Below, piece after piece: positions 1-64,000 of a stretch of DNA of 64,000 nucleotides. A program made the position numbers and the translations under genes. The notes under the pieces were generated by a model, which saw only the letters and a program-made list of their open reading frames with translations, ran no database searches and was not told the origin of the DNA. The stretch is from an uncultured Gemmatimonadaceae bacterium (GTDB lineage: Bacteria; Gemmatimonadota; Gemmatimonadetes; Gemmatimonadales; Gemmatimonadaceae). Location of the stretch: positions 448,001 through 512,000 of the forward strand of contig CAWHHI010000020.1 of assembly GCA_963829055.1 (NCBI GenBank), given 5' to 3'. Numbering within the stretch: position 1 is the first letter of the stretch; every line of letters starts with the position of its first letter.

Positions 1-3000
1 CCCTTGATGTAGCCGGGTTGGAGCACGCCCTTGGTCGAACGGCGGATCGAACAATTGAATCAGCCTGTCATCCGTGCGGACCAGCCGTTGCTGAACCGCA
101 TCCATCGCCGACTGAGCTCGCGCGGGATTTCCCGCACCGGAGATGACCGCCCACGTCTGGGGGAGTGCGTCGATCTGGCACTCATCGTTCTGCGCCGAGC
201 CTAACGGCGTGCCGTCATCGAAGTACGCGCGCCGATACCAGGCGCCATCCCAGGCGCTCGCCTCCACCGCCTGCCGCAGCTGCTCGGCGCCCTCACGGCA
301 CCAATCGGCATCCGCGGCCTGGCCGCGCTGCTGCGCCAGTTCCGCAAAGGTCGTCAGCACGCTCACGAAGAACCAGCCGTTCCAGACGCTCTCACCCTTT
401 CCCTCGGCGCCCACCTTGTTCATGCCATCGTTCCAATCGCCGGTCCCCATGAGCGGCAAGCCGTGCGGGCCAAGGCGATAGCCGTGCTTCAATGCGCGGA
501 GGCAGTGCTCGTAGACGGTGGCGGTCTGAGAGCTCACCGCCGGCAGGTTGAAGTCTTCCTCCTGATCCGGGCGAAGCACCGGTGCGGTGATGAACGGCAC
601 GACCTCGATTCAGGAGCGAGGCATCGCCCGTCGTCGACCACATAGTGATGCACGACGAACGGCAGGAAATAGAGGTCGTCGGTGATGCGCGTGCGGACGC
701 CGATGCCGGACGGCGGGTGCCACCAGTGCTGGACATCGCCCTCCTCGAACTGCCGCGTTGCGGCGCGCAGAATCTGCGCACGAGCCTCTTCAGGGGCGCT
801 GTACACCAGCGCCATGACATCCTGTAACTGGTCCCGGAACCCGTACGCTCCGCCGGATTGGTAGAACGCGGAGCGCGCCCACACGCGGCACCCGAGCACC
901 TGGTACACGAGCCAACGGTTGAGCATCAGGTCGACGGCGGGATCGGGCGTGGTCACCTGCAACGCAGTCAGGTAGCGGTCCCAGTGCTCGCGTACCTGCG
1001 TCAGTAGCCGCGCCGGCGCTGTGGGATGGTGTGTATTCGCCGATGAGTCGGCGGACCTCGTCCAGGTCGTTCGCCTGTCCCAGGGCGAAGACGACGTCTC
1101 GTCGTCTCGCCGGGATACAGCGTCAGCTCCGTCGTGATGGCGGCGCAGGGATCGAGACCAGGGCCGGCACGGTCCGACAGCCTAACGCGTCCCAGACCGG
1201 CGGGCGCCGAGATCGAGCCGTACCGCCCGAGGAACTCCAGACGATCGGCAGTGACGGAGTGCACCGGGCTACCGCAGGCCGCGAAGGCGATCTTCCCGGA
1301 GAAGTCGCCGGCCCAGGCATTGCGCGCCAGGATCGCGCAGCTGTCGGGGTCGCGCTCGCAGACGACCTGCAACGCGGCGTTCTCGCGCGCGGTTCCGAGG
1401 ACCCACTCGGCGTAGTAGGTGACGGAGAGGTGCCGCGGCCGATCGCCCTCGTTCCGAACCGTTAGGCGGACCAGCTTGACGGGATCGTCCGGTGGAACGA
1501 AGACGAGAAGGTCCTGATCGAGATCGTGGCTCACATGCGACCACCGCGTGTAACCCTGGCCATGCCGGATAGTCACGGTTCCCATGGGCCCCAGCGGTAA
1601 GGGCGTGGGGGTCCAGAGCTCTCCGGTCTCCACGTCGCGCAGGTAGACCACTTCGCTTGGCGGATCCGACGTCGGATCGTTCGACCAGGGCGTGAGCCGG
1701 TTCATCTGACTGTTCCCCGCCCACGTGTAGCCCAGGCCAGCTTCCGTCACCAGACATCCGAACTGTGGATTGGCAAGCACGTTGGTCCACGGGGCCGGCG
1801 GCAGCGTCGTGGCGACCGGTGATGTGCGGTCGATGGCGATCACGTACTCGCGGCCATCGTGCGTGAACCCGCCGAGGCCGTTCCAGAAGAGCAACCCGTT
1901 AGGCGGGACGGTCCGCCGCGCCACCCGCTTTGCCGCGAGCCCCTTCGGAGCGAGCGGCGCCAGCTCGGGCGATCGGATAGCTGTCGCGCTGCGATCTGCT
2001 CGATGAGCGACCCGCGGCCGCCGCCAAGCACGGCGCGCGCCGCGGCCGCGAGCAGCACGGCATCGTCGGCCGGCAGCTGCCGCGCAGCCAGCACGAACAC
2101 CCCGCCCGGCTTGCCGAGCATGTCGCCGGCAGCGCCCGTCTCCAGCTCCTGTCTGCAATCGCGCCGCCGGTTCGTCGGCGCGCTCGTCCAGAATCACGAG
2201 ATCGAACGTCAATCGCCGGCGCACGATGTAGCTGCGCCACCTGACGAGTTGGCGAACGACCGCCTCGTCATCGTCCTGTGTGACTCGAGCCAGCACGATC
2301 GGCAGGTCGCCGGAGATCGCGTGCGGCCAGAGACTTCGCTGTCCAAGGCGGTTGGCAGCCACTGCATCCGCGGTCGCGAAGAGCAGCGCTCGTGAACACG
2401 AGCGACGCCGCCAGGCGGTTGAATGGCGCGATCTCGTCCGCGCTGAGCTCGAGCTCCCGCAGCTCCTGTTCGGCAGCGGGCGTGAGCACCGGCGAAGGCC
2501 GCGTCTATCGCGTCGAGATCGCGGAATCGTTCGGCCAATCCCATGGCGGCTTCACGCGTGTCGGCCGCTCCGGTCATGAACGCAACGCGCGCCGTCATTC
2601 CCGCGTCGAGCGCAATGCGGCGGCGCAGGCTGAAGATCGGATCGAGCACCGGGCCGGTGGTTCGCGACAGGCGCGATCCCGCATCCATCGCGGCGGGATT
2701 CGCCGGCGTGCGGCCGCGGCCGAGGAATCTCACTCGGTCGGTTTCGTAGGCGATCTCGTCGGCGACCGGCGCAGCGCTCACGTCACTCACGTCGCTCGTT
2801 GAAACGTGAATCGCCCAGACCGGGTGCTCCTTCGCGCCGCGCGGCCGACGTCGCGCCAGGAGCGCACCGGACTGCGCATCGAATTCCGTCTCCAGAAACA
2901 GCTTTGCGAACGCCGGGTGGGCCTGGTCGGCGCGGCGTGCGTTGAGACACACCTCCGCGTAGCTCGTCAGCTCGAGGTCTCGGCGGCGCTGGCCGTGATT

Positions 3001-3399
3001 GACCAGCGTCACGACGCGAAGTTCGGCATCCGCATCCGGCACGACGCACACGGCACAGCGAGTCTCGACGTCGCCATCGCGTCGACGAAACTCGGCGCGG
3101 TCGATGCGAAGGTCGACGTCGGGTGCGTCGCCCGCTCGCACCAGCGGCTGCGTGCCGATCGACCAGCAGCGGTCGTCGCCGAGGTCGCGGACGTAGTAGA
3201 ACTGGCCCCAGCAATCGCGCGTGGCATCCTCGCGCCAGCGGGTCACATCGAGGTCACGCCAGGCGCTGGAGCCAGTACCGGCGCTCGTGATCATCACGCT
3301 GTACGAGCCGTTGGACAGCAGTGCTATTGCGGGTGCGATCGCATTGTGCGAGGGTCGGATGCTGGATGGCCCTTCTCGTCGAGCTCGTGCGTGTGTCAT
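1..3399 (-). CDS. GH94 glycoside phosphorylase resembling the C-terminal phosphorylase half of cyclic beta-1,2-glucan synthase (NdvB/Cgs); frameshifted; 3' end lies beyond the window
   Basis: Consecutive frames carry LLSNGSYSVMIT..TRWRED, HPAFAKLFLETE, ISGDLPIVL, NGLGGF..GREY, PAPWTNVLANPQFG, NRLTPWSNDP, RSAFYQSGGAYGFRDQLQD, QHWWHP and GLPLMGTGDWNDGMN, typical of NdvB/GH94. Confidence 0.85.
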
Positions 3400-3449
3400 T
3401 CCGGGCGAGGCATTCGCTCAGCACTAGTACGGACCTCCATCCTCCACCG

Positions 3450-3464
3450 CCATGAGCCCTTCGG
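3450..3464 (-). promoter_or_regulatory. Degenerate regulon box CCGAAGGGCTCATGG upstream of the GH94 gene
   Basis: Partial consensus match, co-directional with the gene, 20 nt before TACTAG. Confidence 0.4.
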
Positions 3465-3567
3465 CGCGGCCGCGACGCTCGCCGCGCGCCTAACGAGCTC
3501 GACCGGTCGAATCCCTAGGCCCGCTCGTCGCCACGAACGTCCGCCCTCTGCCAGCGGCCTGGGAGAC

Positions 3568-3582
3568 TCGAAGGGCCAATTG
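3568..3582 (+). promoter_or_regulatory. Regulon box TCGAAGGGCCAATTG upstream of SulP
   Basis: The 17-mer CGAAGGGCCAATTGTCC at 3569-3585 is identical to 8288-8304. Confidence 0.6.
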
Positions 3583-3651
3583 TCCAGGCCACGCACAGCC
3601 ACAGCGAACGTGTGAGGGCTCCGATCGAACCACGCATGCAATTGCGCCAAC

Positions 3652-5335
3652 GTGAGTAGATCCGCGCGCCTCCCGATCCTGGACTGGGCCGTCGGGTACC
3701 GGAAGGAATGGCTCCGGCTCGACGTGGTTGCCGGTCTCACCGCCGCGGCGGTCGTCATCCCCAAGGCGCTGGCGTACGCCACGATCGCGGGGCTGCCGGT
3801 GCAGGTGGGGCTCTACACCGCGCTCTTCCCGATGGTGATTTACGCGCTGCTCGGGACTTCGCGCCCGCTCAGCGTGAGCACCACGACGACCCTCGCCATC
3901 CTGGTCGCGGCGAATCTGGCGCGGGTCGCACCCAGACGGTGACGCTCGCCGCTCCTGATCAGACGCGACGGCGACGCTGACGCTGCTCGTGGGCGTCATC
4001 CTCGTTGGTGCTTCCGTTCTGCGGCTGGGATTCGTCGCCGATTTCATCTCCGAGCCCGTGCTCATCGGGTTCAAGGCGGGAATCGGGCTGGTCATCGTGC
4101 TCGACCAGATTCCCAAGCTGCTCGGCGTCCACTTCGACAAAGGCGGGTTTTTCCACAACGTCGTCGAGACCATTCGAGCGATCCCGCATGCCTCGCTGCC
4201 GACGGTCGCGGTGGGAGTCGGCACGATCGTGTTGCTGGTGGGTGCTGCATCGAGTGCTCCCTCGGGCGCCTGCCCCGTTGATCGCGGTCGCCGCGGGGAT
4301 CGCGGCAGTGAGCCTGTTCGGGCTGCGAGCGCTATGGTGTTGCGACGGTCGGCGAGATCCCGCGTGGTCTGCCGTCGTTCATCGCACCGGACTTCTCTCT
4401 TGTCGCCGTGCTCTGGCCCGGGGCCCTTGGCTGCGCGCTCATGAGCTTCACGGAAACGATCGCCGCCGGCCGCGCCTTCGCCGCCAGCCGCCGAACCGCC
4501 GCTCGTGCCTAACAGGGAGCTGGTGGCGACGGGACTCGCGAATGTCGGGAGCGCGGTCTTCGGGAAGCATGCCGGCCGGCGGCGGTACGTCTCAGACCGC
4601 GGTGAACCGATCGGCTGGGGCGCGAACGCAGCTGGCCGAGCTGGTCACCGCTGGTGCCACGTTGCTCACGATGCTGCTGCTTGCCGGACCAATGGGGCTG
4701 ATGCCGCAGGCGACGCTCGCGGCGGTGGTGATCGTGTACTCGATGGGGCTGATCGAGCTGGCCGGCTTTCGCGCCATCCTCGCGATCCGTCGCCTGGAGT
4801 TCATCTGGGCGCTGGTCGCTCTGGCCGGCGTCGTCGTGCTCGGGACGTTGCAGGGTATCGTGGTCGCGATCGTGGTGTCGGTGGTGTCGCTCGCCCAGCA
4901 GGTCGCCAACCCGCCGGTCTACGTGTTGGGCCGCAAGCCAGGCACCAACGTGTTCCGGCCGCGTTCGGCCGAGCACCCGGAAGACGAGAGCTTCCCGGGG
5001 CTGCTGCTGCTCCGAGTGGAAGGACGCGTGTTCTTCCTCAACGCCGCACGGATCGGCGAGAAGATCCGCTCGCTCGTGACCCGAGATGAAGCCGAACGTC
5101 GTGGCGATCGATCTGAGCGGCGTGTTCGATTTCGAGTACACGGCGCTCAAGGCGCTGATCGAAGCGCAGAAGCGGCTCGCGAGGCGATGGCATATCGGTC
5201 TGGCTGGTCGGCCTAACGCCGGCCGTGCTGCGCGTCATCGAGCGCTCGTCACTCGGCGAGCGGCTCGGGCGGGAGCAGATGCACTTCAACCTGGAGATCG
5301 CGGTGCGGAAATATCTGCGCGCCACGCCCGAGTGA
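3652..5335 (+). CDS. SulP family inorganic anion transporter with C-terminal STAS domain (frameshifted)
   Basis: DVVAGLTAAAVVIPKALAYATIAGLP..GLY, FISEPVLIGFKAG, GGTSQTAVN..GARTQ, then STAS segment LRVEGRVFFLNA and VVAIDLSGV. Confidence 0.9.
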
Positions 5336-5347
5336 CGCGAGGCGCGG

Positions 5348-6037
5348 TCACTCCCGCCGCCAGCGCGTATCGTCGCCGCGAGCACCAGCCCAGCACCGAG
5401 CGTGAGCATGACCAGGCCGGCTCCGCCACGGGTGCCTGCCGCCGTGACGGCCCAGGTAGTATCCGCCCGCGAAGCAGCATCAGCAGCGCGATGCCGTTCG
5501 AGACGCGGAGCGCACGATGCGCGTCGTCGATGAAGGCGAACGGGAGCGCCACCGGAAGCGTGGCGAGGAACACCAGCAGAAAGACGCCGAACGCCGCGCG
5601 GAAGTCGCCAGCCGTGAGCCCTGCGCTCGCGGGCAGCGGCAGACCGCTCCAGACGGCCCCGAATGACATCGACCTCCGCCGGCTCCATGGTGGAAGCGAT
5701 CACCGGCGGCAGGGCGTCCGAGAATCAGCTGGCGCGCGCGCGGCCGGGTTGGACCGGCTCCGCACGTCCTTCAGGATCGCCAGGTTGCGGCCCCGTTCGG
5801 TCAGGTGGCCAGCAGGTACATCACCGCGTCCACCAAGCCCCAGGCCGTGTTGCACCCCAGAGCGCCGATCAGCATGCTGCGCACTTCGTTCCGGTCCGCC
5901 GTCGCGACGCTCAGCGTTCCCGTGAACGTGAGCGCCATGATCAGGCCGAAGATGACTCCGGAGACGCGGTCGACCGGGGACAGCGCCGGCGCCGGATCGC
6001 CGCGGCGCTGGCGGGAGCGAGCGAGCGAGATCGTCAC
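5348..6037 (-). CDS. VIT1/CCC1-like membrane protein (frameshifted)
   Basis: DRVSGVIFGLIMALTFTG..LGCNTAWGLVDAVMYL and AFGVFLLVFLATLPVALPF..ALRVSN segments. Confidence 0.7.
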
Positions 6038-6182
6038 GATCGGACGCGGACGGCGACGTACCGGGCCTAACGATCGACGTAGATCGACGGAGTGGATCTC
6101 GCACGGACAGCGTCGGCCTCGCGTCTGCCAACCCTCCCTGCGCTACGACCGCCACCGCTTGGCCGGCTGAACGGCGGCGCGC

Positions 6183-7171
6183 TCACCCGATGAGGATCGG
6201 GTAGCAGCTCCTTGACCGTGAGCGTGAGTGGAATCGCGAGCAGGGCGCCCATCGGTCCCAGGACGACGCCCCAGCCGAGCAGCGCCAGGACGATGACCAG
6301 CGGCGAGAGTGCCGAGGCCCGCTCCCCATGAGCTTCGGCTTGACCACGTTGTCCCCGATGAAGTTCACGACGAAGAAGAGTCCGAACATGATCAGGGCCA
6401 CGGCTCGACGCCGTACTCCAGCAGCGGTGAGGATGAACGGCGGAATCGCCGAGAGAATGAATCCGAACGGGACGAACGCGAACAGGAAGGCGATCACCGC
6501 CCAGAGCACCGCGGCATCGGTGCCTACCGACCACATGATGACGAGGTCGATGACCGCGATGCACGCGCCGAACATGCCCGTTGAGACCCACGAAGCGTCG
6601 CACCAGCAGTCATGGCGGAGTCGACGCGCGCTCCGGAACGAGCCGGCCGCGACGTCGTCGGACTTGACCAGCGGCAGCTCGACCAGGAACAGCACGACGA
6701 GCACGATCGCGAAGAGCCCGACACCTACGAGGTTGAGCGCTGCGCCCACCAGACCGCCGACCGCCCCATGATCCGCGCCGGGTTCGGCTTGAGCGCCTCG
6801 TTCACCTCGATTCCGCGCGCCGCGAGCTTCTGCGTCACACCATCCACGAGCCCCGAGAGCGAAGCCTGATAGACCGGAAGATTCTCCGACAGGCGACTCA
6901 TCGAGCGCGCGAGCACCATGACCAGGAGCTACTCCGCCGAGCAAGCGGCAGCAACGCCGTGAGCCCGATCGCGGCGCCGCGGCCCATCCCGCGCTTCGTC
7001 AGGCAGACCGGCACCGGAGAAAGCGTCGCCGCGAGCAGCAGCGACAGCAGCACGAGGTTCAGCACCGACGCGGCCGCCTTCATCGCGGCCGCGATGATGG
7101 CGAGGCCTGCCCCAGCACGACCAGCCGGAGCAGCGGCGATCCTCGTTCGAACGGTGATCATTGTGAGACAT
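6183..7171 (-). CDS. AI-2E family transporter (frameshifted)
   Basis: LWAVIAFLFAFVPFG, NFIGDNVVKPKLMG, LSPLVIVLALLGWGVVLGPMGALLAIPLT; ATG at 7171 behind GAGGA. Confidence 0.85.
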
Positions 7172-7178
7172 AGCGTCC

Positions 7179-8021
7179 TCAATACCGCTCGTTCGATGTA
7201 CTTGTAGTGGATAGTCCGGCTCTTTGTAGCCGTGCGCCTTTTGCCGGTCCGGGAGCTTCACCTTCTCGCGTGGCGCGTTCTTGTAGGGAACCTTGCTGAG
7301 CAGGTGCGCGATGATGTTGAGGCGCGCGCGACGCTTGTCGTCCGACAGGGCCACGTACCAGGGCGCGTGCGCCGTATCGGTCGCCGCGAACATCTCGTCG
7401 CGGGCCTTGGAGTAGTCGTACCAGCGGCCGTACGAGTCGAGATCCATGGGCGAGAGCTTCCAGATCTTGCGCCCATCCTCGATGCGGTCCTCGAGCCGGC
7501 GCGTCTGCTCCTCCGGGCTCACCTCGAGCCAGTACTTGAGGAGGATGATGCCCGAATCCACGATGGCCCGCTCGACCAGCGGTACCATGCGCAGGAACTT
7601 CTCGACCTCCTCCTCGCCGGTGAAGCCCATGACGCGCTCGACGCCGGCGCGGTTGTACCAGCTGCGGTCGAAGATCACGACCTCGCCGGCCGCCGGCAGA
7701 TGCTGCACGTAGCGCTGGAGGTACATCTGGCTCTTCTCGCGCTCGGTCGGCGCCGGGAGCGCGACGACGCGGAAGACCCGCGGACTCACGCGCTCGGTGA
7801 TGGCCTTGATGGTGCCGCCCTTGCCGGCGCCGTCGCGGCCTTCGAAGACGACGCAGACCTTGAGTCCCTTGTGCTTCACCCACTCCTGAAGCTTGACCAG
7901 CTCGACGTGCAGTCGATCGAGCTCCTCCTCGTACTCCTTGGCCTTGAGCTTCCCGTTCGGCGCCGCACCGTTTCCTCTCGATCTCGGCATCGCCTTGGCG
8001 CTTCTTGACTTTGACTGTCAC
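7179..8021 (-). CDS. ppk2: Polyphosphate kinase 2, single domain (two apparent frameshifts near the ends)
   Basis: ELVKLQEWV, FEGRDGAGKGG Walker A, FDRSWYNRAGVERVMGF, WKLSPMD. Confidence 0.95.
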   Translation of the reverse strand: MTVKVKKRQGDAEIERKRCGAEREAQGQGVRGGARSTARRAGQASGVGEAQGTQGLRRLRRPRRRRQGRHHQGHHRARESAGLPRRRAPGADRAREEPDVPPALRAASAGGRRGRDLRPQLVQPRRRRARHGLHRRGGGREVPAHGTAGRAGHRGFGHHPPQVLARGEPGGADAPARGPHRGWAQDLEALAHGSRLVRPLVRLLQGPRRDVRGDRYGARALVRGPVGRQASRAPQHHRAPAQQGSLQERATREGEAPGPAKGARLQRAGLSTTSTSNERY

Positions 8022-8133
8022 GGGATCTCCTCTCGAGGTTCGCGACGGCCGGCACTGTCCATCGAGCTCACGCCTGCATGACACGAGCGGGTCCGTGCCT
8101 CACCGGACAGATAGGAACGCCGCAGCCAGGCCG

Positions 8134-8148
8134 CTATAAGCCCTTCGG
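8134..8148 (-). promoter_or_regulatory. Degenerate regulon box CCGAAGGGCTTATAG upstream of ppk2
   Basis: Partial consensus match; mirrors the 3450-3464 site as the divergent partner of an identical + strand box. Confidence 0.4.
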
Positions 8149-8286
8149 CGTGGGTGCGGAGCGGGAGTCCGCACCGGGTTGTCACCCGGGTTCACCCGCG
8201 CGGAGCCGTTGGCGGCACGTGTCGACGCCGCCACGCACACCGGAGGCCGCTCGAGCGGCACCGGCACACTCGCATCAGCCGGTAAC

Positions 8287-8301
8287 ACGAAGGGCCAATT
8301 G
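8287..8301 (+). promoter_or_regulatory. Regulon box ACGAAGGGCCAATTG upstream of the RND operon
   Basis: Consensus match, 21 nt before GATTGT. Confidence 0.6.
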
Positions 8302-8489
8302 TCCCCTCCCGCAGACGCGGCCGATTGTGCGGTAATCGCGCCGGCCAACCACATGTTGGCGATTGGCCAGCGCGCGTCATCCGGGAGGCAACACCGTGAC
8401 CGCGATTTCTGTCGAGCATCCAGGTCGAGACAAGGCAGGATGCCAGTTCGTCCCCGCGCTGCCTCGACTCCGTCAACAAACGTTGACTC

Positions 8490-11400
8490 ATGGCTGACTT
8501 CTTCATTCGGCGGCCGATCGTCGCGATCGTCATCGCCATCGTCATCACGCTGCTTGGTCTCGCCGTTCTGCAGCGCCTTTCCATCGAGCAGTATCCCGAG
8601 CTGGCGCCACCGAACATTCGGGTGGAAACCACCTACCAGGGTGCCTCCGCCGAGGTGGTGGAGCAGTCGGTCGCCACGCCGATCGAGCAGCAGGTGAACG
8701 GCGTGGACAACATGATCTACATGAAGTCGCTCAACACGAGCGACGGGCGCATGCTGCTCGACATCTCGTTTCAGGTCGGCATGGATCGCGACATGGCGAA
8801 CGTGCTCGCGCAGAATCGCGTGTCGCAGGCCCAGTCCCGGCTGCCGCAGGAAGTGATGCAGCAGGGAGTCACGGTCAAGAAGCTCAACCCCAGCATCCTG
8901 ATGGTGGTCTCGCTCTACTCGCCGAAGGGGAGTCGAGACGCGCAGTTCCTCAATAACTACGCGATGATCAACATGCGGGATGCGCTCCTCCGCGTGCCCG
9001 GGATCGCGCAGGTGGATCTCTACGGCGGCGCCGAATACGGCATGCGCGTCTGGCTCCGTCCCGATCGCCTAACGCGGCTCGGCCTGACGCCAGCGGATGT
9101 CATCGACGCCATCAAGGAGCAGAACCTCCAGGCGCCCGCAGGACAGGTCGGTGCCGCTCCCTCGCCGCCAGGGCAGGAGTTCACCTACACCGTGAAGGCA
9201 CCGGGCCGCCTCGTCACCGCCGAGGAGTTCGACAACATCATCATTCGCCAGACCGCGGGCGGCGGAGAGCTCCGACTCAAGGACGTCGGGCGGGCCGAGC
9301 TTGGAAGCGAGAATTACCGCTCGTTCGGACGCGCGATCGTGAAGGACTCGACCGGCAAGTGGACGGGCGGCGCCGCGGCGTCGCTCCTCGTGTACCTCCT
9401 GCCCGGCGCCAACCAGCTCGCCTCGGCCGAGGGGGTTTACCACTCGCTCGAGGAGTTCGCGACGTTTTTCCCGACCGACGTGGCGTACAAGATCGTGTAC
9501 GACACCACGCCCTCGGTCGAGGCGAGCATCCACGAGATCCTCAAGACGCTCGTCGAGGCATTCATTCTCGTGAGCCTCGTGGTGTTCGTGTTCCTGCAGA
9601 GCTTCCGCGCCACGATCATCCCGCTCCTCACCGTGCCGGTGGCGCTCGTGGGCACGTTCATCTTCTTCCCGCTGCTCGGCTTCTCGATCAACACGCTCAC
9701 GATGTTCGGCCTCGTGCTGGCGATCGGCATCGTGGTGGATGACGCGATCGTGGTCGTGGAAGCGGTGATGCACCACATCGAGCACGGGAAAACACCCAGG
9801 GACGCGACGGTCCAGGCCATGAAAGAGGTGTCCGGGCCGGTGATCGCGATCGCCCTCATTCTCTCGGCGGTGTTCGTGCCGGTGGCGCTGCTTGGCGGCC
9901 TGACGGGCCGGGTGTACCAGCAGTTCGCGCTGACCATCGCCATCTCGGTGCTCCTGTCCGCGTTCCTGGCGCTGAGTCTCGCGCCGGCGCTCGCCGCGAT
10001 GATGCTCAAGCCCGCCAAGCAGACCGGTGGCCTGCTGGGCAAGTTCTATCGCGGGTTCAACAAGATGTTCGATGTGACGACGACCAAGTACGTGAGCTGG
10101 ACGCGCTTGTTCGTCAGGCGAGCGATCCTGGTGGTGGTGGTCCTGGTCGTGGCCACCGGCGTGACGGGTCGTTCTTGGCAGTTCGCTTCCGAAAGGGTTC
10201 GTGCCCGACGAAGACCTGGGCGTCTTCATGATCAACGCCCAGCTGCCGCCCGCGTCATCGAGCGAGCGGACCGACGGCGTCGTCCGGCAGATCGAAGAGG
10301 TGCTGAAGAAGACCGATGGTGTGGTCGCCTGCACCGGCATCGGCGGATCGGGAATCCTCACGAACTCGTTCAGCCCGGAGTTCGCCTCGTTCTTCTGCAG
10401 GCTCGAGGACTGGGACGAGCGGAAGACACCGGCGCTGCACGTCAGCGGGATTACGCAGACGCTGAGACGCTCGCTCGCGGGGATTCCAGGCGCCGTGATC
10501 TTCCCGTTCACTCCACCGACGATCCCGGGGTTCGGCGCGGCCGGTGGCTTCAACTTCCTCCTGCAGGACCGAAGCGGGACGATGAGCGTGCAGGATCTCG
10601 GGAAGCAGACACAGGTCTTCCTGGACGCCGCGCGCAAGCGACCCGAGCTCGCCAACCTGTTCACGTCGTTCAACGCGCAGGTCCCGCAGGTTCAGGTCGA
10701 GCTCGACCGGGAGAAGGCACGCACGTTAGGCGTGCCGATCAACGACGTGTTCGCCGCGCTGTCCGCCGCGATGGGTGGCGCGTACGTGAACGACTTCAAC
10801 CGGTTTGGGCGGCTCTATCGCGTGTACGTGCAGGCAGAGCCCGCGTTCCGTCAGAAGCCCGTGACATCGGGCAGTTCTACGTGCGGAGTCGGACGACGAA
10901 CGAGATGGTGCCGCTCTCCACGCTGATGACGATCACGCCCGGCTCGGGTACGGAGATCACCACCCGGTTCAACCTGTTCCGGTCGGTCGAGATCACCGGG
11001 GTGCAAGCGCCGGGCTACACGTCGGGTCAGGCCATGACGGCGCTCGAGGAGACGGCGACGCAGGTGCTCCCGCGCGAGATGGGGTACGCGTACTCGGGTT
11101 TCTCGTACCAGGAGAAACAGGCGCCGCCAGCGGGACCGACGTTCGTGCTGGCGATCGTCTTCGTCTTCCTGCTGCTCGCGGCGCAGTACGAGAGCTGGAA
11201 GCTCCCGTGGGCGGTGCTGCTGGAGACGCCGCTCGTCGCGTTAGGCGCGTTCTTTGGCGTGTGGGTCGCGGGCTACGACAACAACGTGTTCGTGCAGGTG
11301 GGCCTGATCATGCTGGTGGGGCTCGCCGCCAAGAACGCCATCCTCATCGTGGAGTTCGCAAAGATGCGGCACGAGGCCGGTGCGTCGGTGGAAGAGGCCG

Positions 11401-11715
11401 CACTCGACGCCGCAAAGCTCCGCTTCCGCCCGATCCTCATGACCGCGTTCGCCTTCATCATGGGCGTCGTGCCGCTGATGCTCGCGAGCGGCGCCGGTGC
11501 CGCCGCGCAGAACCGCATGGGCACGGCGGTGTTCTCCGGGATGCTCGTCGCAACGGTCGTTGGCGTGTTCCTCATCCCCGGACTGTTCGCGATGGTCGAG
11601 CGCATGGGGTTCCGGAAGAAGCCACAGCGCGCCGCCGTGCCGCCGGGAGCGGGACTTGGGCGCACCGCCGGCCGCGCCCGTTCCGGCCAGCGCGGCTCCG
11701 CCTGGAGGACACTGA
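8490..11715 (+). CDS. RND efflux permease subunit, AcrB/HAE1 family (frameshifted near 10170, 10860 and 11650)
   Basis: FFIRRPIVAIVIAI, IEQQVNGVDNMIYM, VLAIGIVVDDAIVVVE, GLAAKNAILIVEFA, RFRPILMT. Confidence 0.95.
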
Positions 11716-11716
11716 C

Positions 11717-13112
11717 GTGCACCTAACGACGTCGCGGCGTCGGCGCGGCGCTCCTGCTGACCGTGGTCACGGCGTGCCGCATGGGGCCGAACTACGAGCG
11801 CCCGGAAACCACGCCGGTGCCGACGGCATGGCGGGACAGCGCGCAGGCCGGGCACGACTCGTCGTTCGCGAACGTTCCGTGGTGGGGCGTGTTCAACGAC
11901 GACACGCTGCAGACGCTGATCCGACGCGCGCTCAAGGAAAACCGCGACGTTCACATCGCGCTCGCCCGCGTGAACGAAGCGCGCGCACTGCTCGGGATAC
12001 AACGGCTGGAGTACTACCCGCAGATCAACGTGCAGGCCGGCTTGCGCAAGTCCGACGGTGCCGATTCCCTGCTCACCGGCGTCACCAACAGCGAGATGGC
12101 GTGGCTCGGCGGCGGACTGTCCTGGGAGCTCGATCTGTGGGGACGGTTGCGACGCTTGAACGAAGCGGCGGCCGCCGAGCTTCTGGCGACCGAGGAAGGA
12201 CGCCGCAGCATGATCCTCACCGTGGTGAGCGACGTCGCGCGCGCCTACATGGAGGTGATCGAGCTCGATGACCAGGTGGCCCTCACCGACACGCAGGTGG
12301 TCATCCGGCGCGCATCGCTCGCGCTGGCTCGTGGACGGTTCCAGGGCGGGCTGACGTCCGAGATGGATGTCCGCCAGGGGGAGCTCGCGCTGGCCGTAGC
12401 GGAAGGCAGTCACACCCGGGCGCTCCGACAGCGGGCGCAGAAGGAGAACGAGATCAGCGTGCTGTTGGGCCGCACGCCCGGCGGGGTCCCGCGCGGGTTG
12501 CGGTTGTCCCAGCAGGGCATCCCCACGGCGATCCCGGCCGGCCTGCCGTCGAACCTGCTCACGCGCCGCCCGGACGTTAGGCAGGCGGAGGAGCAGCTGC
12601 GCGCGGCGAACGCCAGGATCGGCGCCGCGAAGGCCGCAATGTTCCCCACGATCGCACTCACGGCGACCGGCGGGACCATCAGCGATGAGCTCGGGTCGCT
12701 GTTCAAGGCGGCACCGGATTCTGGCGCCTCGCACCCAGCCTGTTTCAGCCGATCATCAACACCAGCCGAAACCGCAAGCAGATCGCGGCCGAGCGCGCGC
12801 GCACCGAGGCGGCGGTGGGTCAGTACGAGAAGACGGTGCTGACGGCGTTTCGGGAGGTGGAAGACCAGTTGGTCGCCGTGCAGCGGTTGCGCGAGGAAGC
12901 CGACGCCGCGGGGCGTGCCTCGACGGCGGCGCGACAGGGCGTACGCCTGGCCGGGACTCCGCTATGAAGGCGGCGTTGACAACTACCTGACACTGCTGGA
13001 CGCCCAGCGGGCACAGCTCGACGCCGACCTGCAGTCGTCCGGACTGGAGCGACAGTACCGCGTGGCCGTCGTGCAGCTGTACAAGGCGTTAGGCGGTGGG
13101 TGGGACCCGTGA
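11717..13112 (+). CDS. RND outer-membrane factor lipoprotein, NodT/OprM family (frameshifted)
   Basis: Lipobox VVTAC-RMGPNYERP, WWGVFND..L, SWELDLWG, LLTRRPDVRQAE, LYKALGGGW. Confidence 0.92.
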
Positions 13113-13184
13113 CCGACACGCTGGCACTGCCCAACCGCGGCCACGACCGGCACGGCTGTCAGCACCTAACGTCACGGTCGGTCG

Positions 13185-13214
13185 CGGGGCGCGCGAAGAC
13201 GGTCGCGCGCCCCG
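13185..13214 (+). terminator. GC-rich hairpin after the RND-OMF operon
   Basis: CGGGGCGCGCGA / TCGCGCGCCCCG 12-bp perfect stem with a 6-nt loop; no U-tract. Confidence 0.45.
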
Positions 13215-13327
13215 TGCCCGGCACGCCCGACTACACCTTGGTCCCGTAGCCGGGGCATGTCGCCGCTCCCATCGTTGCCTCCGGAGACCGCGCTGTCGCG
13301 GCAATGACTTCCATCCGGGGCAAACCG

Positions 13328-14528
13328 ATGAGTCGCCTTTTGAAACCCGTCTTCGTCACCGTCGTGCTGCTTGCGAGCGTGCAGTCGATCGCGACGGCAC
13401 AAAGCGGATCGCAGTCGACGATCAACGTCTACGGGTTCGTGATGCTCGATGCCGGCTACAACTTCAACCAGATCAATCCCAACTGGTACGGACGTGGTAC
13501 GGCCCACCAAGCTGCCCTCGTTCAAGGACCAGTACGCGCCGGACGGCAACATGTTCTTCGGCGTCCGTCAGACGAGGCTCGGCGTCAAGGGGAACGTGCC
13601 GACGCCGATCGGTGAGCTCAAGACCACGTTCGAGTTCGAGCTGTTCGGCACGGGCGTCGACGAGGGACAGACGACGTTCCGGCTCCGGCACGCCTACGGA
13701 GAGTTGGGCAAATTCGGCGCCGGCCAGACGTGGAGTCCGTTCATGGACATCGACGTCTTTCCCAACTCGCTCGAGTACTGGGGCCCCACCGGGATGGTGT
13801 TCTTCCGCAACCTCCAGGTGCGGTGGATGCCCATCCAGGGCGATACCCGCATGACGATCGCGCTCGAGCGGCCGGGAGCCAGTGCCGACCAGGGCACGTA
13901 CGCCGGCCGCATCGAGCTGCAGGATGTGAAGCCGAGGTTCCCATACCCCGATCTCTCGGCGGAATACCACCTGGGCAGGAAGTGGGGATACGTCGAGCTG
14001 GCGGGGATGGTTCGGCGCATCGAGTGGGAGGACCAGGGCACTGACGCGTTCGACCTCTCCGGCAACGCCACGGGCTGGGGCCTGAACCTGAGCTCCAACC
14101 TGAACCTGGGCAAGAGCAGCGTCGCGCGGCTCCAGGCGATGTACGGCGAAGGCGTCGAGAACTACATGAACGACGCGCCGGCGGACATCGGGATCGAGAA
14201 CCAGCCCGGCAACCCGGTCGCGCCGATCAAGGGCGTCGCGCTTCCGGTGACCGGCGTCGTCGCGTTTCTCGACCACACGTGGAACACCAAGTTCACCACG
14301 GCCATCGGGTATTCGATGGTGGACATCGACAACAGCGCGCAGCAGTCGGCCGACGCGTTCAGCAAGGCGCAGTACGCGTTAGGCAACCTCCTCTACAGCC
14401 CGACGCCGGGGGTGACCGCTGGAGTGGAGTTCCAGTGGGGGAACCGGGACAACTTCTCCGACGGCTTCACGTCGGACATCCGCAAGGTCCAGTTCTCGTT
14501 CAAGTACGCGTTCGCCAAGACCTACTGA
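13328..14528 (+). CDS. DcaP-like trimeric outer-membrane channel (one frameshift near 13490)
   Basis: Signal peptide, IYGFVMLD-type start, FGVRQTRLG, RLRHAYGELG..AGQTWSPFMD, C-terminal VQFSFKYAF. Confidence 0.85.
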
Positions 14529-14559
14529 AGACCTACTGAAGACCACTGAAGACCAACTG
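14517..14559. repeat. Four tandem 10-11 bp copies of AAGACC(T/A)ACTG spanning the dcaP-like stop codon
   Basis: aagacctactg aagacctactg aagaccactg aagaccaactg. Confidence 0.85.
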
Positions 14560-14571
14560 AGGCTGCGAGCC

Positions 14572-15624
14572 ATGCATCGGATTCATCGCGAACTGTTCAC
14601 GCTGGCGCTCACGGCCGCCGGGGCCACAGCCATCCTGGCATCTCCGGTGCGGGCACAGAGCGCCAAGACCACCGGTCAGGACCAGGCCATCGTGACGGCC
14701 CTGAACGAGACGTACGCAAAGTTCAAGAACCTGCAGGAAGGCAAGAACGCCGATTACATCCCGGCGCTCGCCAAGGTCGATCCCAAAATCTTCGGCATCG
14801 CGCTGATCACCACGGATGGAAAGGTCTACACCGCCGGCGACATCAAATCGGAAGTCTCGATCCAGTCGATCTCGAAGGTGTTCACGATGGCCAAGGTCAT
14901 GGAGGAACAGGGACCTGAAGTCATCGAGAAGACCGTCGGGGTCGACGCCACCGGCATGCGCTTCAACTCGATCGTGTCGGTCGAGTTCTCGCAGAAGGCG
15001 CTCGGCGGCCCGGAGATGAACTCGCTCGTCAACCCGGGCGCCATCGCCACGACGTCGATGGTCAAGGGCAGCACCCGGGATGCGGTGTGGAACAGCATCC
15101 TCGGGTTCTACTCGGACTTCGCGGGCAGGCCGCTCTCCGTGAATCAGGAAGTGTTCAAGTCCGAAGCGGAGACCAATCAGCGCAACCAGGCCATCGGTGC
15201 CCTGATGTACGCCTACGGGTACATCAAGGCGAAGCCGGCCCAGGCGACCGACATCTACACCGAGCAGTGTTCGGTAAACGTCAACGCCAGGGACCTCGCG
15301 ATGATGGCCGCGACGCTCGCCGCCGGAGGCAAGAATCCGGCGACCGGCAAGCAGGTGATGGCGGCGAAGAACGTACCGTACGTGCTGGCGGTCATGGCCA
15401 CGGCGGGGTTGTACGACGATTCCGGCAAGTGGCTCTATCACACGGGCCTGCCCGCCAAGAGCGGCGTTGGTGGCGGGATCATCGCGGTGGCGCCGGGCAA
15501 GTTCGGGATCGCCGTCATCTCCCCGCCGCTCGATGACGCCGGGAACAGCGTCCGCGCGCAGCGCGCCATCAGAGAGATCGTGGCACGGCTGCATGCCAAC
15601 CCCTACGAGGTGGCAGCGCGGTAG
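14572..15624 (+). CDS. glsA: Glutaminase A with predicted Sec signal peptide
   Basis: GKNADYIPALA, IQSISKVF catalytic SxxK, VNPGAIAT, TAGLYDDSG, GLPAKSGVGGGI; N-terminus ending VRA-Q. Confidence 0.95.
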   Translation: MHRIHRELFTLALTAAGATAILASPVRAQSAKTTGQDQAIVTALNETYAKFKNLQEGKNADYIPALAKVDPKIFGIALITTDGKVYTAGDIKSEVSIQSISKVFTMAKVMEEQGPEVIEKTVGVDATGMRFNSIVSVEFSQKALGGPEMNSLVNPGAIATTSMVKGSTRDAVWNSILGFYSDFAGRPLSVNQEVFKSEAETNQRNQAIGALMYAYGYIKAKPAQATDIYTEQCSVNVNARDLAMMAATLAAGGKNPATGKQVMAAKNVPYVLAVMATAGLYDDSGKWLYHTGLPAKSGVGGGIIAVAPGKFGIAVISPPLDDAGNSVRAQRAIREIVARLHANPYEVAAR

Positions 15625-15744
15625 CGCACCCGTCCGATGGGGGAGGGTACGGCGTCTCCCCTCACTGCCTAACGCCGGTGATGACTGCGTGGGGTGCCTG
15701 ACGCACCGTATGCCGGCTCGTTGCCTACCCTCACGGAGTTACCG

Positions 15745-17107
15745 ATGCCCTTGACGCGTCCTGCGGCCACGAGCTCGTGCCTGGCCGTCACCCTCGCGCG
15801 GCCATTGCTGATACTCGCGGCGTTCCTGGTCGCGATCCCGCCCGCGCGGCTCGCGGCCCAGGAGGACCCGGGACGAAGCGCCGCGGATACGGCTACCGCC
15901 AAGGATACGATGTACACGTCCAGCATCGGGGGAGAGTTCCGTCCCGCCAAAGGCTTCGACCTCGTCCGGACGAAACGGTCCAGTCTGAACATCAGCTTTT
16001 ACGGGCTGTTCCGGTATATGAATCAGACTCCGGGCAGCCAGACATTCACGGACCACCTGGGCCGGGAGCGCACCGTCAAGGCCCGCCAGGACCTGAACTG
16101 GCATCGCACGTTCGTGTGGCTCACCGGTTTCTTTTGGGTTCCAAAGTTCCGGTACAACATCTCGCTCTGGTCACTGCCGACGACGCAGCAGACGCTGCTC
16201 TTCGGGAACCTCCAGTATTTCTTCCAGTCCCGCGTTCAACCTTGGCGTCGGGATCACGCCCAATCTCACCAGCCGCTCGGTACAAGGCTCATGGCCGTTC
16301 TGGGGGTCGAGCGACCGACAGATGGCGGACGATTTCTTCCGCGGCGGGTTCTCGTCCGGCATCTTCGCCACGGGGCTGGCGCTCCCGCGGCTCAACTACA
16401 CCGTCTCGGTGAACACCAACATCAGCCAGCTCGGCACGACCGCGGCAAATGACTCGCGCGACTTTGCCTACAGCGGGAGCCTGGTCTGGAGGCCGACGAC
16501 CGGAGAGTTCGGTCCGCGCGGCGGATTGGGTGACTTCGAATATCATAAGACGCTGGCCACCCAGTTCGGCATTTCGGCCGGCCACAGTCGCGAGTCCCGC
16601 TACGCGAACGACAGCGCGCCGCCTAACGCGACACAGATCAAGCTCTCCGACGGCGTCAACCCGTTCGAAGAGAACGCGCTGGCCCAGGGCGTGACGGTGC
16701 AGAAGCTCGATTACGATGAGATGGCCGTCGACGCGGGACTCAAGCTCCGCGGCTTCTCGCTCCAGAGCGAGTACTACTGGCGCCGGCTGTCCAACTTCCA
16801 GACCATCGGCGGCCCGGTCCCGATGAATTCCATCTTCGATCACGGATTCCAGGTGCAGGCGATGCAAATGGTCGTCCCGACGAAGCTCGGCCTCTACGCG
16901 GTGTACGGGAAGGTGTTCGACGACTTCAAGCGGAATCCCTACGAGATATCGGGCGGCGCCAACTTCTACCCGTCGGGAACGCGCAGTTGGCGACTCAACC
17001 TGCACCTGATCAACGTGAAGCGGAGCCCGGCGGCCTCGAACTTCGGGTTCTACACATCAGGGCAGACCGGCACGACCATATCGGCGGGAATCGATATCCT
17101 CATGTGA
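15745..17107 (+). CDS. Hypothetical exported outer-membrane beta-barrel protein (frameshift near 16225)
   Basis: Signal peptide ending LAA-Q, amphipathic aromatic-rich strands, terminal AGIDILM. Confidence 0.7.
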
Positions 17108-17195
17108 CGGAACGCTCACCGCGTATCGCCGTGCCTAACGAGCATGCAGGGACGCGTGCCGTCGACTGTTGGTAACCCGTTCAGGCGAACGATCA

Positions 17196-18867
17196 ATGTC
17201 GTATTTCGTCATGGCGCTTCGAACGAACCCCGAGCTGGCGATCTTCCTGACGCTGGCTGGTGGGTTCGTGCTGGGACGCGTGCGGATCGGCTCCTTCCAG
17301 CTGGGCAACGTGGTGGGGACCCTGCTCGCGGGAGTCGTCATCGGACAGCTCGGCATTCAGGTCCCGACAGTCGTCAAGGTCGTCTTCTTCGACCTCTTCC
17401 TGTTCGCGACGGGATACAAGGTCGGCCCACAGTTCATCCGCGGTCTCGGCAAGAGCGCGCTGCCGCAGGTGGTGGTGACGATCGTGCTCTGCGTGACCAG
17501 CCTCGCCGCTGCCGTCGTCTCGGCGAAGATCCTCGGCTACGACAGCGGAACGGCGGCGGGGCTCCTCGCCGGCGCCTTCACCGAGTCCACCGTCATCGGG
17601 ACGGCCGGCGACGCGATCACGCGACTGCGGTTGTCGGAGGCCGAGACCTCCCGGTTGCTCAACAACATCGCGGTGGCCTACGCGGTCACGTATCTGGTGG
17701 GCACGACGGCAGCGGTCTGGTTCCTCTCCAAGCTCGCGCCCCGGATACTCAACGTGGACCTCAAGGCCGAGGCTCTGCTGCTTGGGGCGTCGGGGCCGAA
17801 CGCGTCCGGTAACCTGGAAACGCTCTCGGGCTACCGCGAGTGGGACATGAGAGCGTATCGCCTGGCCAATGCGTGGGACGGGCGAAACGTGTTGGCGCTC
17901 GAGCAGTCCTTCGCGCCGGACCGCGTGTTCGTCCAGCAGGTCCATCGCCGGGGTCAGATGTTCGGCGCGGAGCCCGGACTTCCTCCTGCGCGCCGGGGAC
18001 ACGATAGCGGTAGCCGCGCGCCGCTGGGTGGTCGCGGGCAACGAGACGATCGGAAAGGAAGTCGATGACCGTGCCGTGCTCGAATTCCCGGTCGCGGTGC
18101 TGGACGTCGTGCTCACGAACAAGGCCGCGGTAGACCGCACGATCGAAAGCGTGGCGCAGGAGTATGGCCGAGGGGTGTCGCTCGTCACGCTGATTCGTGG
18201 AGGGGAACAGATCCCGTTCACCGCCTCGACCGTGCTGAATCGGGGTGACCTGCTTCGGATCGCCGGCGCCGCGCGGGACGTCGAGCGCGCCGGCCGCGCG
18301 TTAGGCTACGTCGAGCGGTCCAGCGGCGCGACGGACATGGTCTTCGTCGGGCTGGGCATCGTCCTGGGCGGTCTGGTGGGGCTCCTGTCGGTCACGGCGG
18401 GCGGCATGGCGTTCAGCTTGACGGCGAGCGGAGGCGCGCTCGTGATGGGGCTCGTCTTCGGGTGGCTGCGATCCGTGCATCCCACCTTTGGCCGCATCCC
18501 GGAACCGGCGCTGTGGGTCTTCGACACCGTGGGCCTCGCGGTGTTCATCGGTGTGGTCGGGCTCGACGCGGGTCCGGGGTTCGTCGCGGGCCTGCGCCAG
18601 TCCGGCGTATCGCTCGCGGTGGTGGCGCTGTTCGTTGCCGTCACACCGCACCTGACGGCGGTTCTCTTTGGGCGGTACGTCCTGAAGATGAACCCGGTCA
18701 TCCTGTTGGGTGCCTGCGCTGGCGCGGGCACCAGCACGGCGGCCCTGCGATCGATCCAGGATGAAGCGCAGAGCAAGATTCCCGTGCTCGGGTATACGGT
18801 TCCCTACGCGCTCGGAAATATCCTGCTGACGGCATGGGGGCCGGTCATCGTCCTGTTGACACGCTGA
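17196..18867 (+). CDS. aspT: Aspartate:alanine antiporter, AAE family, with two TrkA-C domains (frameshift near 17975)
   Basis: LRTNPELAIFLTLA, FLFATGYKVGPQF, AYAVTYLVGT, FGWLRSVHPTFGRIP, LGYTVPYALGNILLT. Confidence 0.9.
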
Positions 18868-18874
18868 GCATTGG

Positions 18875-18889
18875 TCCAAGGTCCACTGG
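18875..18889 (+). promoter_or_regulatory. Regulon box TCCAAGGTCCACTGG
   Basis: Consensus match, 21 nt before CATGAT, 74 bp before the ATG at 18963. Confidence 0.6.
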
Positions 18890-18962
18890 GTGCCTCGCGA
18901 GGGCGCGGGGCATGATAGACCGACGAGCATGAGATCGTCCACGCTCTCGGGCAGGCACAACC

Positions 18963-20203
18963 ATGATCACCACGAGCGAGGCACCGCCGTCGCGTCTCCC
19001 GCCATCCGCGCCTGACGACGAGGCGGATGACGCTCTCGATTCGACGTTTCCGACTTCCGAGTTTCCGTTCGACGGCGCGCGATTCCCACCTCCGCTGGGC
19101 GGCGGCACCAGCGGGCGCACCATTCTGTTGCGGGCGCTCGGAGCGATCCTCATCGCGTGGGTGCCGCTCGCCGTGCTTTCGGCCGTAGACGGACTGGCGC
19201 TCGGTCCCACGCGTCGTTTGTCCTTCCTGCTCGATGTCTCGGCGTACGCACGCTTCCTGATCGCTCTGCCGCTGCTGATCCTGGCCGAAGCTGTCGCACT
19301 CCCGCTGCTCGGCCACATCGTTAGGCACCTCGCCCGGCCGGAGCTGCTGCCGGAGACCGAACGTCCCCGCTACGACGCCGTGGTCGCCCGCACGTCCCGA
19401 CTGGTGCGATCCCCGCTCGCCGCCATGATCATGGTCGCGATCGCGTACGTCGCGACGATTCGGGCAGGCCAGGCCGGCTATCCGGCGGACATCACGACCT
19501 GGGTCACGGCGACCGGGGACAGCGGCCGCGCGCTGTCGTGGGCCGGCCTGTGGCGCACGTTCGTGAGCCAGCCCCTGTACGTCGTCCTCGTGCTCATGTG
19601 GCTCTGGCGTGCGGCGGTGTGGGCAATCTTCCTGCGCAAGGTGTCGCGGCTCGAGCTCCGGCTGGTCGCGTCGCATCCCGACCGCATGGGCGGGCTCCGG
19701 TTCGTCATGGCGTCGCTGCGCGCATTTTCGCCCGTCGGATTCGCGTTGGCCGTGGGAATCTCCGGCGCGATCGCCGAGCGAGTGATCGTCGGCGGCAGAC
19801 CGGGTGACCGAGTTCGTGCCGGTCATCGGCGTCGTCGTTGTGGTGCTGCTCCTGCTGTTCGTCGGTCCCCTGTTCGTGCTGCGCAAACCGCTCAAGAAAA
19901 TTCGGACCCGCGCGATCTTCAGCTACGGCCGCCTCGCGTCCGGCGTGGGATACCATTTCGAGCACGACGTGGCTGCGGCCGAGCGAAGACGTCCCCGCGC
20001 ACGCCCTTCAGTCGCCGGAATTCTCGGCGACCACGGATCTGTACGCGGTCGTCACCAACGCCAACACGGTCAAGGGCATCCCCATCGACCTCAATGGAGT
20101 GGTGCCGCTCGTCCTCGCGACCCTGTTGCCGTTCGTTCCGCTGGCGCTGTTCGAGATGCCGCTCGTCGAGCTGCTGAAGCTCGCGGTTGGATTCGTGGTG
20201 TGA
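18963..20203 (+). CDS. Conserved hypothetical multi-pass membrane protein (frameshifted)
   Basis: Several TM helices; ARFLIALPLLI, LELRLVASHPDRMGGLRF, FSATTDLY motifs. Confidence 0.7.
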
Positions 20204-20213
20204 GGAATGGGAT

Positions 20214-20246
20214 CGGGCATCGCCGCTGTGGAAGTGGCGATGCCCG
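20214..20246 (+). terminator. Hairpin directly after the 18963-20203 gene
   Basis: CGGGCATCGCCGCT / AGTGGCGATGCCCG 14-bp stem with one G-U pair. Confidence 0.45.
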
Positions 20247-20304
20247 GACTCGTGCGGCCGCGGTGGCCTGCCTAACGTCAGCCAATGCCGCGGCCAGACC
20301 ATGA

Positions 20305-21204
<900 letters not shown>

Positions 21205-21325
21205 TGATTGCTCGTTAGGCACGGGACATTGCGCAGCGCCGTTGCGACGTGCTCCGCATCATGACGCGCCCCACGCCACAAGAGATGGCATGGGGCGACG
21301 TGCTCGTCGCCGTCGCCGTCGCCGA

Positions 21326-22602
21326 TCAGAACTCGAGCTGCAGCCGGGACTGGAAGAACTGCGTCGCGCCCTTCAGGTCGAACCGGTCGAGCGTGCCGTA
21401 GCCATAGGCGATCTCGAGACGGGCGTTGTCGGTGAGGTACCAGTTCACCATCGGCGTGATCCGCCAGAAGGTGCCACCCTGGATGGCGCCGTCGGTGTAG
21501 TCGCTATACGAGTATCGCAGCACCGCCTCCCACGCTCCCGGCCCGCGCTCGACGATGGTCTTGGCCGGAAAGACGCCGCGGAGGTAGCCGCCGGCGGTGT
21601 TGTACGAGCGCGTTTCGCCCGTGATCAACCACTGCACGGCGACGTCGCCGCCGTGAAAGAGCGGATCGCTCGTGTCTCGTGCATTCACCTGTCTGGGCGT
21701 AGTACTCCGAGGAAAACAGCCAGGGGCCGGGTCGGTAATACACCTCCACTCCCACCATTGCTCGCATGGCTCGCAGGAAACTTCCCGGTGTCGAGGAAGT
21801 ACGGGGCGTCGGAGGCTTCGGGACGCGAGCGCAGCTGCATCTGTCCCTCGTTCAACTTCCCCTTGCGAGCGCTGATACCGATGTGGAGCAGCGTCCCAAC
21901 ACTGTCCGACACCATTGGCACCCACGCGGCGCGGACGGTGAACTGGTTGTCGTAGGTGGAGAAACTCTGTCCTTCGGACAGCCAGTCCGTGAACCAGCCG
22001 ACGTTCCAGAGGAAATGCTTGTTAGGCAGGTAGCCGAGCCACTTGACGCCGTCGGCCAGGAGCGGGATCGCGTCACTGAACGTGAATCGCTCCATCGTCC
22101 AGCCGTCGTACCCTGTCATCACCTTGTTGAGACTGACCCCCTCCTTGGCGCGTCCGATGAAGACGTTCCCCCAGAGCTCCGGGATGGCCACCATGAGCCC
22201 TGTCTGGCGCACGAACCAGGAGTTCGTTTTGCCGTCGTACATGACCCCTGCCTGCCACGTGAACGGGCGCTTCGTCTTGAAGCGCCCACCGAAGAGCAGG
22301 CGACTGTCCCGGACCTTGAAACCCGGCTCCATGTTGTTGATTTGCGCTCGGCTCTCATCGTTCTGGGCGTAGGACGCAAAGTCCACCAGGATTCCGGCGC
22401 CGACATGGAACGTCGTGAAGCCCAGGTCGAACTCGGGTCGGCGGAGGCGGTTCCTGCGTACCGGGTCCTCGCCGGCGTCGCCGGCGTGCTCGATCCGAGG
22501 GGTCGTATCACCGGGCGGCGGGGTCGGCTGCTGACCAAGCACTGTCGCCCGATGCGACAGGCACAGCACCAGCACGCCTAACGTGAATCGCGACCGCATC
22601 AC
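21326..22602 (-). CDS. OprO/OprP family anion-selective porin (frameshifted)
   Basis: Signal peptide, LRSRPE, WLITGETRSY, GAWEAVLRYS, VNWYL, C-terminal RLQLEF. Confidence 0.85.
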
Positions 22603-22673
22603 GGCCGCCAGCTCACGGCCGACAGGGCGGCGGCGGTCACGCCGCGCCTGCCGGCACGCGCTCGTGGGTAGCC

Positions 22674-23762
<1,089 letters not shown>

Positions 23763-24070
23763 CTAGTGGGTCAACGGCACGATGATCGGTCCCCACGCCG
23801 CCGCCGGATGTTGCCGAACGCGAGGGAACCGTGTATCCGAGCACGAGAACCTTGCTCTGCGGTTCATGCTGGATCGCACGCAGGGGGCCGTGCTGGTGTC
23901 GGTGCCAGCGTAGACACCGAACAGGATCTCCGGATTCATCGTCGGGCAACGCGCCCCACGATGAGGGTGGTGAGGACGTTCGTTAGGCACGCCGTGCCCG
24001 GCGTCGAGACCGGCGTCGGAAAGACCGCGGGCTCGAGCCTGGTCCTCGGCGCAGGGAGGATGTACGACAT
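23763..24070 (-). pseudogene. Internally deleted relic of an aspT paralogue
   Basis: MSYILPAPRTRLEPAVF matches AspT start MSYFVMALRTNPELAIF; GLDAG, MNPEILFG..AGT.TST, LRAIQHEPQSKVLVLGYTVP and AWGPIIVPLTH* match the AspT C-terminus. Confidence 0.85.
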
Positions 24071-24082
24071 CGGGCGTCCGCC

Positions 24083-25513
24083 TCATCGCGCGACCAGCAG
24101 CAGCCAGGGCGTTCCGATCACGAGGTAGATCAAGAGACACAATCCCGTGTGAATGGCGCCCCACTTGTACAGCTCTCCCTGCGACATGTAGCCGCTCGCC
24201 ACGAAGAGAAGGTTTGCGCTCGAGCCCTGGGGCGCGATCGCTGCGAAGTAGTTCGTGGCGAAGAGGAGCTGGAAGGCGAGCAGCGCCGGCGTGACGCCGA
24301 GCTGCGCGCCCACGCCCAGGAAGACACTGAACAGCGCCAGCAAGTGGGCCGTCTGGCTCACGAACAGGTAGTGGAGCGCGATGTAGACCACGAGCAGCAC
24401 CACGGCCGCGACCGCCGGGGGGAACCCGCCGAGTCGCATAACGAGACGCCCACCCAGGAATTCCATGAAACCGAGCTTGTTGAGCTGATCGCTCAACGTG
24501 AACAGCGACGCGAACCAGATGAACGTCGCGAGGACGTCGCCTTCCTTGGCGATGTCGTCGAGCGTCAGGACACTCGTGGCGAGCAGGATCCCGAGCCCGA
24601 GAAAGGCCACGGCCGTGACGTCGATGCCTAACGCCGATGCGACGCTCCAGAGCGCCACCATGCCTGCGAACGTCGCGGCAACGATCTTCTGGTCGCGGGT
24701 CAGGGGGCCCAGGTCCGCGAGTGCCTTGCGCGCCGCGGCCGGCGCCTCGGGCATCGACGTGACTTCCGGGCGCATGACCTTGTAGTAGACGTACGGCAGC
24801 ACGGCCATGCAGACCAGCGTCGGCACCACGGCAGCGATCAGCCATGAGCCGAACGTGATGTCCACGCCGCGCGTTTTCGCGATCGCCGCGCCGAGCGGAT
24901 TCGCCGCCATGGCCGTGAGCCAGAGCGCCGACGACAGCGTTAGGCTGGCCATGCCCGAGAACATCAGGAATCCGCCAAGGCGCTGCCGGTCCGCGCGCTC
25001 GGGCGTCACGCCCGCGGCCTGGGCCATCGAGAGCGCCAACGGATACAACACGCCGGAGCGAGCCGTGTTGCTCGGGAACGCCGGAGCGATCACGGCGTCC
25101 ACGATGAAGATGCTGTAGGACAGCCCCAGCGTCGTACGGCCGAAGAGGCTGATGGCCCGGTGGCCGAGACGCTCCCCCAGGCCGCACTTCACGACCGCAC
25201 GCGCCACCAGGAAGGCAACGATGATGAGCACGATCGTCGGGTTCGCGAACCCGGCATAGGCGTCGTTCGCGGTCAGTGTCCCTGACAGCACCGCCACCGC
25301 GATCGCCAGGACGGAGGCGGTCAGGATCGGGAACGCCCCGATCACGACCGACAGGATCGTGGCGGCGAAGATCGCGAACAGGTGCCACGCCTGCGGGCTC
25401 AGCGTACCGGGGGTCGGCACGAACCATATCCCGAGCGCGACCGCCAGCGCGATCAGGCGTGCGATCCGCTGGCGTCGCATCGCAGGTGCAGTCACGTACG
25501 TTTCCCCGGTCAA
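24083..25513 (-). CDS. DASS family divalent anion (dicarboxylate) transporter
   Basis: PQAWHLFAIFAATI, GLGERLG, PSNTARSG, LTAMAANPL, HYLFVSQTAH; intact 476 aa. Confidence 0.92.
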   Translation of the reverse strand: MTGETYVTAPAMRRQRIARLIALAVALGIWFVPTPGTLSPQAWHLFAIFAATILSVVIGAFPILTASVLAIAVAVLSGTLTANDAYAGFANPTIVLIIVAFLVARAVVKCGLGERLGHRAISLFGRTTLGLSYSIFIVDAVIAPAFPSNTARSGVLYPLALSMAQAAGVTPERADRQRLGGFLMFSGMASLTLSSALWLTAMAANPLGAAIAKTRGVDITFGSWLIAAVVPTLVCMAVLPYVYYKVMRPEVTSMPEAPAAARKALADLGPLTRDQKIVAATFAGMVALWSVASALGIDVTAVAFLGLGILLATSVLTLDDIAKEGDVLATFIWFASLFTLSDQLNKLGFMEFLGGRLVMRLGGFPPAVAAVVLLVVYIALHYLFVSQTAHLLALFSVFLGVGAQLGVTPALLAFQLLFATNYFAAIAPQGSSANLLFVASGYMSQGELYKWGAIHTGLCLLIYLVIGTPWLLLVAR

Positions 25514-25514
25514 T

Positions 25515-25534
25515 CGTTAGGTCACGTTAGGTCA
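25515..25534. repeat. Tandem 10-bp duplication CGTTAGGTCA x2 at the aspA/DASS junction
   Basis: On the minus strand it reads TGA-CCTAACG twice, the first TGA being the aspA stop. Confidence 0.8.
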
Positions 25535-26947
25535 TCGCCCCTGCCCCGTCAGCGCCGCCGGGTTGAGGATCTCGGTGATCTGATCGTCGGTCAGGATGTG
25601 TTTCTCGCGGATCATTGCGACGATCCCCTGATCGGTCCTCATCGCCTCCGCGGCCAGCTCGGTTGCCTTGTGGTAGCCGATGACCGGGTTCAGCGCCGTC
25701 ACCGTCCCGATGCTGTACTCGACATAGTGCTTGAGGACATCCGCGTTTGCCGTGATCCCCTCGATGCAGAACTTGCGCAGCGTCTCGGCGGCGTTGATGA
25801 GCAGCGTCTGGCCCTCGAAGAGCGCGGCGGCCACGACCGGCTCGAAGCAGTTGAGCTGCAGCTGTCCCCCCTCGGCCGACAGCGTGACCACCAGGTCATT
25901 GGCCATGACGCGATACGCGACCATGTTCGTCACTTCCGGGATGACCGGGTTCACCTTGCCCGGCATGATCGACGAGCCGGGCTGCGCGGCCGGCAGGTTG
26001 ATCTCGCGGAATCCGGTGCGCGGGCCCGACGACAGAAGCCGCAGGTCGTTGCCGACTTTCGCGAGCTTGATCGCCACGCTCTTGAGCACGGACGAGTAGA
26101 GCACGAACGCCTGCATGTCCTGCGTCGCTTCGATCAGGTCCTCGGCGAGGTGGATCGGGAAGCCGGTGATCTTCGCCAGGTGGTCAGCACACTTCTGCGC
26201 GTAGCCCGCTGGCGCGTTGAGACCCGTGCCGATGGCCGTGCCGCCCATGTTGATCTCGTACAGGACGCGCTGCACGGCCTCCAGCGCCTTGACTTCATCC
26301 GCCAGCGTGCGCGCAAACGCCCTGAACTCCTGGCCTAACGTCATGGGGACGGCGTCCTGGAGCTGCGTCCGACCCATCTTGACGAGGTCCTTGAACTCCT
26401 CCGCCTTCTTCTCGAAGGCTGCAGAGAGCTTCTTGTAGGCCTCGATGACCTGGCGGTTGCCGAGCGCGAGGCCGACGTGCAGGGACGTGGGATACGCGTC
26501 GTTGGTCGACTGGGACCGATTCACGTGATCGTGCGGGTCCACGTGCTGGTACTCGCCCTTCCTGTGTCCCATCAGCTCGATCGCGCGATTGGCGATCACC
26601 TCGTTGATGTTCATGTTGGTCGACGTCCCCGCGCCGCCCTGGTACACGTCGAGCCGGAACTGATCGTGGAGCTTGCCGTCGATGATTTCCTGGGCGGCCT
26701 CCTCGATGGCGGTGAGGACCTCCTTGGAGAAGCCTCCGGTCTCGAAGTTGGCGCGCGCGGCAGCCAGCTTCACCATGGCCAGCGCCTTGATCAGGTTCGG
26801 GTAGTGACGAAGCTCGATGCCCGAGATCTGAAAGTTCTCGAGAGCGCGTGCAGTCTGGACGCCGTAATAGGCGTCGGCAGGGACTTCGAAATCACCGAGG
26901 AGATCGTGTTCGGTCCGTGTTTTCGACGACGGCATTTCGGCCTCCAC
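25532..26947 (-). CDS. aspA: Aspartate ammonia-lyase
   Basis: YYGVQTARALENF, QGGAGTSTNMN, SQSTND, KMGRTQLQDAVP, QPGSSIMPGKVNPVIPE. Confidence 0.95.
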   Translation of the reverse strand: MEAEMPSSKTRTEHDLLGDFEVPADAYYGVQTARALENFQISGIELRHYPNLIKALAMVKLAAARANFETGGFSKEVLTAIEEAAQEIIDGKLHDQFRLDVYQGGAGTSTNMNINEVIANRAIELMGHRKGEYQHVDPHDHVNRSQSTNDAYPTSLHVGLALGNRQVIEAYKKLSAAFEKKAEEFKDLVKMGRTQLQDAVPMTLGQEFRAFARTLADEVKALEAVQRVLYEINMGGTAIGTGLNAPAGYAQKCADHLAKITGFPIHLAEDLIEATQDMQAFVLYSSVLKSVAIKLAKVGNDLRLLSSGPRTGFREINLPAAQPGSSIMPGKVNPVIPEVTNMVAYRVMANDLVVTLSAEGGQLQLNCFEPVVAAALFEGQTLLINAAETLRKFCIEGITANADVLKHYVEYSIGTVTALNPVIGYHKATELAAEAMRTDQGIVAMIREKHILTDDQITEILNPAALTGQGR

Positions 26948-27146
26948 CCGCTAGGGTGCTGCGTGATCTACGTGAACCATCGATGCACCCAAGCGTTGGG
27001 GTGACGGCTGGGCGTGGCTGACCGCATGTGGCCAGCGCGTGGGCTCATCGAACGCGCTCCAGGGTCGCGTGTCGTGCAAGGACACGGAAGGAACGCCTGG
27101 GCTTGGCTCGAATGGACCGACGTTACCGTCGGCGGCCGTTGGCGAG

Positions 27147-27161
27147 ACATTGGACTTTAGG
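27147..27161 (-). promoter_or_regulatory. Regulon box CCTAAAGTCCAATGT upstream of the aspA operon
   Basis: Consensus match, 21 nt before TAACGT. Confidence 0.65.
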
Positions 27162-27429
27162 TGTCGCCGGATGTCCAGCGTGGAAACGGACGAACTCCGC
27201 CACGCAACAGGACGAGAACCACGGAATCGAGATTCCGCGGGCTCTGACCCTGTGTGGCTGTCGTGTCCCCCCCGACGGCCAGCAATGATCCCCGAGCCCG
27301 AAGGCCGACGCTGCCGTCAGCGGCCTTCGAGCGCCTAACGCCAGGCGGGACGGCCCGGAGCCGAGGGCCGCCTGATGCGTCTTGGACGCCTAACGCGACT
27401 CGCAGAATGCCCGGGCACCAGCGAGCGCA

Positions 27430-28902
27430 TCAATAGCGCCGCAGGCGGTGCGAGTCGGCGACCCGCTTCACGAGTGGCGGAGCCCACTTGCCGTCGAGCG
27501 CCGCCGGCTCGGGCCAGTACACCCGCAACGTCAGACTGAACGCACCGTGGTTCGGCGTCGGCAGCCAGTTGCTCTCCATGCCCCGGCCGGGCGACTCGCG
27601 TTGGATGTACAGCATGAGCGAGCCGTCGGAATCGAAGCGCAACGGGTCGCGGTTGCCGATGACGTATCGGCCGGTGGGATTATCGGCGAACAGCTGCCGG
27701 TCGTCATACAGGGTGAGCGACCAGAACGCCCGTGCAGGCGGAAGACCGTTGTGTGGAAACCGAACCTCGTACTTCGCCTCCGCGTCGAACGGCGAGCCGT
27801 CAGCCATCGTCAACGCCGTGGGCGCGATCGCATCCTCGACGGTGGTCGTGCCCAGCCCCAGGCACGACACGAGGGCGCGCTTCAGGTAATCAGTCCCGTA
27901 GGTGCCGATCGGGCTCGACATCATGGCCCACCCGTTCACGATGCGGGCAGCACGGCTCGCGTGGTCACGGATCTTTCGCTGCGCGAGCGGAATCGCGCGA
28001 TCCAGCGCGATCCGCACGGTATGCGACAGGCGCTCGTGAACGAATGGCACGGCTGGAACGATGCCGAGCCGCTTCATGCGCTGCAGCTGCGGGTGATCAT
28101 TGGCGTGCGGCGGATTGGCGGCCGTCAGCTCGGCGAAGCGGGCGAAGAACGTCGCGCCGTCCATCCGCGCCACCTGGTGCGCGGGCGTGCTGCTCGAGTT
28201 GGGAGTGGGGGGCGAGATGAGCGGATCACCGCTGGCGCTGGGGCGCGCGTGCGCTCGTCCGAAGGCCGAGAGCGCCACCGCGCGCAGCCCTGACTGGAAT
28301 GCGCGGCCAGCGTAATCCCACGGGCCGTCGGTCTGCGTCCGCGCGATGATCCAGCCTAACGACGTCGGCGCATGGACGGCGTCCACACCGTTGGGCAGTG
28401 TGCCGTCCCAACGCGGGCCGACGATCGCGTACCGCTGCGCGCCCGTCCCTGTCGTGCGCTTGCCCGCAGATGCGAACTCGTCGGTCCACATGTCGAGCAT
28501 CGGCATCAGGTAGTAGCGTCCGCCCGAGTCGGGCACGCTCACGATGAGCGGCTCTTCCGACACATCGAACCAGAGCGAGGACGAGAGCATGTCCGCGTTA
28601 GGTCGCAGGACGCCCGTGAATCGGGCGTCGGGAAATGCGGGCGCGTGGGAGAACTGATTCATCGGCGCCGATGCCCGCATGCTATCGGCCGTGGCCGTGT
28701 CGGTACTGGCGGTGCGGGACGCGCCCATGAGCACCAACGGATACGCGTACACGTACGCCTCGATCGCGATCTCGAGTGCCCCCTCGGCCGACAGCTGTTC
28801 GGCCGGGACCGGCACCTCGCGCTCGATGATGTGTCCGTCCTTCTGCAGGTGGAGGGACAGGCGAGCAAGCTCGGGGTCGGGGCTGTGCTCGCGTTCCATC
28901 AT
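27430..28902 (-). CDS. DUF1254/DUF1214 domain protein, copy 1
   Basis: EAYVYAYPLV, RPNAD, GGRYYLMPMLDMWT, FWSLTLYD, ESNWLPTP..LRVYWP. Confidence 0.9.
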   Translation of the reverse strand: MMEREHSPDPELARLSLHLQKDGHIIEREVPVPAEQLSAEGALEIAIEAYVYAYPLVLMGASRTASTDTATADSMRASAPMNQFSHAPAFPDARFTGVLRPNADMLSSSLWFDVSEEPLIVSVPDSGGRYYLMPMLDMWTDEFASAGKRTTGTGAQRYAIVGPRWDGTLPNGVDAVHAPTSLGWIIARTQTDGPWDYAGRAFQSGLRAVALSAFGRAHARPSASGDPLISPPTPNSSSTPAHQVARMDGATFFARFAELTAANPPHANDHPQLQRMKRLGIVPAVPFVHERLSHTVRIALDRAIPLAQRKIRDHASRAARIVNGWAMMSSPIGTYGTDYLKRALVSCLGLGTTTVEDAIAPTALTMADGSPFDAEAKYEVRFPHNGLPPARAFWSLTLYDDRQLFADNPTGRYVIGNRDPLRFDSDGSLMLYIQRESPGRGMESNWLPTPNHGAFSLTLRVYWPEPAALDGKWAPPLVKRVADSHRLRRY

Positions 28903-28974
28903 GTGCCTCGCGCGCATCGGGTGCAGGTCATCGTGCAGAGACTGACGATGGTGCCACTGCACCTCACGCACGCG

Positions 28975-28989
28975 CCATTGGACTTTCGC
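28975..28989 (-). promoter_or_regulatory. Regulon box GCGAAAGTCCAATGG
   Basis: Consensus match, 21 nt before CACCAT. Confidence 0.65.
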
Positions 28990-29034
28990 CCCGCCGTCAG
29001 TCACCGGCGCGCCCACCGGCGCGTCCACCGAGGC

Positions 29035-30701
29035 TCACATCAGCCGCGGCCCGTGGGCACGGGCGTCTCGACGACGCGATCCGAGTTGGGCGGCGCCGCC
29101 GGCCGCGCGAACCACTGGTCGCGCGGAACGATCTTCGGCTGCTCCGGGTCGCCCTCGTACGCCGGCGTCATGATCTGAATGCCGTACTCGTTGAATGCAT
29201 CCAGGATGTTTCGGTGCAGCGCCGAGTAGAGCCGCGACCATCCGGCTCGGATCGTCCGTGTAGGCGTTGAGCTCGTAATCGACGGCGAAGTCGCCGAGCT
29301 TGCGCTGGAGCACGAATGGCTCGGGGTCCGTCCGCAGCCCGGGCGTACGCCGCGCCGCCTCGAGCAGAATGGCTTCCACCTGACGCCAGGGTGTCTCGTA
29401 GCCGATGCCGACGTTCGTGTGCAGGATGAGCCCCGCGTCGCCGGCCAGCGTGCTGAAGTTCACGACCTCGCTGTTCAGAATGATCGAGTTCGGGATCACG
29501 ATCTGCTCGTTCTTCGGCGAGCGGAGGTAGGTGGTCAACAACCGGACCTGCGCCACCTCACCGATGTGCTCGCCAATGCGTACGCGATCGCCGACCCGGA
29601 ATGCCCGGCGAAACGCGAGGCTCAAGCCCGCGACCAGGTTGCCGATGACGGACGGAGACCCGAGCGAGAACATGAGCCCGATCACGAGCCCGATTCCCTT
29701 GAACGCATCGGAATCCGAGCCGGGGATGTGCGGGTAGGCGACGACGAGCGCGAAGGCGATGATCGCGAATCGCGCGATGCGCTCCGTGGGCTGTGCCCAC
29801 TCCGGGTCGAAGCCCTGAAACGTGATCGCCCCTTCGGTTATGCGTCGGAAGAAGATCCGGTTGAGCCTCATGAAGAAGCGAACGACGAACATGAGGACGA
29901 TCAGGAACAGCAGGCTCGGGATGAACCGGACGAATCCCGTGCCCAGTGTCTCGAGCGGCTGCAGGAGCAGGGACGCCAGGCTGTTGCCGAGCGCGCGCGT
30001 CCAGGGAAACAGCAGCAGGACGTAGTCGACATACACGTAGCCGGCCGCCAGGGTGATGATGGTCGCGATTCCCCGCACGGCATTCTGCACGGCGTTCCAC
30101 AGCTGCTCGCCGCGCATGATGTCGATCGTCTGGAACTGGACGTCGTGGACCCTCGTCCGGTACCGCCGCTCCACGAGCGCGCGAACGCGCCGGAGGACGC
30201 GGCGGCCTAACGCGATGAACAGCACGAAGCCGAGCGTCGCGGCGGCTGCCCTGGCGAGATCCTCCCAGAGCGCGGCCGCCTCGCGATCGCGCCGGAACTG
30301 CGTCATGGCTTCGACCACGCGGGTGCGGTAGGCCTCCGCCAGCACCTGACGCGTCAGGCCCTCGACCGCGGCGTCCGCGTCGAACACGCGCGAACAACCG
30401 CCGGCCGCCGCCGACGATGAACGTTGCCACGGTCGTGTCCTTGACCGTGACCGACTCGACGGGAAACGCCCGGTCGGACGCGAGCGCCTCGATGCGACCG
30501 GCGATCTCGGCGGCGCGCCGCTCGGCGGGGTAGGAGGAGATTCCGCGGACCCGAAAGATCGTGGCGCCGTCCAGCATCACGGGCGCCGTGGCGGTCACCA
30601 CCTCGGTCTGGACGGCGGCGGAATCCTGAGCCGCCACCCGCGGTGCTCCAGGCGACGGCCAGCGCTGCGAAACCTAGCGCGATGCGGTGCCTAACGTTCA
30701 C
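29035..30701 (-). CDS. MscS family mechanosensitive channel with N-terminal periplasmic domain (frameshifted)
   Basis: GSDSDAFKG, NLVAGL..AFRVGDRVRIG, IPNS..VVNFS, GIGYETPWRQVE, FNEYGIQIMTP. Confidence 0.9.
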
Positions 30702-30724
30702 AGCCGTGACCCTTGCGGCACCGG

Positions 30725-31840
30725 CTACCAGCCCTGCGCGCGCTCCCACGCGCGCACCTTCTGGCGCGCGGCGTCGAACAGCCGCTCGTAGTTGCCCTTG
30801 CGCACTTTCTCGCTCGCGTCCGGCGTGAGTAGGGCCCACAGCGGACGATAGCTCTCGAAGACCGCGTAGTACTGTGTCGTATCCTTCGGCGCCACCACGT
30901 CCGAGCCGAACAGGAAGCGGTCGGGATAGCGGTTGATCATCTCGGCGGCGCGACGGGTGATCGCCGGAGACGACAGGATGTACTTCGCCACTTCGTCCCA
31001 GCTGATGTCGAAGTACACGTGGCGCAGCGCGGGGTCGGAGAGAATGCTTTCCACGATGACGGCGTGGTTGGGATTCCACTCGGACGCGGGAGCCGACGCG
31101 GACGCCTGGACCGGATGCACCACGCGCCCCAGCCCCATATGCGCCCAGATGATCGTCGTCTTCGGGTGCCGCCGGAGCAGGGCTTTCATCTGGTCGAGGA
31201 AAACGGGGTCGGCGCCCGCCTTCGCAAATGGCATGTCCATGTCGTTGTGAAAGACCACGACGAGCCCCGCCTCACCCGCCAGATCGAGAATCCGGTCCAG
31301 GGCCGGATTCGTTAGGCTGGCCACCTCGCCCGCGACCTTGGACGACACGAACTCCTTGTGAATGCTGAACTCACCAATCCCCGAGAAGACGCCCGGGAAG
31401 GTCTTCAATACCCGGCGGATGTGGTCGGCGGCGTACATGTCCGCCGGGTTGAAGCCCGTGATCATCGGGTCGAGCCGCGCGCGCTGCTCCGGCGGCAGCG
31501 AGCGGTACGCCATCGCAATGAAGGCGTCCGTGAACGAGTAGTAGTAGAGCGGGGCGTCGCTCTGGAGATAGTAGGTGGGCGCGAAGTCGCCGGAGTTCGC
31601 GTGTGACCACGTCTGCTGCAGCGGGATCCCGAACAGCGTCGAACGACCGGCACGCGTTCCCATGATGCGCAGGAAGTCCCGGACGTCGGTGCCTTCCTGG
31701 ATGTAGTTCGTCAGGTGGAAATGCGAGTCGTCGAAGTCGTAGCTGGTGCCTTGCTTGCCGGCTTGCGCGGCGGCCGTGCTGCCGGCCGCCGCCAGGGCGA
31801 CGAGCACCGCTCCCGCGTACCAGCCATGGGATCGCGTCAT
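30725..31840 (-). CDS. Exported amidohydrolase-superfamily protein
   Basis: Signal peptide ending AAA-Q, DSHFH metal motif, GIGEF, WAHMG, RFLFGSD; RBS GGAGG. Confidence 0.85.
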   Translation of the reverse strand: MTRSHGWYAGAVLVALAAAGSTAAAQAGKQGTSYDFDDSHFHLTNYIQEGTDVRDFLRIMGTRAGRSTLFGIPLQQTWSHANSGDFAPTYYLQSDAPLYYYSFTDAFIAMAYRSLPPEQRARLDPMITGFNPADMYAADHIRRVLKTFPGVFSGIGEFSIHKEFVSSKVAGEVASLTNPALDRILDLAGEAGLVVVFHNDMDMPFAKAGADPVFLDQMKALLRRHPKTTIIWAHMGLGRVVHPVQASASAPASEWNPNHAVIVESILSDPALRHVYFDISWDEVAKYILSSPAITRRAAEMINRYPDRFLFGSDVVAPKDTTQYYAVFESYRPLWALLTPDASEKVRKGNYERLFDAARQKVRAWERAQGW

Positions 31841-31879
31841 GGGTGTACCTGCTCCTCCCGTCAGGCGGCGTCCGGCCTG

Positions 31880-32091
31880 CATCAGGATGTCGGTTCCGGT
31901 GGATGTCGTCGTGCGATCGATCAGCACGTCGGCGTCGGCTAGCGCGTTGGCATCGACTGGATCGACGCCGTCGGAGAGCGTGACCGTGTCGCGTTAGGCG
32001 GCGCGCTGTTGGCGGCGCAGCGCGGCGTGTGAGCAACCAGACCTTCTCCCTCCGCTCTCGATCTCCGTCGCTGCGCAGCGGTATCTCCGTG
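31880..32091 (-). pseudogene. Internally deleted relic of a paralogue of the 15745-17107 gene
   Basis: 24-nt identity ACAGCGCGCCGCCTAACGCGACAC and 16-nt identity GCTCTCCGACGGCGTC with the 16610-16660 region; TTTSTGTDILM vs TTISAGIDILM; RBS/start region CACGGAGATACCGCTGC vs CACGGAGTTACCGATGC. Confidence 0.8.
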
Positions 32092-32139
32092 CCGTCGGGG
32101 ACGGCCGTGACGGGATAGTACGGCACGCGAAGGGAACGG

Positions 32140-32154
32140 ACATTGGACCTTGGG
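32140..32154 (-). promoter_or_regulatory. Regulon box CCCAAGGTCCAATGT
   Basis: Consensus match, 19 nt before TACTAT. Confidence 0.7.
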
Positions 32155-32321
32155 CGCGGGTCGGGAGGGGAGGCTACGGTCGGCGCGGCCGGGCCCCACT
32201 GCTCCGTTGGAGTCGGCACGCGTCTGATCGGCACGCAGCGAGCGCTCCACCGCGTTAGGCGGCGCCATCGTCGCCGCCGTCGCGCGCCTGCGGCATTTCC
32301 GGCGCAGGGTGCGTGCGCCGC

Positions 32322-33290
32322 CTAGAAATCGATGCGAGTCACGACCCGAAATTGAGCCGCCTCCAGGTCGGGCACGGACCCCTCACGCAGGGCGACGCGC
32401 GACCAGGCGAGGTCCCCGCCGATCGTGAATTGCGAGCGACCCGTGTAGAACAGACCGAGCTCGTAGATGCGGTAGCTGCCGCCGACATCCGCCGTGCGCG
32501 CGGGGCCGTTCAGGCCGCGATACGCCAGCGAGAGCCCGATCGGGACGTCTGACAGCTTGCGGAAGTCGAATCCGACCTGCGCACCGATCGCCGTCAGCGA
32601 CTCGTTGTCCGTCGCGGCCGCGTCCGCCAGCCCTGATTCGAGTGAGGCTTTGAGTCCCACCCATGGTCGGATGCCCCACGCTCCTCGAAGTCCGAGCGAC
32701 CAGCGGTTGATCGGGACGACGCCGAGGAGGCGTTGTTTGGTGCTGTCGGTGTAGCCGCCGTCAGCAATCCCCTTGACGAACCCGTACGGATCGATCTCGT
32801 ACGCTGAGGCGTGACGAACATCCCCGACCGCGGAGACGAGGAACTGCTGATTGTGCCAGATCGGGACGGTTGCGCCAAACGAACCGCCGAACGCCGCCAA
32901 TGCGCCGCTCGCGACCACCGCCTCTACGCTCGTGCCCACGCGCCCGACGGCGTTCGCGCTCACGCGCAACGCGAGCCGACGCCCGAGCGACTTCTGGTAC
33001 TCGAAGTCGATGAGGAGAAATCCAATGTTGCCCTGAAGCGAATCCACCTCATCGCCGATGAGGTTTCGCACCGGGACTGTCAGATTGACGGCCGTGCCCC
33101 CACCGGTCGAGTTGAAAAAGTGCGTGGTCGCGAATGCATCGGGGACGACGCTCGACGGCAGGAACCGAAATCCGTCGAGGCAGTGACGACATGGATCCTG
33201 CGCAGCCCCGGAGCTCGCGCACAGCACGCCGAGCCCGACCGCAACGACCAGCATTCGATAGGACAGCCGGGACGACGGTCGCGCTCCCAT
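32322..33290 (-). CDS. Hypothetical outer-membrane beta-barrel with N-terminal CxxC, copy 1
   Basis: Signal peptide, DPCRHCLDGFRFLPSS, terminal RIDF; clear paralogue of 47053-48045. Confidence 0.75.
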   Translation of the reverse strand: MGARPSSRLSYRMLVVAVGLGVLCASSGAAQDPCRHCLDGFRFLPSSVVPDAFATTHFFNSTGGGTAVNLTVPVRNLIGDEVDSLQGNIGFLLIDFEYQKSLGRRLALRVSANAVGRVGTSVEAVVASGALAAFGGSFGATVPIWHNQQFLVSAVGDVRHASAYEIDPYGFVKGIADGGYTDSTKQRLLGVVPINRWSLGLRGAWGIRPWVGLKASLESGLADAAATDNESLTAIGAQVGFDFRKLSDVPIGLSLAYRGLNGPARTADVGGSYRIYELGLFYTGRSQFTIGGDLAWSRVALREGSVPDLEAAQFRVVTRIDF

Positions 33291-33380
33291 GGCACACCTC
33301 GGGCGAAAGGCAATGCGCCGGGCGACAATGGGCGGCCGGCGCAGCACAACCGGAAACAATGCTGGTCGTTGCGGTCGGGG

Positions 33381-33395
33381 CCAGTACACCTTGGC
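33381..33395 (-). promoter_or_regulatory. Regulon box GCCAAGGTGTACTGG
   Basis: Consensus-like, 19 nt before CATTGT; homologous to 46945-46959. Confidence 0.55.
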
Positions 33396-33472
33396 CTAAC
33401 CCGCCTAACGTCCTCGGCTGACCGATCCGGTGAACCGATGCGGTGAACCAATGCGGGCGCGTCACCGATTGA

Positions 33473-33487
33473 CCGAAGGTACAATGG
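33473..33487 (+). promoter_or_regulatory. Regulon box CCGAAGGTACAATGG
   Basis: Consensus match, 20 nt before TACCGT; identical to 46879-46893 on the minus strand. Confidence 0.7.
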
Positions 33488-33604
33488 GCGTGCATCGACA
33501 CCGGCCCTACCGTTCCGTCGAAGTCAGCCGGCGTGCACACGGCAGCCCGCGGTATGCACGTCGCGCGACGGGGCGCCTCGAGCGGAGCGGTCGGTCGCAT
33601 CGTG

Positions 33605-33655
33605 GCACACCTACCGGGATGTTCACGGGTGTCGCCTAACGAGATCCGCACTGGG
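33605..33655 (+). pseudogene. Relic of the small protein encoded at 46560-46766
   Basis: RDVHGCRLTRSAL vs RDFHGYRLTREAL, with five synonymous differences. Confidence 0.6.
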
Positions 33656-33772
33656 AGCGAGCACGCTGATGGCACCGTCGCGCTCACGCCACGCAACCCG
33701 GCCCCCGAACGATCGTGGACCGGGCTCTCAGGCGCTCCGCACTCACCCCGCGGGACAGAGGAGGGAAGAACC

Positions 33773-34421
33773 ATGATCGGACGCTCGACCTTCGGCATCG
33801 CGTGCCTCGCGGTCGTGACCGTCGCGTGCTATCCCGGTCGCTCGGTCGACTCCACGAGCGAGTTCGTTTCGGTCACGACGCTGTACGACCAGGCGGCACC
33901 CTTCGAAGCGGTCAAGAAGTACGCCCTGCCGGATACAGTGCTCTACGTTCCGAAAAAGGAGAACGAGGAAGTTCCGGCCGCCACCCAGGCAGGCCATCCT
34001 GTCCGCGATCCGCACGAATCTGAACGCGCTCGGATGGACCGAAGTGACCAACGCGCGCACGACGCCGGTCGACGTGTACGTGGTCGCGGCCGTCACGTCC
34101 ACGACGTACGTCGGGTGGGTGTACGACTATTGGGGCTACTGGGGTTGGTACCCGTATTGGCCCGTGGGCTATGGCGCGCAGCACCAACTGGTACTACCCC
34201 CGCTACTGGTACGCGTACAGCTACACGACGGGAACGGTGGTGCTTGGCATGATCGACGGTCGGCCACAGGCCTCCAGATGGCCAGCGCGCTCCGCTCGTG
34301 TGGTCCGCGGGTGTCAACGGCGTGCTCGACTGATGCGAGCAACCAACATCACCATCGCCACGGCAGGCATCAACCAGGCGTTTCAACAGTCACCGTATCT
34401 GAGCACCGGAGTACGCAATGA
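33773..34421 (+). CDS. DUF4136-like lipoprotein (frameshifted)
   Basis: Lipobox VTVAC-YP, KKYALPD, Tyr/Trp-rich loop, YSYTTGTVVL, GINQAFQQSPYL; RBS GGAGG. Confidence 0.75.
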
Positions 34422-35093
34422 TGAGACCGTTCGTCGAAGCACAGAGCGTGCACCGCGCGCGGCACGCGACGAGTGACGTGCGCGCTGTCCCTCCTCGTCC
34501 TCGTGGCGGCGCCCCTCGCCGGCGGGAACGCACAAGTCCTGACCCAGCCATACGTCGGAACCCTGTCGTACACGACGGCCTCACCGGCCGGCGACTCGAA
34601 GGACTTCGCCAACAACTTCAGCTGGCTCGGATTCACCGTCGAAGGCGACTGGTTCGCCCGCACGAACCTCTCGACCGGGTTCATCGTCGGCTGGCAGGAG
34701 ATCTACAACGAGAAGAACGGAGACCAGTTCACGTTCACCAACGGGGCGGTGACGGGTCGCACGTACGAAGCATCTGGAGGCACTCCCCATCCTCGCGCGC
34801 GCGCGCTACTGGACCGGAAGCCCGGGCGAGACGTTCATGCATTCGCCGGGCTCGGGCTGGGCACGTACTGGGTGAAGCAGACCGTCGACGTCGGCATCTA
34901 CACGGCCGATGAGAGTCACTGGCACTTCGGGGTCGCCCCCGAGGTGGGGCTCCTGATGGTGACCGGCTACGACGTCGGGTGGACGCTCAACGCCCGATAC
35001 AACTACCCGGTCGCCGCCGGCGACTACCTGTCCGGCACGAGCAACGCGTGGTCGTATTGGGGATTCGGGATTGGTCTGACCTACACGCATTGA
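34418..35093 (+). CDS. Small outer-membrane beta-barrel protein (frameshifted)
   Basis: Signal peptide, AFAGLGLGTY, WHFGVAPEVG, LNARYNY, terminal GIGLTYTH. Confidence 0.75.
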
Positions 35094-35133
35094 CCGTCGG
35101 GCGGCCCTTCCCGCTGACTCACGTTAGGCACCC

Positions 35134-36140
35134 ATGTCATTGCTCCCGGTGCGCGCCCACCACGGCCTCGTCGCGGCGGCCATCTATCTTGCCGCCGCGA
35201 CGAGCGGCTCCGCGCAGAACCCTGATCTCATGCTGTCGAAGGCCGAGCGCGACAGCATTCTCAAGAACTACCACAACGTGTTTCCGATCTGGGGGCGCAA
35301 GGCGATCGAGAAGGGATTCGACCTGCCGTACCCCGCCGGGTTGGGCGTGAACTTCGTCTACGCGAGCCAGAACATCGATCTCACGAACCTCGGGCTCAGC
35401 ACCGGTACCAATCCGGTCGTGCCGGTCGACTTCATCAAGTTCGGCGAAACCAACGCGCCGGTGCTCACACCGAACCTGCGCGCGGATCTGTGGGTGTTGC
35501 CTTTCCTCAACGTGTACGCGTTCGGTGGCGTCGCGTGGGTCACAACGGACGTCGAAATAGCGGAGCCCGTGCCCTTCACCACGAGGGTGGAGCAGAGTGG
35601 TTATTACGCCGGGCTCGGCGGGACGGCGACGATGGGCATCAAGCACAACTGGCTGGCGTTCGACCTGAACACCGCATGGACGAAAACCGAGAAACTCGAC
35701 GAGCCGGTTCGTGCCCGCATTTTCGGCATCCGGCTCGGTCGCGCGCAGAAGCTCCAGGGCACGCAGCGGGTCGCGATCTGGCTTGGCGCCATGAAGCAAA
35801 CGCTCAAGTCCACGACCAACGGGAGCATCAACCTCAGCGAGGTCATCGCGGGCGGCGGCGACGGCGGCGGGACTTCGAGGACTACGAGGACAGCGAGTGG
35901 TACCAGGGCCTCCCTCCCGCGCAGCGGCGGGTCGTCGATGAGATCGTCAAGCGCATCCAGGGCATCGACCCTAGCGACGTCGTCGTCAATTATTCGCTCG
36001 ACAAGGCAACCGCCGACCCCTGGAACATGATCGCCGGCGCCTCCTACGACTTCTCCAAGACCTGGGCGGGCCGCGTCGAGACCGGATTCATCGGACGCAA
36101 GTCGGTGTTGTTGATGCTGAACTACCGATTCGAATGGTAG
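35134..36140 (+). CDS. Hypothetical outer-membrane beta-barrel protein (frameshift near 35870)
   Basis: FPIWGRKAIEKGFDLPYPAG, RADLWVLPFLNVY, PWNMIAG, terminal LNYRFEW. Confidence 0.75.
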
Positions 36141-36275
36141 CCTAACGCCGCCTGGATGGCGACGCGCTCGCCCGAGCCCCGCCGTCCGACGATCGCGCGC
36201 CGTACCTCAGCGCGGGACAATGCGGCACGCCCCGCGACTCGCTTCGACTCGCGTCGCTCGAATGACGACACGGGG

Positions 36276-36290
36276 CCGAAAGTCCAATGG
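36276..36290 (+). promoter_or_regulatory. Regulon box CCGAAAGTCCAATGG
   Basis: Consensus match, 20 nt before CAACCT. Confidence 0.7.
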
Positions 36291-36357
36291 CTCGGCCGTT
36301 ACGTCCGTTCCAACCTTTCCGGTATGACCCTGTGGGTCTCGATGCCGGGAGGCGACG

Positions 36358-37854
36358 ATGCAACGGGAGCGTAGTACGAACATCGAGTACGCGAACATCG
36401 AGCACGGGCTCCCCATCCCGCGGTCCGACAGGCGTATGCTCGAGCGCGAAGTTCCGGTTCCCACTGGACAGCTCTCCGCGGAGGAGGCGCTCGAGATCGC
36501 CGTCAATGCGTACGTGTACGCATATCCGTTGGTCATCATGGACGTGACGCGCGCCGTATCCACCAACACCGTGGGCGTGAACAACGCCCGGTTGCGCGCG
36601 CCGGTGAATCAGTTCGCCCATGCTCGATCATTCCCCGACGCGACGTTCACCGACGGTGTGCGCCCCAACGCCGACACGCTCTACTCGACCCTCTGGTTCG
36701 ACGTGTCCAGGGAGCCGCTGATCATCACGGTGCTCGACTCGGGGGGGCGGTATTACCTCCTTCCGATGCTCGACCTCTGGACCAATGTCTTCGCATCGCC
36801 CGGCAAGCGAACGACCGGCACCGGACCGCAGCGGTTCGCGATCGTCGGGCCGCAGTGGAGCGGGAAGCTGCCGGCAGGCGTGGACCTCGTACGTGCCCCG
36901 ACGTCGTCAGGCTGGCTCAGTGTGCGCATACAAACAAACGGCCCGTCGGACTATGAGGCCGTGCGCGCGTTCCAGTCCAGGCTGTGCGCGACACCCCTGT
37001 CGGTCTTCGGCACGACGTACACGCCGCCGCCCGGCAGGACCAGCCCGATCTCGGAGGCGTCGCCGGTGGAGCAGGTGGACGCGATGGATGCCTCGACATT
37101 CTTCGGGCGGTTCGCCGCGCTCACCGGCGACAACCCACCGCACGCGAACGACCACCCAATGGTGCAGCGCGTTAGGCGGCTCGGCATTCCACCCGGGGGG
37201 AGGTTCGTTCTGGAACGGCTGGCTCGCACATCGGCCGACGCGTTGGAGCAGGCAACCACGATCGCCAGGGAGAAGATCCTCGCGTACGCGCAGCGCGCGT
37301 CGCGACGCGTCAACGGGTGGTCGATGAGCGGGAACCCTATCGGTACCTACGGCACCGACTATCTGAAGCGCGCGCTGATCGCCCGCATGGGACTTGGCGC
37401 GAACACCGTCGAGGATGCGATCTACCCATCGGCGTTCGCGATGGCCGACGGAACGCCGTTCGAGTCGGCTGGGCGCTACGAGCTGCGCTTCGCAGCGAGC
37501 GAGCTCCCGCCCGCACACGCATTCTGGTCGCTCACGATGTACAACGATCGCCAGCTCTTCGCGGCCAACCCGATCGGCCGATACGCCATCGGGGATCGCG
37601 ATCCACTGCAGTTCGGTCCCGATGGGACGCTGACGCTCTACATCCAACGCGTGTCGCCAGGCACGGAACGAGAGACCAACTGGTTGCCCACGCCGCAGAC
37701 CGGCGGGTTCAGCATGAACCTTCGCATCTACTGGCCCGAGGCGAGAGCACTCGACGGCAGATGGGCACCGCCGCCCGTGAAGCGCATGGGCGCATCGGCT
37801 GAAGCGCTTCAGCGGAGTCAGGTCGTTCGACACGAATGCCTGCATGTCGCCTAA
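36358..37854 (+). CDS. DUF1254/DUF1214 domain protein, copy 2
   Basis: NAYVYAYPLV, RPNADTLYS, FWSLTMYN, NWLPTP..LRIYWP; paralogue of 27430-28902. Confidence 0.9.
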   Translation: MQRERSTNIEYANIEHGLPIPRSDRRMLEREVPVPTGQLSAEEALEIAVNAYVYAYPLVIMDVTRAVSTNTVGVNNARLRAPVNQFAHARSFPDATFTDGVRPNADTLYSTLWFDVSREPLIITVLDSGGRYYLLPMLDLWTNVFASPGKRTTGTGPQRFAIVGPQWSGKLPAGVDLVRAPTSSGWLSVRIQTNGPSDYEAVRAFQSRLCATPLSVFGTTYTPPPGRTSPISEASPVEQVDAMDASTFFGRFAALTGDNPPHANDHPMVQRVRRLGIPPGGRFVLERLARTSADALEQATTIAREKILAYAQRASRRVNGWSMSGNPIGTYGTDYLKRALIARMGLGANTVEDAIYPSAFAMADGTPFESAGRYELRFAASELPPAHAFWSLTMYNDRQLFAANPIGRYAIGDRDPLQFGPDGTLTLYIQRVSPGTERETNWLPTPQTGGFSMNLRIYWPEARALDGRWAPPPVKRMGASAEALQRSQVVRHECLHVA

Positions 37855-37943
37855 CAACCGCGTCGCGTTCACACTGGACCTGCGTTGTCATTGCCGACAG
37901 GGCTTGGCGTCGTGCACTGGCGTCTGATGTCGCTTCCGCGGCT

Positions 37944-37958
37944 ACCATAGTCCAATGG
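37944..37958 (+). promoter_or_regulatory. Regulon box ACCATAGTCCAATGG
   Basis: Consensus match upstream of DUF3300. Confidence 0.55.
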
Positions 37959-38050
37959 CCCCGCCGGTGGCCAAATGGTGGATTGTTGGTGGTAAATCGC
38001 AGCGCACCGGTCCCATAGCACGATGGTCATCGGGCACATGCTGCGGGTGA

Positions 38051-38065
38051 ACAATGGTCCAATTG
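38051..38065 (+). promoter_or_regulatory. Second regulon box ACAATGGTCCAATTG upstream of DUF3300
   Basis: Partial match, 20 nt before CAGCCT. Confidence 0.45.
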
Positions 38066-38179
38066 CCGCATCCGCCACGGTGCGGCAGCCTCCAAAACAG
38101 ACCAGGAGCCGCGCGACACGCGGCGTACTGATCGCGCTCGGTTTCACCACATTCACGCACGCCTGACGAAGGAGTCGAC

Positions 38180-39760
38180 ATGATCGCGAAGTTCCTTCGG
38201 CGTCGACCCCTGGGCACTCTTTCCCTTGGCGCCGCCGTCCTGCTGACCGGCGAGCGCCCGACGCCGCAACAGTCGGCTGCTGCTGCCAATCAGCCCTCCG
38301 CCTCGCAGCAGCGGACGGACACCGCCACGAAGACGGCGTCGACCGCTACGGGCGCAGACACCGCGAAGGCAGACAGCGCCGCGAAGAAGCTTCCACCGGA
38401 GGCGCTCGAGGCGCTGGTCGCACCGATCGCTCTTTATCCTGATGCGCTACTCGCGCAGACGCTCGTTGCGTCGACCTATCCGCTCGAGATCGTTCAACTG
38501 CACCAATGGATGGAGAAGAATTCCGGGCTGAAGGACAAGGCGCTGGCGGACTCGGTCGCCAAGCAGCCCTGGGATCCGAGCGTCCAGTCCATGGCGGCGA
38601 TTCCCGAGGTGGTGAAGCGCCTGGCCGACGACATCCAGTGGACCACCAGCATGGGCAACGCGTTCCTCGCGCAGCAGCAGGACGTGATGAACGCCGTGCA
38701 GGTGATGCGGAAAAAGGCGAAGGAGAAGGGAGCCCTCGAGTCCAACGAGCAGCAGAAAGTCGAGGTCCAGACCGTCGAGTCGAAGCAGGTGATCGTGGTG
38801 GAGTCGAAGAATCCCGAGGTCATCTACGTACCGTCGTACAGCCCGACGGTCGTGTACGGCGCTCCCTATCCCTATTACCCGTATCCGCCGATCTACTATC
38901 CGCCCTATTACCCGGGCACCGCCTTCGTGGCGTTCGGGGTTGGCATGATGTGGGGCGCGGCGATCTGGGGTGGATCCTGCTGCTACGCGGGTTGGGGCGG
39001 CGGCAACGTCTACATCAACAACGGTAACAACTTCGTCGGCGGAGTCGGCGGAGTCGGCGGCGTGGGTGGAGTTGGCGGTGTTGGCGGAGTTGGCGGTGTC
39101 GGCGGAGTTGGCGGTGTAGGTGCTGTTGGTGGCGTAGGCGCTGTTGGTGGCGTAGGTGGTGTTGGTGGTGCCGGCAAGCCCGGTGGTGTCGGTGGCGCTG
39201 GGGGCGTGGGTGGTCCGGTGGCGCGGGGGGCGTTGGGGGCGCCGGTGGAGGCCGGCCGGGAGGTGCTCAACCGAAGGCTAGCCAGGGGGCCGCTTGGTCG
39301 CACAACCCGTCGCATCGGGGCGGCGCGCCTTACGGTGACAAGGCAACGGCAGATCGTTTTGGCGGTTCGTCGCCGGCGACGTGGGCAACCGCTCGTCAGG
39401 CATCGGCGGCGGCGGGGCCGGCAACCGCGGCCCGGGTGGCTCCAGTGGGGGACTTGGTGGCTCCGGTGGGGTTGGGGCTCCGGTGGGCTTGGCGGCTCCA
39501 GTGGGCTTGGCGGCGCAGGGAACGCCGGCGGCGATCGCGTCGGCAACCAGAACATTCCGAGTGATCGAGGTGGTGGCGCGGGTTCGGGGGCCGGCTCGGG
39601 TAATCGCGGCGGCTCGAGCGCCTTCGGCGGCTCGGGCGGCTACAACGGTTCGAGCGCGCGCGCCAGCAGCTCCCGGGGCGCGTCGAGCATGGGATCCCGC
39701 GGGGGGTCACGCGGCGGTGGGGGAATGTCACGCGGAGGAGGAGGAGGACGACGGAGATGA
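38180..39760 (+). CDS. DUF3300 domain protein with glycine-rich tail (tail frame uncertain)
   Basis: LVAPIALYPDALLAQ..ASTYPLEIV, WDPSV, LGNAFL-like MGNAFLAQ, VIYVPSYSP..VYG. Confidence 0.9.
   Translation: MIAKFLRRRPLGTLSLGAAVLLTGERPTPQQSAAAANQPSASQQRTDTATKTASTATGADTAKADSAAKKLPPEALEALVAPIALYPDALLAQTLVASTYPLEIVQLHQWMEKNSGLKDKALADSVAKQPWDPSVQSMAAIPEVVKRLADDIQWTTSMGNAFLAQQQDVMNAVQVMRKKAKEKGALESNEQQKVEVQTVESKQVIVVESKNPEVIYVPSYSPTVVYGAPYPYYPYPPIYYPPYYPGTAFVAFGVGMMWGAAIWGGSCCYAGWGGGNVYINNGNNFVGGVGGVGGVGGVGGVGGVGGVGGVGGVGAVGGVGAVGGVGGVGGAGKPGGVGGAGGVGGPVARGALGAPVEAGREVLNRRLARGPLGRTTRRIGAARLTVTRQRQIVLAVRRRRRGQPLVRHRRRRGRQPRPGWLQWGTWWLRWGWGSGGLGGSSGLGGAGNAGGDRVGNQNIPSDRGGGAGSGAGSGNRGGSSAFGGSGGYNGSSARASSSRGASSMGSRGGSRGGGGMSRGGGGGRRR
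39035..39225 (+). repeat. Imperfect 9-bp tandem repeat encoding (GGV/GAV)n
   Basis: GTCGGCGGA / GTTGGCGGT / GTAGGTGCT units. Confidence 0.85.
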
Positions 39761-40677
39761 CCATGTCCACGTTAGGCATCATGCGCGCGGGCACCGTGGT
39801 GGCCGCCCTCACCCTGGGAACGGCGTGCAACCGGCCGCCGCAGGAGTTCGACACGCCGGAGGCCGCGGTTGAATCGCTGGTCGCCGCGGCGGAACGGTAC
39901 AATGTCCCGGCGCTCAAGAAGATCCTCGGGACGAAGGGTGCCGCCCTCGTGACCTCTCCTGACGCGGTGAGCGACAGCCTTGACGCCACGCGGTTCGCGG
40001 AGCGGGCACGAGTCAAGCAGCGGCTCGACTACGACTCGTCGAGGACGACGGCGTTCCTTGCGGTTGGAGATCTGGATTGGCCAATGCCCGTCCCGGTCGT
40101 GGAGCGTGCCGACAAGAAGTGGTCGTTCGATCCGGAAACGGGGACCGACGAGATCCTCCTCCGGCGCATTGGCCGCAACGAGCTCGATGCGATCGACGTC
40201 TGCCGCGGGTACGTCGAGGCGCAGAAAGCGTACGCCCTGGAAAAGCACGACGGCGCGCTGGTGAACCAGTACGCACAGCGCGTCATCAGCAGTCCGGGAA
40301 AGCACGACGGGCTGGCGTGGCAGGCCGCTGACGGCAGCTGGCAGGGTCCCGTAGGCCAGGCGGTGGCTCGCGTGATCGCGCAAGGGTACAGGAAGGACAT
40401 GCCCCCGTATCACGGTTACTACTTCAAGATCCTCAAGGGCCAGGGCCCCGCGGCGCCACTGGGACAACTGGACTTCGTGGTCGAGGGCGCGATGATCGGC
40501 GGCTTTGCGCTCGTGGCCGCTCCGGCCGAGTACCTGGTGACCGGGGTGAAGACGTTCATCGTCGGCTACGACGGCATCGTGTACGAGAAAGACTTCGGCG
40601 AGAAAACGCTCGACGAGTTCCGCGCGATGGAGCGGTACAACCCGGACTCGACGTGGAAACCGGTCGGGAACGAGTGA
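39757..40677 (+). CDS. DUF2950 domain lipoprotein
   Basis: LGTAC lipobox, FDTPEAAV, WPMPVPVV, RRIGRNEL, PYHGYYFKIL, GGFALVA.PAEY..TGVKTF; ATGA overlap with DUF3300. Confidence 0.92.
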   Translation: MTMSTLGIMRAGTVVAALTLGTACNRPPQEFDTPEAAVESLVAAAERYNVPALKKILGTKGAALVTSPDAVSDSLDATRFAERARVKQRLDYDSSRTTAFLAVGDLDWPMPVPVVERADKKWSFDPETGTDEILLRRIGRNELDAIDVCRGYVEAQKAYALEKHDGALVNQYAQRVISSPGKHDGLAWQAADGSWQGPVGQAVARVIAQGYRKDMPPYHGYYFKILKGQGPAAPLGQLDFVVEGAMIGGFALVAAPAEYLVTGVKTFIVGYDGIVYEKDFGEKTLDEFRAMERYNPDSTWKPVGNE

Positions 40678-40714
40678 CGCGGTCGCGGTCGCGCGCGAGC
40701 TCTCCGACCGGCTC

Positions 40715-42409
40715 TCAGTCGCCGGGAATCGACGTCGGTGGGCGCATCGGGCCGCGTTGTGTCAACCGGACGTCGTCGCGCGACACGGCACCGCGAACCG
40801 GACCATCGACGCCCGCCACGTCTTCCATGTAGACGAGCTGCGTCGGCCGAGCGAACGCGCTGCCTGACGACTCCACGACTGTCGCGACCCGCAACAGGAA
40901 CTCCTCGCGTACGGCCAGAAACTCGAGGTAGTCCGAGGTCGACACGTACACGAAGAGCTCGATCTCGGCGGCGCGCTCGCCGAGGTCGACCAGCCGAGCG
41001 CGCGACGTCTTGGTTTCCAACCTGGGGTTGTCGGCAATCAGATCGCGAATTCCGCCGAGTATCGATCGCAGTTGCTCTGCGCTCGTGCCGTACTGCAGGT
41101 ACAGGCGAGTCTTCATCAGGATCTTTGCGCGGGTCGCGAAGTTCTCGACGCTCGACCCTGACAACGTGCCAGCCGGGATCGACAACAGCGTCTGATCCTC
41201 CGTCCGAAGTCGAATCGACCGCAGTGTGATGCCTTCGACGACGCCCGTTCGATTCGAGATGATGCACAGGTCGCCGACGGCAAGCACTCTGTCGCTCAGT
41301 AGAGCGATTCCGCCAAGCAGATTCTCCACGGTCTTCTGCGCGCCGAGCGCGATCGCGATGCCCCCGATACCAAACCCGGCGAGCGCCGTCATGGTGTCTA
41401 CGCCAGCGACCGTCAGGATCGTCAGGATGGCCAGCACCAGGATGAGCCCCTGGAACAAGCGTTCGGCGAGCAGCATGAGCGATCGCGTGCCGGTTTGCGA
41501 TCGGCCATGGACCAGGCCGCGAGCGTGCTCCATCGCCAGCGACAGCATGCGGAGGAGCAGCCACGCCACCGCGACGACCGTGACGACCGCGGCGACGTGC
41601 GCGTAGCGGAACCGGAACGCCAACGGCAATCCGATGAGCGGCGTGAGCACGTAATAGTGAATGACGTCAGCCACGATGACGATCATCGGCCACCGAAGCC
41701 CGGCATACCACACATCGAGACGGTACCGCCGTCCGGGCTCGAGCCTGGTGCGCCGTACGAAGCCGACGAGAACGGCCGACAGTAGGCGAAGCACGAGCAC
41801 CGGGATGATGATCGAAGCGGCCAGCAGGATCCATTGCGCGGCCGAGACGCCGAGCACCGAGCGCCTAACGAGCGGCGCCGGCATCACGCGTTGAGCCCAG
41901 GACTCGCCGATCGATCGGTACAGCGCCGGAACCTGGGACAGCGTCTCGGTGGAGATCAGCCAGATGGGACCCGCCTGCGGGTCGGTGACGCGCACCAACG
42001 CGATGTCCACCAGACGGTCGCCGATGACGAGCGGCCCCACGCGCTCGCGGTCAGCCGGGAGTCCGTCGTCCAACTCGCCATCGGGTCCGCCGCTGATAGT
42101 CGCGATGGGCTGGACGAAATGGCGGTCCATCATTTCACTCAGGGCCCGCGCCAACGCCTCGGCATTTCTCGCTTGCGAGCCCCTGAGCTGCAGGTACCTC
42201 GCAGCAGAGGCGAAATCGCCGCGATCCACCGCGCGCGTGAACCCGGCGATCGTGCCCCTGGGAGCGTCGCGTCCAAAAGGATCCTCGACTTGTGGCGGAG
42301 GCGTGCTCGGCGCCTGGGAGCTCGCGGCGCCTCGGATCTGGGCGACGCTCGGGCCGGCGAACGCCACCATCAGCAGGAGAGTCTTGAGCACCATGGCGCC
42401 GGCCGTCAT
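40715..42409 (-). CDS. MscS family mechanosensitive channel with N-terminal periplasmic domain
   Basis: DPFGRDAPRGT, LAGFGIGGIAIALGAQKTVENL, GVVEGITLRSIRLRT; intact 564 aa. Confidence 0.92.
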   Translation of the reverse strand: MTAGAMVLKTLLLMVAFAGPSVAQIRGAASSQAPSTPPPQVEDPFGRDAPRGTIAGFTRAVDRGDFASAARYLQLRGSQARNAEALARALSEMMDRHFVQPIATISGGPDGELDDGLPADRERVGPLVIGDRLVDIALVRVTDPQAGPIWLISTETLSQVPALYRSIGESWAQRVMPAPLVRRSVLGVSAAQWILLAASIIIPVLVLRLLSAVLVGFVRRTRLEPGRRYRLDVWYAGLRWPMIVIVADVIHYYVLTPLIGLPLAFRFRYAHVAAVVTVVAVAWLLLRMLSLAMEHARGLVHGRSQTGTRSLMLLAERLFQGLILVLAILTILTVAGVDTMTALAGFGIGGIAIALGAQKTVENLLGGIALLSDRVLAVGDLCIISNRTGVVEGITLRSIRLRTEDQTLLSIPAGTLSGSSVENFATRAKILMKTRLYLQYGTSAEQLRSILGGIRDLIADNPRLETKTSRARLVDLGERAAEIELFVYVSTSDYLEFLAVREEFLLRVATVVESSGSAFARPTQLVYMEDVAGVDGPVRGAVSRDDVRLTQRGPMRPPTSIPGD

Positions 42410-42460
42410 ACGAGCTGGTGAACGTGGACCTCAGGTAATTGAGGCCGATTAGGTATTGGG

Positions 42461-43042
42461 CTATCCAGGTGGAGCGACCACGACATAGGTCGTCGAGGTG
42501 CCCGCGAATTGCGGTTGGTACCACGTGCTGCCGCACTGCTGGTACGTCAGTCCGTTCACGACGACAGCGCTGCAGGACGGCGGAATCGTATTGACGATCG
42601 ATCCGATCACGGCCGCCGTCACCGCGACCGCGGCCGTCACCGCGACCGCCGTCGCAACCGGGTTATAGCAGCAGCCCCCGCCGCCGTAGTAGGCACCGCC
42701 GCCATGGACGTTCACGTTGACGTTGTGGTCGACGTTCACGTTCACGTTCCGATTGATGTTCGTGTTGTTGTTGATGTTTGTGTTGTTGTTGATGTTCGCG
42801 TTGTTGTTCGTGTTGCGATTGGCGTTCGTATTCGAGCCCGCGGTGCGATTACTCGTGCTCGCGCTCGGGCTCTTGCCCGAGTTGACACTCGTTCGCGCAC
42901 TGCCTCGGGATGCGCCGCCACCACCACCGCCGCCGCCACCGCCTCCTCCTCCGCCACCGCCGCGTCTCTGCGCGAACGCCGACGACGCGACGAACAACAA
43001 CGCGACGCCTATCGTTAGCATCCGATGCACCAGCTTTTTCAT
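42461..43042 (-). CDS. Exported low-complexity Gly/Asn-rich protein
   Basis: Signal peptide ending AFA-Q, poly-Gly, (NNNTNI)n, C-terminal C..VVVNGLTYQQCGSTWYQP. Confidence 0.8.
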   Translation of the reverse strand: MKKLVHRMLTIGVALLFVASSAFAQRRGGGGGGGGGGGGGGGGASRGSARTSVNSGKSPSASTSNRTAGSNTNANRNTNNNANINNNTNINNNTNINRNVNVNVDHNVNVNVHGGGAYYGGGGCCYNPVATAVAVTAAVAVTAAVIGSIVNTIPPSCSAVVVNGLTYQQCGSTWYQPQFAGTSTTYVVVAPPG

Positions 43043-43053
43043 GTCCGACCTCC

Positions 43054-43842
43054 CTACTTCTTTTTGGCGTCAGTGCGCGCGGCGCTCATGTCCATGAACG
43101 TGATCTTCTTGGCATCGGGGGGCGGGACGAACACGAACGCCGCGTCGTTGAACGACGGCGCGAGGTTCCACGTGTACACCACCATGTGCTGCGGCCGCGC
43201 TTCGTCGGTCAGCGTCGTGAGGACGAGCTTGAGCGGCAGTGGATGGGAGCCTTTCTGAATCCAGATCTGCCAGTCGAGCCCGTCCTGTCGAAATGCGTAC
43301 TGCTCGCAGGTGATGTTTTCGACCACGCTGGGCCCGATGTCCGTCGCGGCCTTGATATCGGCGACACTCGACTTGGGCGTGCCCCAGAGAAACAGGTCCA
43401 CGAATGGCATCTCGATCTCGTACTTCTCGTCGAGTCGCGTGAGCAGCTCCCGTATCGTCGCCGGCGCGTCCACCGTGGCGTAGTAGCTCACGCGCGGAGC
43501 CCAGAGCGTGAACGACTTTCCGTCGTACAGGAACGTTCGCTCGATCCGATCGTTGACCACATTGGCCACCAATCGGTCTGGGTTGCGCACGAGCATGTCG
43601 GTGGCGCTCGTGTACTGGATTCGCTGCCCATCGGTGAGCACGTCATCCGACGTCACCCGCGCCTTGACCTGGTATTCCTTCAGGCCGCGCAAGTAGGCGC
43701 CCATATCGTTGAGCGCAGTGATGGCGTCGGGATCGATCGCGGAATTCGGCGGCGTCGCCTGGGCAGCGGCGACGGCCGGTGCACGTGCGGCCATCACGCA
43801 GGTCACGGCGAGCGAAATGGCAACGCAGCTCAAGCGGTTCAT
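43054..43842 (-). CDS. DUF2092 domain periplasmic protein
   Basis: Signal peptide, MGAYLRGL, YDGKSFTL..YYATV.AP.TI, AFRQDGLDWQIWI, FVFVPP. Confidence 0.9.
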   Translation of the reverse strand: MNRLSCVAISLAVTCVMAARAPAVAAAQATPPNSAIDPDAITALNDMGAYLRGLKEYQVKARVTSDDVLTDGQRIQYTSATDMLVRNPDRLVANVVNDRIERTFLYDGKSFTLWAPRVSYYATVDAPATIRELLTRLDEKYEIEMPFVDLFLWGTPKSSVADIKAATDIGPSVVENITCEQYAFRQDGLDWQIWIQKGSHPLPLKLVLTTLTDEARPQHMVVYTWNLAPSFNDAAFVFVPPPDAKKITFMDMSAARTDAKKK

Positions 43843-43903
43843 CAGGTGTCCTCCATGCGTGGCCGACAGCGACTTCCAGCATGGGTTGGCTCACCGCTGG
43901 CGA

Positions 43904-43918
43904 CTATTGCACCTTCGG
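43904..43918 (-). promoter_or_regulatory. Regulon box CCGAAGGTGCAATAG
   Basis: Consensus match, 20 nt before CATGCT. Confidence 0.7.
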
Positions 43919-43997
43919 GTCATGCGTCAGCGCCTTGCCCGAGATGGCTCGCATCGCCGTCGTGCTGTTTCCCGCCGTGCACCGGCGGTCGGCGGCG

Positions 43998-44381
43998 TTA
44001 GCGGGTCGAGACTGTCGAGAAATTGAGCGGGCTCCCCACCCGTAGCTCGATCAGCTGTCCCGGCATCACTGTGATCGCGTCCGTCAGATAGCCGCGGGAC
44101 GCGCCTATCGGATCGACCAGCAGGCGCGCCGACTCGGTCGAAACGACCCCCTGTTTGATGCGGAACGTCGCATGACTAAGGCCGGTAACGGTTCCCATTC
44201 GGATCCGCGCGGTACCATGCACGAGGTAGATGACGACATCCAGCCAGTAGTCGTTCTGGACAACCAGCTGACTCGACTGTTGGCTTGCCGAGCCTGCGCC
44301 GGCCCCGCGCGCCGCGCACGCGCCCATGGCCGCTTCCATAGTTACGAGGGCGAGCACGGGGGTAAGTGCCGTGAATCGCAT
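43998..44381 (-). CDS. Small hypothetical lipoprotein
   Basis: RBS GGAGG, lipobox-like MGAC, beta-rich domain LVVQNDYWLDVVIY..RMGTVTG. Confidence 0.7.
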   Translation of the reverse strand: MRFTALTPVLALVTMEAAMGACAARGAGAGSASQQSSQLVVQNDYWLDVVIYLVHGTARIRMGTVTGLSHATFRIKQGVVSTESARLLVDPIGASRGYLTDAITVMPGQLIELRVGSPLNFSTVSTR

Positions 44382-44450
44382 CGGTCCTCCCTGCTCCGTG
44401 GTTTTTGGAGCGTTAGGCGATACTATGGTACACGCCCATGGCAATATCAG

Positions 44451-44465
44451 CAATTGGACTATGGA
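44451..44465 (-). promoter_or_regulatory. Regulon box TCCATAGTCCAATTG
   Basis: Consensus match, 20 nt before TACCAT. Confidence 0.7.
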
Positions 44466-44536
44466 TGGAACAGGGCGACGCCGCCGCCGTAGCTTCCATC
44501 TGCGGGCCGCGCCGGAGGCCTACGCCAGCGCGGCTC

Positions 44537-45310
44537 TCACTTCATCGTCGCGCGCACGTCAACCAATGCCTGGTCGAACGAGCTCACGCGGATGAGCCCC
44601 AGGCGCGGGTACTCGAGGTCCATGATGACATAGCTGGCGACCGCGGTCGTGGCCGCGAACCCGATCATGTAGACCCAGTTGCGCGCGTGTGCGCCCGCCA
44701 TGCCGTAGCCCGCCAACAACGCGGCCGCCAGGGCCACAGTCGCCAGCATCACCCAGATCACGGGGTGCGGGTGCATCTGCCCCGCGAGCAACCGGGCCTC
44801 CGCGATGTCGAACATCTCGTTCAGCGCCGGGATGAGCAGCACCCGCGCCGGCTCGCCCCCCGGGGCGACAGAGGCGGCGACAGAGCGCGCCCATATGTCG
44901 TCCTGGGCGCGCGCGGCGTTCGCCAACTCGATCTTCGCCGCCGAGAGATCGGGGAGCTTGCGGTAGGCAGCCAGCCTTGCGTCGAGGTAGCGTCGAAAGC
45001 CATCCCGAATCGCCGACTGCGGTTCCGCCGGCAAAAGGTCGATGCGCAGCCAGGCGGTGCCGATCGCGTTGACCTCCTGGACGATCATCTCGCGTCGGCC
45101 CTCGAATCGGTTCGCCGCGCCGGAGAACGTGAATCCCATGAGCAGCGCGAGGAGGCCGAACACCGCGCCCTCCACGATGCCGACGCCTCCACGCCCGGCC
45201 GGATCCCGTGCGAGCTCCCGGTTGCCGATACGCCGGCCGAGTTCCAGGAAGAGGAGCAGGCCGGCAAAGAGGCCGCCGGCGAACGCGAGCGCGAGGAGCA
45301 TGAAACTCAC
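44537..45310 (-). CDS. DUF4239 / bestrophin-like membrane protein
   Basis: GLLALLMGFTFS, EVNAIGTAWLR, ALNEMFD, IMDLEYPRLGLIRV. Confidence 0.85.
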   Translation of the reverse strand: MSFMLLALAFAGGLFAGLLLFLELGRRIGNRELARDPAGRGGVGIVEGAVFGLLALLMGFTFSGAANRFEGRREMIVQEVNAIGTAWLRIDLLPAEPQSAIRDGFRRYLDARLAAYRKLPDLSAAKIELANAARAQDDIWARSVAASVAPGGEPARVLLIPALNEMFDIAEARLLAGQMHPHPVIWVMLATVALAAALLAGYGMAGAHARNWVYMIGFAATTAVASYVIMDLEYPRLGLIRVSSFDQALVDVRATMK

Positions 45311-45555
45311 GATTGGGCCTAACGAGAATGGTCGATCATGGGACGTCGCCGAGCAGGTGGGTGCGGCGGGTGGAGAGGAGGAACACCTGTTCGTCGGGAC
45401 TCTGTCCCTGGAACACCGGATCGACCGGCCGCCTGGACATCGTTAGGCGCCTGCCGGGCGTACGGCGGCTCTCCGGTCTCAGCGGCCCATCCGGGCGCGA
45501 GACGATTTCATCCCACATGCGGCCGAGAAGGCCAATCATGGAAATACACCTGCAC

Positions 45556-45587
45556 GGCTGCCGGCGCCCCGCGGGGCGCCGGCAGCC
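45556..45587. repeat. Perfect 32-bp palindrome (possible terminator or cruciform)
   Basis: GGCTGCCGGCGCCCCGCGGGGCGCCGGCAGCC equals its own reverse complement; 28 bp past the 45615 stop. Confidence 0.85.
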
Positions 45588-45614
45588 ACCTACCACATTG
45601 CACCGAATGCGCGG

Positions 45615-46290
45615 TCAGAACGCGACAATGAGTCCGCCGCCGAAACTGCCCTGATGCAGCCACGCCGTACCCTCGGCCGCGTAGCACCCGTAGTAGCTGC
45701 ACCACGTGCCATACTCGCCGGACGGGACGGGCGTCACCATCCACCGGGCGTCAAAGCGCAAGCCGAAGCGACTTTCCGGCCTCATCCACTTCGCGCCTCC
45801 GCCGAGCGTCCAGGAGAACCGCGTAGAGCTATCGAGGTTTTGGCCCTTGGGGTCCAGGATGTTCACGCCGAGGGACCCTGAAATGAACGGTTTCAAAGCC
45901 TTCACCCAGCGGGAGGTCCTGCCTGAAGCCCAGCTGGATGTAGTTGTTCGCGAAGTCGCCAACCGTTTGCGTTGCGACGGAGGGCAGATCGGAATTGAAA
46001 TCGACATCCGTGTCCTGGCGCAGATACCAGATCTCCGCCGCCGAAGTGGCGCTCGTGAGGAAGCTAGTGATTCCGCCCCAGCTGACCGAGCTGTTCTCCG
46101 AGAGCTTCCCCGAGGCGATGTTGGCGAGTGCGTCCGTGTCGAACGTCCCTCCTGTCTGATAGGCGCCGAACGGGGTGATCTCGAACCGGTGCGTGGCACC
46201 GTAGTACTGGGCTTGACTGGATGCCGTGACCCCGACGAGCAGCGTCGCGGCCAGCACCGACACGCGCGCGGACGATCGCATACGGAACAT
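45615..46290 (-). CDS. Outer-membrane beta-barrel protein (frameshift near 45910)
   Basis: Signal peptide, FEITPFGAYQTGG, PFISGSLG, FSWTLGGG, terminal GLIVAF; RBS GGAGG. Confidence 0.8.
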
Positions 46291-46428
46291 GGTAGTCCTC
46301 CATCTCGAATACGTTAGGTATCGTCTCGGATCAGCGCGCATGGGGAGCGAAAGCCGAGGTCGAGTCCAGTCCGGGACCGGTCCCGGACGTGGAGTGCGTT
46401 GGATGATTGTCGACTGCCAGCCGCGCGG

Positions 46429-46443
46429 CCATTGCACCTTCGT
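46429..46443 (-). promoter_or_regulatory. Regulon box ACGAAGGTGCAATGG
   Basis: Consensus match, 20 nt before AATCAT. Confidence 0.7.
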
Positions 46444-46559
46444 GCATCGACCGGTTCGCGAAGTTGACCGCCCCTGGGACCGCGGACGGCACCCTGAAGG
46501 CGACCTCCGCCCTCGACTTCGCGGCGAGACACGCGACCCGAAGGTCGTGCCATTGATCT

Positions 46560-46766
46560 TCAGCGTCTGTCTCCCGACGCGTCGGACGCCGGGTCCCGGG
46601 CGGGCAGCCGCACGCCACCGGTCGATGCGTGGTCGAGCCGGAGACGCTCGACGCACGAATCCGACAGTGCACACACCGCTAGCGCCACCACGAAGACCGC
46701 GCGGACCAGCAACGCCTCTCTCGTTAGGCGATAGCCGTGGAAGTCGCGGGACAGGTGTGTGCGCAT
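46560..46766 (-). CDS. Putative 68-aa single-pass membrane protein
   Basis: GAGGTGG RBS 7 nt before ATG, own box and -10 upstream, hydrophobic ALLVRAVFVVALAVCAL, paralogous relic with synonymous changes. Confidence 0.6.
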   Translation of the reverse strand: MRTHLSRDFHGYRLTREALLVRAVFVVALAVCALSDSCVERLRLDHASTGGVRLPARDPASDASGDRR

Positions 46767-46878
46767 CCGATGACCACCTCGGAACGCGATGAGACGTCGC
46801 ACCGTTCTCGGTCCGCACGGAAGCCCCACCCCCAAACCGAGTCCGTGGATGAGGGTAAGGACGGGCCGGCGGGGCCGC

Positions 46879-46893
46879 CCATTGTACCTTCGG
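46879..46893 (-). promoter_or_regulatory. Regulon box CCGAAGGTACAATGG
   Basis: Consensus match, 21 nt before TACCCT. Confidence 0.7.
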
Positions 46894-46944
46894 GCAATCC
46901 ACGGGATGCCCACGATGGTCGGCGAGGCGCGTTAGGTGAGTTGG

Positions 46945-46959
46945 GCCAAGGTGCACTAG
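46945..46959 (+). promoter_or_regulatory. Regulon box GCCAAGGTGCACTAG
   Basis: Consensus-like, 19 nt before CAACGT. Confidence 0.55.
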
Positions 46960-47052
46960 CCATTGCGGCGGGGCTCGCCAACGTTGACGACAGTCGCGTT
47001 GCGCGCACCCCTACGGAATGAGCGGGAGCATCGCGTTGCCAACGAGGTCGCC

Positions 47053-48045
47053 GTGTCACACCGATGGTCCGCGCCAAGCTATCGAACCCTGCTCGCTGCT
47101 GTCGGGGCCGCCGGGTTGGCCGCCAGTGCCGCTCCCGCGCAGAATGCCACCAGTGCTCCCGCGCAGGAATCGTGCGGCCGATGCCTCTCCGGATTCCACT
47201 TCCTCCCATCGAGCATTGTAGGCGATCCGTTCGCCACGACCTATTTCCAGAACTCCACCGGTGGAGGCATGGCGAGCAACCTGGACGTCCCCGTGCGCAA
47301 CCTGGACGGCGACGTGATCGGGTCGCTCAGTGGCGATATCGGCTTTCTGCTGGTCACGTTCGACTATCAGAAATCCATCGCGCGATGGCTCGCGTTGAAT
47401 GCGAGCATGAACGCCGTCGGACGAATCGGTACGAGCACTGAGGCCGTCGTCGCAACTGGCGTGTCGGCGGCGTTCGGCGGCTCCCTCGGCGCGACAGTCC
47501 CGCTTTTCCGCTGGCCCAGCATCGTCCTGTCGGCGATCGGCGAGGTTCGACGCAGTTCGGCGTACGAGGTGGACCCGTACACCTTCGTGAGGGAAGTCGT
47601 GGACAGCGGCTACACGGAGGAGGCGAAGAGCCTGTTGCTCGAGAATAGCAAGGTCAATCGCTACCTGCTCGGACTCCGCGGCGCCTGGGGCCTCAAGCCG
47701 TGGCTCGGCCTGAGCGCACAGATAGACCTGGGTCAGGCCGACACTCCCGCTCAGGGCGGGGAGTCCATCACCGGATACGGCCTGCAGGCCGGGTTCGATT
47801 TCGCGAAGCTGAGCCGAGTCCCCGTGGCCGCATCACTCGCCTTTCGGGGGCTCAGCGGCCCGGGCCGCAACGGAGACGTCACCGGCGGCGGCTATCAGGT
47901 AACCGAATTGGGAATCTTCTATACGGGTCGCCCGACGTTCACCGTCGGCAGTGAGTTCTTCTGGTCGAAAGTCGCGGTCCGTGCCGACGACGTGCCAGAC
48001 CTCAAAGCGGTCCAATTCCGAATCGTGACCCGGCTCAATTTCTGA
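47053..48045 (+). CDS. Hypothetical outer-membrane beta-barrel with N-terminal CxxC, copy 2 (start uncertain)
   Basis: Signal peptide, ESCGRCLSGFHFLPSS, terminal RLNF; paralogue of 32322-33290. Confidence 0.75.
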   Translation: MSHRWSAPSYRTLLAAVGAAGLAASAAPAQNATSAPAQESCGRCLSGFHFLPSSIVGDPFATTYFQNSTGGGMASNLDVPVRNLDGDVIGSLSGDIGFLLVTFDYQKSIARWLALNASMNAVGRIGTSTEAVVATGVSAAFGGSLGATVPLFRWPSIVLSAIGEVRRSSAYEVDPYTFVREVVDSGYTEEAKSLLLENSKVNRYLLGLRGAWGLKPWLGLSAQIDLGQADTPAQGGESITGYGLQAGFDFAKLSRVPVAASLAFRGLSGPGRNGDVTGGGYQVTELGIFYTGRPTFTVGSEFFWSKVAVRADDVPDLKAVQFRIVTRLNF

Positions 48046-48082
48046 TCGTTTGGGCAAAGTCGTTGCTTTTCCAGGGAGGCAT

Positions 48083-49034
48083 TCAACCTCCGCCGACCGT
48101 CGGTCGTGCCGGCCGGCGAATCCTCGTGGTCTGCCATCCGACAGTCCACGTGGTGAAGTTGGACCCCGCTCGCGTGATAGCGCCCCTCGACCACGCAAGC
48201 CTCAGCGCGTTGCTCCGCGTTACCGGCAACGACGCCGTGAGTCCGACACGCGTGTTCTCCTGGCGCTCCGGTGCCGGCACGTCGTCGACCGCTGACCGTC
48301 CACCCGAGTAGAACGTGGCATTGGCCGAGACCCAGAGCCGCGGCCCGAACAGGTACCCGACGTGCGACTGCAGCGATAGCAATGGGTCCTGCGTCTTCTT
48401 CTGGTCGCCGAGGAAGGACGAATTGGGCGTAAAAAACCACGCACCCCCGAAGAGCTCGAGCGTCCACGGACCAACGGGTCGAGAGAAGCCAACCTCTGGC
48501 TTGAATGCCCACCGGTTCGTTCCGACGTTTACGAGCTTGTCGGACGAAGTACTGGCCAGTCGGCATGGCGATCGTCACGCTCGTACCGACATACGTCGAC
48601 GGCTTGTGACGCACGAACTCCCCCAGTGACATCGCTCGGCCGCCTAACAAGCCCACGGCAAACCGCAAGCGAGCGTCGGCGAGTCCCGAGCGGTCCACGC
48701 GTGCCGCAACTTCCTGGACGTTGCCCGTGATCTTGGCCCACGCGTACGGCACCCCGACCGACACGTTCGCCGTTCGACCGGCAAGCGCGAACGTCCCGCC
48801 TACGCCGATCGCCGTGGTATATACCGTTGCGCGAACATCACTCAAGGGACTCGTCGCGTCGAACGCGATGCCGCCCGTGGTGTAACCTAACGACACGCCG
48901 CTGAACAATACGCCGAGCGGGGTTGCGGCGTACGCGCGTGGCTCGATCTCCTGCGGGCGAGCGGTATCGACACTCGCCGCCATCAGCGCGGCCATCGCCC
49001 AGGCGCCGGGCGAAATCCGGCGTAGCGCGATCAC
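48083..49034 (-). CDS. Outer-membrane transporter, SphA / phenol MetA-pathway-like (frameshifted)
   Basis: QEIEPRAY, GLADARLRFAV.L.G, PTGQY..KLVNVGTNRWAFKPEVG, TTWTVGWQ. Confidence 0.8.
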
Positions 49035-49801
49035 TCCGGCTCCGGTGCCTTCTTCGGCTTACGTCCGCCGAGCGTGATCCGACCCGACCCACTCAACACC
49101 TGATTGTGCAACGAGGGCCCCGAGCCTCGAAGAATATCGGTCAATCCCTGGTAGTACCGAACGCCGATCCCGATGCCCAGCCCCGGGATTCGATACTCGG
49201 CATTGAATGCCACCCCGGCATCGAATCGCTCGATGGACTGCTCGATGTCGTTCTCGACGACGGTGGAGGTGCCCTGCGGCGTGGTGCCGGCATAACGATC
49301 GTTGGCCGAGAGCAGAATGCCGAGCTGTGGTCCAGCGCCAACGCGAATCCCGCCGTCGCGATGCTGTGCCCACTGCACCAGCACCGGAATGTCCAGATAG
49401 CCGAGGTTTCGCTCCATCCTGCCCCCGACGATGAGCGGATCGAGCGCCGCGTCGTTCAATGGAATTGGATCGGCATCCTTGGCGCCCTTCGCGGAGAGTG
49501 GTATCACCCCGGTGAACAGGTGATAGTGCTCGCTGAAGCGCCACGATCCGAAGAGACCGAACAGCGTGCCCCGCGCGAACGCAGCGCCGCTCAAGTCGCT
49601 GACGTTCGCGAGGTTCATCCCGATCTCGAGCCCGATGTTGAAGTTGTCGGACGCGAGCTTGTCGCCGAACAGCATGGCGAGGACGACCTGCGCGGGCGCG
49701 CGCGACGGACACGCCGCGCCGATCACCGTTGCGGTCACCGTGATCACCGCGAGGCGCGCGGCTCGCCTCACCATCTCCCTCACCGGCACGGCCCTGCGCA
49801 T
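49031..49801 (-). CDS. Porin-family outer-membrane beta-barrel protein
   Basis: Signal peptide, QVVLAMLFGDKL, GYLDIPVL, GAGPQLGILL, RYYQGLTDI. Confidence 0.8.
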   Translation of the reverse strand: MRRAVPVREMVRRAARLAVITVTATVIGAACPSRAPAQVVLAMLFGDKLASDNFNIGLEIGMNLANVSDLSGAAFARGTLFGLFGSWRFSEHYHLFTGVIPLSAKGAKDADPIPLNDAALDPLIVGGRMERNLGYLDIPVLVQWAQHRDGGIRVGAGPQLGILLSANDRYAGTTPQGTSTVVENDIEQSIERFDAGVAFNAEYRIPGLGIGIGVRYYQGLTDILRGSGPSLHNQVLSGSGRITLGGRKPKKAPEPE

Positions 49802-49874
49802 GCTGTTGTCCAGGCTCGAAGGTGACGTGTTGGTCCACGGAGCACCCTACGATTGCGACTCGTCGTGCACGCGA

Positions 49875-49889
49875 CCATTGCACCTTCGC
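49875..49889 (-). promoter_or_regulatory. Regulon box GCGAAGGTGCAATGG
   Basis: Consensus match, 20 nt before AATCGT. Confidence 0.7.
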
Positions 49890-49906
49890 CCAGATCAGAT
49901 CCCAGA

Positions 49907-50290
49907 TCACATTGGCACCGGCAGGACCGATTCCACGGCCTCCCGCAGCGCCCCGAGCCGAATGGGTTTCGTCAGATATCCCGCGCAGCCTTCGTCGCGA
50001 GCGCGTCGCTCCAGATTCGGGTAGCCGGTGAGAAGAACCACCGGAATGTCTCCGGTCGACTTCGACGCTTTGAGGCAGCGCACCACCTCCCATCCGTCAG
50101 CACCCGCAAGCGACAGGTCCAGCAGAATCACGTCCGGATGCTCGTCGCGCGCGATGCGCAGCCCATCGATTCCGGTCATCGCTGTGAGCACCCGATAGCC
50201 GGCGTGACCGAGGCCAGCTGAAAACACAACGCACGTGTCCTCATCGTCCTCCACGATCAGGACCTTCGCTCCGGCGGTTGCCACGCCCAT
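49907..50290 (-). CDS. Single-domain response regulator (DivK/CheY-like receiver)
   Basis: VLIVEDD, PDVILLD, IPVVLLT, YLTKP. Confidence 0.92.
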   Translation of the reverse strand: MGVATAGAKVLIVEDDEDTCVVFSAGLGHAGYRVLTAMTGIDGLRIARDEHPDVILLDLSLAGADGWEVVRCLKASKSTGDIPVVLLTGYPNLERRARDEGCAGYLTKPIRLGALREAVESVLPVPM

Positions 50291-50380
50291 CGAACACCTC
50301 CCGACATTTTCCGGCAATTCTTCTGGCGAATTCTGGCCAGTTCTGGCGGACGATATTTTTGGCGCGAACGGCTTAGACCG

Positions 50381-52336
50381 CTACTGGGGCCTAGGTCCTA
50401 TACCGCTCGGTTCGGCATTCTCTGGAGGCTCACCGAACGCGTGGTCCGAGCGTGCGGCCGCTCGGCGGATCAGCTCCATCACGTGCACGACGACGCTGCT
50501 CGATTCACCCTGGCGGGTCAGCATCTCGATCCCCCAGGTCAGGTCGAGTCCACGGACCCGCACGGCGGCCAGGCCGGCCGGTGGCAATCGCAGGTGCGTA
50601 CGAAATCCAAGACACCACCCTTCACCGCGTCGCGCCACGGACCACATCGTCTGAAGTCCCTGGTACTCGCGCTCGATCCGAGGGTAAAACTCCTGCGCTG
50701 CGAACAGCAGCATCGTTCGGTCGTAGAACGCCGGATACACCCAACGCGGCACGAAGAGAAACGGAAACTCACCGAGGTCGGCCAACGCGATCTCGTCGCG
50801 CATGGCGAGGCGATGCTCGGGCGGCAGCAGCACGCAGCAGATCGGGTCATCGATCAGCTGGTGGCGCTCGAGTTGCGCCAGGAACGGCGTCACGGATGTG
50901 AACGCGTAGCAGAGCCCCACGTCGGCCTCTCCAGACACGAGCGCGTTAGGCTGGTCTGTCGTCGGCATCTCGACGAATCGCACGTGCGCGTCCGGCAGCT
51001 CGCTGGCAGCAGCACGTACGAGTGCGCCGACCAGGTGCCCGGTGACGAACGCCGGAATGACGGCCACGATACAGTGACCTGTCGCGCCGCGCGTGGCGCG
51101 ATGTGCGTCGGCCGCGACGCCGGTAACGCGATCGAGTATGCGTTGAGCGTCTGCCGCGAAGGTCTCACCAGCCGCGGTTGGTACCACGCCCGTCGGCTGA
51201 CGCTCGAGCAGCTGCACGCCGAACATGCGTTCGAGATCGTGCATCTGCCGCGAGAGCGTTGGTTGCGTGATCGCGAGCCGTCGCGCGGCTCGCCCAACGC
51301 TCCGTTCCTCGACGACCGCCAGAAAGTAGCGAAGGTGCCGGAGCTCCAGGGCCCGCAGCGCCGTCATGTCGGATGCCAGCTCGTACGGTTGGCCCTGTTG
51401 GCCTGCCGGGATGACGGATCGGATTGCGCCCGGCGATGCGGTGTGGGCGGGCTCGCGCGCGATCGTGAGCAGTGCGTCGCGCACGGTACGGACAACCCCC
51501 GGCAGCCGGCCACGCTTGGAGATAACGTGCATCGCGATCGGCGCAGCGAGGTCCTCAACGGGAACCACCACGTTCTCCGGCGGAACCCACGCGGCGAGCG
51601 CACGGATGAACGGCGTCCACGCCTTACCGGCGGCGATCACCGCGAATGCGTCGGCAACGCCCTCCGTCGTCTGGATCGGCGCAGGCGGGGTGACGCGTGC
51701 GGCAATCTGTTCGCACACGCGGCGGTGATCACCCTCGAGACCCACCGGGCTGACGATCGTTTCGGTCGCCAGCTCGGACAGTCGAATGCTCGCGCGGCCT
51801 GCCAGCGGATGCCTGCTGGCCAGTACGGCGGCGTCGCAGTAGTTGACGACGAGGACTCGAGACTCGAGGTCCGTGAACTCGCGCGACGCTTCGACTCCGA
51901 TGCCGAGATCGGCTTCGCCGGACCGGATCGCGAGCCACTGTGTCGGCCCCGTTCCTTCGATGACGCCAAGCTCCACCATCGGGCAATCACGGGCGACCGC
52001 CGACATGAGACCCGCGATCAAACCATTCCACGTCGGCACCAGGCCCGCGCAAATGGAGCATTGGCCCGCCAGCCCGCGACTCGCCGATCGCGTGCGCTCG
52101 AGCGCCTGGGTGATCTCCTCCGTGATGGCGCGAGCCGTGACCGCGACGGACTCACCGGCGGGTGTAAGACGGAACGATCGCCGGTCGCGCACGATCAGCC
52201 GTTCGTTCAGCTCACGTTCGAGATCCTGGATCTGACGCGACAGAGCTGGCTGCGCCAGTCGAAGACGCTCGGCGGCGCGCACGAACCCGCCCTCGTCGGC
52301 GACTGCGAGGAAGTACCTGAGGTGGCGCAAGTCCAC
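50381..52336 (-). CDS. Tandem double LysR-type regulator (HTH-SBD-HTH-SBD, 651 aa)
   Basis: VDLRHLRYFLAV..AAERLRLAQPALSRQI and, in the same frame, LELRHLRYFLAV..AARRLAITQPTLSRQM, each followed by a substrate-binding domain. Confidence 0.9.
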   Translation of the reverse strand: MDLRHLRYFLAVADEGGFVRAAERLRLAQPALSRQIQDLERELNERLIVRDRRSFRLTPAGESVAVTARAITEEITQALERTRSASRGLAGQCSICAGLVPTWNGLIAGLMSAVARDCPMVELGVIEGTGPTQWLAIRSGEADLGIGVEASREFTDLESRVLVVNYCDAAVLASRHPLAGRASIRLSELATETIVSPVGLEGDHRRVCEQIAARVTPPAPIQTTEGVADAFAVIAAGKAWTPFIRALAAWVPPENVVVPVEDLAAPIAMHVISKRGRLPGVVRTVRDALLTIAREPAHTASPGAIRSVIPAGQQGQPYELASDMTALRALELRHLRYFLAVVEERSVGRAARRLAITQPTLSRQMHDLERMFGVQLLERQPTGVVPTAAGETFAADAQRILDRVTGVAADAHRATRGATGHCIVAVIPAFVTGHLVGALVRAAASELPDAHVRFVEMPTTDQPNALVSGEADVGLCYAFTSVTPFLAQLERHQLIDDPICCVLLPPEHRLAMRDEIALADLGEFPFLFVPRWVYPAFYDRTMLLFAAQEFYPRIEREYQGLQTMWSVARRGEGWCLGFRTHLRLPPAGLAAVRVRGLDLTWGIEMLTRQGESSSVVVHVMELIRRAAARSDHAFGEPPENAEPSGIGPRPQ

Positions 52337-52502
52337 AAAGACGCTCCGAACCGAAATGCATGAGTTCTCACCAGGGCATGGCTTTTCATACAAGAAAGTC
52401 TTAGCGGCGGATATTGGCCTCTGGTTACCTCTTAAAAGCGCGCTGCGAACCAGACCTGGGTTCGCGCGCTGACTGTTTCGGCCCGAAGCGGGCCTTGACC
52501 AG

Positions 52503-54030
52503 ATGTGCGCGATGGCGCACAGGATGCGCGCCGTGAACTTCGTCGAAGGGCAACAACTGAACTGTGGCGTGCTCGACATTCTCGTCGAGCACATCGCGAA
52601 GACTGTAGCGGATTCTGCTGTATTCATTACGGCAGAGGTGCCCGAAACGGGCGTCCGGATTCTCGCTGAATTCCCCCCGGCGGCGGCGACCGGTGCGCCC
52701 AACGCTCAGGCGCACGAGCGCCGTACGACTGGGGACAGCGAAGGCCTGCGGATGGATGAGCCGGCCGTAGCAGCCCCCGTTCAGTTCGGCGACGCGGTCA
52801 TCGGTTGGGCCGTCATGGTCGGTCCGACGCTCGCGGAGGACAAGAAGGCCGAGGGGCTGATCACACTGCTGGCCAGGTGTGCGAGCGTTCTCCTCGCCCT
52901 TCCGCGACGCGATGAGAGCGTCGAGCGCGCCAAGCGTCGCTGGGAGGATGCCGCGCGCGACGGATACTGGGAGTGGGATCTCGCGAGCGGTGCGATGCGG
53001 TTCTCTCGCCAGAGCTTGTCGCTCCTCGACTACCGGGATCGGGATCGTCCGAACCGGGCGGCGGTGTGGCTCGATCGCGTTCACCCCGATGATCGCCTAA
53101 CGCTGATCGCCTCGCTGCTCACAGCAGCGACCGACGACGACACGCCGGTCGACGTGGAGCATCGGATCGTGCGGAAGGACGGCTCGGTTGGATGGCTTGC
53201 AGTACGGGCGTTCCTCGAGCGTGATGGAAGTGGCCGTCCGATGCGGTTGATCGGGTGGCTATCGGATGTGAGTCGTGCGCGGCACGTCGAGTCGGAACTG
53301 CGGAACGCGCAGTTGTTGGCCGATGTGGGTCGCGTCGCGGCGGGCACCGCGCACGACTTCAACAACTATCTCACAATCATTCGTGGACATGCGGACCTCG
53401 CGATGCGGTCGGTCGACCCGGCGAGCAACGCCCGGGAGAGTCTGGAATTGATCAAGCACGCAGCCACGGGCGCGACGACGTTGACGCAGGCAACTGCTCT
53501 CGTTGCGTCGCAGTCAGGCCCCAGTGCAATCGCTGGTAGACCTGAACGTCGTCGTCGCGGCTGCCGAGCGGACGCTTCGTTCGCTCGCGGGAAGCACGAC
53601 GCGCGTGAACCTGAAGCTTGCATCTGACCTCTCGGCCGTGCGCGTCGAGGCGGGCCACGTGGAGCGTCTGCTCATCAATCTCGTCGTCAACGCTCGCGAC
53701 GCGATGCCAGGCGGCGGCGTGGTGACCATCGAGACGGCGGATGCGTCGTACGACACGTTAGGCCCCGACACGCGACCCCTGTTGCTCCCGGTGGCCGACT
53801 ACGTCCTCCTGACGGTGAGCGACACGGGTACGGGGATGTGCCATGCGACGCGCGCGCGCATCTTCGAGCCGTTCTTCACTACCAAACCTGGCAGGCAGGG
53901 CACCGGGCTGGGGTTGTGGATCGCTCGGGACATAATGCAGCGCTGCGGGGGCGGCATTGACGTCCGCAGCACCCCCGGGAATGGGACGACGTTCACCATG
54001 TACTTTCCTCGTGCGGAGCCGCTTGGCTGA
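52503..54030 (+). CDS. Cytoplasmic PAS sensor histidine kinase (frameshift near 53490)
   Basis: DGYWEWDL..RVHPDD PAS/PAC, AHDFNN H-box, NLVVNARDAM, DTGTGM..FEPFFTTK..GTGLGL; no receiver domain. Confidence 0.9.
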
Positions 54031-54048
54031 ACCCGCGCGCCGTGCGTG

Positions 54049-54600
54049 TTATTTCGCGCTGTAGCCCTTGCCCTCGAGGCAGGCTGCCATCGCCTTCTTG
54101 AGCGCTCCGATCTTCGCGTCCTGAGAGGCGGCGGCCTGCTGCTTTCCCGCAGTCTCTGCCTGTGCGCCGGCGTTCTTCTTTGCCCGCCGACCGCCGACCC
54201 CACCCGCGACCGCCCCGATCGCCGCTCCCTTACCGGCGTCGCCAGCGATGGCGCCGATCGCCACACCCGCCACCGCACCTTTCGCGGCGCCTCCAACGGC
54301 TGCCCCGGTGGTAGCCGAATCGGTCTTGGCCTTCGCTGCCTTCCCTGCTGAGTCTGCGTTCGGTGGCGGCGTGTTGAGGTCGTGGCCCGTCTGCTGCTGC
54401 GCCCAGTCGTAGCACGCCTTTTCGTCGGCGGCTTGCACCTCGGCCGTCTGCCCCTTCGCGGGATAGACCAACAGCCCCACCTGCTTTGCTGGAGAGGCGG
54501 CGGCTGGCTGCCCTGTTTGGCCCTGCGCGGCGAGTATTGGCGCAACCAGCGCCGTGCAGACGGCAGTCGCGACTAGACGAGCTGCGCTGGAGAATGACAT
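54049..54600 (-). CDS. Exported glycine-zipper protein, copy 1
   Basis: YPAKGQ..D..ACYDWA.QQTG, GAVAGVAIGAIAGDAGKGAAIGA, CLEGKGYSAK. Confidence 0.85.
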   Translation of the reverse strand: MSFSSAARLVATAVCTALVAPILAAQGQTGQPAAASPAKQVGLLVYPAKGQTAEVQAADEKACYDWAQQQTGHDLNTPPPNADSAGKAAKAKTDSATTGAAVGGAAKGAVAGVAIGAIAGDAGKGAAIGAVAGGVGGRRAKKNAGAQAETAGKQQAAASQDAKIGALKKAMAACLEGKGYSAK

Positions 54601-54731
54601 GTGATGCCTCCGTGGTGGCTACCTGCCGCCGATTGGCGTCGCGGCCGGAATGCCGTGCTGGCTGCATCGCCGGCGTATCGACTTAGTGCGGCGAGAGTAC
54701 GGCCATGGTACGGAGAGCGCCTCGCGGCGGG

Positions 54732-54746
54732 CGATAGCACCTTAGG
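54732..54746 (-). promoter_or_regulatory. Regulon box CCTAAGGTGCTATCG
   Basis: Consensus-like, 21 nt before TACCAT. Confidence 0.55.
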
Positions 54747-54932
54747 GATACGCGAACCAACGGCTCGGCTATACGAAACCGCTGCCGGATTTGCGGACTC
54801 CGCGAAATCGTTCCCACGCCCCGCTTCCGTCGCACCGCGACGACTTGGAGGTTTTCGCCAGGGTCGATCGACGATCAGGCCTGTATCAGGGCTCGCCAGC
54901 GGATGGTGGCGAGCGTTGTATTCTGAATTGTT

Positions 54933-54947
54933 ACCAAAGGCCAATGT
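54933..54947 (+). promoter_or_regulatory. Regulon box ACCAAAGGCCAATGT upstream of the FixJ-like regulator
   Basis: Consensus match, 19 nt before TAGACT. Confidence 0.65.
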
Positions 54948-55017
54948 TTCCGCGACCGAGTGGTCGTAGACTGTCTCCCACCGCCGACCCCTCGGCGGAG
55001 CGCTGCACGCGTCTCCC

Positions 55018-55740
55018 ATGGAGCAGGATCGGATGACTCTCATGCAAACGCAGAGTGAAGGCGAGGACGGGTTCGCCTACTGCGCTGACGATTTCACCAG
55101 GTCTGTCAGGTCGGAGGCGACGCGGCGGCCGACCGTCTACGTAGTGGACGACGACGATTCGATGTTGACGGGACTCGCCAGTCTGCTCGGCGCGGCCGGG
55201 TATCGCGTCGAGGCCTTCAACTCGGCTCTCGACTTCCTGGCCGTTCCGAGGAGAAGGCCGGCGTGCCTGGTGCTCGACCAGTTGATGCCGGAGCTCACCG
55301 GCGCCGACGTCTACCGACACCTTCTGCTCGACCCCGATCCCCTCCCCGTCGTCTTTCTCTCCGGCAGCGGCGACGTCGCCGCGGCGGTCGATGTCATGAA
55401 GGCCGGCGCCATCGACTTTCTGCGCAAGCCGGTCGATGGCGAGGAGCTGTTGGCCGCGGTCGGGCGCGCAGTCGCACGCGACCGCGCCGCAGAGGCTGAC
55501 CGCCTCGAAAGGGATCGGCTCCAGGGACGCCTCGCCCGGCTCACTGTTCGGGAGCAGGAAGTTCTTCACGAAGTCGTGCAGGGACGACTCAACAAGCAGG
55601 TGGGCGCGCGCCTGGGGATCACGGAGCGCACGGTGAAGCGCCACCGCGGAATGGTCATGCACAAGCTCGGCGTGGACTCCGTTGCGGAACTGGTGCGATT
55701 CGCCGACCGCATCGTCGAAGGCGAAGGCGCTCGCGCGTAG
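55018..55740 (+). CDS. FixJ/NodW-like response regulator (receiver + LuxR HTH)
   Basis: VYVVDDD, CLVLD, MKAGAIDFLRKP, LTVREQEVL..GRLNKQV..LGITERTVKRHR..VMHKL. Confidence 0.93.
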   Translation: MEQDRMTLMQTQSEGEDGFAYCADDFTRSVRSEATRRPTVYVVDDDDSMLTGLASLLGAAGYRVEAFNSALDFLAVPRRRPACLVLDQLMPELTGADVYRHLLLDPDPLPVVFLSGSGDVAAAVDVMKAGAIDFLRKPVDGEELLAAVGRAVARDRAAEADRLERDRLQGRLARLTVREQEVLHEVVQGRLNKQVGARLGITERTVKRHRGMVMHKLGVDSVAELVRFADRIVEGEGARA

Positions 55741-55885
55741 ACCTAACGCGGCCGGCGTGCATCGCCTGTCCCGAAGGTCCCCTCGCGGCGGAATCACGGC
55801 GGGCATACAGTGAGCAATCGTGTGGCCCGGCGAGTCATCGTCCGGGTGGCGTGCTGGCCCGCGAGTACCGCCATCCCGTTCAGCG

Positions 55886-56306
55886 ATGCCATACAGCGCG
55901 CCACCGATCACGCTCGCCATCATCGAAGATGACGCGTCGATGCTGTTCGCCCTGGAGTCGCTGCTGTCCGCATCCGGCTTCCGCGTGGTCTCCTTCACGT
56001 CGGCGGAGAACTTCCTGGAGAGCCTTCCCGGACTGGCGGTCGATGGCGTGGTCAGTGACGTCTATCTCAGCGGCATGACAGCCGTCGCGCTGCTACACGT
56101 TGCTCGCCGAGCGGCACCACGTTCTGCCGATGGTCTTCATCACCGGGCACGACGACCCCGCTACGCGCGCTCTGCTCCGCGATGCGGGCGCGACATCATT
56201 CCTGCACAAGCCATTCGACGAGGCCGTGCTGCTTCGCGAGGTGGGGCGCGTGATCTCGCATGCTCCGTCTCTGCCGCCCCCCACCGGTCGAACCAGCAGG
56301 GCGTAA
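55886..56306 (+). CDS. Single-domain response regulator (frameshift near 56100)
   Basis: AIIEDD, FTSAENFL, VVSD, PMVFITG, FLHKPF. Confidence 0.88.
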
Positions 56307-56319
56307 CCGAGCCGCGCGC

Positions 56320-58919
56320 TCAGAAGCGAACTGGCGACCTGGGAGCGGGCAGAAGCGAGGGCTCCCCGGACGGTATACGCCTGTCGTCGTGGCGTTCCTG
56401 CGGGGAAGCGGCAGATTCCTTGGCGATCACGAATGCGACTCGCGCTCCGCCACCCGGCAGGTTCTCCGCCCAGATCCGGCCGCCGTGTGATTCCACGATC
56501 ATCCGGCAGATCGACAGGCCCATCCCGATGCCATCGGGCTTCGAGGTAACGAATGGCTCGAAGACCGACTCGAGCTGATCGGACGCGATCCCGCCGCCGG
56601 TGTCGGCGACTCCCACGATCACGCCGCCGCCTGGCTCAGCCTCGACCGACACGCGCACCTGTCGCTCCGGCGCATTCGTCGCCACGATGCTGTCGAATGC
56701 GTTGAGCACGAGGTTCACGACCACCTGCTCGATCTGGACGCGGTCACCCCACACCGATGGAACCTCTGCGCTCGCTGAATGGATCAGCTTGATGCGGCGA
56801 CGTACCGCATCGCCACTCAACAGCGCGGCGATACCGGCAACGAGATCGTCGAGGCGGAATTCGGCGAGATCGGTCGGCTGCTTGCGAAGGAGTCGCCGCA
56901 AGCGGTCGATGATGGTGTTTGCACGCCGCACGTCATTGGCGACCATCTCGAGCATCCGCGTGACCTCGTGCATTTCGGGGGCGCTTCCGGCTCCGGCCGC
57001 GCCGCCCGCGAGCCACCGCTGAGCGGCCTGCACGGACAGGAGGATGGCGCCCAGCGGCTGGTTGATCTCGTGGGCGAGCGACGCTGACAGCTCGCCGACG
57101 ATACCGACGCGAGCCATGTGGGACAGCTCTTCACGGCGCTGCGTCACCTCGAGCTCGGTACGACGCCTGATGATGGAGTTCGTGAGCACGAGGCAGAGGA
57201 GGTGGAGTCCGTCGACGATCCAGGCATCCCACGAGCGCTCGTGGCGCACGACGGCAACCACGAGGACGCCGACGCAGCGGCCGCCGGCCATCATCGGGAG
57301 GCCCACCACCGACTTCACCCCGCGCTCAACGTAGCCAGCTCGGTCGCCAACCAGGTCGTCGGGCATTGACGACATCGAAGAGATCTCGACTGGCTCGCCG
57401 CGCCGCAGCCTGGCCCACGTGGCGGGAAGCCCGGCAGGGCCCAGAGCTTGTGCGGGGCCGACACCGGGTGCGGCCCAGCGATGGAGGATGCGGAGCGAAT
57501 CCGTCGACTCGTCCAGCATGGCCAGCATTGCCCGGTCGACCCCGACGAACTCCGCGGCTTGAGCGAGAATTTCCTCCGCGACGTCGTCGAGCTGCGCCCC
57601 GGTCGCGGCGACCAGCTTGGCGGAGAGTCGCAGCAGCAGCAGCTCCAACTGCCGCTGAGTCTCGCCCGCTTGCTCGGCTACGCGGCGCCGGCGGAACTGG
57701 CGCAGGAGCGCGACAATGAGCGTCGTCTGCACCGCGATCACGGCGAGTATGATGAGCAGTGGCCGTCGATACTGCACCCACGGGGACGCGACCTTGTCGA
57801 TGACACGGCTCCCTGGTGGCAGACGCGCAGGATCGAGACCGAAACGTTGCATCGTCGGCCAGTCGAACTGGTAGGACGCGGTGCCTCGCAGGTCGATGGG
57901 AGTCGCCGACGGCGGAACGCCAGCGAGCACCGCCTGAGCCATGGTGGCGGCACGCTGCCCCCAGCACGGCGAAGTCGAGTACCGCGCCACCGACGATCCC
58001 GCGCCCCAGGTGCGTGGCCGACACGCCGTATATGGGTACGCTCGTGGCCCGGACGAGCTGTTCGAGTGCCAGCACCGTCACGAAGCGAGTGCCGTCCGCA
58101 TCAGTATCCATCGACGCGAAGAGCACGACAGAGCCGCTACGAAGTGATGCGGCACGACGCAGCACGCTGGGGAAGTTCAAAGGGCTTGTGTACTCGATTT
58201 GAAGCCGACCTTCGTAGCTTCGCAGCTGTTCACGCACCAATTGCTCGATGCCGTGTTCGAAGTCACTGGTGCCAATGACCACGAGAACGTGTTTCGTCTG
58301 AGGCTCCAGTTTGACCACAGCATCCAGCGTAGCTGCCGCATCGACGCGGATGGCAACACCCGTCACGCGGCCGGATCTGAATGCCGCCAGCGAGCTCCGC
58401 CTCGTTGGAGGAGAGCAAGATGACGGGTACGTCGCCGACGAGCTCGCCGGCGGAGAGCTTCTGGACCACGCTGTGGGGAAGTCCGGCGCCGATCACGAGG
58501 TCGGGGCGCTGGACAGCGTACTTTTTCCGGATGTATTGGTAGGTCAACTGGCTCGCGGAGTTACCCTCGGCACCTGTGAGGCCCAGGTGTTCCTCGAACA
58601 GCTCGACGCGGCGGCTGCTGTCCGCCCCCAGTCGCTGGCGAATGACTTGGTCGAGGAGCGCGACAGCGGGCTGCTGGGTCGCCTCCTCGAAGAGGAGCAG
58701 GACGCGGCGGTTCGTTCGTGTCGCTTTCGCGTCCGCCGAGGTCGTCGGGTTACGCGAGGGTGCGTTTTTCGCCGCGGCCGGTGTCTGTGACAAGGCTGCC
58801 GGCGGCATTCCCATCGCCAGCAGTGCGACCAGTGCGATCACAGAGAGCATGAGGGGAACGCTCGAACCGAGGCCCGTCCCGATTGGACGCGCCTCTGGCT
58901 CGCTGATCCAGAGCCTCAC
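56320..58919 (-). CDS. Membrane sensor histidine kinase with periplasmic substrate-binding-like domain, GAF and FixL-like kinase core (frameshifted)
   Basis: Periplasmic region, TM LLIILAVIAVQTTLIVALL, GAF, SLAHEINQPL H-box, GDRVQIEQVVVNL, FEPFVTSKPDGIGMGL. Confidence 0.9.
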
Positions 58920-59044
58920 GTTATGCGAGGAGGTGCGGCCGAACGAACGACCGGTTAGTGGTCGTCGTCATTGAATGCTCCTCGGGAATGGACACGTCGC
59001 GACCGAACACACGAGACCATCCTCGCCTGCCCAGTCGCAACCCG

Positions 59045-59059
59045 CCATTGGACCTTCGG
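59045..59059 (-). promoter_or_regulatory. Regulon box CCGAAGGTCCAATGG (exact consensus) upstream of the sensor kinase
   Basis: 20 nt before GAGGAT. Confidence 0.7.
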
Positions 59060-59096
59060 CACGGGGGTCCCCCGTGCTCGTTACTTCGAGTTCGAC

Positions 59097-59855
59097 CTAC
59101 TTCGCGGAATAGCCCTTCCCGTCCAGACAGGTGGTGAAGCCGTCAGCGAACTTCTTCTTGCTCTGATCGGCTGCCGCCGCCGCTTGCGCCTGCGCGTCGT
59201 TCGCGGCGGCCTGATTGTTCGCCTTCTGGTTTCGGCGGCCGGCCACTCCACCCGCGGCGGCGCCGATCGCGGCCCCCTTGCCAGCGTCGCCGGCGATCGC
59301 ACCGATCGCCACGCCAGCCACGGCCCCTTTCGCCGCGCCCTTGGCTGCCCCGCCCTGCGCAGGGGGCGGCGCGGTTGCTGCACCCACCGGTGCGTACGGG
59401 TCGATTCCCGTGTTCGTCTTCGCCCACACGAAGCACTCGTTCTCGTCGAAGTGCTGCTGCTCGATCGGCTGTCCGTTCTTCGGGTACACGACGACGCCAA
59501 TCGCCGACCCGGACGCCTTGGGATCGAACGGAGGATAGGTCTTCGGGGGCGGCGGCGGGGGCGCACTCGCCGGTTCCGCGGCGGCGGGCTTGGCCGCTGC
59601 CGGCTTCGCAGCTGCTGCCTTCGTAGCTGCCGGCTGCGCTGCCTCGGGGCTTGCGACGGTCCCGGCGGAGACCATGGTCGCCGTGTCGCCTGCCGGCACC
59701 GTGGTCGCCGCTGGTGCGGCCGTGTCAGTGAGCGTGGCGCCGGCGGACGCGTCCGATCTCCCCTTGCACGCGGACAGCGATAGAGCCGTAAGCGCGAACG
59801 TGCACGTTACGACGACGATGTGCGCCGCACGGGGCGCGAATGGTCGGGTGCTCAT
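59097..59855 (-). CDS. Glycine-zipper lipoprotein with Ala/Pro-rich linker, copy 2
   Basis: LSAC lipobox, (AAAKP)n linker, YPKNGQ..CFVWA, same zipper and CLDGKGYSAK end as 54049-54600. Confidence 0.85.
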   Translation of the reverse strand: MSTRPFAPRAAHIVVVTCTFALTALSLSACKGRSDASAGATLTDTAAPAATTVPAGDTATMVSAGTVASPEAAQPAATKAAAAKPAAAKPAAAEPASAPPPPPPKTYPPFDPKASGSAIGVVVYPKNGQPIEQQHFDENECFVWAKTNTGIDPYAPVGAATAPPPAQGGAAKGAAKGAVAGVAIGAIAGDAGKGAAIGAAAGGVAGRRNQKANNQAAANDAQAQAAAAADQSKKKFADGFTTCLDGKGYSAK

Positions 59856-59929
59856 GTTCCCCTTCCCTGGTGACGGAACGCCGGCCGAGGGCCAGCCATC
59901 ATCAGCCTAGGAGGGCGCACGCGCGAGGG

Positions 59930-59944
59930 ACATTGGCCGTTGGT
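59930..59944 (-). promoter_or_regulatory. Regulon box ACCAACGGCCAATGT
   Basis: Consensus-like, 20 nt before TAGGCT. Confidence 0.55.
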
Positions 59945-60383
59945 GACACACCGGCCGGCAATGTCCGCCGCAGCATCGGTTCAGTCCGACGCTGCGCCAG
60001 CGCCAACTCCGGTCGGCTCAGTACGTGAGATGGCGCGCGAACCCGAAGGCGCGCAGACATCGACGACGCGGGAGCTGGGGAACGATCAGATACTCGCGAT
60101 GCGTTCCGCTTCGTCGAGCGGTCGAGCGACGGCGTACGCCAGGCGCGGCATTCGACGTTAGGCAGGCCTCTGGGCCGCCGTGTCACGCCGCCTCGCGGTG
60201 TCGCGGGGCGTTAGGCATGGAATTCTGCCTGGAATCCCACGCAATCGCCGCGATCATCGCTGCGAGGCCGTATGTTGCACTCCGGCGCGAACGGTGTACA
60301 ATTGCGTCGGTCCAGATGGTGCTGAGCTCGGTACGCACCGCGACCGTCCATTGTCGGCCGGAGAGCGATACCCCTGTGACAGT

Positions 60384-60764
60384 ATGACCGACATTGAGCC
60401 GCTGAATCTCGTCGTCGTCGACGACGACCAAGACGTGCGTACGGCACTTGGGCGGCTCCTTCGCTCGATGGGCCACGAGGTCCACGCCTTCGCGTCGGCG
60501 GAGGACTATGAAGCTCGTCCCGCCGCGGCGGACTGCCTCATCGTCGATCTCCGCTTGCCAGGAATCAACGGCTTCGAGCTGCTGGAACGCCTTCGGCTGC
60601 GCGGCTCCTCGATTCCGGTCGTGTTCATCACGGGTGACGGAGGGCCCTCACCCAGCGACGCGATGGAGCACTCCGGCACGCCGACCCTCGCCAAGCCGTT
60701 CGATGACGCTGAGCTCATCGCGGCGATCACGGGCGCCGTGTCCGCTCGCGCGAGCGTACAATGA
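60384..60764 (+). CDS. Single-domain response regulator
   Basis: VVVDDD, CLIVDLRLPG, IPVVFITG, LAKPF. Confidence 0.92.
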   Translation: MTDIEPLNLVVVDDDQDVRTALGRLLRSMGHEVHAFASAEDYEARPAAADCLIVDLRLPGINGFELLERLRLRGSSIPVVFITGDGGPSPSDAMEHSGTPTLAKPFDDAELIAAITGAVSARASVQ

Positions 60765-60809
60765 GTCGCGCCGACCATTCACGAGGACACCATTGAGCAC
60801 GAATCGGCG

Positions 60810-63400
60810 AATGCCTCCGGCGACCAATCGACAGCTCGCCGTCCGCCTGGCGGTAAGCCGCGCGCTCGGTAGAACGCGAGATCTCGACGACGTCTACAGT
60901 GCCGCGCTGGATACGCTCGCCGAGTGTCTGGACGTGTCGCGGGCGTCCGTCCTGCTGTTCGATGCTGAAGGCGTCATGCAGTTCAAGGCCGACCGCGGCT
61001 TGTCGAGTGACTATCGGGCCGCTGTGCAGGGGCATTCTCCCTGGACGCCCGATTCAGTGGACCCGAAGCCACTGCTCGTCCCGGATGTCACGCGCGAACC
61101 GTCGCTCCAGGGCTATCTGCCGGTCTTCGCGAACGAACGGATCGCTGCGCTGGCCTTCATCCCCCTGGTCAGTCTCGGTCGCGTGATCGGCAAGTTCATG
61201 CTCTACTACGACACGCCGCACGTGTTCGATGACGAAGAGATCCAGCTTGCAGCCGTCATCGCCGCCGCGGTGACGTTCGCGGTGGAGCGTGGCAGGGCGG
61301 AGTACGACGTGGCTCGCCAGAACGAAGCGTCGCCGGGATTCGAGCTGAGCGCAGGCGCCATCGGCCCATGGGAATGGGAGGAGTCCTCCGGGGTCGACCA
61401 CAACGAACGCAGCCGACGGCCTTCCGTCCGGAACGTTGCGCCAGGTGAGGCAGTGCAACGTCGAGAGCAGTCGCGACTGCCTGAAGATCCTCGATCTCGA
61501 CGGCCGCCTGATCTACATCAACGCCTGCAGGACTCGAGCGACTGGGTGTCGAAGACCCGCGCGATCTGCTGCACCGACCACTGGTCGACCTGTGGCCGGA
61601 GAAGGAGCGCGAAGCGCTCGGGGACGCCATCGCGCGAGCCAAGACCGGCGCGATCGGCAGGTTTCAGGGATCCTGCAGAACGCCCGCCGGCATCCTGAAA
61701 TGGTGGGACATGGAAATAATGCCGATCGCGGACACCAGTGGCGCCGTCGTGCAGCTCCTGGCCGTTTCGCGCGACGTGTCCGCACCGTGGCAGGCAGAAG
61801 CGTTCCAGGCCGGTCAGCATCAGGTGCTCGAGATGATCGCGACCGGCGCGCCGCTCACTCAGGTCCTGACCCTCCTCGTGCACCTCGTCGAGGATCAGTG
61901 CGACGGGACGGTGTGTTCGGTCCTGCTGCTCGACACGGACGGTGTTCATGTACGGTTGGGAGCCGCGCCGAGTCTTCCCGATGAATACGTCAGACGCATC
62001 GACGGCCAGCCAATGGGGCCGCGCGTCGGCTCGCGCGGTACCGTGATGCAGTTTGGACGACCAGTCATCGCCACCGACGTCGTCTGTGACTGCGATCCGC
62101 AATGGGACGTCCTGCGCGACGCGGCAACGACCAGTGGGCTGCGCGCCTGCTGGTCGACGCCCATCCTGTCCACACACAAGAAGGTGCTCGGCTCGTTCGC
62201 CATGCACTGCCGCACGCCGCGCGGGCCGAGCCGCGAGGAGCTCCGGCTCAGCGAGACCGCCGCGGACCTCGCCGGAGCCGCGATCGATTATCACCGATCC
62301 CAGGAGGCGCTGCGCCACAGCGAGGAACGAAACCGCGCCATTCTCCGCGCCATTCCAGACTGGATGTTCGTCATCAGCAGCGACGGCGTGTTCCTCGACT
62401 ATCACGTCGAAAAGAACCCCGAAGGTCTCCTCGCGCCGCCCGAGGTTTTTCTCGGCAAATCGATGCACGAGGTCCTGCCATCGTGGCTCGCCGAGGCCCA
62501 TCAGCGCGCGTTCGAGCGAGCGCTTGCCACCAACGAGCCCGAGACGACTCGAGTACAGTCTGGAGTCGGGGCACGAGCGGCGGTTCTACGAAGCGTGCAT
62601 CGTTCGTTGCGACAGCGACAAGATTGCTCAGCATCGTGCGGGACATCACCGACCGCAAGCGCGCCGAGCTGGATGCGGCCGCGCACCGCCAGGAGCTGGC
62701 GCATCTGAATCGGGTGCTGATCCTGGCTGAGCAGTCGGGTGCACTCGCGCACGAGCTGAGTCAGCCGCTGGCCGCAATCCTCACCAACGCGCAGGCTGCG
62801 CGTCGTCTCCTGGATCAAAACCCGCTGGACCTGGACGAGCTGCGTGCGGCGCTGGACGACGTGATCAAGAACGACAGGAGGGCGGGCGCGGTCATCCACC
62901 GCCTGCGCGAGCTCCTGAAGAAGCGGAACACTGTCCTCCAGCCCCTCGACCTGAACGACGTGACTCGGGAGGTGCTCGACCTCACGCATAGCGACCTTCT
63001 GTTGCGGCGAATGCCAATCACCACGGCGCTGACACCAGGAATTCCCGCGGTGCTCGGCGACCGCGTTCAACTGCAACAGGTCATCCTCAATCTTGTGCTC
63101 AACGCGTGCGATGCCATGAGCGCGGTCGACCCGGCCGAGCGTGAGCTCGCCCTGACCACCATTGCCGACGGCGAGTGCGTGCAGATCGCCATTGCCGATC
63201 GCGGCGTCGGTATTCCCGATGGCCAGCTCGACTCTGTGTTTGATCCGTTCGTCACGTATCGGTCGCAGGGACTCGGCCTTGGCCTCGCGATCAGTCGGTC
63301 GATCGTTCTCGCCCACGGGGGACGAATCCGGGCCGAGAACAATGCCGACCGCGGCGCAACGTTCCGCTGCTTCCTTCCCGTTGCCAACGGCCAGGTCTGA
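60810..63400 (+). CDS. Cytoplasmic GAF-PAS-GAF-PAS histidine kinase, FixL-like core (frameshifted; start uncertain)
   Basis: GAF IGKFMLYY, PAS DCLKILDLDG, GAF LRACWSTPI, PAS AIPDWMF, LAHELSQPL H-box, GDRVQLQQV, GLGLGLAI. Confidence 0.9.
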
Positions 63401-63428
63401 AGGGCAATCGCCGCGACGGCGGCAGCGA

Positions 63429-64000
63429 CTACACCGACCAGGAGCAGCGCTCGGCCGCTTCCTCGAGACGCCGAGCCCACCACTCCCATTCAGCCTGCGC
63501 CGCTTCGGTCCCGGCGGCGAGCTGCGCGCCCTTCGACCAGAGCATCGTGCGCGCGCCGTAGATCACGGCGACATCCTCGAGCCGAGCCCACAGCGCGTCA
63601 TCGAGCTCTTGTCCGAGCTCGCGCTCGAGCAGCTGGCGGTAGTGCGCGATCACCGCGTCCTTGCTCCGCGCCAGCCGGCTCGCGTTGACGCCCAGGTACC
63701 AGCCAAGATCCGTCGTCGATGGCCCCGTTCCTACCATTGCCCAGTCGAACGCGGCAACGCCGCGCTCCGGGATGGGTGCGAAGTTCGCGACCTTGACGTC
63801 CCCATGGACCAACGTCTGCGGGAGGTCGGCCCATGCCTCGTGAACGATCCGCGCCGGACAGCGAAGCACCTCCGACGCACGTGCCGACACTCGCGCGAGC
63901 GCGGCGTCCCACCCGAGCCGCAGCCGTTCGCGGAGCGCGGGCGGCATGAGCGCGAGCGCCGCGGCATCGTCGAGCACAGTCGGGAGTACGAGTTCCGACG
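63429..64000 (-). CDS. Aminoglycoside phosphotransferase / choline kinase-like protein, 3' part
   Basis: TLVHGDVKVANF Brenner motif and FDW; 5' end outside the window. Confidence 0.85.
   Translation of the reverse strand, partial: SELVLPTVLDDAAALALMPPALRERLRLGWDAALARVSARASEVLRCPARIVHEAWADLPQTLVHGDVKVANFAPIPERGVAAFDWAMVGTGPSTTDLGWYLGVNASRLARSKDAVIAHYRQLLERELGQELDDALWARLEDVAVIYGARTMLWSKGAQLAAGTEAAQAEWEWWARRLEEAAERCSWSV

Follow-up and report, generated by a model that had tools for sequence, protein, structure and literature searches.

Why does one short word recur about once per kilobase, within genes as well as between them, in the 64,000-nt stretch of DNA analyzed here (the window), which belongs to a metagenome-assembled genome (MAG) of a soil bacterium of the Gemmatimonadaceae? 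An exact recount of CCTAAC/GTTAGG yielded 64 sites (33 on the plus and 31 on the minus strand; Table 1), as claimed by an earlier, sequence-only reading, versus a mean of 7.61 (sd 2.7, maximum 18) in 100 dinucleotide shuffles. In accordance with that reading, CCTAAC is preceded by a purine in 64 of 64 sites (54 G, 10 A) and directly followed by G in 59; the resulting 8-mers are GCCTAACG (49), ACCTAACG (10), GCCTAACA (4), and GCCTAACC (1). Most CTAA/TTAG tetramers were indeed located within the word, both in the window (64 of 74) and genome-wide (7103 of 8933).

Throughout the genome, CCTAAC occurs 7103 times, CCTAACG 6391 times, and GCCTAACG, the top over-represented 8-mer, 5004 times, compared to 131, 102, and 258 copies expected for the latter under Markov models of order 1, 2, and 3. 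Inside ORFs, 3202 copies of GCCTAACG stand against 147.8 ± 14.4 (maximum 182) in 20 within-gene synonymous-codon shuffles. Its hyper-abundance is thus confirmed under Markov and codon-aware nulls alike. Of 201 family genomes, 64 show enrichment of GCCTAACG, with a patchy distribution and graded strength; densities of 0.05 to 1.34 per kb suit a balance between drive and mutation. As a cultured isolate, Gemmatirosa kalamazoonensis, shows enrichment of the word in its finished genome as well (36 per 50 kb), the artefact considered in the earlier reading is dismissed. The top 8-mer is identical in five f1 genera, one f2 genus, and the isolate (63-75% GC), and no dialects were seen among them, unlike the DUS of Neisseriaceae, which varies between genera. 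In 280 kb of the word-poor genome G047, no substitute word was found.

The word is a double-stranded, orientation-free 8-bp word, found on every replicon at ~0.2-1.3 copies per kb. Genome-wide, GCCTAACG lies 2457 times on the plus and 2547 times on the minus strand; neither strand polarity, replichore bias nor conserved flanks were found at its sites. These are solitary. The number of gaps below 100 bp is 0.19-0.34 times the Poisson prediction, those of 400-1500 bp are overrepresented, and short gaps were depleted in seven of seven samples (six genomes and the isolate). Two word deserts of 37-48 kb consist of DNA of foreign character. Inverted pairs (+- or -+) less than 30 bp apart number only seven, whereas terminator-acting inverted pairs are typical of the Neisseria DUS. 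The geometry is otherwise DUS-like, with near-equal strands and a mean gap of 1201 bp, compared to a mean DUS distance of ~1,150 nt given in PMC2397512.

Genic sites are distributed over the four stop-free frames (1568, 1165, 776, and 503), with 22 in the stop frames, and the most used frame requires the rarest codon, TTA, 68% of whose occurrences fall in the word. The rare-codon examples given previously hold (CTA at 9067; TTA at 11239, 13087, 14377, and 18299; GTT-AGG at 12575). Among stop codons, 301 of 834 TAA (36%) and 233 of 1741 TAG lie within the word, whose density is also raised about twofold over the 50 bp that follow stops. Of the [APST]-L-G contexts, 26% bear the word, as do 64% of those of the type x-P-N-[ADEGV]; CCT-AAC encodes 39% of Pro-Asn dipeptides, and Pro-Asn shows an observed/expected ratio of 1.39. 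A comparable proteome imprint of the USS is described in PMC2817400, according to which, however, USS reading frames correlate with preferred codons, whereas the commonest frame of GCCTAACG uses the rarest one.

Table 1. Sites of the word in the window; genic and intergenic status follows the ORF calls of this analysis.
Word	Position	Strand	Context
GCCTAACG	199..206	+	intergenic
GCCTAACG	1180..1187	+	antisense in ORF 1004-1924(-), GTT-AGG (Val-Arg)
GCCTAACG	1460..1467	-	sense in ORF 1004-1924(-), CTA Leu codon
GCCTAACG	1897..1904	-	sense in ORF 1004-1924(-), CCT-AAC (Pro-Asn)
GCCTAACG	3488..3495	+	intergenic
GCCTAACA variant	4507..4514	+	intergenic
GCCTAACG	5211..5218	+	TAA = stop of ORF 4569-5213(+)
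GCCTAACG	6065..6072	+	intergenic
GCCTAACG	9067..9074	+	CTA Leu codon, AcrB-like ORF 8490-11723(+)
GCCTAACG	10724..10731	-	GTT-AGG, AcrB-like ORF 8490-11723(+)
GCCTAACG	11239..11246	-	NCG-TTA-GGC (Leu TTA), AcrB-like ORF 8490-11723(+)
ACCTAACG	11721..11728	+	TAA = stop of AcrB-like ORF 8490-11723(+)
GCCTAACG	12575..12582	-	GTT-AGG, OEP ORF 11763-12839(+)
GCCTAACG	13087..13094	-	TTA codon, ORF 12915-13109(+)
ACCTAACG	13164..13171	+	intergenic
GCCTAACG	14377..14384	-	TTA codon, ORF 13494-14525(+)
GCCTAACG	15667..15674	+	intergenic
GCCTAACG	16621..16628	+	CCT-AAC, ORF 16322-17104(+)
GCCTAACG	17133..17140	+	intergenic
GCCTAACG	18299..18306	-	TTA codon, ORF 18028-18864(+)
GCCTAACG	19319..19326	-	intergenic
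GCCTAACG	20270..20277	+	intergenic
GCCTAACG	21213..21220	-	intergenic
GCCTAACA	22020..22027	-	CCT-AAC, ORF 21688-22602(-)
GCCTAACG	22576..22583	+	TTA codon, ORF 21688-22602(-)
ACCTAACG	22767..22774	+	GTT-AGG, ORF 22684-23112(-)
GCCTAACG	23981..23988	-	intergenic
GCCTAACG	24626..24633	+	TTA codon, symporter ORF 24086-25513(-); identical word at G005 orthologous place
GCCTAACG	24938..24945	-	CTA codon, symporter ORF 24086-25513(-); one-letter variant in G005
ACCTAACG	25515..25522	-	intergenic; tandem pair with 25525..25532, 10 bp apart
ACCTAACG	25525..25532	-	intergenic; tandem pair with 25515..25522
GCCTAACG	26333..26340	+	TTA codon, fumarase ORF 25535-26947(-); conserved in G005
GCCTAACG	27333..27340	+	intergenic
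GCCTAACG	27388..27395	+	intergenic
GCCTAACG	28354..28361	+	TTA codon, DUF1254/DUF1214 ORF 27433-29028(-)
ACCTAACG	28596..28603	-	CCT-AAC, DUF1254/DUF1214 ORF 27433-29028(-)
GCCTAACG	30205..30212	+	TTA codon, MscS-like ORF 29038-30387(-)
GCCTAACG	30689..30696	+	intergenic
GCCTAACG	31310..31317	-	CTA codon, ORF 30728-31927(-)
GCCTAACG	31992..31999	-	intergenic
GCCTAACG	32253..32260	-	intergenic
GCCTAACC	33394..33401	+	intergenic; tandem with 33403..33410, 9 bp apart; GTTGGG in paralogous copy near 46940
GCCTAACG	33403..33410	+	intergenic; tandem with 33394..33401; present in both paralogous copies
GCCTAACG	33634..33641	+	intergenic
GCCTAACG	35122..35129	-	intergenic
GCCTAACG	36140..36147	+	intergenic
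GCCTAACG	37170..37177	-	GTT-AGG, ORF 36358-37851(+)
GCCTAACA	37849..37856	+	TAA = stop of ORF 36358-37851(+)
GCCTAACG	39770..39777	-	TTA codon, DUF2950 ORF 39757-40674(+)
GCCTAACG	41863..41870	+	GTT-AGG, ORF 40718-42409(-)
GCCTAACG	44411..44418	-	intergenic
GCCTAACG	45317..45324	+	intergenic; left arm, 132-nt inverted pair (fold z -3.2)
GCCTAACG	45441..45448	-	intergenic; right arm, 132-nt inverted pair with 45317..45324
ACCTAACG	46312..46319	-	intergenic
GCCTAACG	46722..46729	-	intergenic
ACCTAACG	46930..46937	-	intergenic; within duplicated upstream region
GCCTAACA	48642..48649	+	intergenic
ACCTAACG	48885..48892	+	intergenic
GCCTAACG	50944..50951	-	CCT-AAC, LysR-type ORF 50384-52336(-)
GCCTAACG	53095..53102	+	CTA codon, ORF 52503-53624(+)
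GCCTAACG	53756..53763	-	TTA codon, ORF 53524-54027(+)
ACCTAACG	55741..55748	+	intergenic
GCCTAACG	60156..60163	-	intergenic
GCCTAACG	60209..60216	-	intergenic

Paralogous and orthologous comparisons revealed both turnover and retention of sites. The duplicated promoter that had been taken to indicate turnover by point mutation is real: the two copies of this upstream region (33255-33480 on the minus and 46850-47115 on the plus strand) align at 73% identity, and GTTAGG in one is GTTGGG in the other, which supports the claim. At orthologous places in genome G005, 14 of 28 sites are kept, compared to 21.6% for background 8-mers (p 8.5e-4); in four genomes pooled, whose pairs are not independent, 25 of 53 sites are kept against 11.5 expected. 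This positional conservation may partly be convergence, as only a small number of peptide contexts are permissive, and these are 8-64% saturated. Site density in the window is similar with and without a G005 ortholog (28 in 32.1 kb and 31 in 31.9 kb), giving no sign of a core-genome bias in a comparison that is weakened by MAG fragmentation. The rpoB/C genes of the word-rich G066 carry 12 sites in 6.35 kb, at which CCGAG is found on the word's strand in the word-poor genomes G098 (9 of 12) and G124 (5 of 7 covered); this is consistent with a CTC Leu codon, from which TTA is reached by two synonymous changes. In the rpoB loci of 22 word-rich genomes, 76 sites were counted versus 65.9 expected at genome density.

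The sequence-only reading had also proposed an asymmetric methyltransferase target, which is disfavored: G. kalamazoonensis bears the word, yet its published SMRT methylome contains only RGATCY, ATGCAC, and CCAGN7TCA, and in the richest genera no C5 methyltransferase (PF00145) was detected in G000, four other g1 genomes, or five g9 genomes. Other parts of that interpretation are upheld: the word is a signal at the DNA level throughout the genome, it prevails over codon usage, its sites turn over by point mutation, and as a phenomenon it is similar to HIP1 and DNA uptake sequences. Its reader may be a DNA-uptake or a nucleoid protein. The word equals the integron core/inverse-core site (RYYYAAC/GTTRRRY), a match that had gone unremarked, yet integrase presence does not track the word. 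A one-position repair bias is rejected, since the word (131) and any single neighbor are together expected at most ~1300 times under order-1 Markov (GCCGAACG, 1173), or ~220-250 times with a transition neighbor via cytosine deamination (GCTTAACG, 88; GTCTAACG, 123), against 5004 seen.

At ~1 copy per kb, even in essential genes, GCCTAACG closely resembles the tags by which Neisseria and Haemophilus recognize their own DNA. ComEC and PilM were each identified in 184 of 201 family genomes; uptake hardware is found in G000 and almost all word-rich genomes, and the three genera without a ComEC match (g25, g51, and g70) are all word-poor. However, both proteins are equally present in word-poor genomes and, occurring in nearly the whole family, do not discriminate between the two groups; no reader protein for the word was found among these candidates. 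To our knowledge, no member of the Gemmatimonadota is known to be naturally transformable, and a literature search returned no paper combining “Gemmatimonad” with “DNA uptake sequence.”

With somewhat less than even confidence, we regard RCCTAACG (mostly GCCTAACG) as a DUS/USS-like, lineage-specific self-tag of many Gemmatimonadaceae. The maintaining force would act on the entire word rather than on single bases, and its strength would suffice to replace the preferred Leu codon CTC by the rarest one, TTA, in essential genes, to recruit stop codons into the word, and to alter how often dipeptides occur. The mechanism would most likely be the one known for the DUS of Neisseriaceae and the USS of Pasteurellaceae. 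The word presumably has a reader, probably a protein of a DNA-uptake or recombination route, and this protein would prefer word-bearing DNA. Word-bearing alleles would therefore be preferentially taken up or recombined among kin, a molecular drive to which selection may add, and one word per recombining fragment would be enough, which would give even spacing. Under this proposal, the word-bearing bacteria would be transformable.

The hexamer CCTAAC/GTTAGG occurs 64 times in the window (33 sites on the plus and 31 on the minus strand), against 7.6 ± 2.7 sites, and at most 18, in 100 dinucleotide-preserving shuffles of the same DNA. A purine directly precedes all 64 sites and a G follows in 59, the octamers being GCCTAACG (49), ACCTAACG (10), GCCTAACA (4) and GCCTAACC (1), and 64 of the 74 CTAA/TTAG tetramers of the window lie inside this word, RCCTAACG. 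The assembly to which the window belongs (G000; 7.78-Mb, 20 contigs, 66.5% GC), and in which it spans positions 448001-512000 of contig C20, carries 7103 copies of CCTAAC, 6391 of CCTAACG and 5004 of GCCTAACG, which ranks as its top 8-mer under Markov nulls of order 1, order 2 and order 3 (131, 102 and 258 copies expected, respectively). A synonymous-codon shuffle preserving each protein and each gene’s own codons yielded 147.8 ± 14.4 copies of GCCTAACG in the ORF calls, compared with 3202 observed. The enrichment is therefore real, and the codon and dinucleotide composition that the sequence-only reading had named as the possible undoing of its claim does not account for it under any of these nulls. 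Also enriched genome-wide are GCATAACG (583 copies, 4.4x) and CCTAACAA (240 copies, 13.5x), which may be tolerated variants or separate signals. A second set of overlapping over-represented 8-mers (CTCGGAAT, TCGGAATG, TCATTCCG and GGATGACA, 660-1065 copies) indicates a further, abundant REP/MITE-like repeat that has no relation to the word.

The relation of the word to genes was assessed with our own, crude ORF calls (codon log-odds, 6734 ORFs, 73% of bases); owing to these calls and to assembly frameshifts, intergenic shares and stop-codon counts are approximate. By this measure, intergenic positions hold 30% of CCTAACG sites and ORF edges a further 7%. Inside ORFs the word is read as NCG-TTA-GGY (1568 sites), CCT-AAC-G (1165), C-CTA-ACG (776) or C-GTT-AGG (503), and the two frames that contain a stop account for only 22 sites. 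The comparison of TTA and CTA use inside and outside the motif, suggested by the sequence-only reading, places 68% of TTA and 21% of CTA codons within the word, together with 16% of CCT and 9% of AGG; the individual codon examples given there proved correct on re-checking. Stop codons within the word comprise 301 of 834 TAA and 233 of 1741 TAG, and word density rises to about 7x the baseline at the stop codon and about 2x over the next 50 bp. Among peptide contexts from which the word can be reached synonymously, it is present in 64% of x-P-N-[ADEGV], 26% of [APST]-L-G, 17% of [CDGHNRSY]-L-T and 8% of x-V-R-x. Pro-Asn dipeptides are encoded by CCT-AAC in 39% of cases and show an observed/expected ratio of 1.39. 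Nor does the word avoid essential, highly expressed genes: the rpoB loci of 22 word-rich genomes hold 76 sites compared with 65.9 expected from genome density. In the rpoB/C genes of one such genome (G066), 12 sites are found in 6.35 kb, and at these positions CCGAG stands on the word’s strand in 9 of 12 cases in the word-poor genome G098 and in 5 of 7 covered cases in the word-poor genome G124. With the frame inferred from the pattern, CCGAG would fit CTC, the preferred codon for Leu, from which TTA is reached in two synonymous steps; TTG-type intermediates (GCCCAACG and GGTTGGGC) are present in the rpoB/C genes of relatives.

The logo of the genomic sites consists of G (.79) or A (.12), CCTAAC and G (.90), with weak preferences for C or T, not G, at position -2 and against G at position +7. 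Outside positions -2 to +9 the flanks contain 0.00-0.05 bits per position, so that the word does not belong to a REP or MITE. Individual sites stand alone, with a mean nearest-neighbour gap of 1201 bp. Relative to Poisson numbers, gaps are depleted below 20 bp (0.19), at 20-50 bp (0.29), at 50-100 bp (0.34) and at 100-200 bp (0.55), and those of 400-1500 bp are in excess; the depletion of short gaps was seen in 7/7 samples (G000, four other genera of the family, one genus of the sister family and a plasmid of the cultured isolate Gemmatirosa kalamazoonensis KBS708). Density is even across contigs and likewise on a megaplasmid. GCCTAACG is balanced between strands in G000 (2457 plus, 2547 minus), CCTAACG sites within ORFs are balanced between sense (1961) and antisense (2073), adjacent sites share their orientation in 51.7% of cases, and the strands are represented by 526 plus and 570 minus sites in windows with GC skew above 0.01 and by 839 plus and 814 minus sites in windows with skew below -0.01. 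These strand and skew counts exclude a bias of the Chi or KOPS type, and the replichore polarity raised for testing by the sequence-only reading is absent from them. The duplicated upstream region it had described (see table) was recovered, with GTTAGG in one copy and GTTGGG in the other.

The window’s fumarase has its closest relatives, at 78-81% identity, in MAGs labelled Gemmatimonadaceae. In this family, the word exceeds twice its reversed-word control in 64 of 201 genomes (77 genera sampled). Densities in the family span about 0.05-1.34 per kb, with 116 of the 201 genomes at 0.3 of the control or below. All five sampled genomes of the window’s own genus (g1) contain 0.40-0.66 copies per kb, and the richest genus (g9) reaches 1.16-1.34 per kb. 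In the phylum sample, enrichment outside the family was found only in one genus of a second family (g110, up to 1061 copies), and the 62 genomes of nine further families contain at most 70 copies per genome. Genomes flagged as unpublished (G013, G051, G052 and G150 in the family sample; G013, G255, G282 and G352 in the phylum sample; G013 in the tree) are all word-poor or intermediate, and the conclusions are independent of them. The top 8-mer is identical in six sampled word-rich genomes and the isolate, at 63 to 75% GC, and a search of 280 kb of the word-poor genome G047 for a substitute word, or “dialect,” found none. The word is likewise present outside MAG assemblies: bases 100001-150000 of KBS708 plasmid 1 (NZ_CP007129), part of a finished PacBio assembly (PMC3974934), contain 36 copies of GCCTAACG compared with 0.6 expected. 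L001, a named MAG contig of Gemmatimonadaceae that bears an assembler-style “k255_” name, contains 4 sites within 7.4 kb. Metagenome runs of 15 studies, from soil, rhizosphere and sediment, contain DNA near-identical to window positions 24001-34000; in runs of four studies, contigs match parts of this stretch at 92-100% likeness, and CCTAAC hexamers are untouched among the 40 of 462 differences listed.

An RpoB tree was built from the 30 best-scoring loci, which are biased towards kin of G000, and 28 rows were usable (G037 and G177, wrong ORFs on long branches, were ignored). Word-rich genera occupy at least three places in this tree, corresponding to at least three state changes in which gain and loss are indistinguishable. 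Loss within genus g56 was considered as a case of fast turnover and rejected, since the rpoB/C genes of G124 and G066 are 84% identical, no closer than those of other genera, and fast turnover is thus not shown. Among four congeners of G000, whose aligned parts show 78-81% nucleotide identity, G005 retains the exact 8-mer at 14 of 28 covered sites and the other three at 3 of 6, 4 of 6 and 4 of 13; background 8-mers are retained at 17.5-23.4%. The comparison with G005 alone gives p 8.5e-4, and the four pairs, which are non-independent, pool to 25 of 53 sites kept compared with 11.5 expected. Many of the non-conserved sites are one letter off, which fits turnover by point mutation. Convergence may account for some shared positions, because there are few permissive contexts and these are heavily occupied; of the 12 rpoB/C sites of G066, 3-4 are found again in genus g84, which is moderately rich. 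Two word-free stretches of G000, on contigs C6 and C11 (see table), encode the housekeeping genes ftsK, aroC, DAHP synthase, pepA and folD, second copies of which, only 47-59% identical, are located on contig C16; these stretches are probably chimeric or foreign DNA in the MAG.

A force maintaining such a word would favour the complete 8-mer over every neighbour and would act on duplex DNA regardless of strand, transcription and replication. It would saturate locally, a second copy within about 200 bp adding little, and would leave copies where their cost is lowest; with one invariant specificity, it would be on in some lineages and off in others. Because these whole-word, strand-blind, saturating and cost-avoiding properties match known biased uptake and recombination of kin DNA, we tentatively favour, with rather less than even confidence, a reading by analogy in which the word may be maintained in the manner of the DUS of Neisseriaceae (GCCGTCTGAA) or the USS of Pasteurellaceae. 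In Neisseria, the receptor of the DUS is a ComP-type minor pilin. Like these tags, the word occurs about once per kb in both orientations, in genes and spacers, and is spaced more evenly than random. Conserved sites in permissive places, absence from foreign DNA and an imprint on peptide frequencies are shared as well with the published features of DUS and USS, which also include a spacing equal to conversion-tract size (PMC2397512, PMC2817400) and a mean DUS distance of about 1,150 nt (PMC2397512). Other points set the word apart from DUS and USS or count against the analogy. The host phylum, Gemmatimonadota, has no known transformation, and no paper on DNA uptake sequences in Gemmatimonads was found in the literature searched. 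The word has no dialects among the sampled genera, is present in about one-third of the sampled family genomes, uses the rarest codon in its commonest frame and coincides with the integron core site. Terminator-type inverted pairs, in contrast to the Neisseria DUS, are nearly absent, with only 7 pairs (+-/-+) less than 30 bp apart in 6371 gaps of G000. No bias towards the core genome is visible within the window, and no protein that reads the word was found. Of the uptake machinery, the channel protein ComEC (PF03772) and the type IV pilus protein PilM (PF11104) were each detected in G000 and in 184 of 201 genomes; being near-universal and present also in word-poor genomes, they are uninformative about who has the word.

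Somewhat unlikely, but next in weight, is that an abundant chromosomal protein binds the word and that the sites are under direct selection. Such a protein might be a nucleoid organiser, a discriminator of self and non-self in silencing or defence, or a factor using the word as a loading site, and its gene should be confined to word-rich lineages. Regular, orientation-free spacing with depleted short gaps would be expected of it, as would the uniform density on contigs and megaplasmid, a specificity constant across genera at 63 to 75% GC, and a density in essential genes equal to the genome average; given its absence from foreign-looking DNA, the word could be a marker of self. However, no candidate protein was identified, and a 25-fold range of density among word-bearing genomes would be unusual for a structural function. 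Sites are placed by cost (at stop codons, in the next 50 bp and in synonymously reachable peptides) instead of by position relative to genes, and the depletion of gaps extends to about 200 bp, far beyond a protein footprint.

A further candidate for the recognising protein is suggested by the letters of the word. RCCTAAC/GTTAGGY, compared as a logo with the published consensus, fits the integron inverse core RYYYAAC and core GTTRRRY exactly, as these are given in PMC3053210, and integrons are described for Gemmatimonadota in PMC8618304. In word-poor genomes of the sister family, co-oriented clusters of the word turned out to be textbook integron cassette arrays (L082-L086; see table), with a cassette spacing of about 400-2500 bp, mostly 500-700 bp, and of about 500-1000 bp in some clusters. 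The attC sites of these arrays are imperfect palindromes of 90-131 nt, with GCCTAACG at the start, GTTAGGC or GTTAGAC at the end and a folding energy of about -30 kcal/mol. In attC-like R'' boxes from five loci of two genomes of this family, G is the next letter in 44 of 44 cases and GCCTAAC is used in 38 of 44. G000 itself has an IntI-like gene beside attC-like sites that start with the word (see table), and integron integrases (TIGR02249, E-value threshold) were detected in 113 of 201 family genomes (114 in a second tally). Cassette ORFs often end in an R'' box, and 8% of G000 ORFs end in the word. It is therefore conceivable that an integron integrase, or some related tyrosine recombinase, recognises the word, with the dispersed sites being solitary core sites (R boxes) that serve as genome-wide landing or capture sites for cassettes or arise as by-products of integrase activity; according to a preprint, integrases are able to insert cassettes at many genomic attG sites (bioRxiv 10.1101/2022.09.11.507474).

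Integrase presence, however, does not track the word: integrases were found in 40 of 64 word-rich and 73 of 137 word-poor genomes (Fisher p 0.23), and at genus level in 17 of 27 (rich) and 29 of 50 (poor). Of the five genomes of g9, the richest genus, just one carries a full integrase, and word-poor genomes use the same attC word. Although the dispersed sites share the letters of the attC R''/R' boxes and of the attI/attG core, and Gemmatimonadales attC sites start with GCCTAACG, they are solitary duplex words with no partner arm, L box or cassette array, and the paired R''-L''...L'-R' palindrome (57-141 bp) that follows a cassette ORF in co-oriented arrays was not found at them. An identity of the dispersed word with attC sites was accordingly rejected, given flank information of about 0, random orientation and at most about 55 hairpin-capable pairs per 7103 sites. 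This last figure derives from an attC-like hairpin scan of G000 with 101 strand-hits (about 55 loci with convergent pairs within 157 nt) and is an upper bound only (<2% of sites), as thresholds were loose and no shuffle control was included. The attC variant GTCTAAC is not enriched (24 copies versus 123 expected). Moreover, as attG sites require only GWT according to the same preprint, known integrase biology would not drive thousands of perfect in-gene sites (bioRxiv 10.1101/2022.09.11.507474). Given the lack of tracking, the scarcity of full integrases in g9 and the missing partner arms, a direct role of the integrase is left with only a slim chance. That the word equals the integron core site, in a family with integrases in over half of the sampled genomes, stands as an unexplained coincidence.

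HIP1 of cyanobacteria (GCGATCGC) is a hyper-abundant, clade-specific 8-mer in genes and spacers whose cause is unresolved and which has been linked to methyltransferases. The word resembles HIP1 in abundance, distribution over genes and spacers, and clade specificity, and is an asymmetric sequence of restriction-site length; an asymmetric DNA methyltransferase or a very-short-patch-type repair system could act on it, its abundance being a by-product of methylation-linked repair or of selection, as proposed for HIP1. A 2014 SMRT analysis of KBS708 would reportedly have missed m5C. HIP1, however, is palindromic and overlaps methyltransferase sites, whereas the word is asymmetric and occurs in genomes with no C5 methyltransferase: PF00145 was not found in G000, four other g1 and five g9 genomes, and the word-rich genomes G057, G066, G166 and G198 are not among the 49 of 201 with matches, whereas the word-poor G124 is. 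A correlation with C5 methyltransferase genes, of the kind that the sequence-only reading proposed to look for, is therefore not seen. The KBS708 methylome, the one published (m5C not covered), comprises only m6A at RGATCY, ATGCAC and CCAGN7TCA (PMC3974934); unlike HIP1, the word is unmethylated there despite its hyper-abundance in this isolate, and the earlier suggestion of an asymmetric methyltransferase target is largely refuted. With regard to repair, order-1 expectations for the word plus any single neighbour amount to at most about 1300 copies, and to about 220-250 for the deamination neighbours; these pools are far below the 5004 observed, so that one-base, VSP-type repair bias cannot yield the abundance. 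The neighbours expected from bottom-strand deamination are themselves enriched (GCCTAACA 10x, ACCTAACG 13x). Among the one-letter variants of GCCTAACG in G000, which include GTCTAACG and GCCTAGCG, no single depleted donor was found, which is weak evidence because order-1 expectations for TAA-containing words are inflated by the motif itself. Overall, methylation or repair as the cause is highly improbable.

There is next to no probability that the word is a polar chromosome signal such as Chi, KOPS or other architecture-imparting sequences, a small mobile repeat (REP/MITE), or an artefact of sequencing or assembly: Chi and KOPS are likewise strongly over-represented 8-mers acting at the DNA level and the G000 assembly does contain frameshifts, but Chi and KOPS are strand-polar with respect to replication and the word is not by its skew-window and neighbour-orientation counts, the extended sequence or structure conserved around the core of REP/MITE repeats is absent, and the basecalling artefact considered by the sequence-only reading is ruled out by persistence of the word in the finished PacBio genome of KBS708, in 64 of 201 family genomes, in L001 and in metagenome contigs. 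Beyond the two leading readings, the remaining probability belongs to the other rivals or to something unforeseen. Many split or truncated genes (see table) suggest indel errors of the assembly, which may explain the 85.86% completeness and low ORF coverage of G000.

Location of features in the window, elsewhere in its genome (G000) and in sister-family genomes (C, contig; L, locus)
Feature	Location	Details
Integron-like locus, G000	C20:200700-209200	at least three attC-like sites (205102, 205717, 207189) starting with the word
IntI-like gene, G000	C20:208041-208958 (outside the window)	265.7 bits, cut-off 265
Cassette arrays (L082-L086)	G021:C95:1-27000; G019:C3:1-9000; G021:C43; G021:C80	up to 27 co-oriented cassettes
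Convergent word pair	window 45317-45448	sole such pair within the window; delimits an imperfect 132-nt palindrome (DNA folding energy -31 kcal/mol, z -3.2 vs shuffles); may be a solo attC-like element or terminator
Duplicated upstream region	window 33255-33480(-) and 46850-47115(+)	73% identity over ~225 columns; carries a word tandem, one copy decayed in the second region
ORFs preceded by the duplicated region	window 32325-33254(-) and 47116-48042(+)	neither with a Pfam match
DUF1254/DUF1214 paralogues	window 27433-29028(-) and 36358-37851(+)	7 kb apart
DUF3300 and DUF2950 neighbours	window 38180-40674	
GH94, split or truncated	window 1004-1924	
Sulfate permease, split or truncated	window 4569-5213	
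MIP, split or truncated	window 20660-21148	
rpoB, split	G000:C19:47991-52509	two frames
Chorismate synthase (aroC), split	G000:C6	two ORFs
Word-free stretch	G000:C6:6855-55038	contig start; 70% GC
Word-free stretch	G000:C11:7378-44055	contig start

To our knowledge, self-tagging for DNA uptake is known in only two bacterial families, and explanations of cyanobacterial HIP1 remain disputed. Here, a tag of comparable strength, enriched 20-50x and present in thousands of copies, is found in a poorly studied, abundant soil phylum, where it introduces the rarest codon into essential genes and provides one-third of TAA stops. In a literature search on the word itself and on Gemmatimonad methylome, integron and uptake-sequence topics, no description of the word in this sense was found. 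The word provides a practical lineage barcode, which also flags the two probably chimeric contig ends in G000. Close relatives range from below the reversed-word control to more than one copy per kb; this contrast, together with a cultured isolate with a finished genome, makes the reader of the word, drive versus selection, and the cost of the tag directly testable. There is a small chance that the word represents a third, independently evolved word for DNA self-recognition or uptake, the first outside Proteobacteria, and identical to the integron core site. If true, every kilobase of kin DNA would carry an R box readable by an integrase, often right at a stop codon, and uptake of kin DNA would be coupled to cassette capture or even to the birth of new cassettes.

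Follow-up and report, generated by a model that had tools for sequence, protein, structure and literature searches.

Gene content of the island

The window, meaning the whole 64-kb stretch of DNA analysed here, lies in an island of a Gemmatimonadaceae-like genome in which one short sequence box recurs in front of genes. The cluster of boxes extends about 63 kb past the left edge of the window and occupies C20:385-512 kb of the contig (about 125 kb); its ends show neither a tRNA nor a step in GC content. The initial annotation had envisaged a regulon of about 40 genes in the window, and the regulon is roughly double the window in size. The genes discussed below are the following.

6929..7990, - strand: ppk2, polyphosphate kinase 2 (TIGR03707, above cut-off)
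8490..18867, + strand: RND pump, outer-membrane factor, DcaP porin, glutaminase A, porin-like genes and aspT (one gene in two frames)
21326..26947, - strand: aspartate ammonia-lyase, DASS transporter, type II asparaginase (split) and porin O/P (split)
38180..40677, + strand: DUF3300 and DUF2950, the marker pair of the island
55018..55740, + strand: FixJ/StyR-like response regulator, recognition helix ITERTVKRHRGMVM, box upstream
56320..58919, - strand: histidine kinase with periplasmic sensor and GAF, box upstream at 59045
60180..63400, + strand: REC protein and GAF-GAF-PAS histidine kinase (split), no box

The cargo of the island comprises amino-acid decarboxylases with an antiporter, glutaminase, aspartase, asparaginase, AspT, Ppk2, channels and porins. 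Acid resistance is the textbook role of such decarboxylase, antiporter and deamidation functions.

The box and its promoter context

All 22 copies of the box that had been reported were found again at their positions and on their strands, and the weak copies at 3450 and 8134 are also present, both on the - strand. They are given here as 21-mers that include the left arm.

3450..3470, - strand: weak box before GH94 gene (10.3 bits)
3562..3582, + strand: box before SulP transporter gene (split)
8134..8154, - strand: weak box ahead of the ppk2 / AI-2E unit (11.2 bits, rising to 13.4 when scored with the 21-mer matrix)
8281..8301, + strand: box before RND-OEP-DcaP-glutaminase-porin-aspT unit
18869..18889, + strand: box, its left arm almost complete, before a gene of 404 aa without a Pfam family
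20394..20414, + strand: box before MIP channel gene (split)
27147..27167, - strand: box before aspartase-DASS-asparaginase-porin O/P unit
28975..28995, - strand: box before DUF1254/DUF1214 gene
32140..32160, - strand: box before amidohydrolase-MscS unit
33381..33401, - strand: box of a divergent pair, before secreted-type gene of no Pfam family
33467..33487, + strand: box of a divergent pair, before DUF4136 unit
36270..36290, + strand: box before second DUF1254/DUF1214 gene
37938..37958, + strand: upstream box before DUF3300-DUF2950, no phased -10
38045..38065, + strand: proximal box before DUF3300-DUF2950
43904..43924, - strand: box before DUF2092-DUF6515-MscS unit
44451..44471, - strand: box before small secreted-type gene
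46429..46449, - strand: box before 46290 gene and bestrophin-like gene
46879..46899, - strand: box of a divergent pair
46939..46959, + strand: box of a divergent pair
49875..49895, - strand: box before outer-membrane beta-barrel gene
54732..54752, - strand: weakest of the 22 boxes, before glycine-zipper gene (leave-one-out 7.4 bits; TACCAT at 21 nt)
54927..54947, + strand: box before FixJ/StyR-like regulator 55018
59045..59065, - strand: consensus box before periplasmic-sensor GAF histidine kinase (split)
59930..59950, - strand: box before glycine-zipper gene

With gene starts curated by hand, all 22 copies are intergenic, the intergenic share being 13%, and all 22 face the next gene, as had been claimed; several of them fall in maximal ORF extensions or shadow ORFs of the ORF list. 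A strong box stands at about 21 of the 27 units of the window (manual count), in agreement with the statement that it precedes most transcription units, and is lacking at the LysR-LysR/PAS-kinase pair (50381-54030) and at the 60180 REC-kinase unit. Matches to the consensus with up to three mismatches number 15 against 1.52 expected, a count reached in none of 100 shuffles. The genome-wide scan that the initial annotation had proposed, run with a matrix built from the 22 sites, gave 19 matches of at least 16 bits within the window, while the remaining 7.72 Mb of the genome contain 30 (0.25 per 64 kb); leave-one-out scores reach at least 13.6 bits in 20 of the 22 sites. An RNA or repeat element was rejected, the window having no Rfam or tRNA match.

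The box had been described as a directional 15-mer, whereas these 15 bp are the conserved right-hand part of a longer, 20-bp inverted repeat, the pseudo-palindrome CATWGGACYAARGTCCWATK. Its left arm is decayed in this genome (T at position -3 in 11 of 22 sites, p=4e-4) and clear in the sites from Verrucomicrobiota, which extend 5' into columns unscored by the first matrix. The same sites put the actual axis of symmetry at the junction of columns 4 and 5, which rules out a 6-2-6 palindrome reading of the 15-mer. The degenerate pattern CSAWRGKVCAMTKK was uninformative, with control counts as high as the real ones.

Furthermore, the reported NAnnnT hexamer 19-21 nt downstream occurs at 20 of the 22 sites, against 0-5 in eight other 3-nt windows, and the stricter TAnnnT at 8 of 22, against 0-2. 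In genome G061 NAnnnT follows 22 of 29 strong sites at that distance. In the genome of the window, the phased hexamer accompanies 29 of the 33 matches in the island compared with 6 of the 16 outside it. Motif columns 13-15 (T, K, K) coincide with -35 to -33, the right arm doubling as the -35 position with its 3' end overlapping that element; judged from the spacing to the -10-like hexamer, the centre of the repeat would lie at about -43.5, within the -42 to -44 of class II sites. This spacing supports the proposal of a class II activator site overlapping -35, and, together with the conservation of the box alongside a regulator gene, that of a single regulon. A dyad site of 18-20 bp and a linked REC-GerE regulator with a kinase are both present, from which we would assign the regulon to the NarL/FixJ-family class II type.

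Two readings without an activator have to be weighed. The copies could be remnants of promoter duplication or of a small repeat with no regulatory role, and a few upstream regions are in fact paralogous (8287 with C20:416360 and 430459; 33473 with C20:403852). However, the flanks of most copies are unrelated, sequence information is limited to the box and the -10 position, and different phyla keep the box at orthologous as well as non-orthologous genes; the phased hexamer and the cross-phylum conservation largely refute this reading, which is hardly credible. Another possibility is that an alternative sigma factor of the ECF type reads the box as an extended -35 element, in keeping with the strict orientation of the box, its fixed spacing to the -10-like hexamer and its weak left arm in this genome. 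We consider this very unlikely: a sigma domain does not need the full dyad symmetry found in Verrucomicrobiota, the downstream hexamer is sigma-70-like, the annotated island ORFs include no sigma gene, and the box is linked to FixJ-like genes.

Distribution of the box and candidate regulators

The box was found in four of six genomes of the same genus, exactly those that possess DUF2950 (exact-pattern counts: 7 in G000, 8 in G001, 8 in G002, 6 in G005, 6 in G006, and 0 in G003 and G004), and across the genus its presence parallels both DUF2950 and the FixJ-like regulator. A 113-kb island of a Verrucomicrobiota genome combines the box with shared cargo. With a matrix from 61 Verrucomicrobiota sites, which is only partly independent since it was seeded by the window matrix, 14 of the 19 matches in the present genome fall in C20:385-512 kb, where 0.08 are expected; the repeat is thus confined to the island. 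In the Verrucomicrobiota sample the regulator is present in 4 of 8 pattern-positive genomes versus 4 of 142 pattern-negative ones, and in G124, G172 and G163 the boxes lie directly behind a kinase-regulator operon. The pattern also matches in G158, G176 and G149, but these genomes lack the regulator and the matches resemble ordinary TTGACA-type promoters; they were left out of the supporting tally.

Loci of Rhizobium, Caballeronia and Cupriavidus showed no enrichment of the box. DUF2950 loci showed little enrichment in other Gemmatimonadales (3 matches in 10 loci, 1.8 expected) and in Acidobacteriota (20 matches in 37 loci, 12.5 expected). Because of these loci with little or no enrichment, cargo and box are separable. 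Beyond this genus, the strict pattern stays at control level across Gemmatimonadota.

The island encodes three FixJ/StyR-like response regulators, among them a paralogue at C20:403.9-404.8 kb. Another of them, 55018, has StyR as its closest solved full-length relative (E 1.8e-42) and had been named as the regulator; the best candidate is instead the gene at C20:392.6-393.3 kb, outside the window and frameshifted in this assembly, with 55018 as a box-preceded paralogue. The top-scoring copy of the box (27 bits with the Verrucomicrobiota matrix) stands before this gene at C20:392392, and the orthologous sites in G001, G002 and G005 score 30-31 bits. This strongest site of the genome has no phased hexamer, while the orthologous G001 site has one. 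We lean towards the C20:392.6-393.3 kb gene as the master regulator; that the three paralogues share the box, or use it as heterodimers, seems a less probable arrangement, and 55018 alone in that role an improbable one.

Moreover, the box co-occurs with regulators whose recognition helix reads E[KR]T[VI]KxHR: it lies near E[KR]T regulators in 8 of 10 loci versus 2 of 12 for the EIT type, and in 19 of 27 versus 5 of 19 in a larger table that includes loci chosen by the box. EIT-type regulators form a single clade, so that this contrast amounts to about one evolutionary event.

Kinase 56320..58919 is homologous over its whole length to box-adjacent kinases in loci of Sinorhizobium, Ensifer and Verrucomicrobiota. 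RNA contigs from two soil studies span the master regulator gene and the box itself; covering the box, they indicate neither start site nor expression.

Known operators, proposed mechanism and trigger

The box had not been recognised as a described one, but its 12-bp core fits both the EL222 operator consensus RGNCYWWRGNCY (PMC10521638) and the DosR core GGACTWWAGTCC (PMC2275270). The fit to the former covers 9.6 of 10 positions in G061, while the figure for the window is 8.0 of 10, and the recognition helix of the C20:392.6-393.3 kb regulator, TSEKTVKVHRSRVM, is nearly identical to that of EL222, LSEKTVKMHRGLVM. EL222, a LOV-HTH activator of Erythrobacter litoralis, activates sigma-70 transcription from a site overlapping -35 (PMC5001607). 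Different from EL222, whose input is a LOV domain, the island regulators are REC-GerE proteins with kinases and none is a LOV-HTH protein; the flanks of the box widen to the 20-bp repeat, and the natural regulon covers about 35 promoters in one island.

As regards DosR/DevR of Mycobacterium tuberculosis, the 12-bp core and the invariant C are the same; the invariant C2/G7 of the box correspond to the essential C7 of the Dev boxes, and the box-to-start distance of 33-34, taken from predicted starts in the island, is that of DevR sites (PMC3177182). The DosR regulon is likewise a clustered survival set, of about 50 genes, with boxes before its own regulator genes. These likenesses, and a DosR-like KTVRNH helix in 3 of the 38 GerE matches of the genome, would suit a DosR/NarL-type or LOV-type regulator encoded elsewhere that reads the box, the island FixJ-like genes being mere targets. 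This is quite unlikely, as the KTVRNH genes lie far from boxes and box presence tracks the FixJ-like regulator in the genus and in Verrucomicrobiota. In addition, the DosR box TTSGGGACTWWAGTCCCSAA is not matched, since its core fits but its flanks differ (9.1 and 11.6 of 20; flank columns 17-19 matched in 3, 0 and 0 of 29 sites). DosR sites are tandem, primary plus secondary, whereas island sites are single: scores 12-70 bp upstream, examined for 35 and 29 sites, show no peak (very poor sites would escape). Of the DosR helix residues K179, K182 and N183, the island regulators keep the two lysines and replace Asn with Val (EKTVKVHR). Their cargo consists of decarboxylases, deaminases and envelope proteins, without a universal stress protein among the annotated ORFs.

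With the rhizobial FixLJ-FixK system the island has in common a FixJ-family regulator and, in the G061 kinase, a predicted FixL-like PAS, and its cargo is that of the decarboxylase-ppk2-DUF3300 block on pSymA of S. meliloti. At -33, fixK promoters have the long-known element CSNAATWT (PMC4999443), to which the right arm of the box bears a loose resemblance. However, the island regulators score 208, 190 and 174 against a FixJ equivalog cut-off of 255, the FixJ helix ISPRTVEVHR differs from theirs, and the published FixJ sites GTAGTTTCCC and TAAGTAATTTCCCTTA do not match the box. Rhizobia would route the cargo via FixK, whereas here the box stands directly on it; the search for FNR/FixK boxes (TTGAT-N4-ATCAA or TGA-N6-TCA, up to one mismatch) gave one site in 127 kb, an intragenic one. 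The lxa locus of Burkholderia cenocepacia is likewise an island, of 50 genes, in which 17 intergenic points share a promoter motif (PMC3721108), but that motif is the FNR-like TGA-N6-TCA and differs from the box. The StyR/TodT helix IAEVTVKVHR differs from the island helix as well; StyR and TodT have catabolic single-operon targets with AT-rich boxes. The literature search, which left subscription journals, RegPrecise, PRODORIC and CollecTF outside its scope, found no description of the box and regulon, and core strings of the box matched only a DosR probe and unrelated primers.

Taken with the promoter spacing, these comparisons suggest that the box is probably bound by an island FixJ/StyR-like dimer that would activate sigma-70 promoters in class II fashion, co-inducing what is likely a low-oxygen or acid survival programme; binding itself is likely by likeness to EL222 and DosR. 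A dimer of the response regulator encoded in the 125-kb island would occupy the 20-bp repeat about 43 bases before the predicted starts and, from there, reach over -35 to bring in sigma-70 polymerase, and the boxes before regulator and kinase genes would provide positive feedback. Ornithine/arginine decarboxylases with PotE, and AspT, would consume protons and build membrane potential, glutaminase, asparaginase and aspartase would release ammonia, Ppk2 would regenerate NTP, and the envelope would be remodelled by the cargo.

The trigger may, tentatively, be low oxygen or energy shortage, acid being a possible trigger too and something else a weaker candidate. It is possible to imagine the same regulator governing a pure acid-resistance island, analogous to the enteric acid-fitness island, with low pH perceived by membrane MASE1 or periplasmic sensors, a reading that departs from the preferred one in the trigger only. 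Boxes do head a decarboxylase-PotE operon (C20:417777), the glutaminase-aspT unit (8287), the aspartase-asparaginase unit (27147) and, in G061, a decarboxylase-aspT-aspD operon, and G061 adds carbonic anhydrase, a cation exchanger, a K channel, a phospholipase D-type synthase and a desaturase. Against it, the same cargo in S. meliloti 1021 carries FNR/FixK-like boxes and SMa0680/0682 are reported to be activated by FixJ (PMC13327599), while in the S. meliloti acid-shift paper neither a SMa06xx/SMa09xx gene nor a decarboxylase is mentioned in the main text, which describes pSymA as under-represented (PMC2651895); we regard this reading as rather doubtful. The S. meliloti boxes and the FixJ activation speak for low oxygen, as does a His-bearing FixL/DosP-like PAS predicted in the G061 kinase. 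Such a PAS is also predicted in the unboxed kinase just right of the window, but the master kinase here is a MASE1-PAS protein without a match to haem-type PAS, so that oxygen sensing in this genome is conjectural.

As a type of mechanism, class II activation by NarL/FixJ dimers is already well known, and the literature searched held no description of a low-oxygen or acid survival programme for this block. To our knowledge, few regulons have been described in these abundant, mostly uncultured soil phyla; the analysis provides a block with DUF3300, DUF2950, DUF1254/1214, DUF2092, Ppk2, AspT and decarboxylases with a candidate regulator, a putative operator and a likely role in stress. It also links a FixJ-like clade found in nature to the DosR core and to the operator of EL222, a tool of optogenetics. 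From this would follow a rule relating helix to box that can be tested, and promoters ready for use as inducible ones, and the small pSymA version opens the system to tests in a laboratory strain. More speculatively, and with considerable doubt, we could picture a portable, self-wired survival island of at least 100 kb, common to soil Gemmatimonadota, Verrucomicrobiota and some Acidobacteriota and in miniature on rhizobial megaplasmids, in which FixL-like and other kinases would feed a FixJ-like activator reading natural EL222/DosR-type operators on FixK-type cargo, and one helix position (K/R versus I) would set the box variant read. For the EIT-type paralogues, with I at that position, the alternate variant may be GATACCAWCGTGYAAT.

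Box copies and predicted promoter geometry

All 22 box copies claimed in the initial annotation were found at their positions and, with gene starts curated by hand, every one proved to be intergenic and to aim at the next gene, as had been proposed. The window contains 15 matches to the consensus with at most three mismatches, versus 1.52 expected, a number reached in 0/100 shuffles. A matrix of the 22 sites gives at least 16 bits at 19 sites in the window and at 30 elsewhere in the 7.78-Mb genome, and 13.6 bits or more are kept by 20/22 sites in leave-one-out scoring. The weaker copies suggested at 3450 and 8134 score 10 to 11 bits, both on the minus strand. The NAnnnT hexamer was also recovered, beginning 19 to 21 nt past the box in 20/22 cases (other windows, 0 to 5).

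The description of the box as a directional 15-bp element held for the orientation of its copies and not for its length. We ran the window matrix over all 80 DUF2950 loci, using permuted matrices as controls, and obtained 84 matches versus 10.75 in 31 Verrucomicrobiota loci, 20 versus 12.5 in 37 Acidobacteriota loci, 3 versus 1.8 in 10 Gemmatimonadales loci, and 0 in the remaining 2. In the Verrucomicrobiota sites, conservation extends to columns 5' of the 15-mer that the window matrix leaves unscored (T in 69/84 at -3, G in 68/84 at 0); thus, the box is a longer element there, the inverted repeat CATWGGACYAARGTCCWATK, the left arm of which is weak in the window (T at -3 in 11/22). If the hexamer is taken as -12 to -7, the dyad centre is predicted at -43.5 plus or minus 1, with columns 13 to 15 on -35 to -33, an overlap that likely explains why the right arm was retained and why the box looks directional.

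The island, its cargo, and its distribution

The window spans C20:448001-512000 of the source genome. The boxes run on to its left, to C20:385705, and 33/49 genome matches to a 21-mer matrix, trained partly on the island sites themselves, fall within C20:385-512 kb. The cargo includes ornithine decarboxylase and PotE, both over the NCBIfam cut-offs, and two arginine-decarboxylase-like genes below cut-off, the queries being partial or split. It further comprises glutaminase A, type II asparaginase, and aspartase; DASS, SulP, MIP, two MscS, and bestrophin-like transport proteins; aspT as one split gene, with no aspD among the annotated island ORFs; ppk2; an RND system with adaptor and outer-membrane factor, DcaP and other porins, and TamB/Omp85; DUF3300/2950/1254/1214/2092/4136/481 families and glycine-zipper proteins; and several MASE1/PAS/GAF kinases, lone receivers, and three FixJ/StyR-like regulators.

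A sugar-storage block with few boxes (C20:430-448 kb; MGH1-like hydrolase, phosphoketolase, isoamylase, phosphorylase, GH94, and glucoamylase) lies between two boxed halves. In the window, one ORF (50381-52702, minus strand), with no box in front, contains a tandem pair of complete LysR units, either because it is a genuine fusion or because a stop codon was lost, and frameshift-split genes occur at 3652-5216, 17169-18867, 20392-21207, 21326-23753, 52503-54030, 56320-58919, and 60448-63400. To the right of the window, a kinase without an oriented box (L005:2338-5236; C20:514.3-517.2 kb) has a FixL-like PAS with the proximal His kept (E 7e-19). Strong boxes beyond the island are found at C6:132255 (26 bits, before a MASE4 kinase gene), C4:208665 (22 bits, before a receiver-like gene), and C18:63658 (20 bits).

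Exact CSAARGTCCAATGK copies number 7 in the source genome (G000) and, among same-genus genomes, 8 in G001, 8 in G002, 6 in G005, 6 in G006, and 0 in G003 and G004 (controls, 0 to 1); DUF2950 presence splits G000 to G006 identically. Among 201 Gemmatimonadota genomes, the strict pattern stays near control level outside the source genus (14/201). In a Verrucomicrobiota genome (G061), 16/20 exact pattern matches lie on C22:76-189 kb (control, 0), in an island that has in common with that of G000 DUF3300/2950, DUF1254/1214, Ppk2, SulP, MIP, asparaginase, AspT, a decarboxylase, and bestrophin-like, FGE-type, and efflux genes, and that has AspD besides; in the comparison of the two islands, 26/99 called proteins match. 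Sulfatases, FGE-type proteins, and DUF3604 are abundant under boxes at C22:72-194 kb. Of 151 sampled Verrucomicrobiota genomes, 9 are pattern-positive and 9 have the regulator; with the seed excluded, the regulator occurs in 4/8 positive versus 4/142 negative genomes, related genomes not being independent.

On S. meliloti pSymA and an Ensifer plasmid, oriented boxes precede DUF3300 and arylsulfatase genes, which adjoin a related kinase-regulator-REC operon (helix TSERTVKAHR). Among 11 loci scanned, no box was found in two from Rhizobium/Sinorhizobium or in those from Caballeronia and Cupriavidus.

Boxes of the rhizobial mini-version
L140:10191, minus strand, box
L140:13325-13345, plus strand, box
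L145:26362, plus strand, box

Candidate regulator and possible trigger

With a matrix of 61 Verrucomicrobiota sites, 14/19 G000 matches fall in the island versus 0.08 expected. The top match (C20:392392, 27 bits) precedes a REC-GerE gene, the candidate master regulator, behind which lies a MASE1-PAS kinase gene. In G001, G002, and G005, the orthologous sites score 30 to 31 bits. The REC-GerE gene is frameshifted in G000 and intact in G001, and two of its surplus letters are missing from 4/4 related public sequencing runs, pointing to assembly indels. The regulator encoded at 55018 in the window (ERTVKRHR) and a paralogue at C20:404 kb (EQTVKVHR) could share the box with its product. In 30 loci picked solely by protein likeness, a box lies within 2 kb for 8/10 regulators with an E[KR]T recognition helix versus 2/12 of the EIT type (p=0.008). 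Proteins of the EIT type form one clade and, in G000, lie amid copies of a variant box. The other 8 regulators have EGT, EHT, EQT, or LKT helices, with a box in 3/8.

The DNA-binding domain of the candidate master regulator aligns to StyR, FixJ, and EL222, and its recognition helix is closest to that of EL222 (TSEKTVKVHRSRVM versus LSEKTVKMHRGLVM). The boxes agree with the EL222 consensus RGNCYWWRGNCY (PMC10521638) at 9.6 (29 G061 sites) and 8.0 (window) of its 10 informative positions. EL222 is an activator whose site overlaps -35 (PMC5001607). The core of the DosR consensus is common to the box (PMC2275270), the essential C7 of Dev boxes maps on its invariant C2/G7, and the distance predicted here between box end and start equals the 33 to 34 nt of proximal Dev boxes (PMC3177182). 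Of the DosR residues that contact DNA, K179, K182, and N183 (PMC5999986), the Asn is missing in the candidate. The Burkholderia cenocepacia lxa motif differs from the box (PMC3721108), as do FixJ sites, bar a loose likeness to CSNAATWT (PMC4999443). Judging from sequence, the core of the box is of the EL222/DosR type, and the box is a real, cross-phylum motif of a putative, apparently undescribed NarL/FixJ-family class II regulon; a literature search covering few subscription journals and motif databases found no description of either.

The functions encoded under the boxes, namely decarboxylation-antiport that consumes protons, release of ammonia, and regeneration of NTP, are of use in both acid and anoxic survival. 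The 345-390 kb region of S. meliloti 1021 pSymA carries close homologues of the decarboxylase (79%), antiporter (78%), Ppk2 (61%), and DUF3300/2950, which probably include SMa0680/0682. Six FNR/FixK-like sites and no strong box copy were found in this region. SMa0680/0682 are described as FixJ-activated (PMC13327599), and a tolC mutant induces them alongside fix genes (PMC2912261); the main text of an acid-shift paper leaves them unnamed (PMC2651895). DUF3300/2950, without an assigned function, were reported as induced in symbiosis transcriptomes (PMC4653623). A FixL/DosP-like PAS that includes the His is present in the G061 kinase, and no such PAS with His was found in the MASE1-PAS kinase behind the candidate regulator in G000. 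On the pSymA evidence, the acid-shift paper, and the kinase PAS data, low oxygen or energy shortage may be rated slightly above acid as the trigger.

Sister box

A sister box, GATACCAWCGTGYAATRG, clusters near FixJ-like regulators with an EIT/QIT-type helix (6/11 exact G000 matches), among epoxide hydrolase genes.

Sister box sites in G000
C20:365423
C20:369730
C20:375135
C20:377386
C12:32140
C12:38131

Similar sites adjoin EIT-type regulators in five further genomes (G314, G318, G354, G053, and G359).
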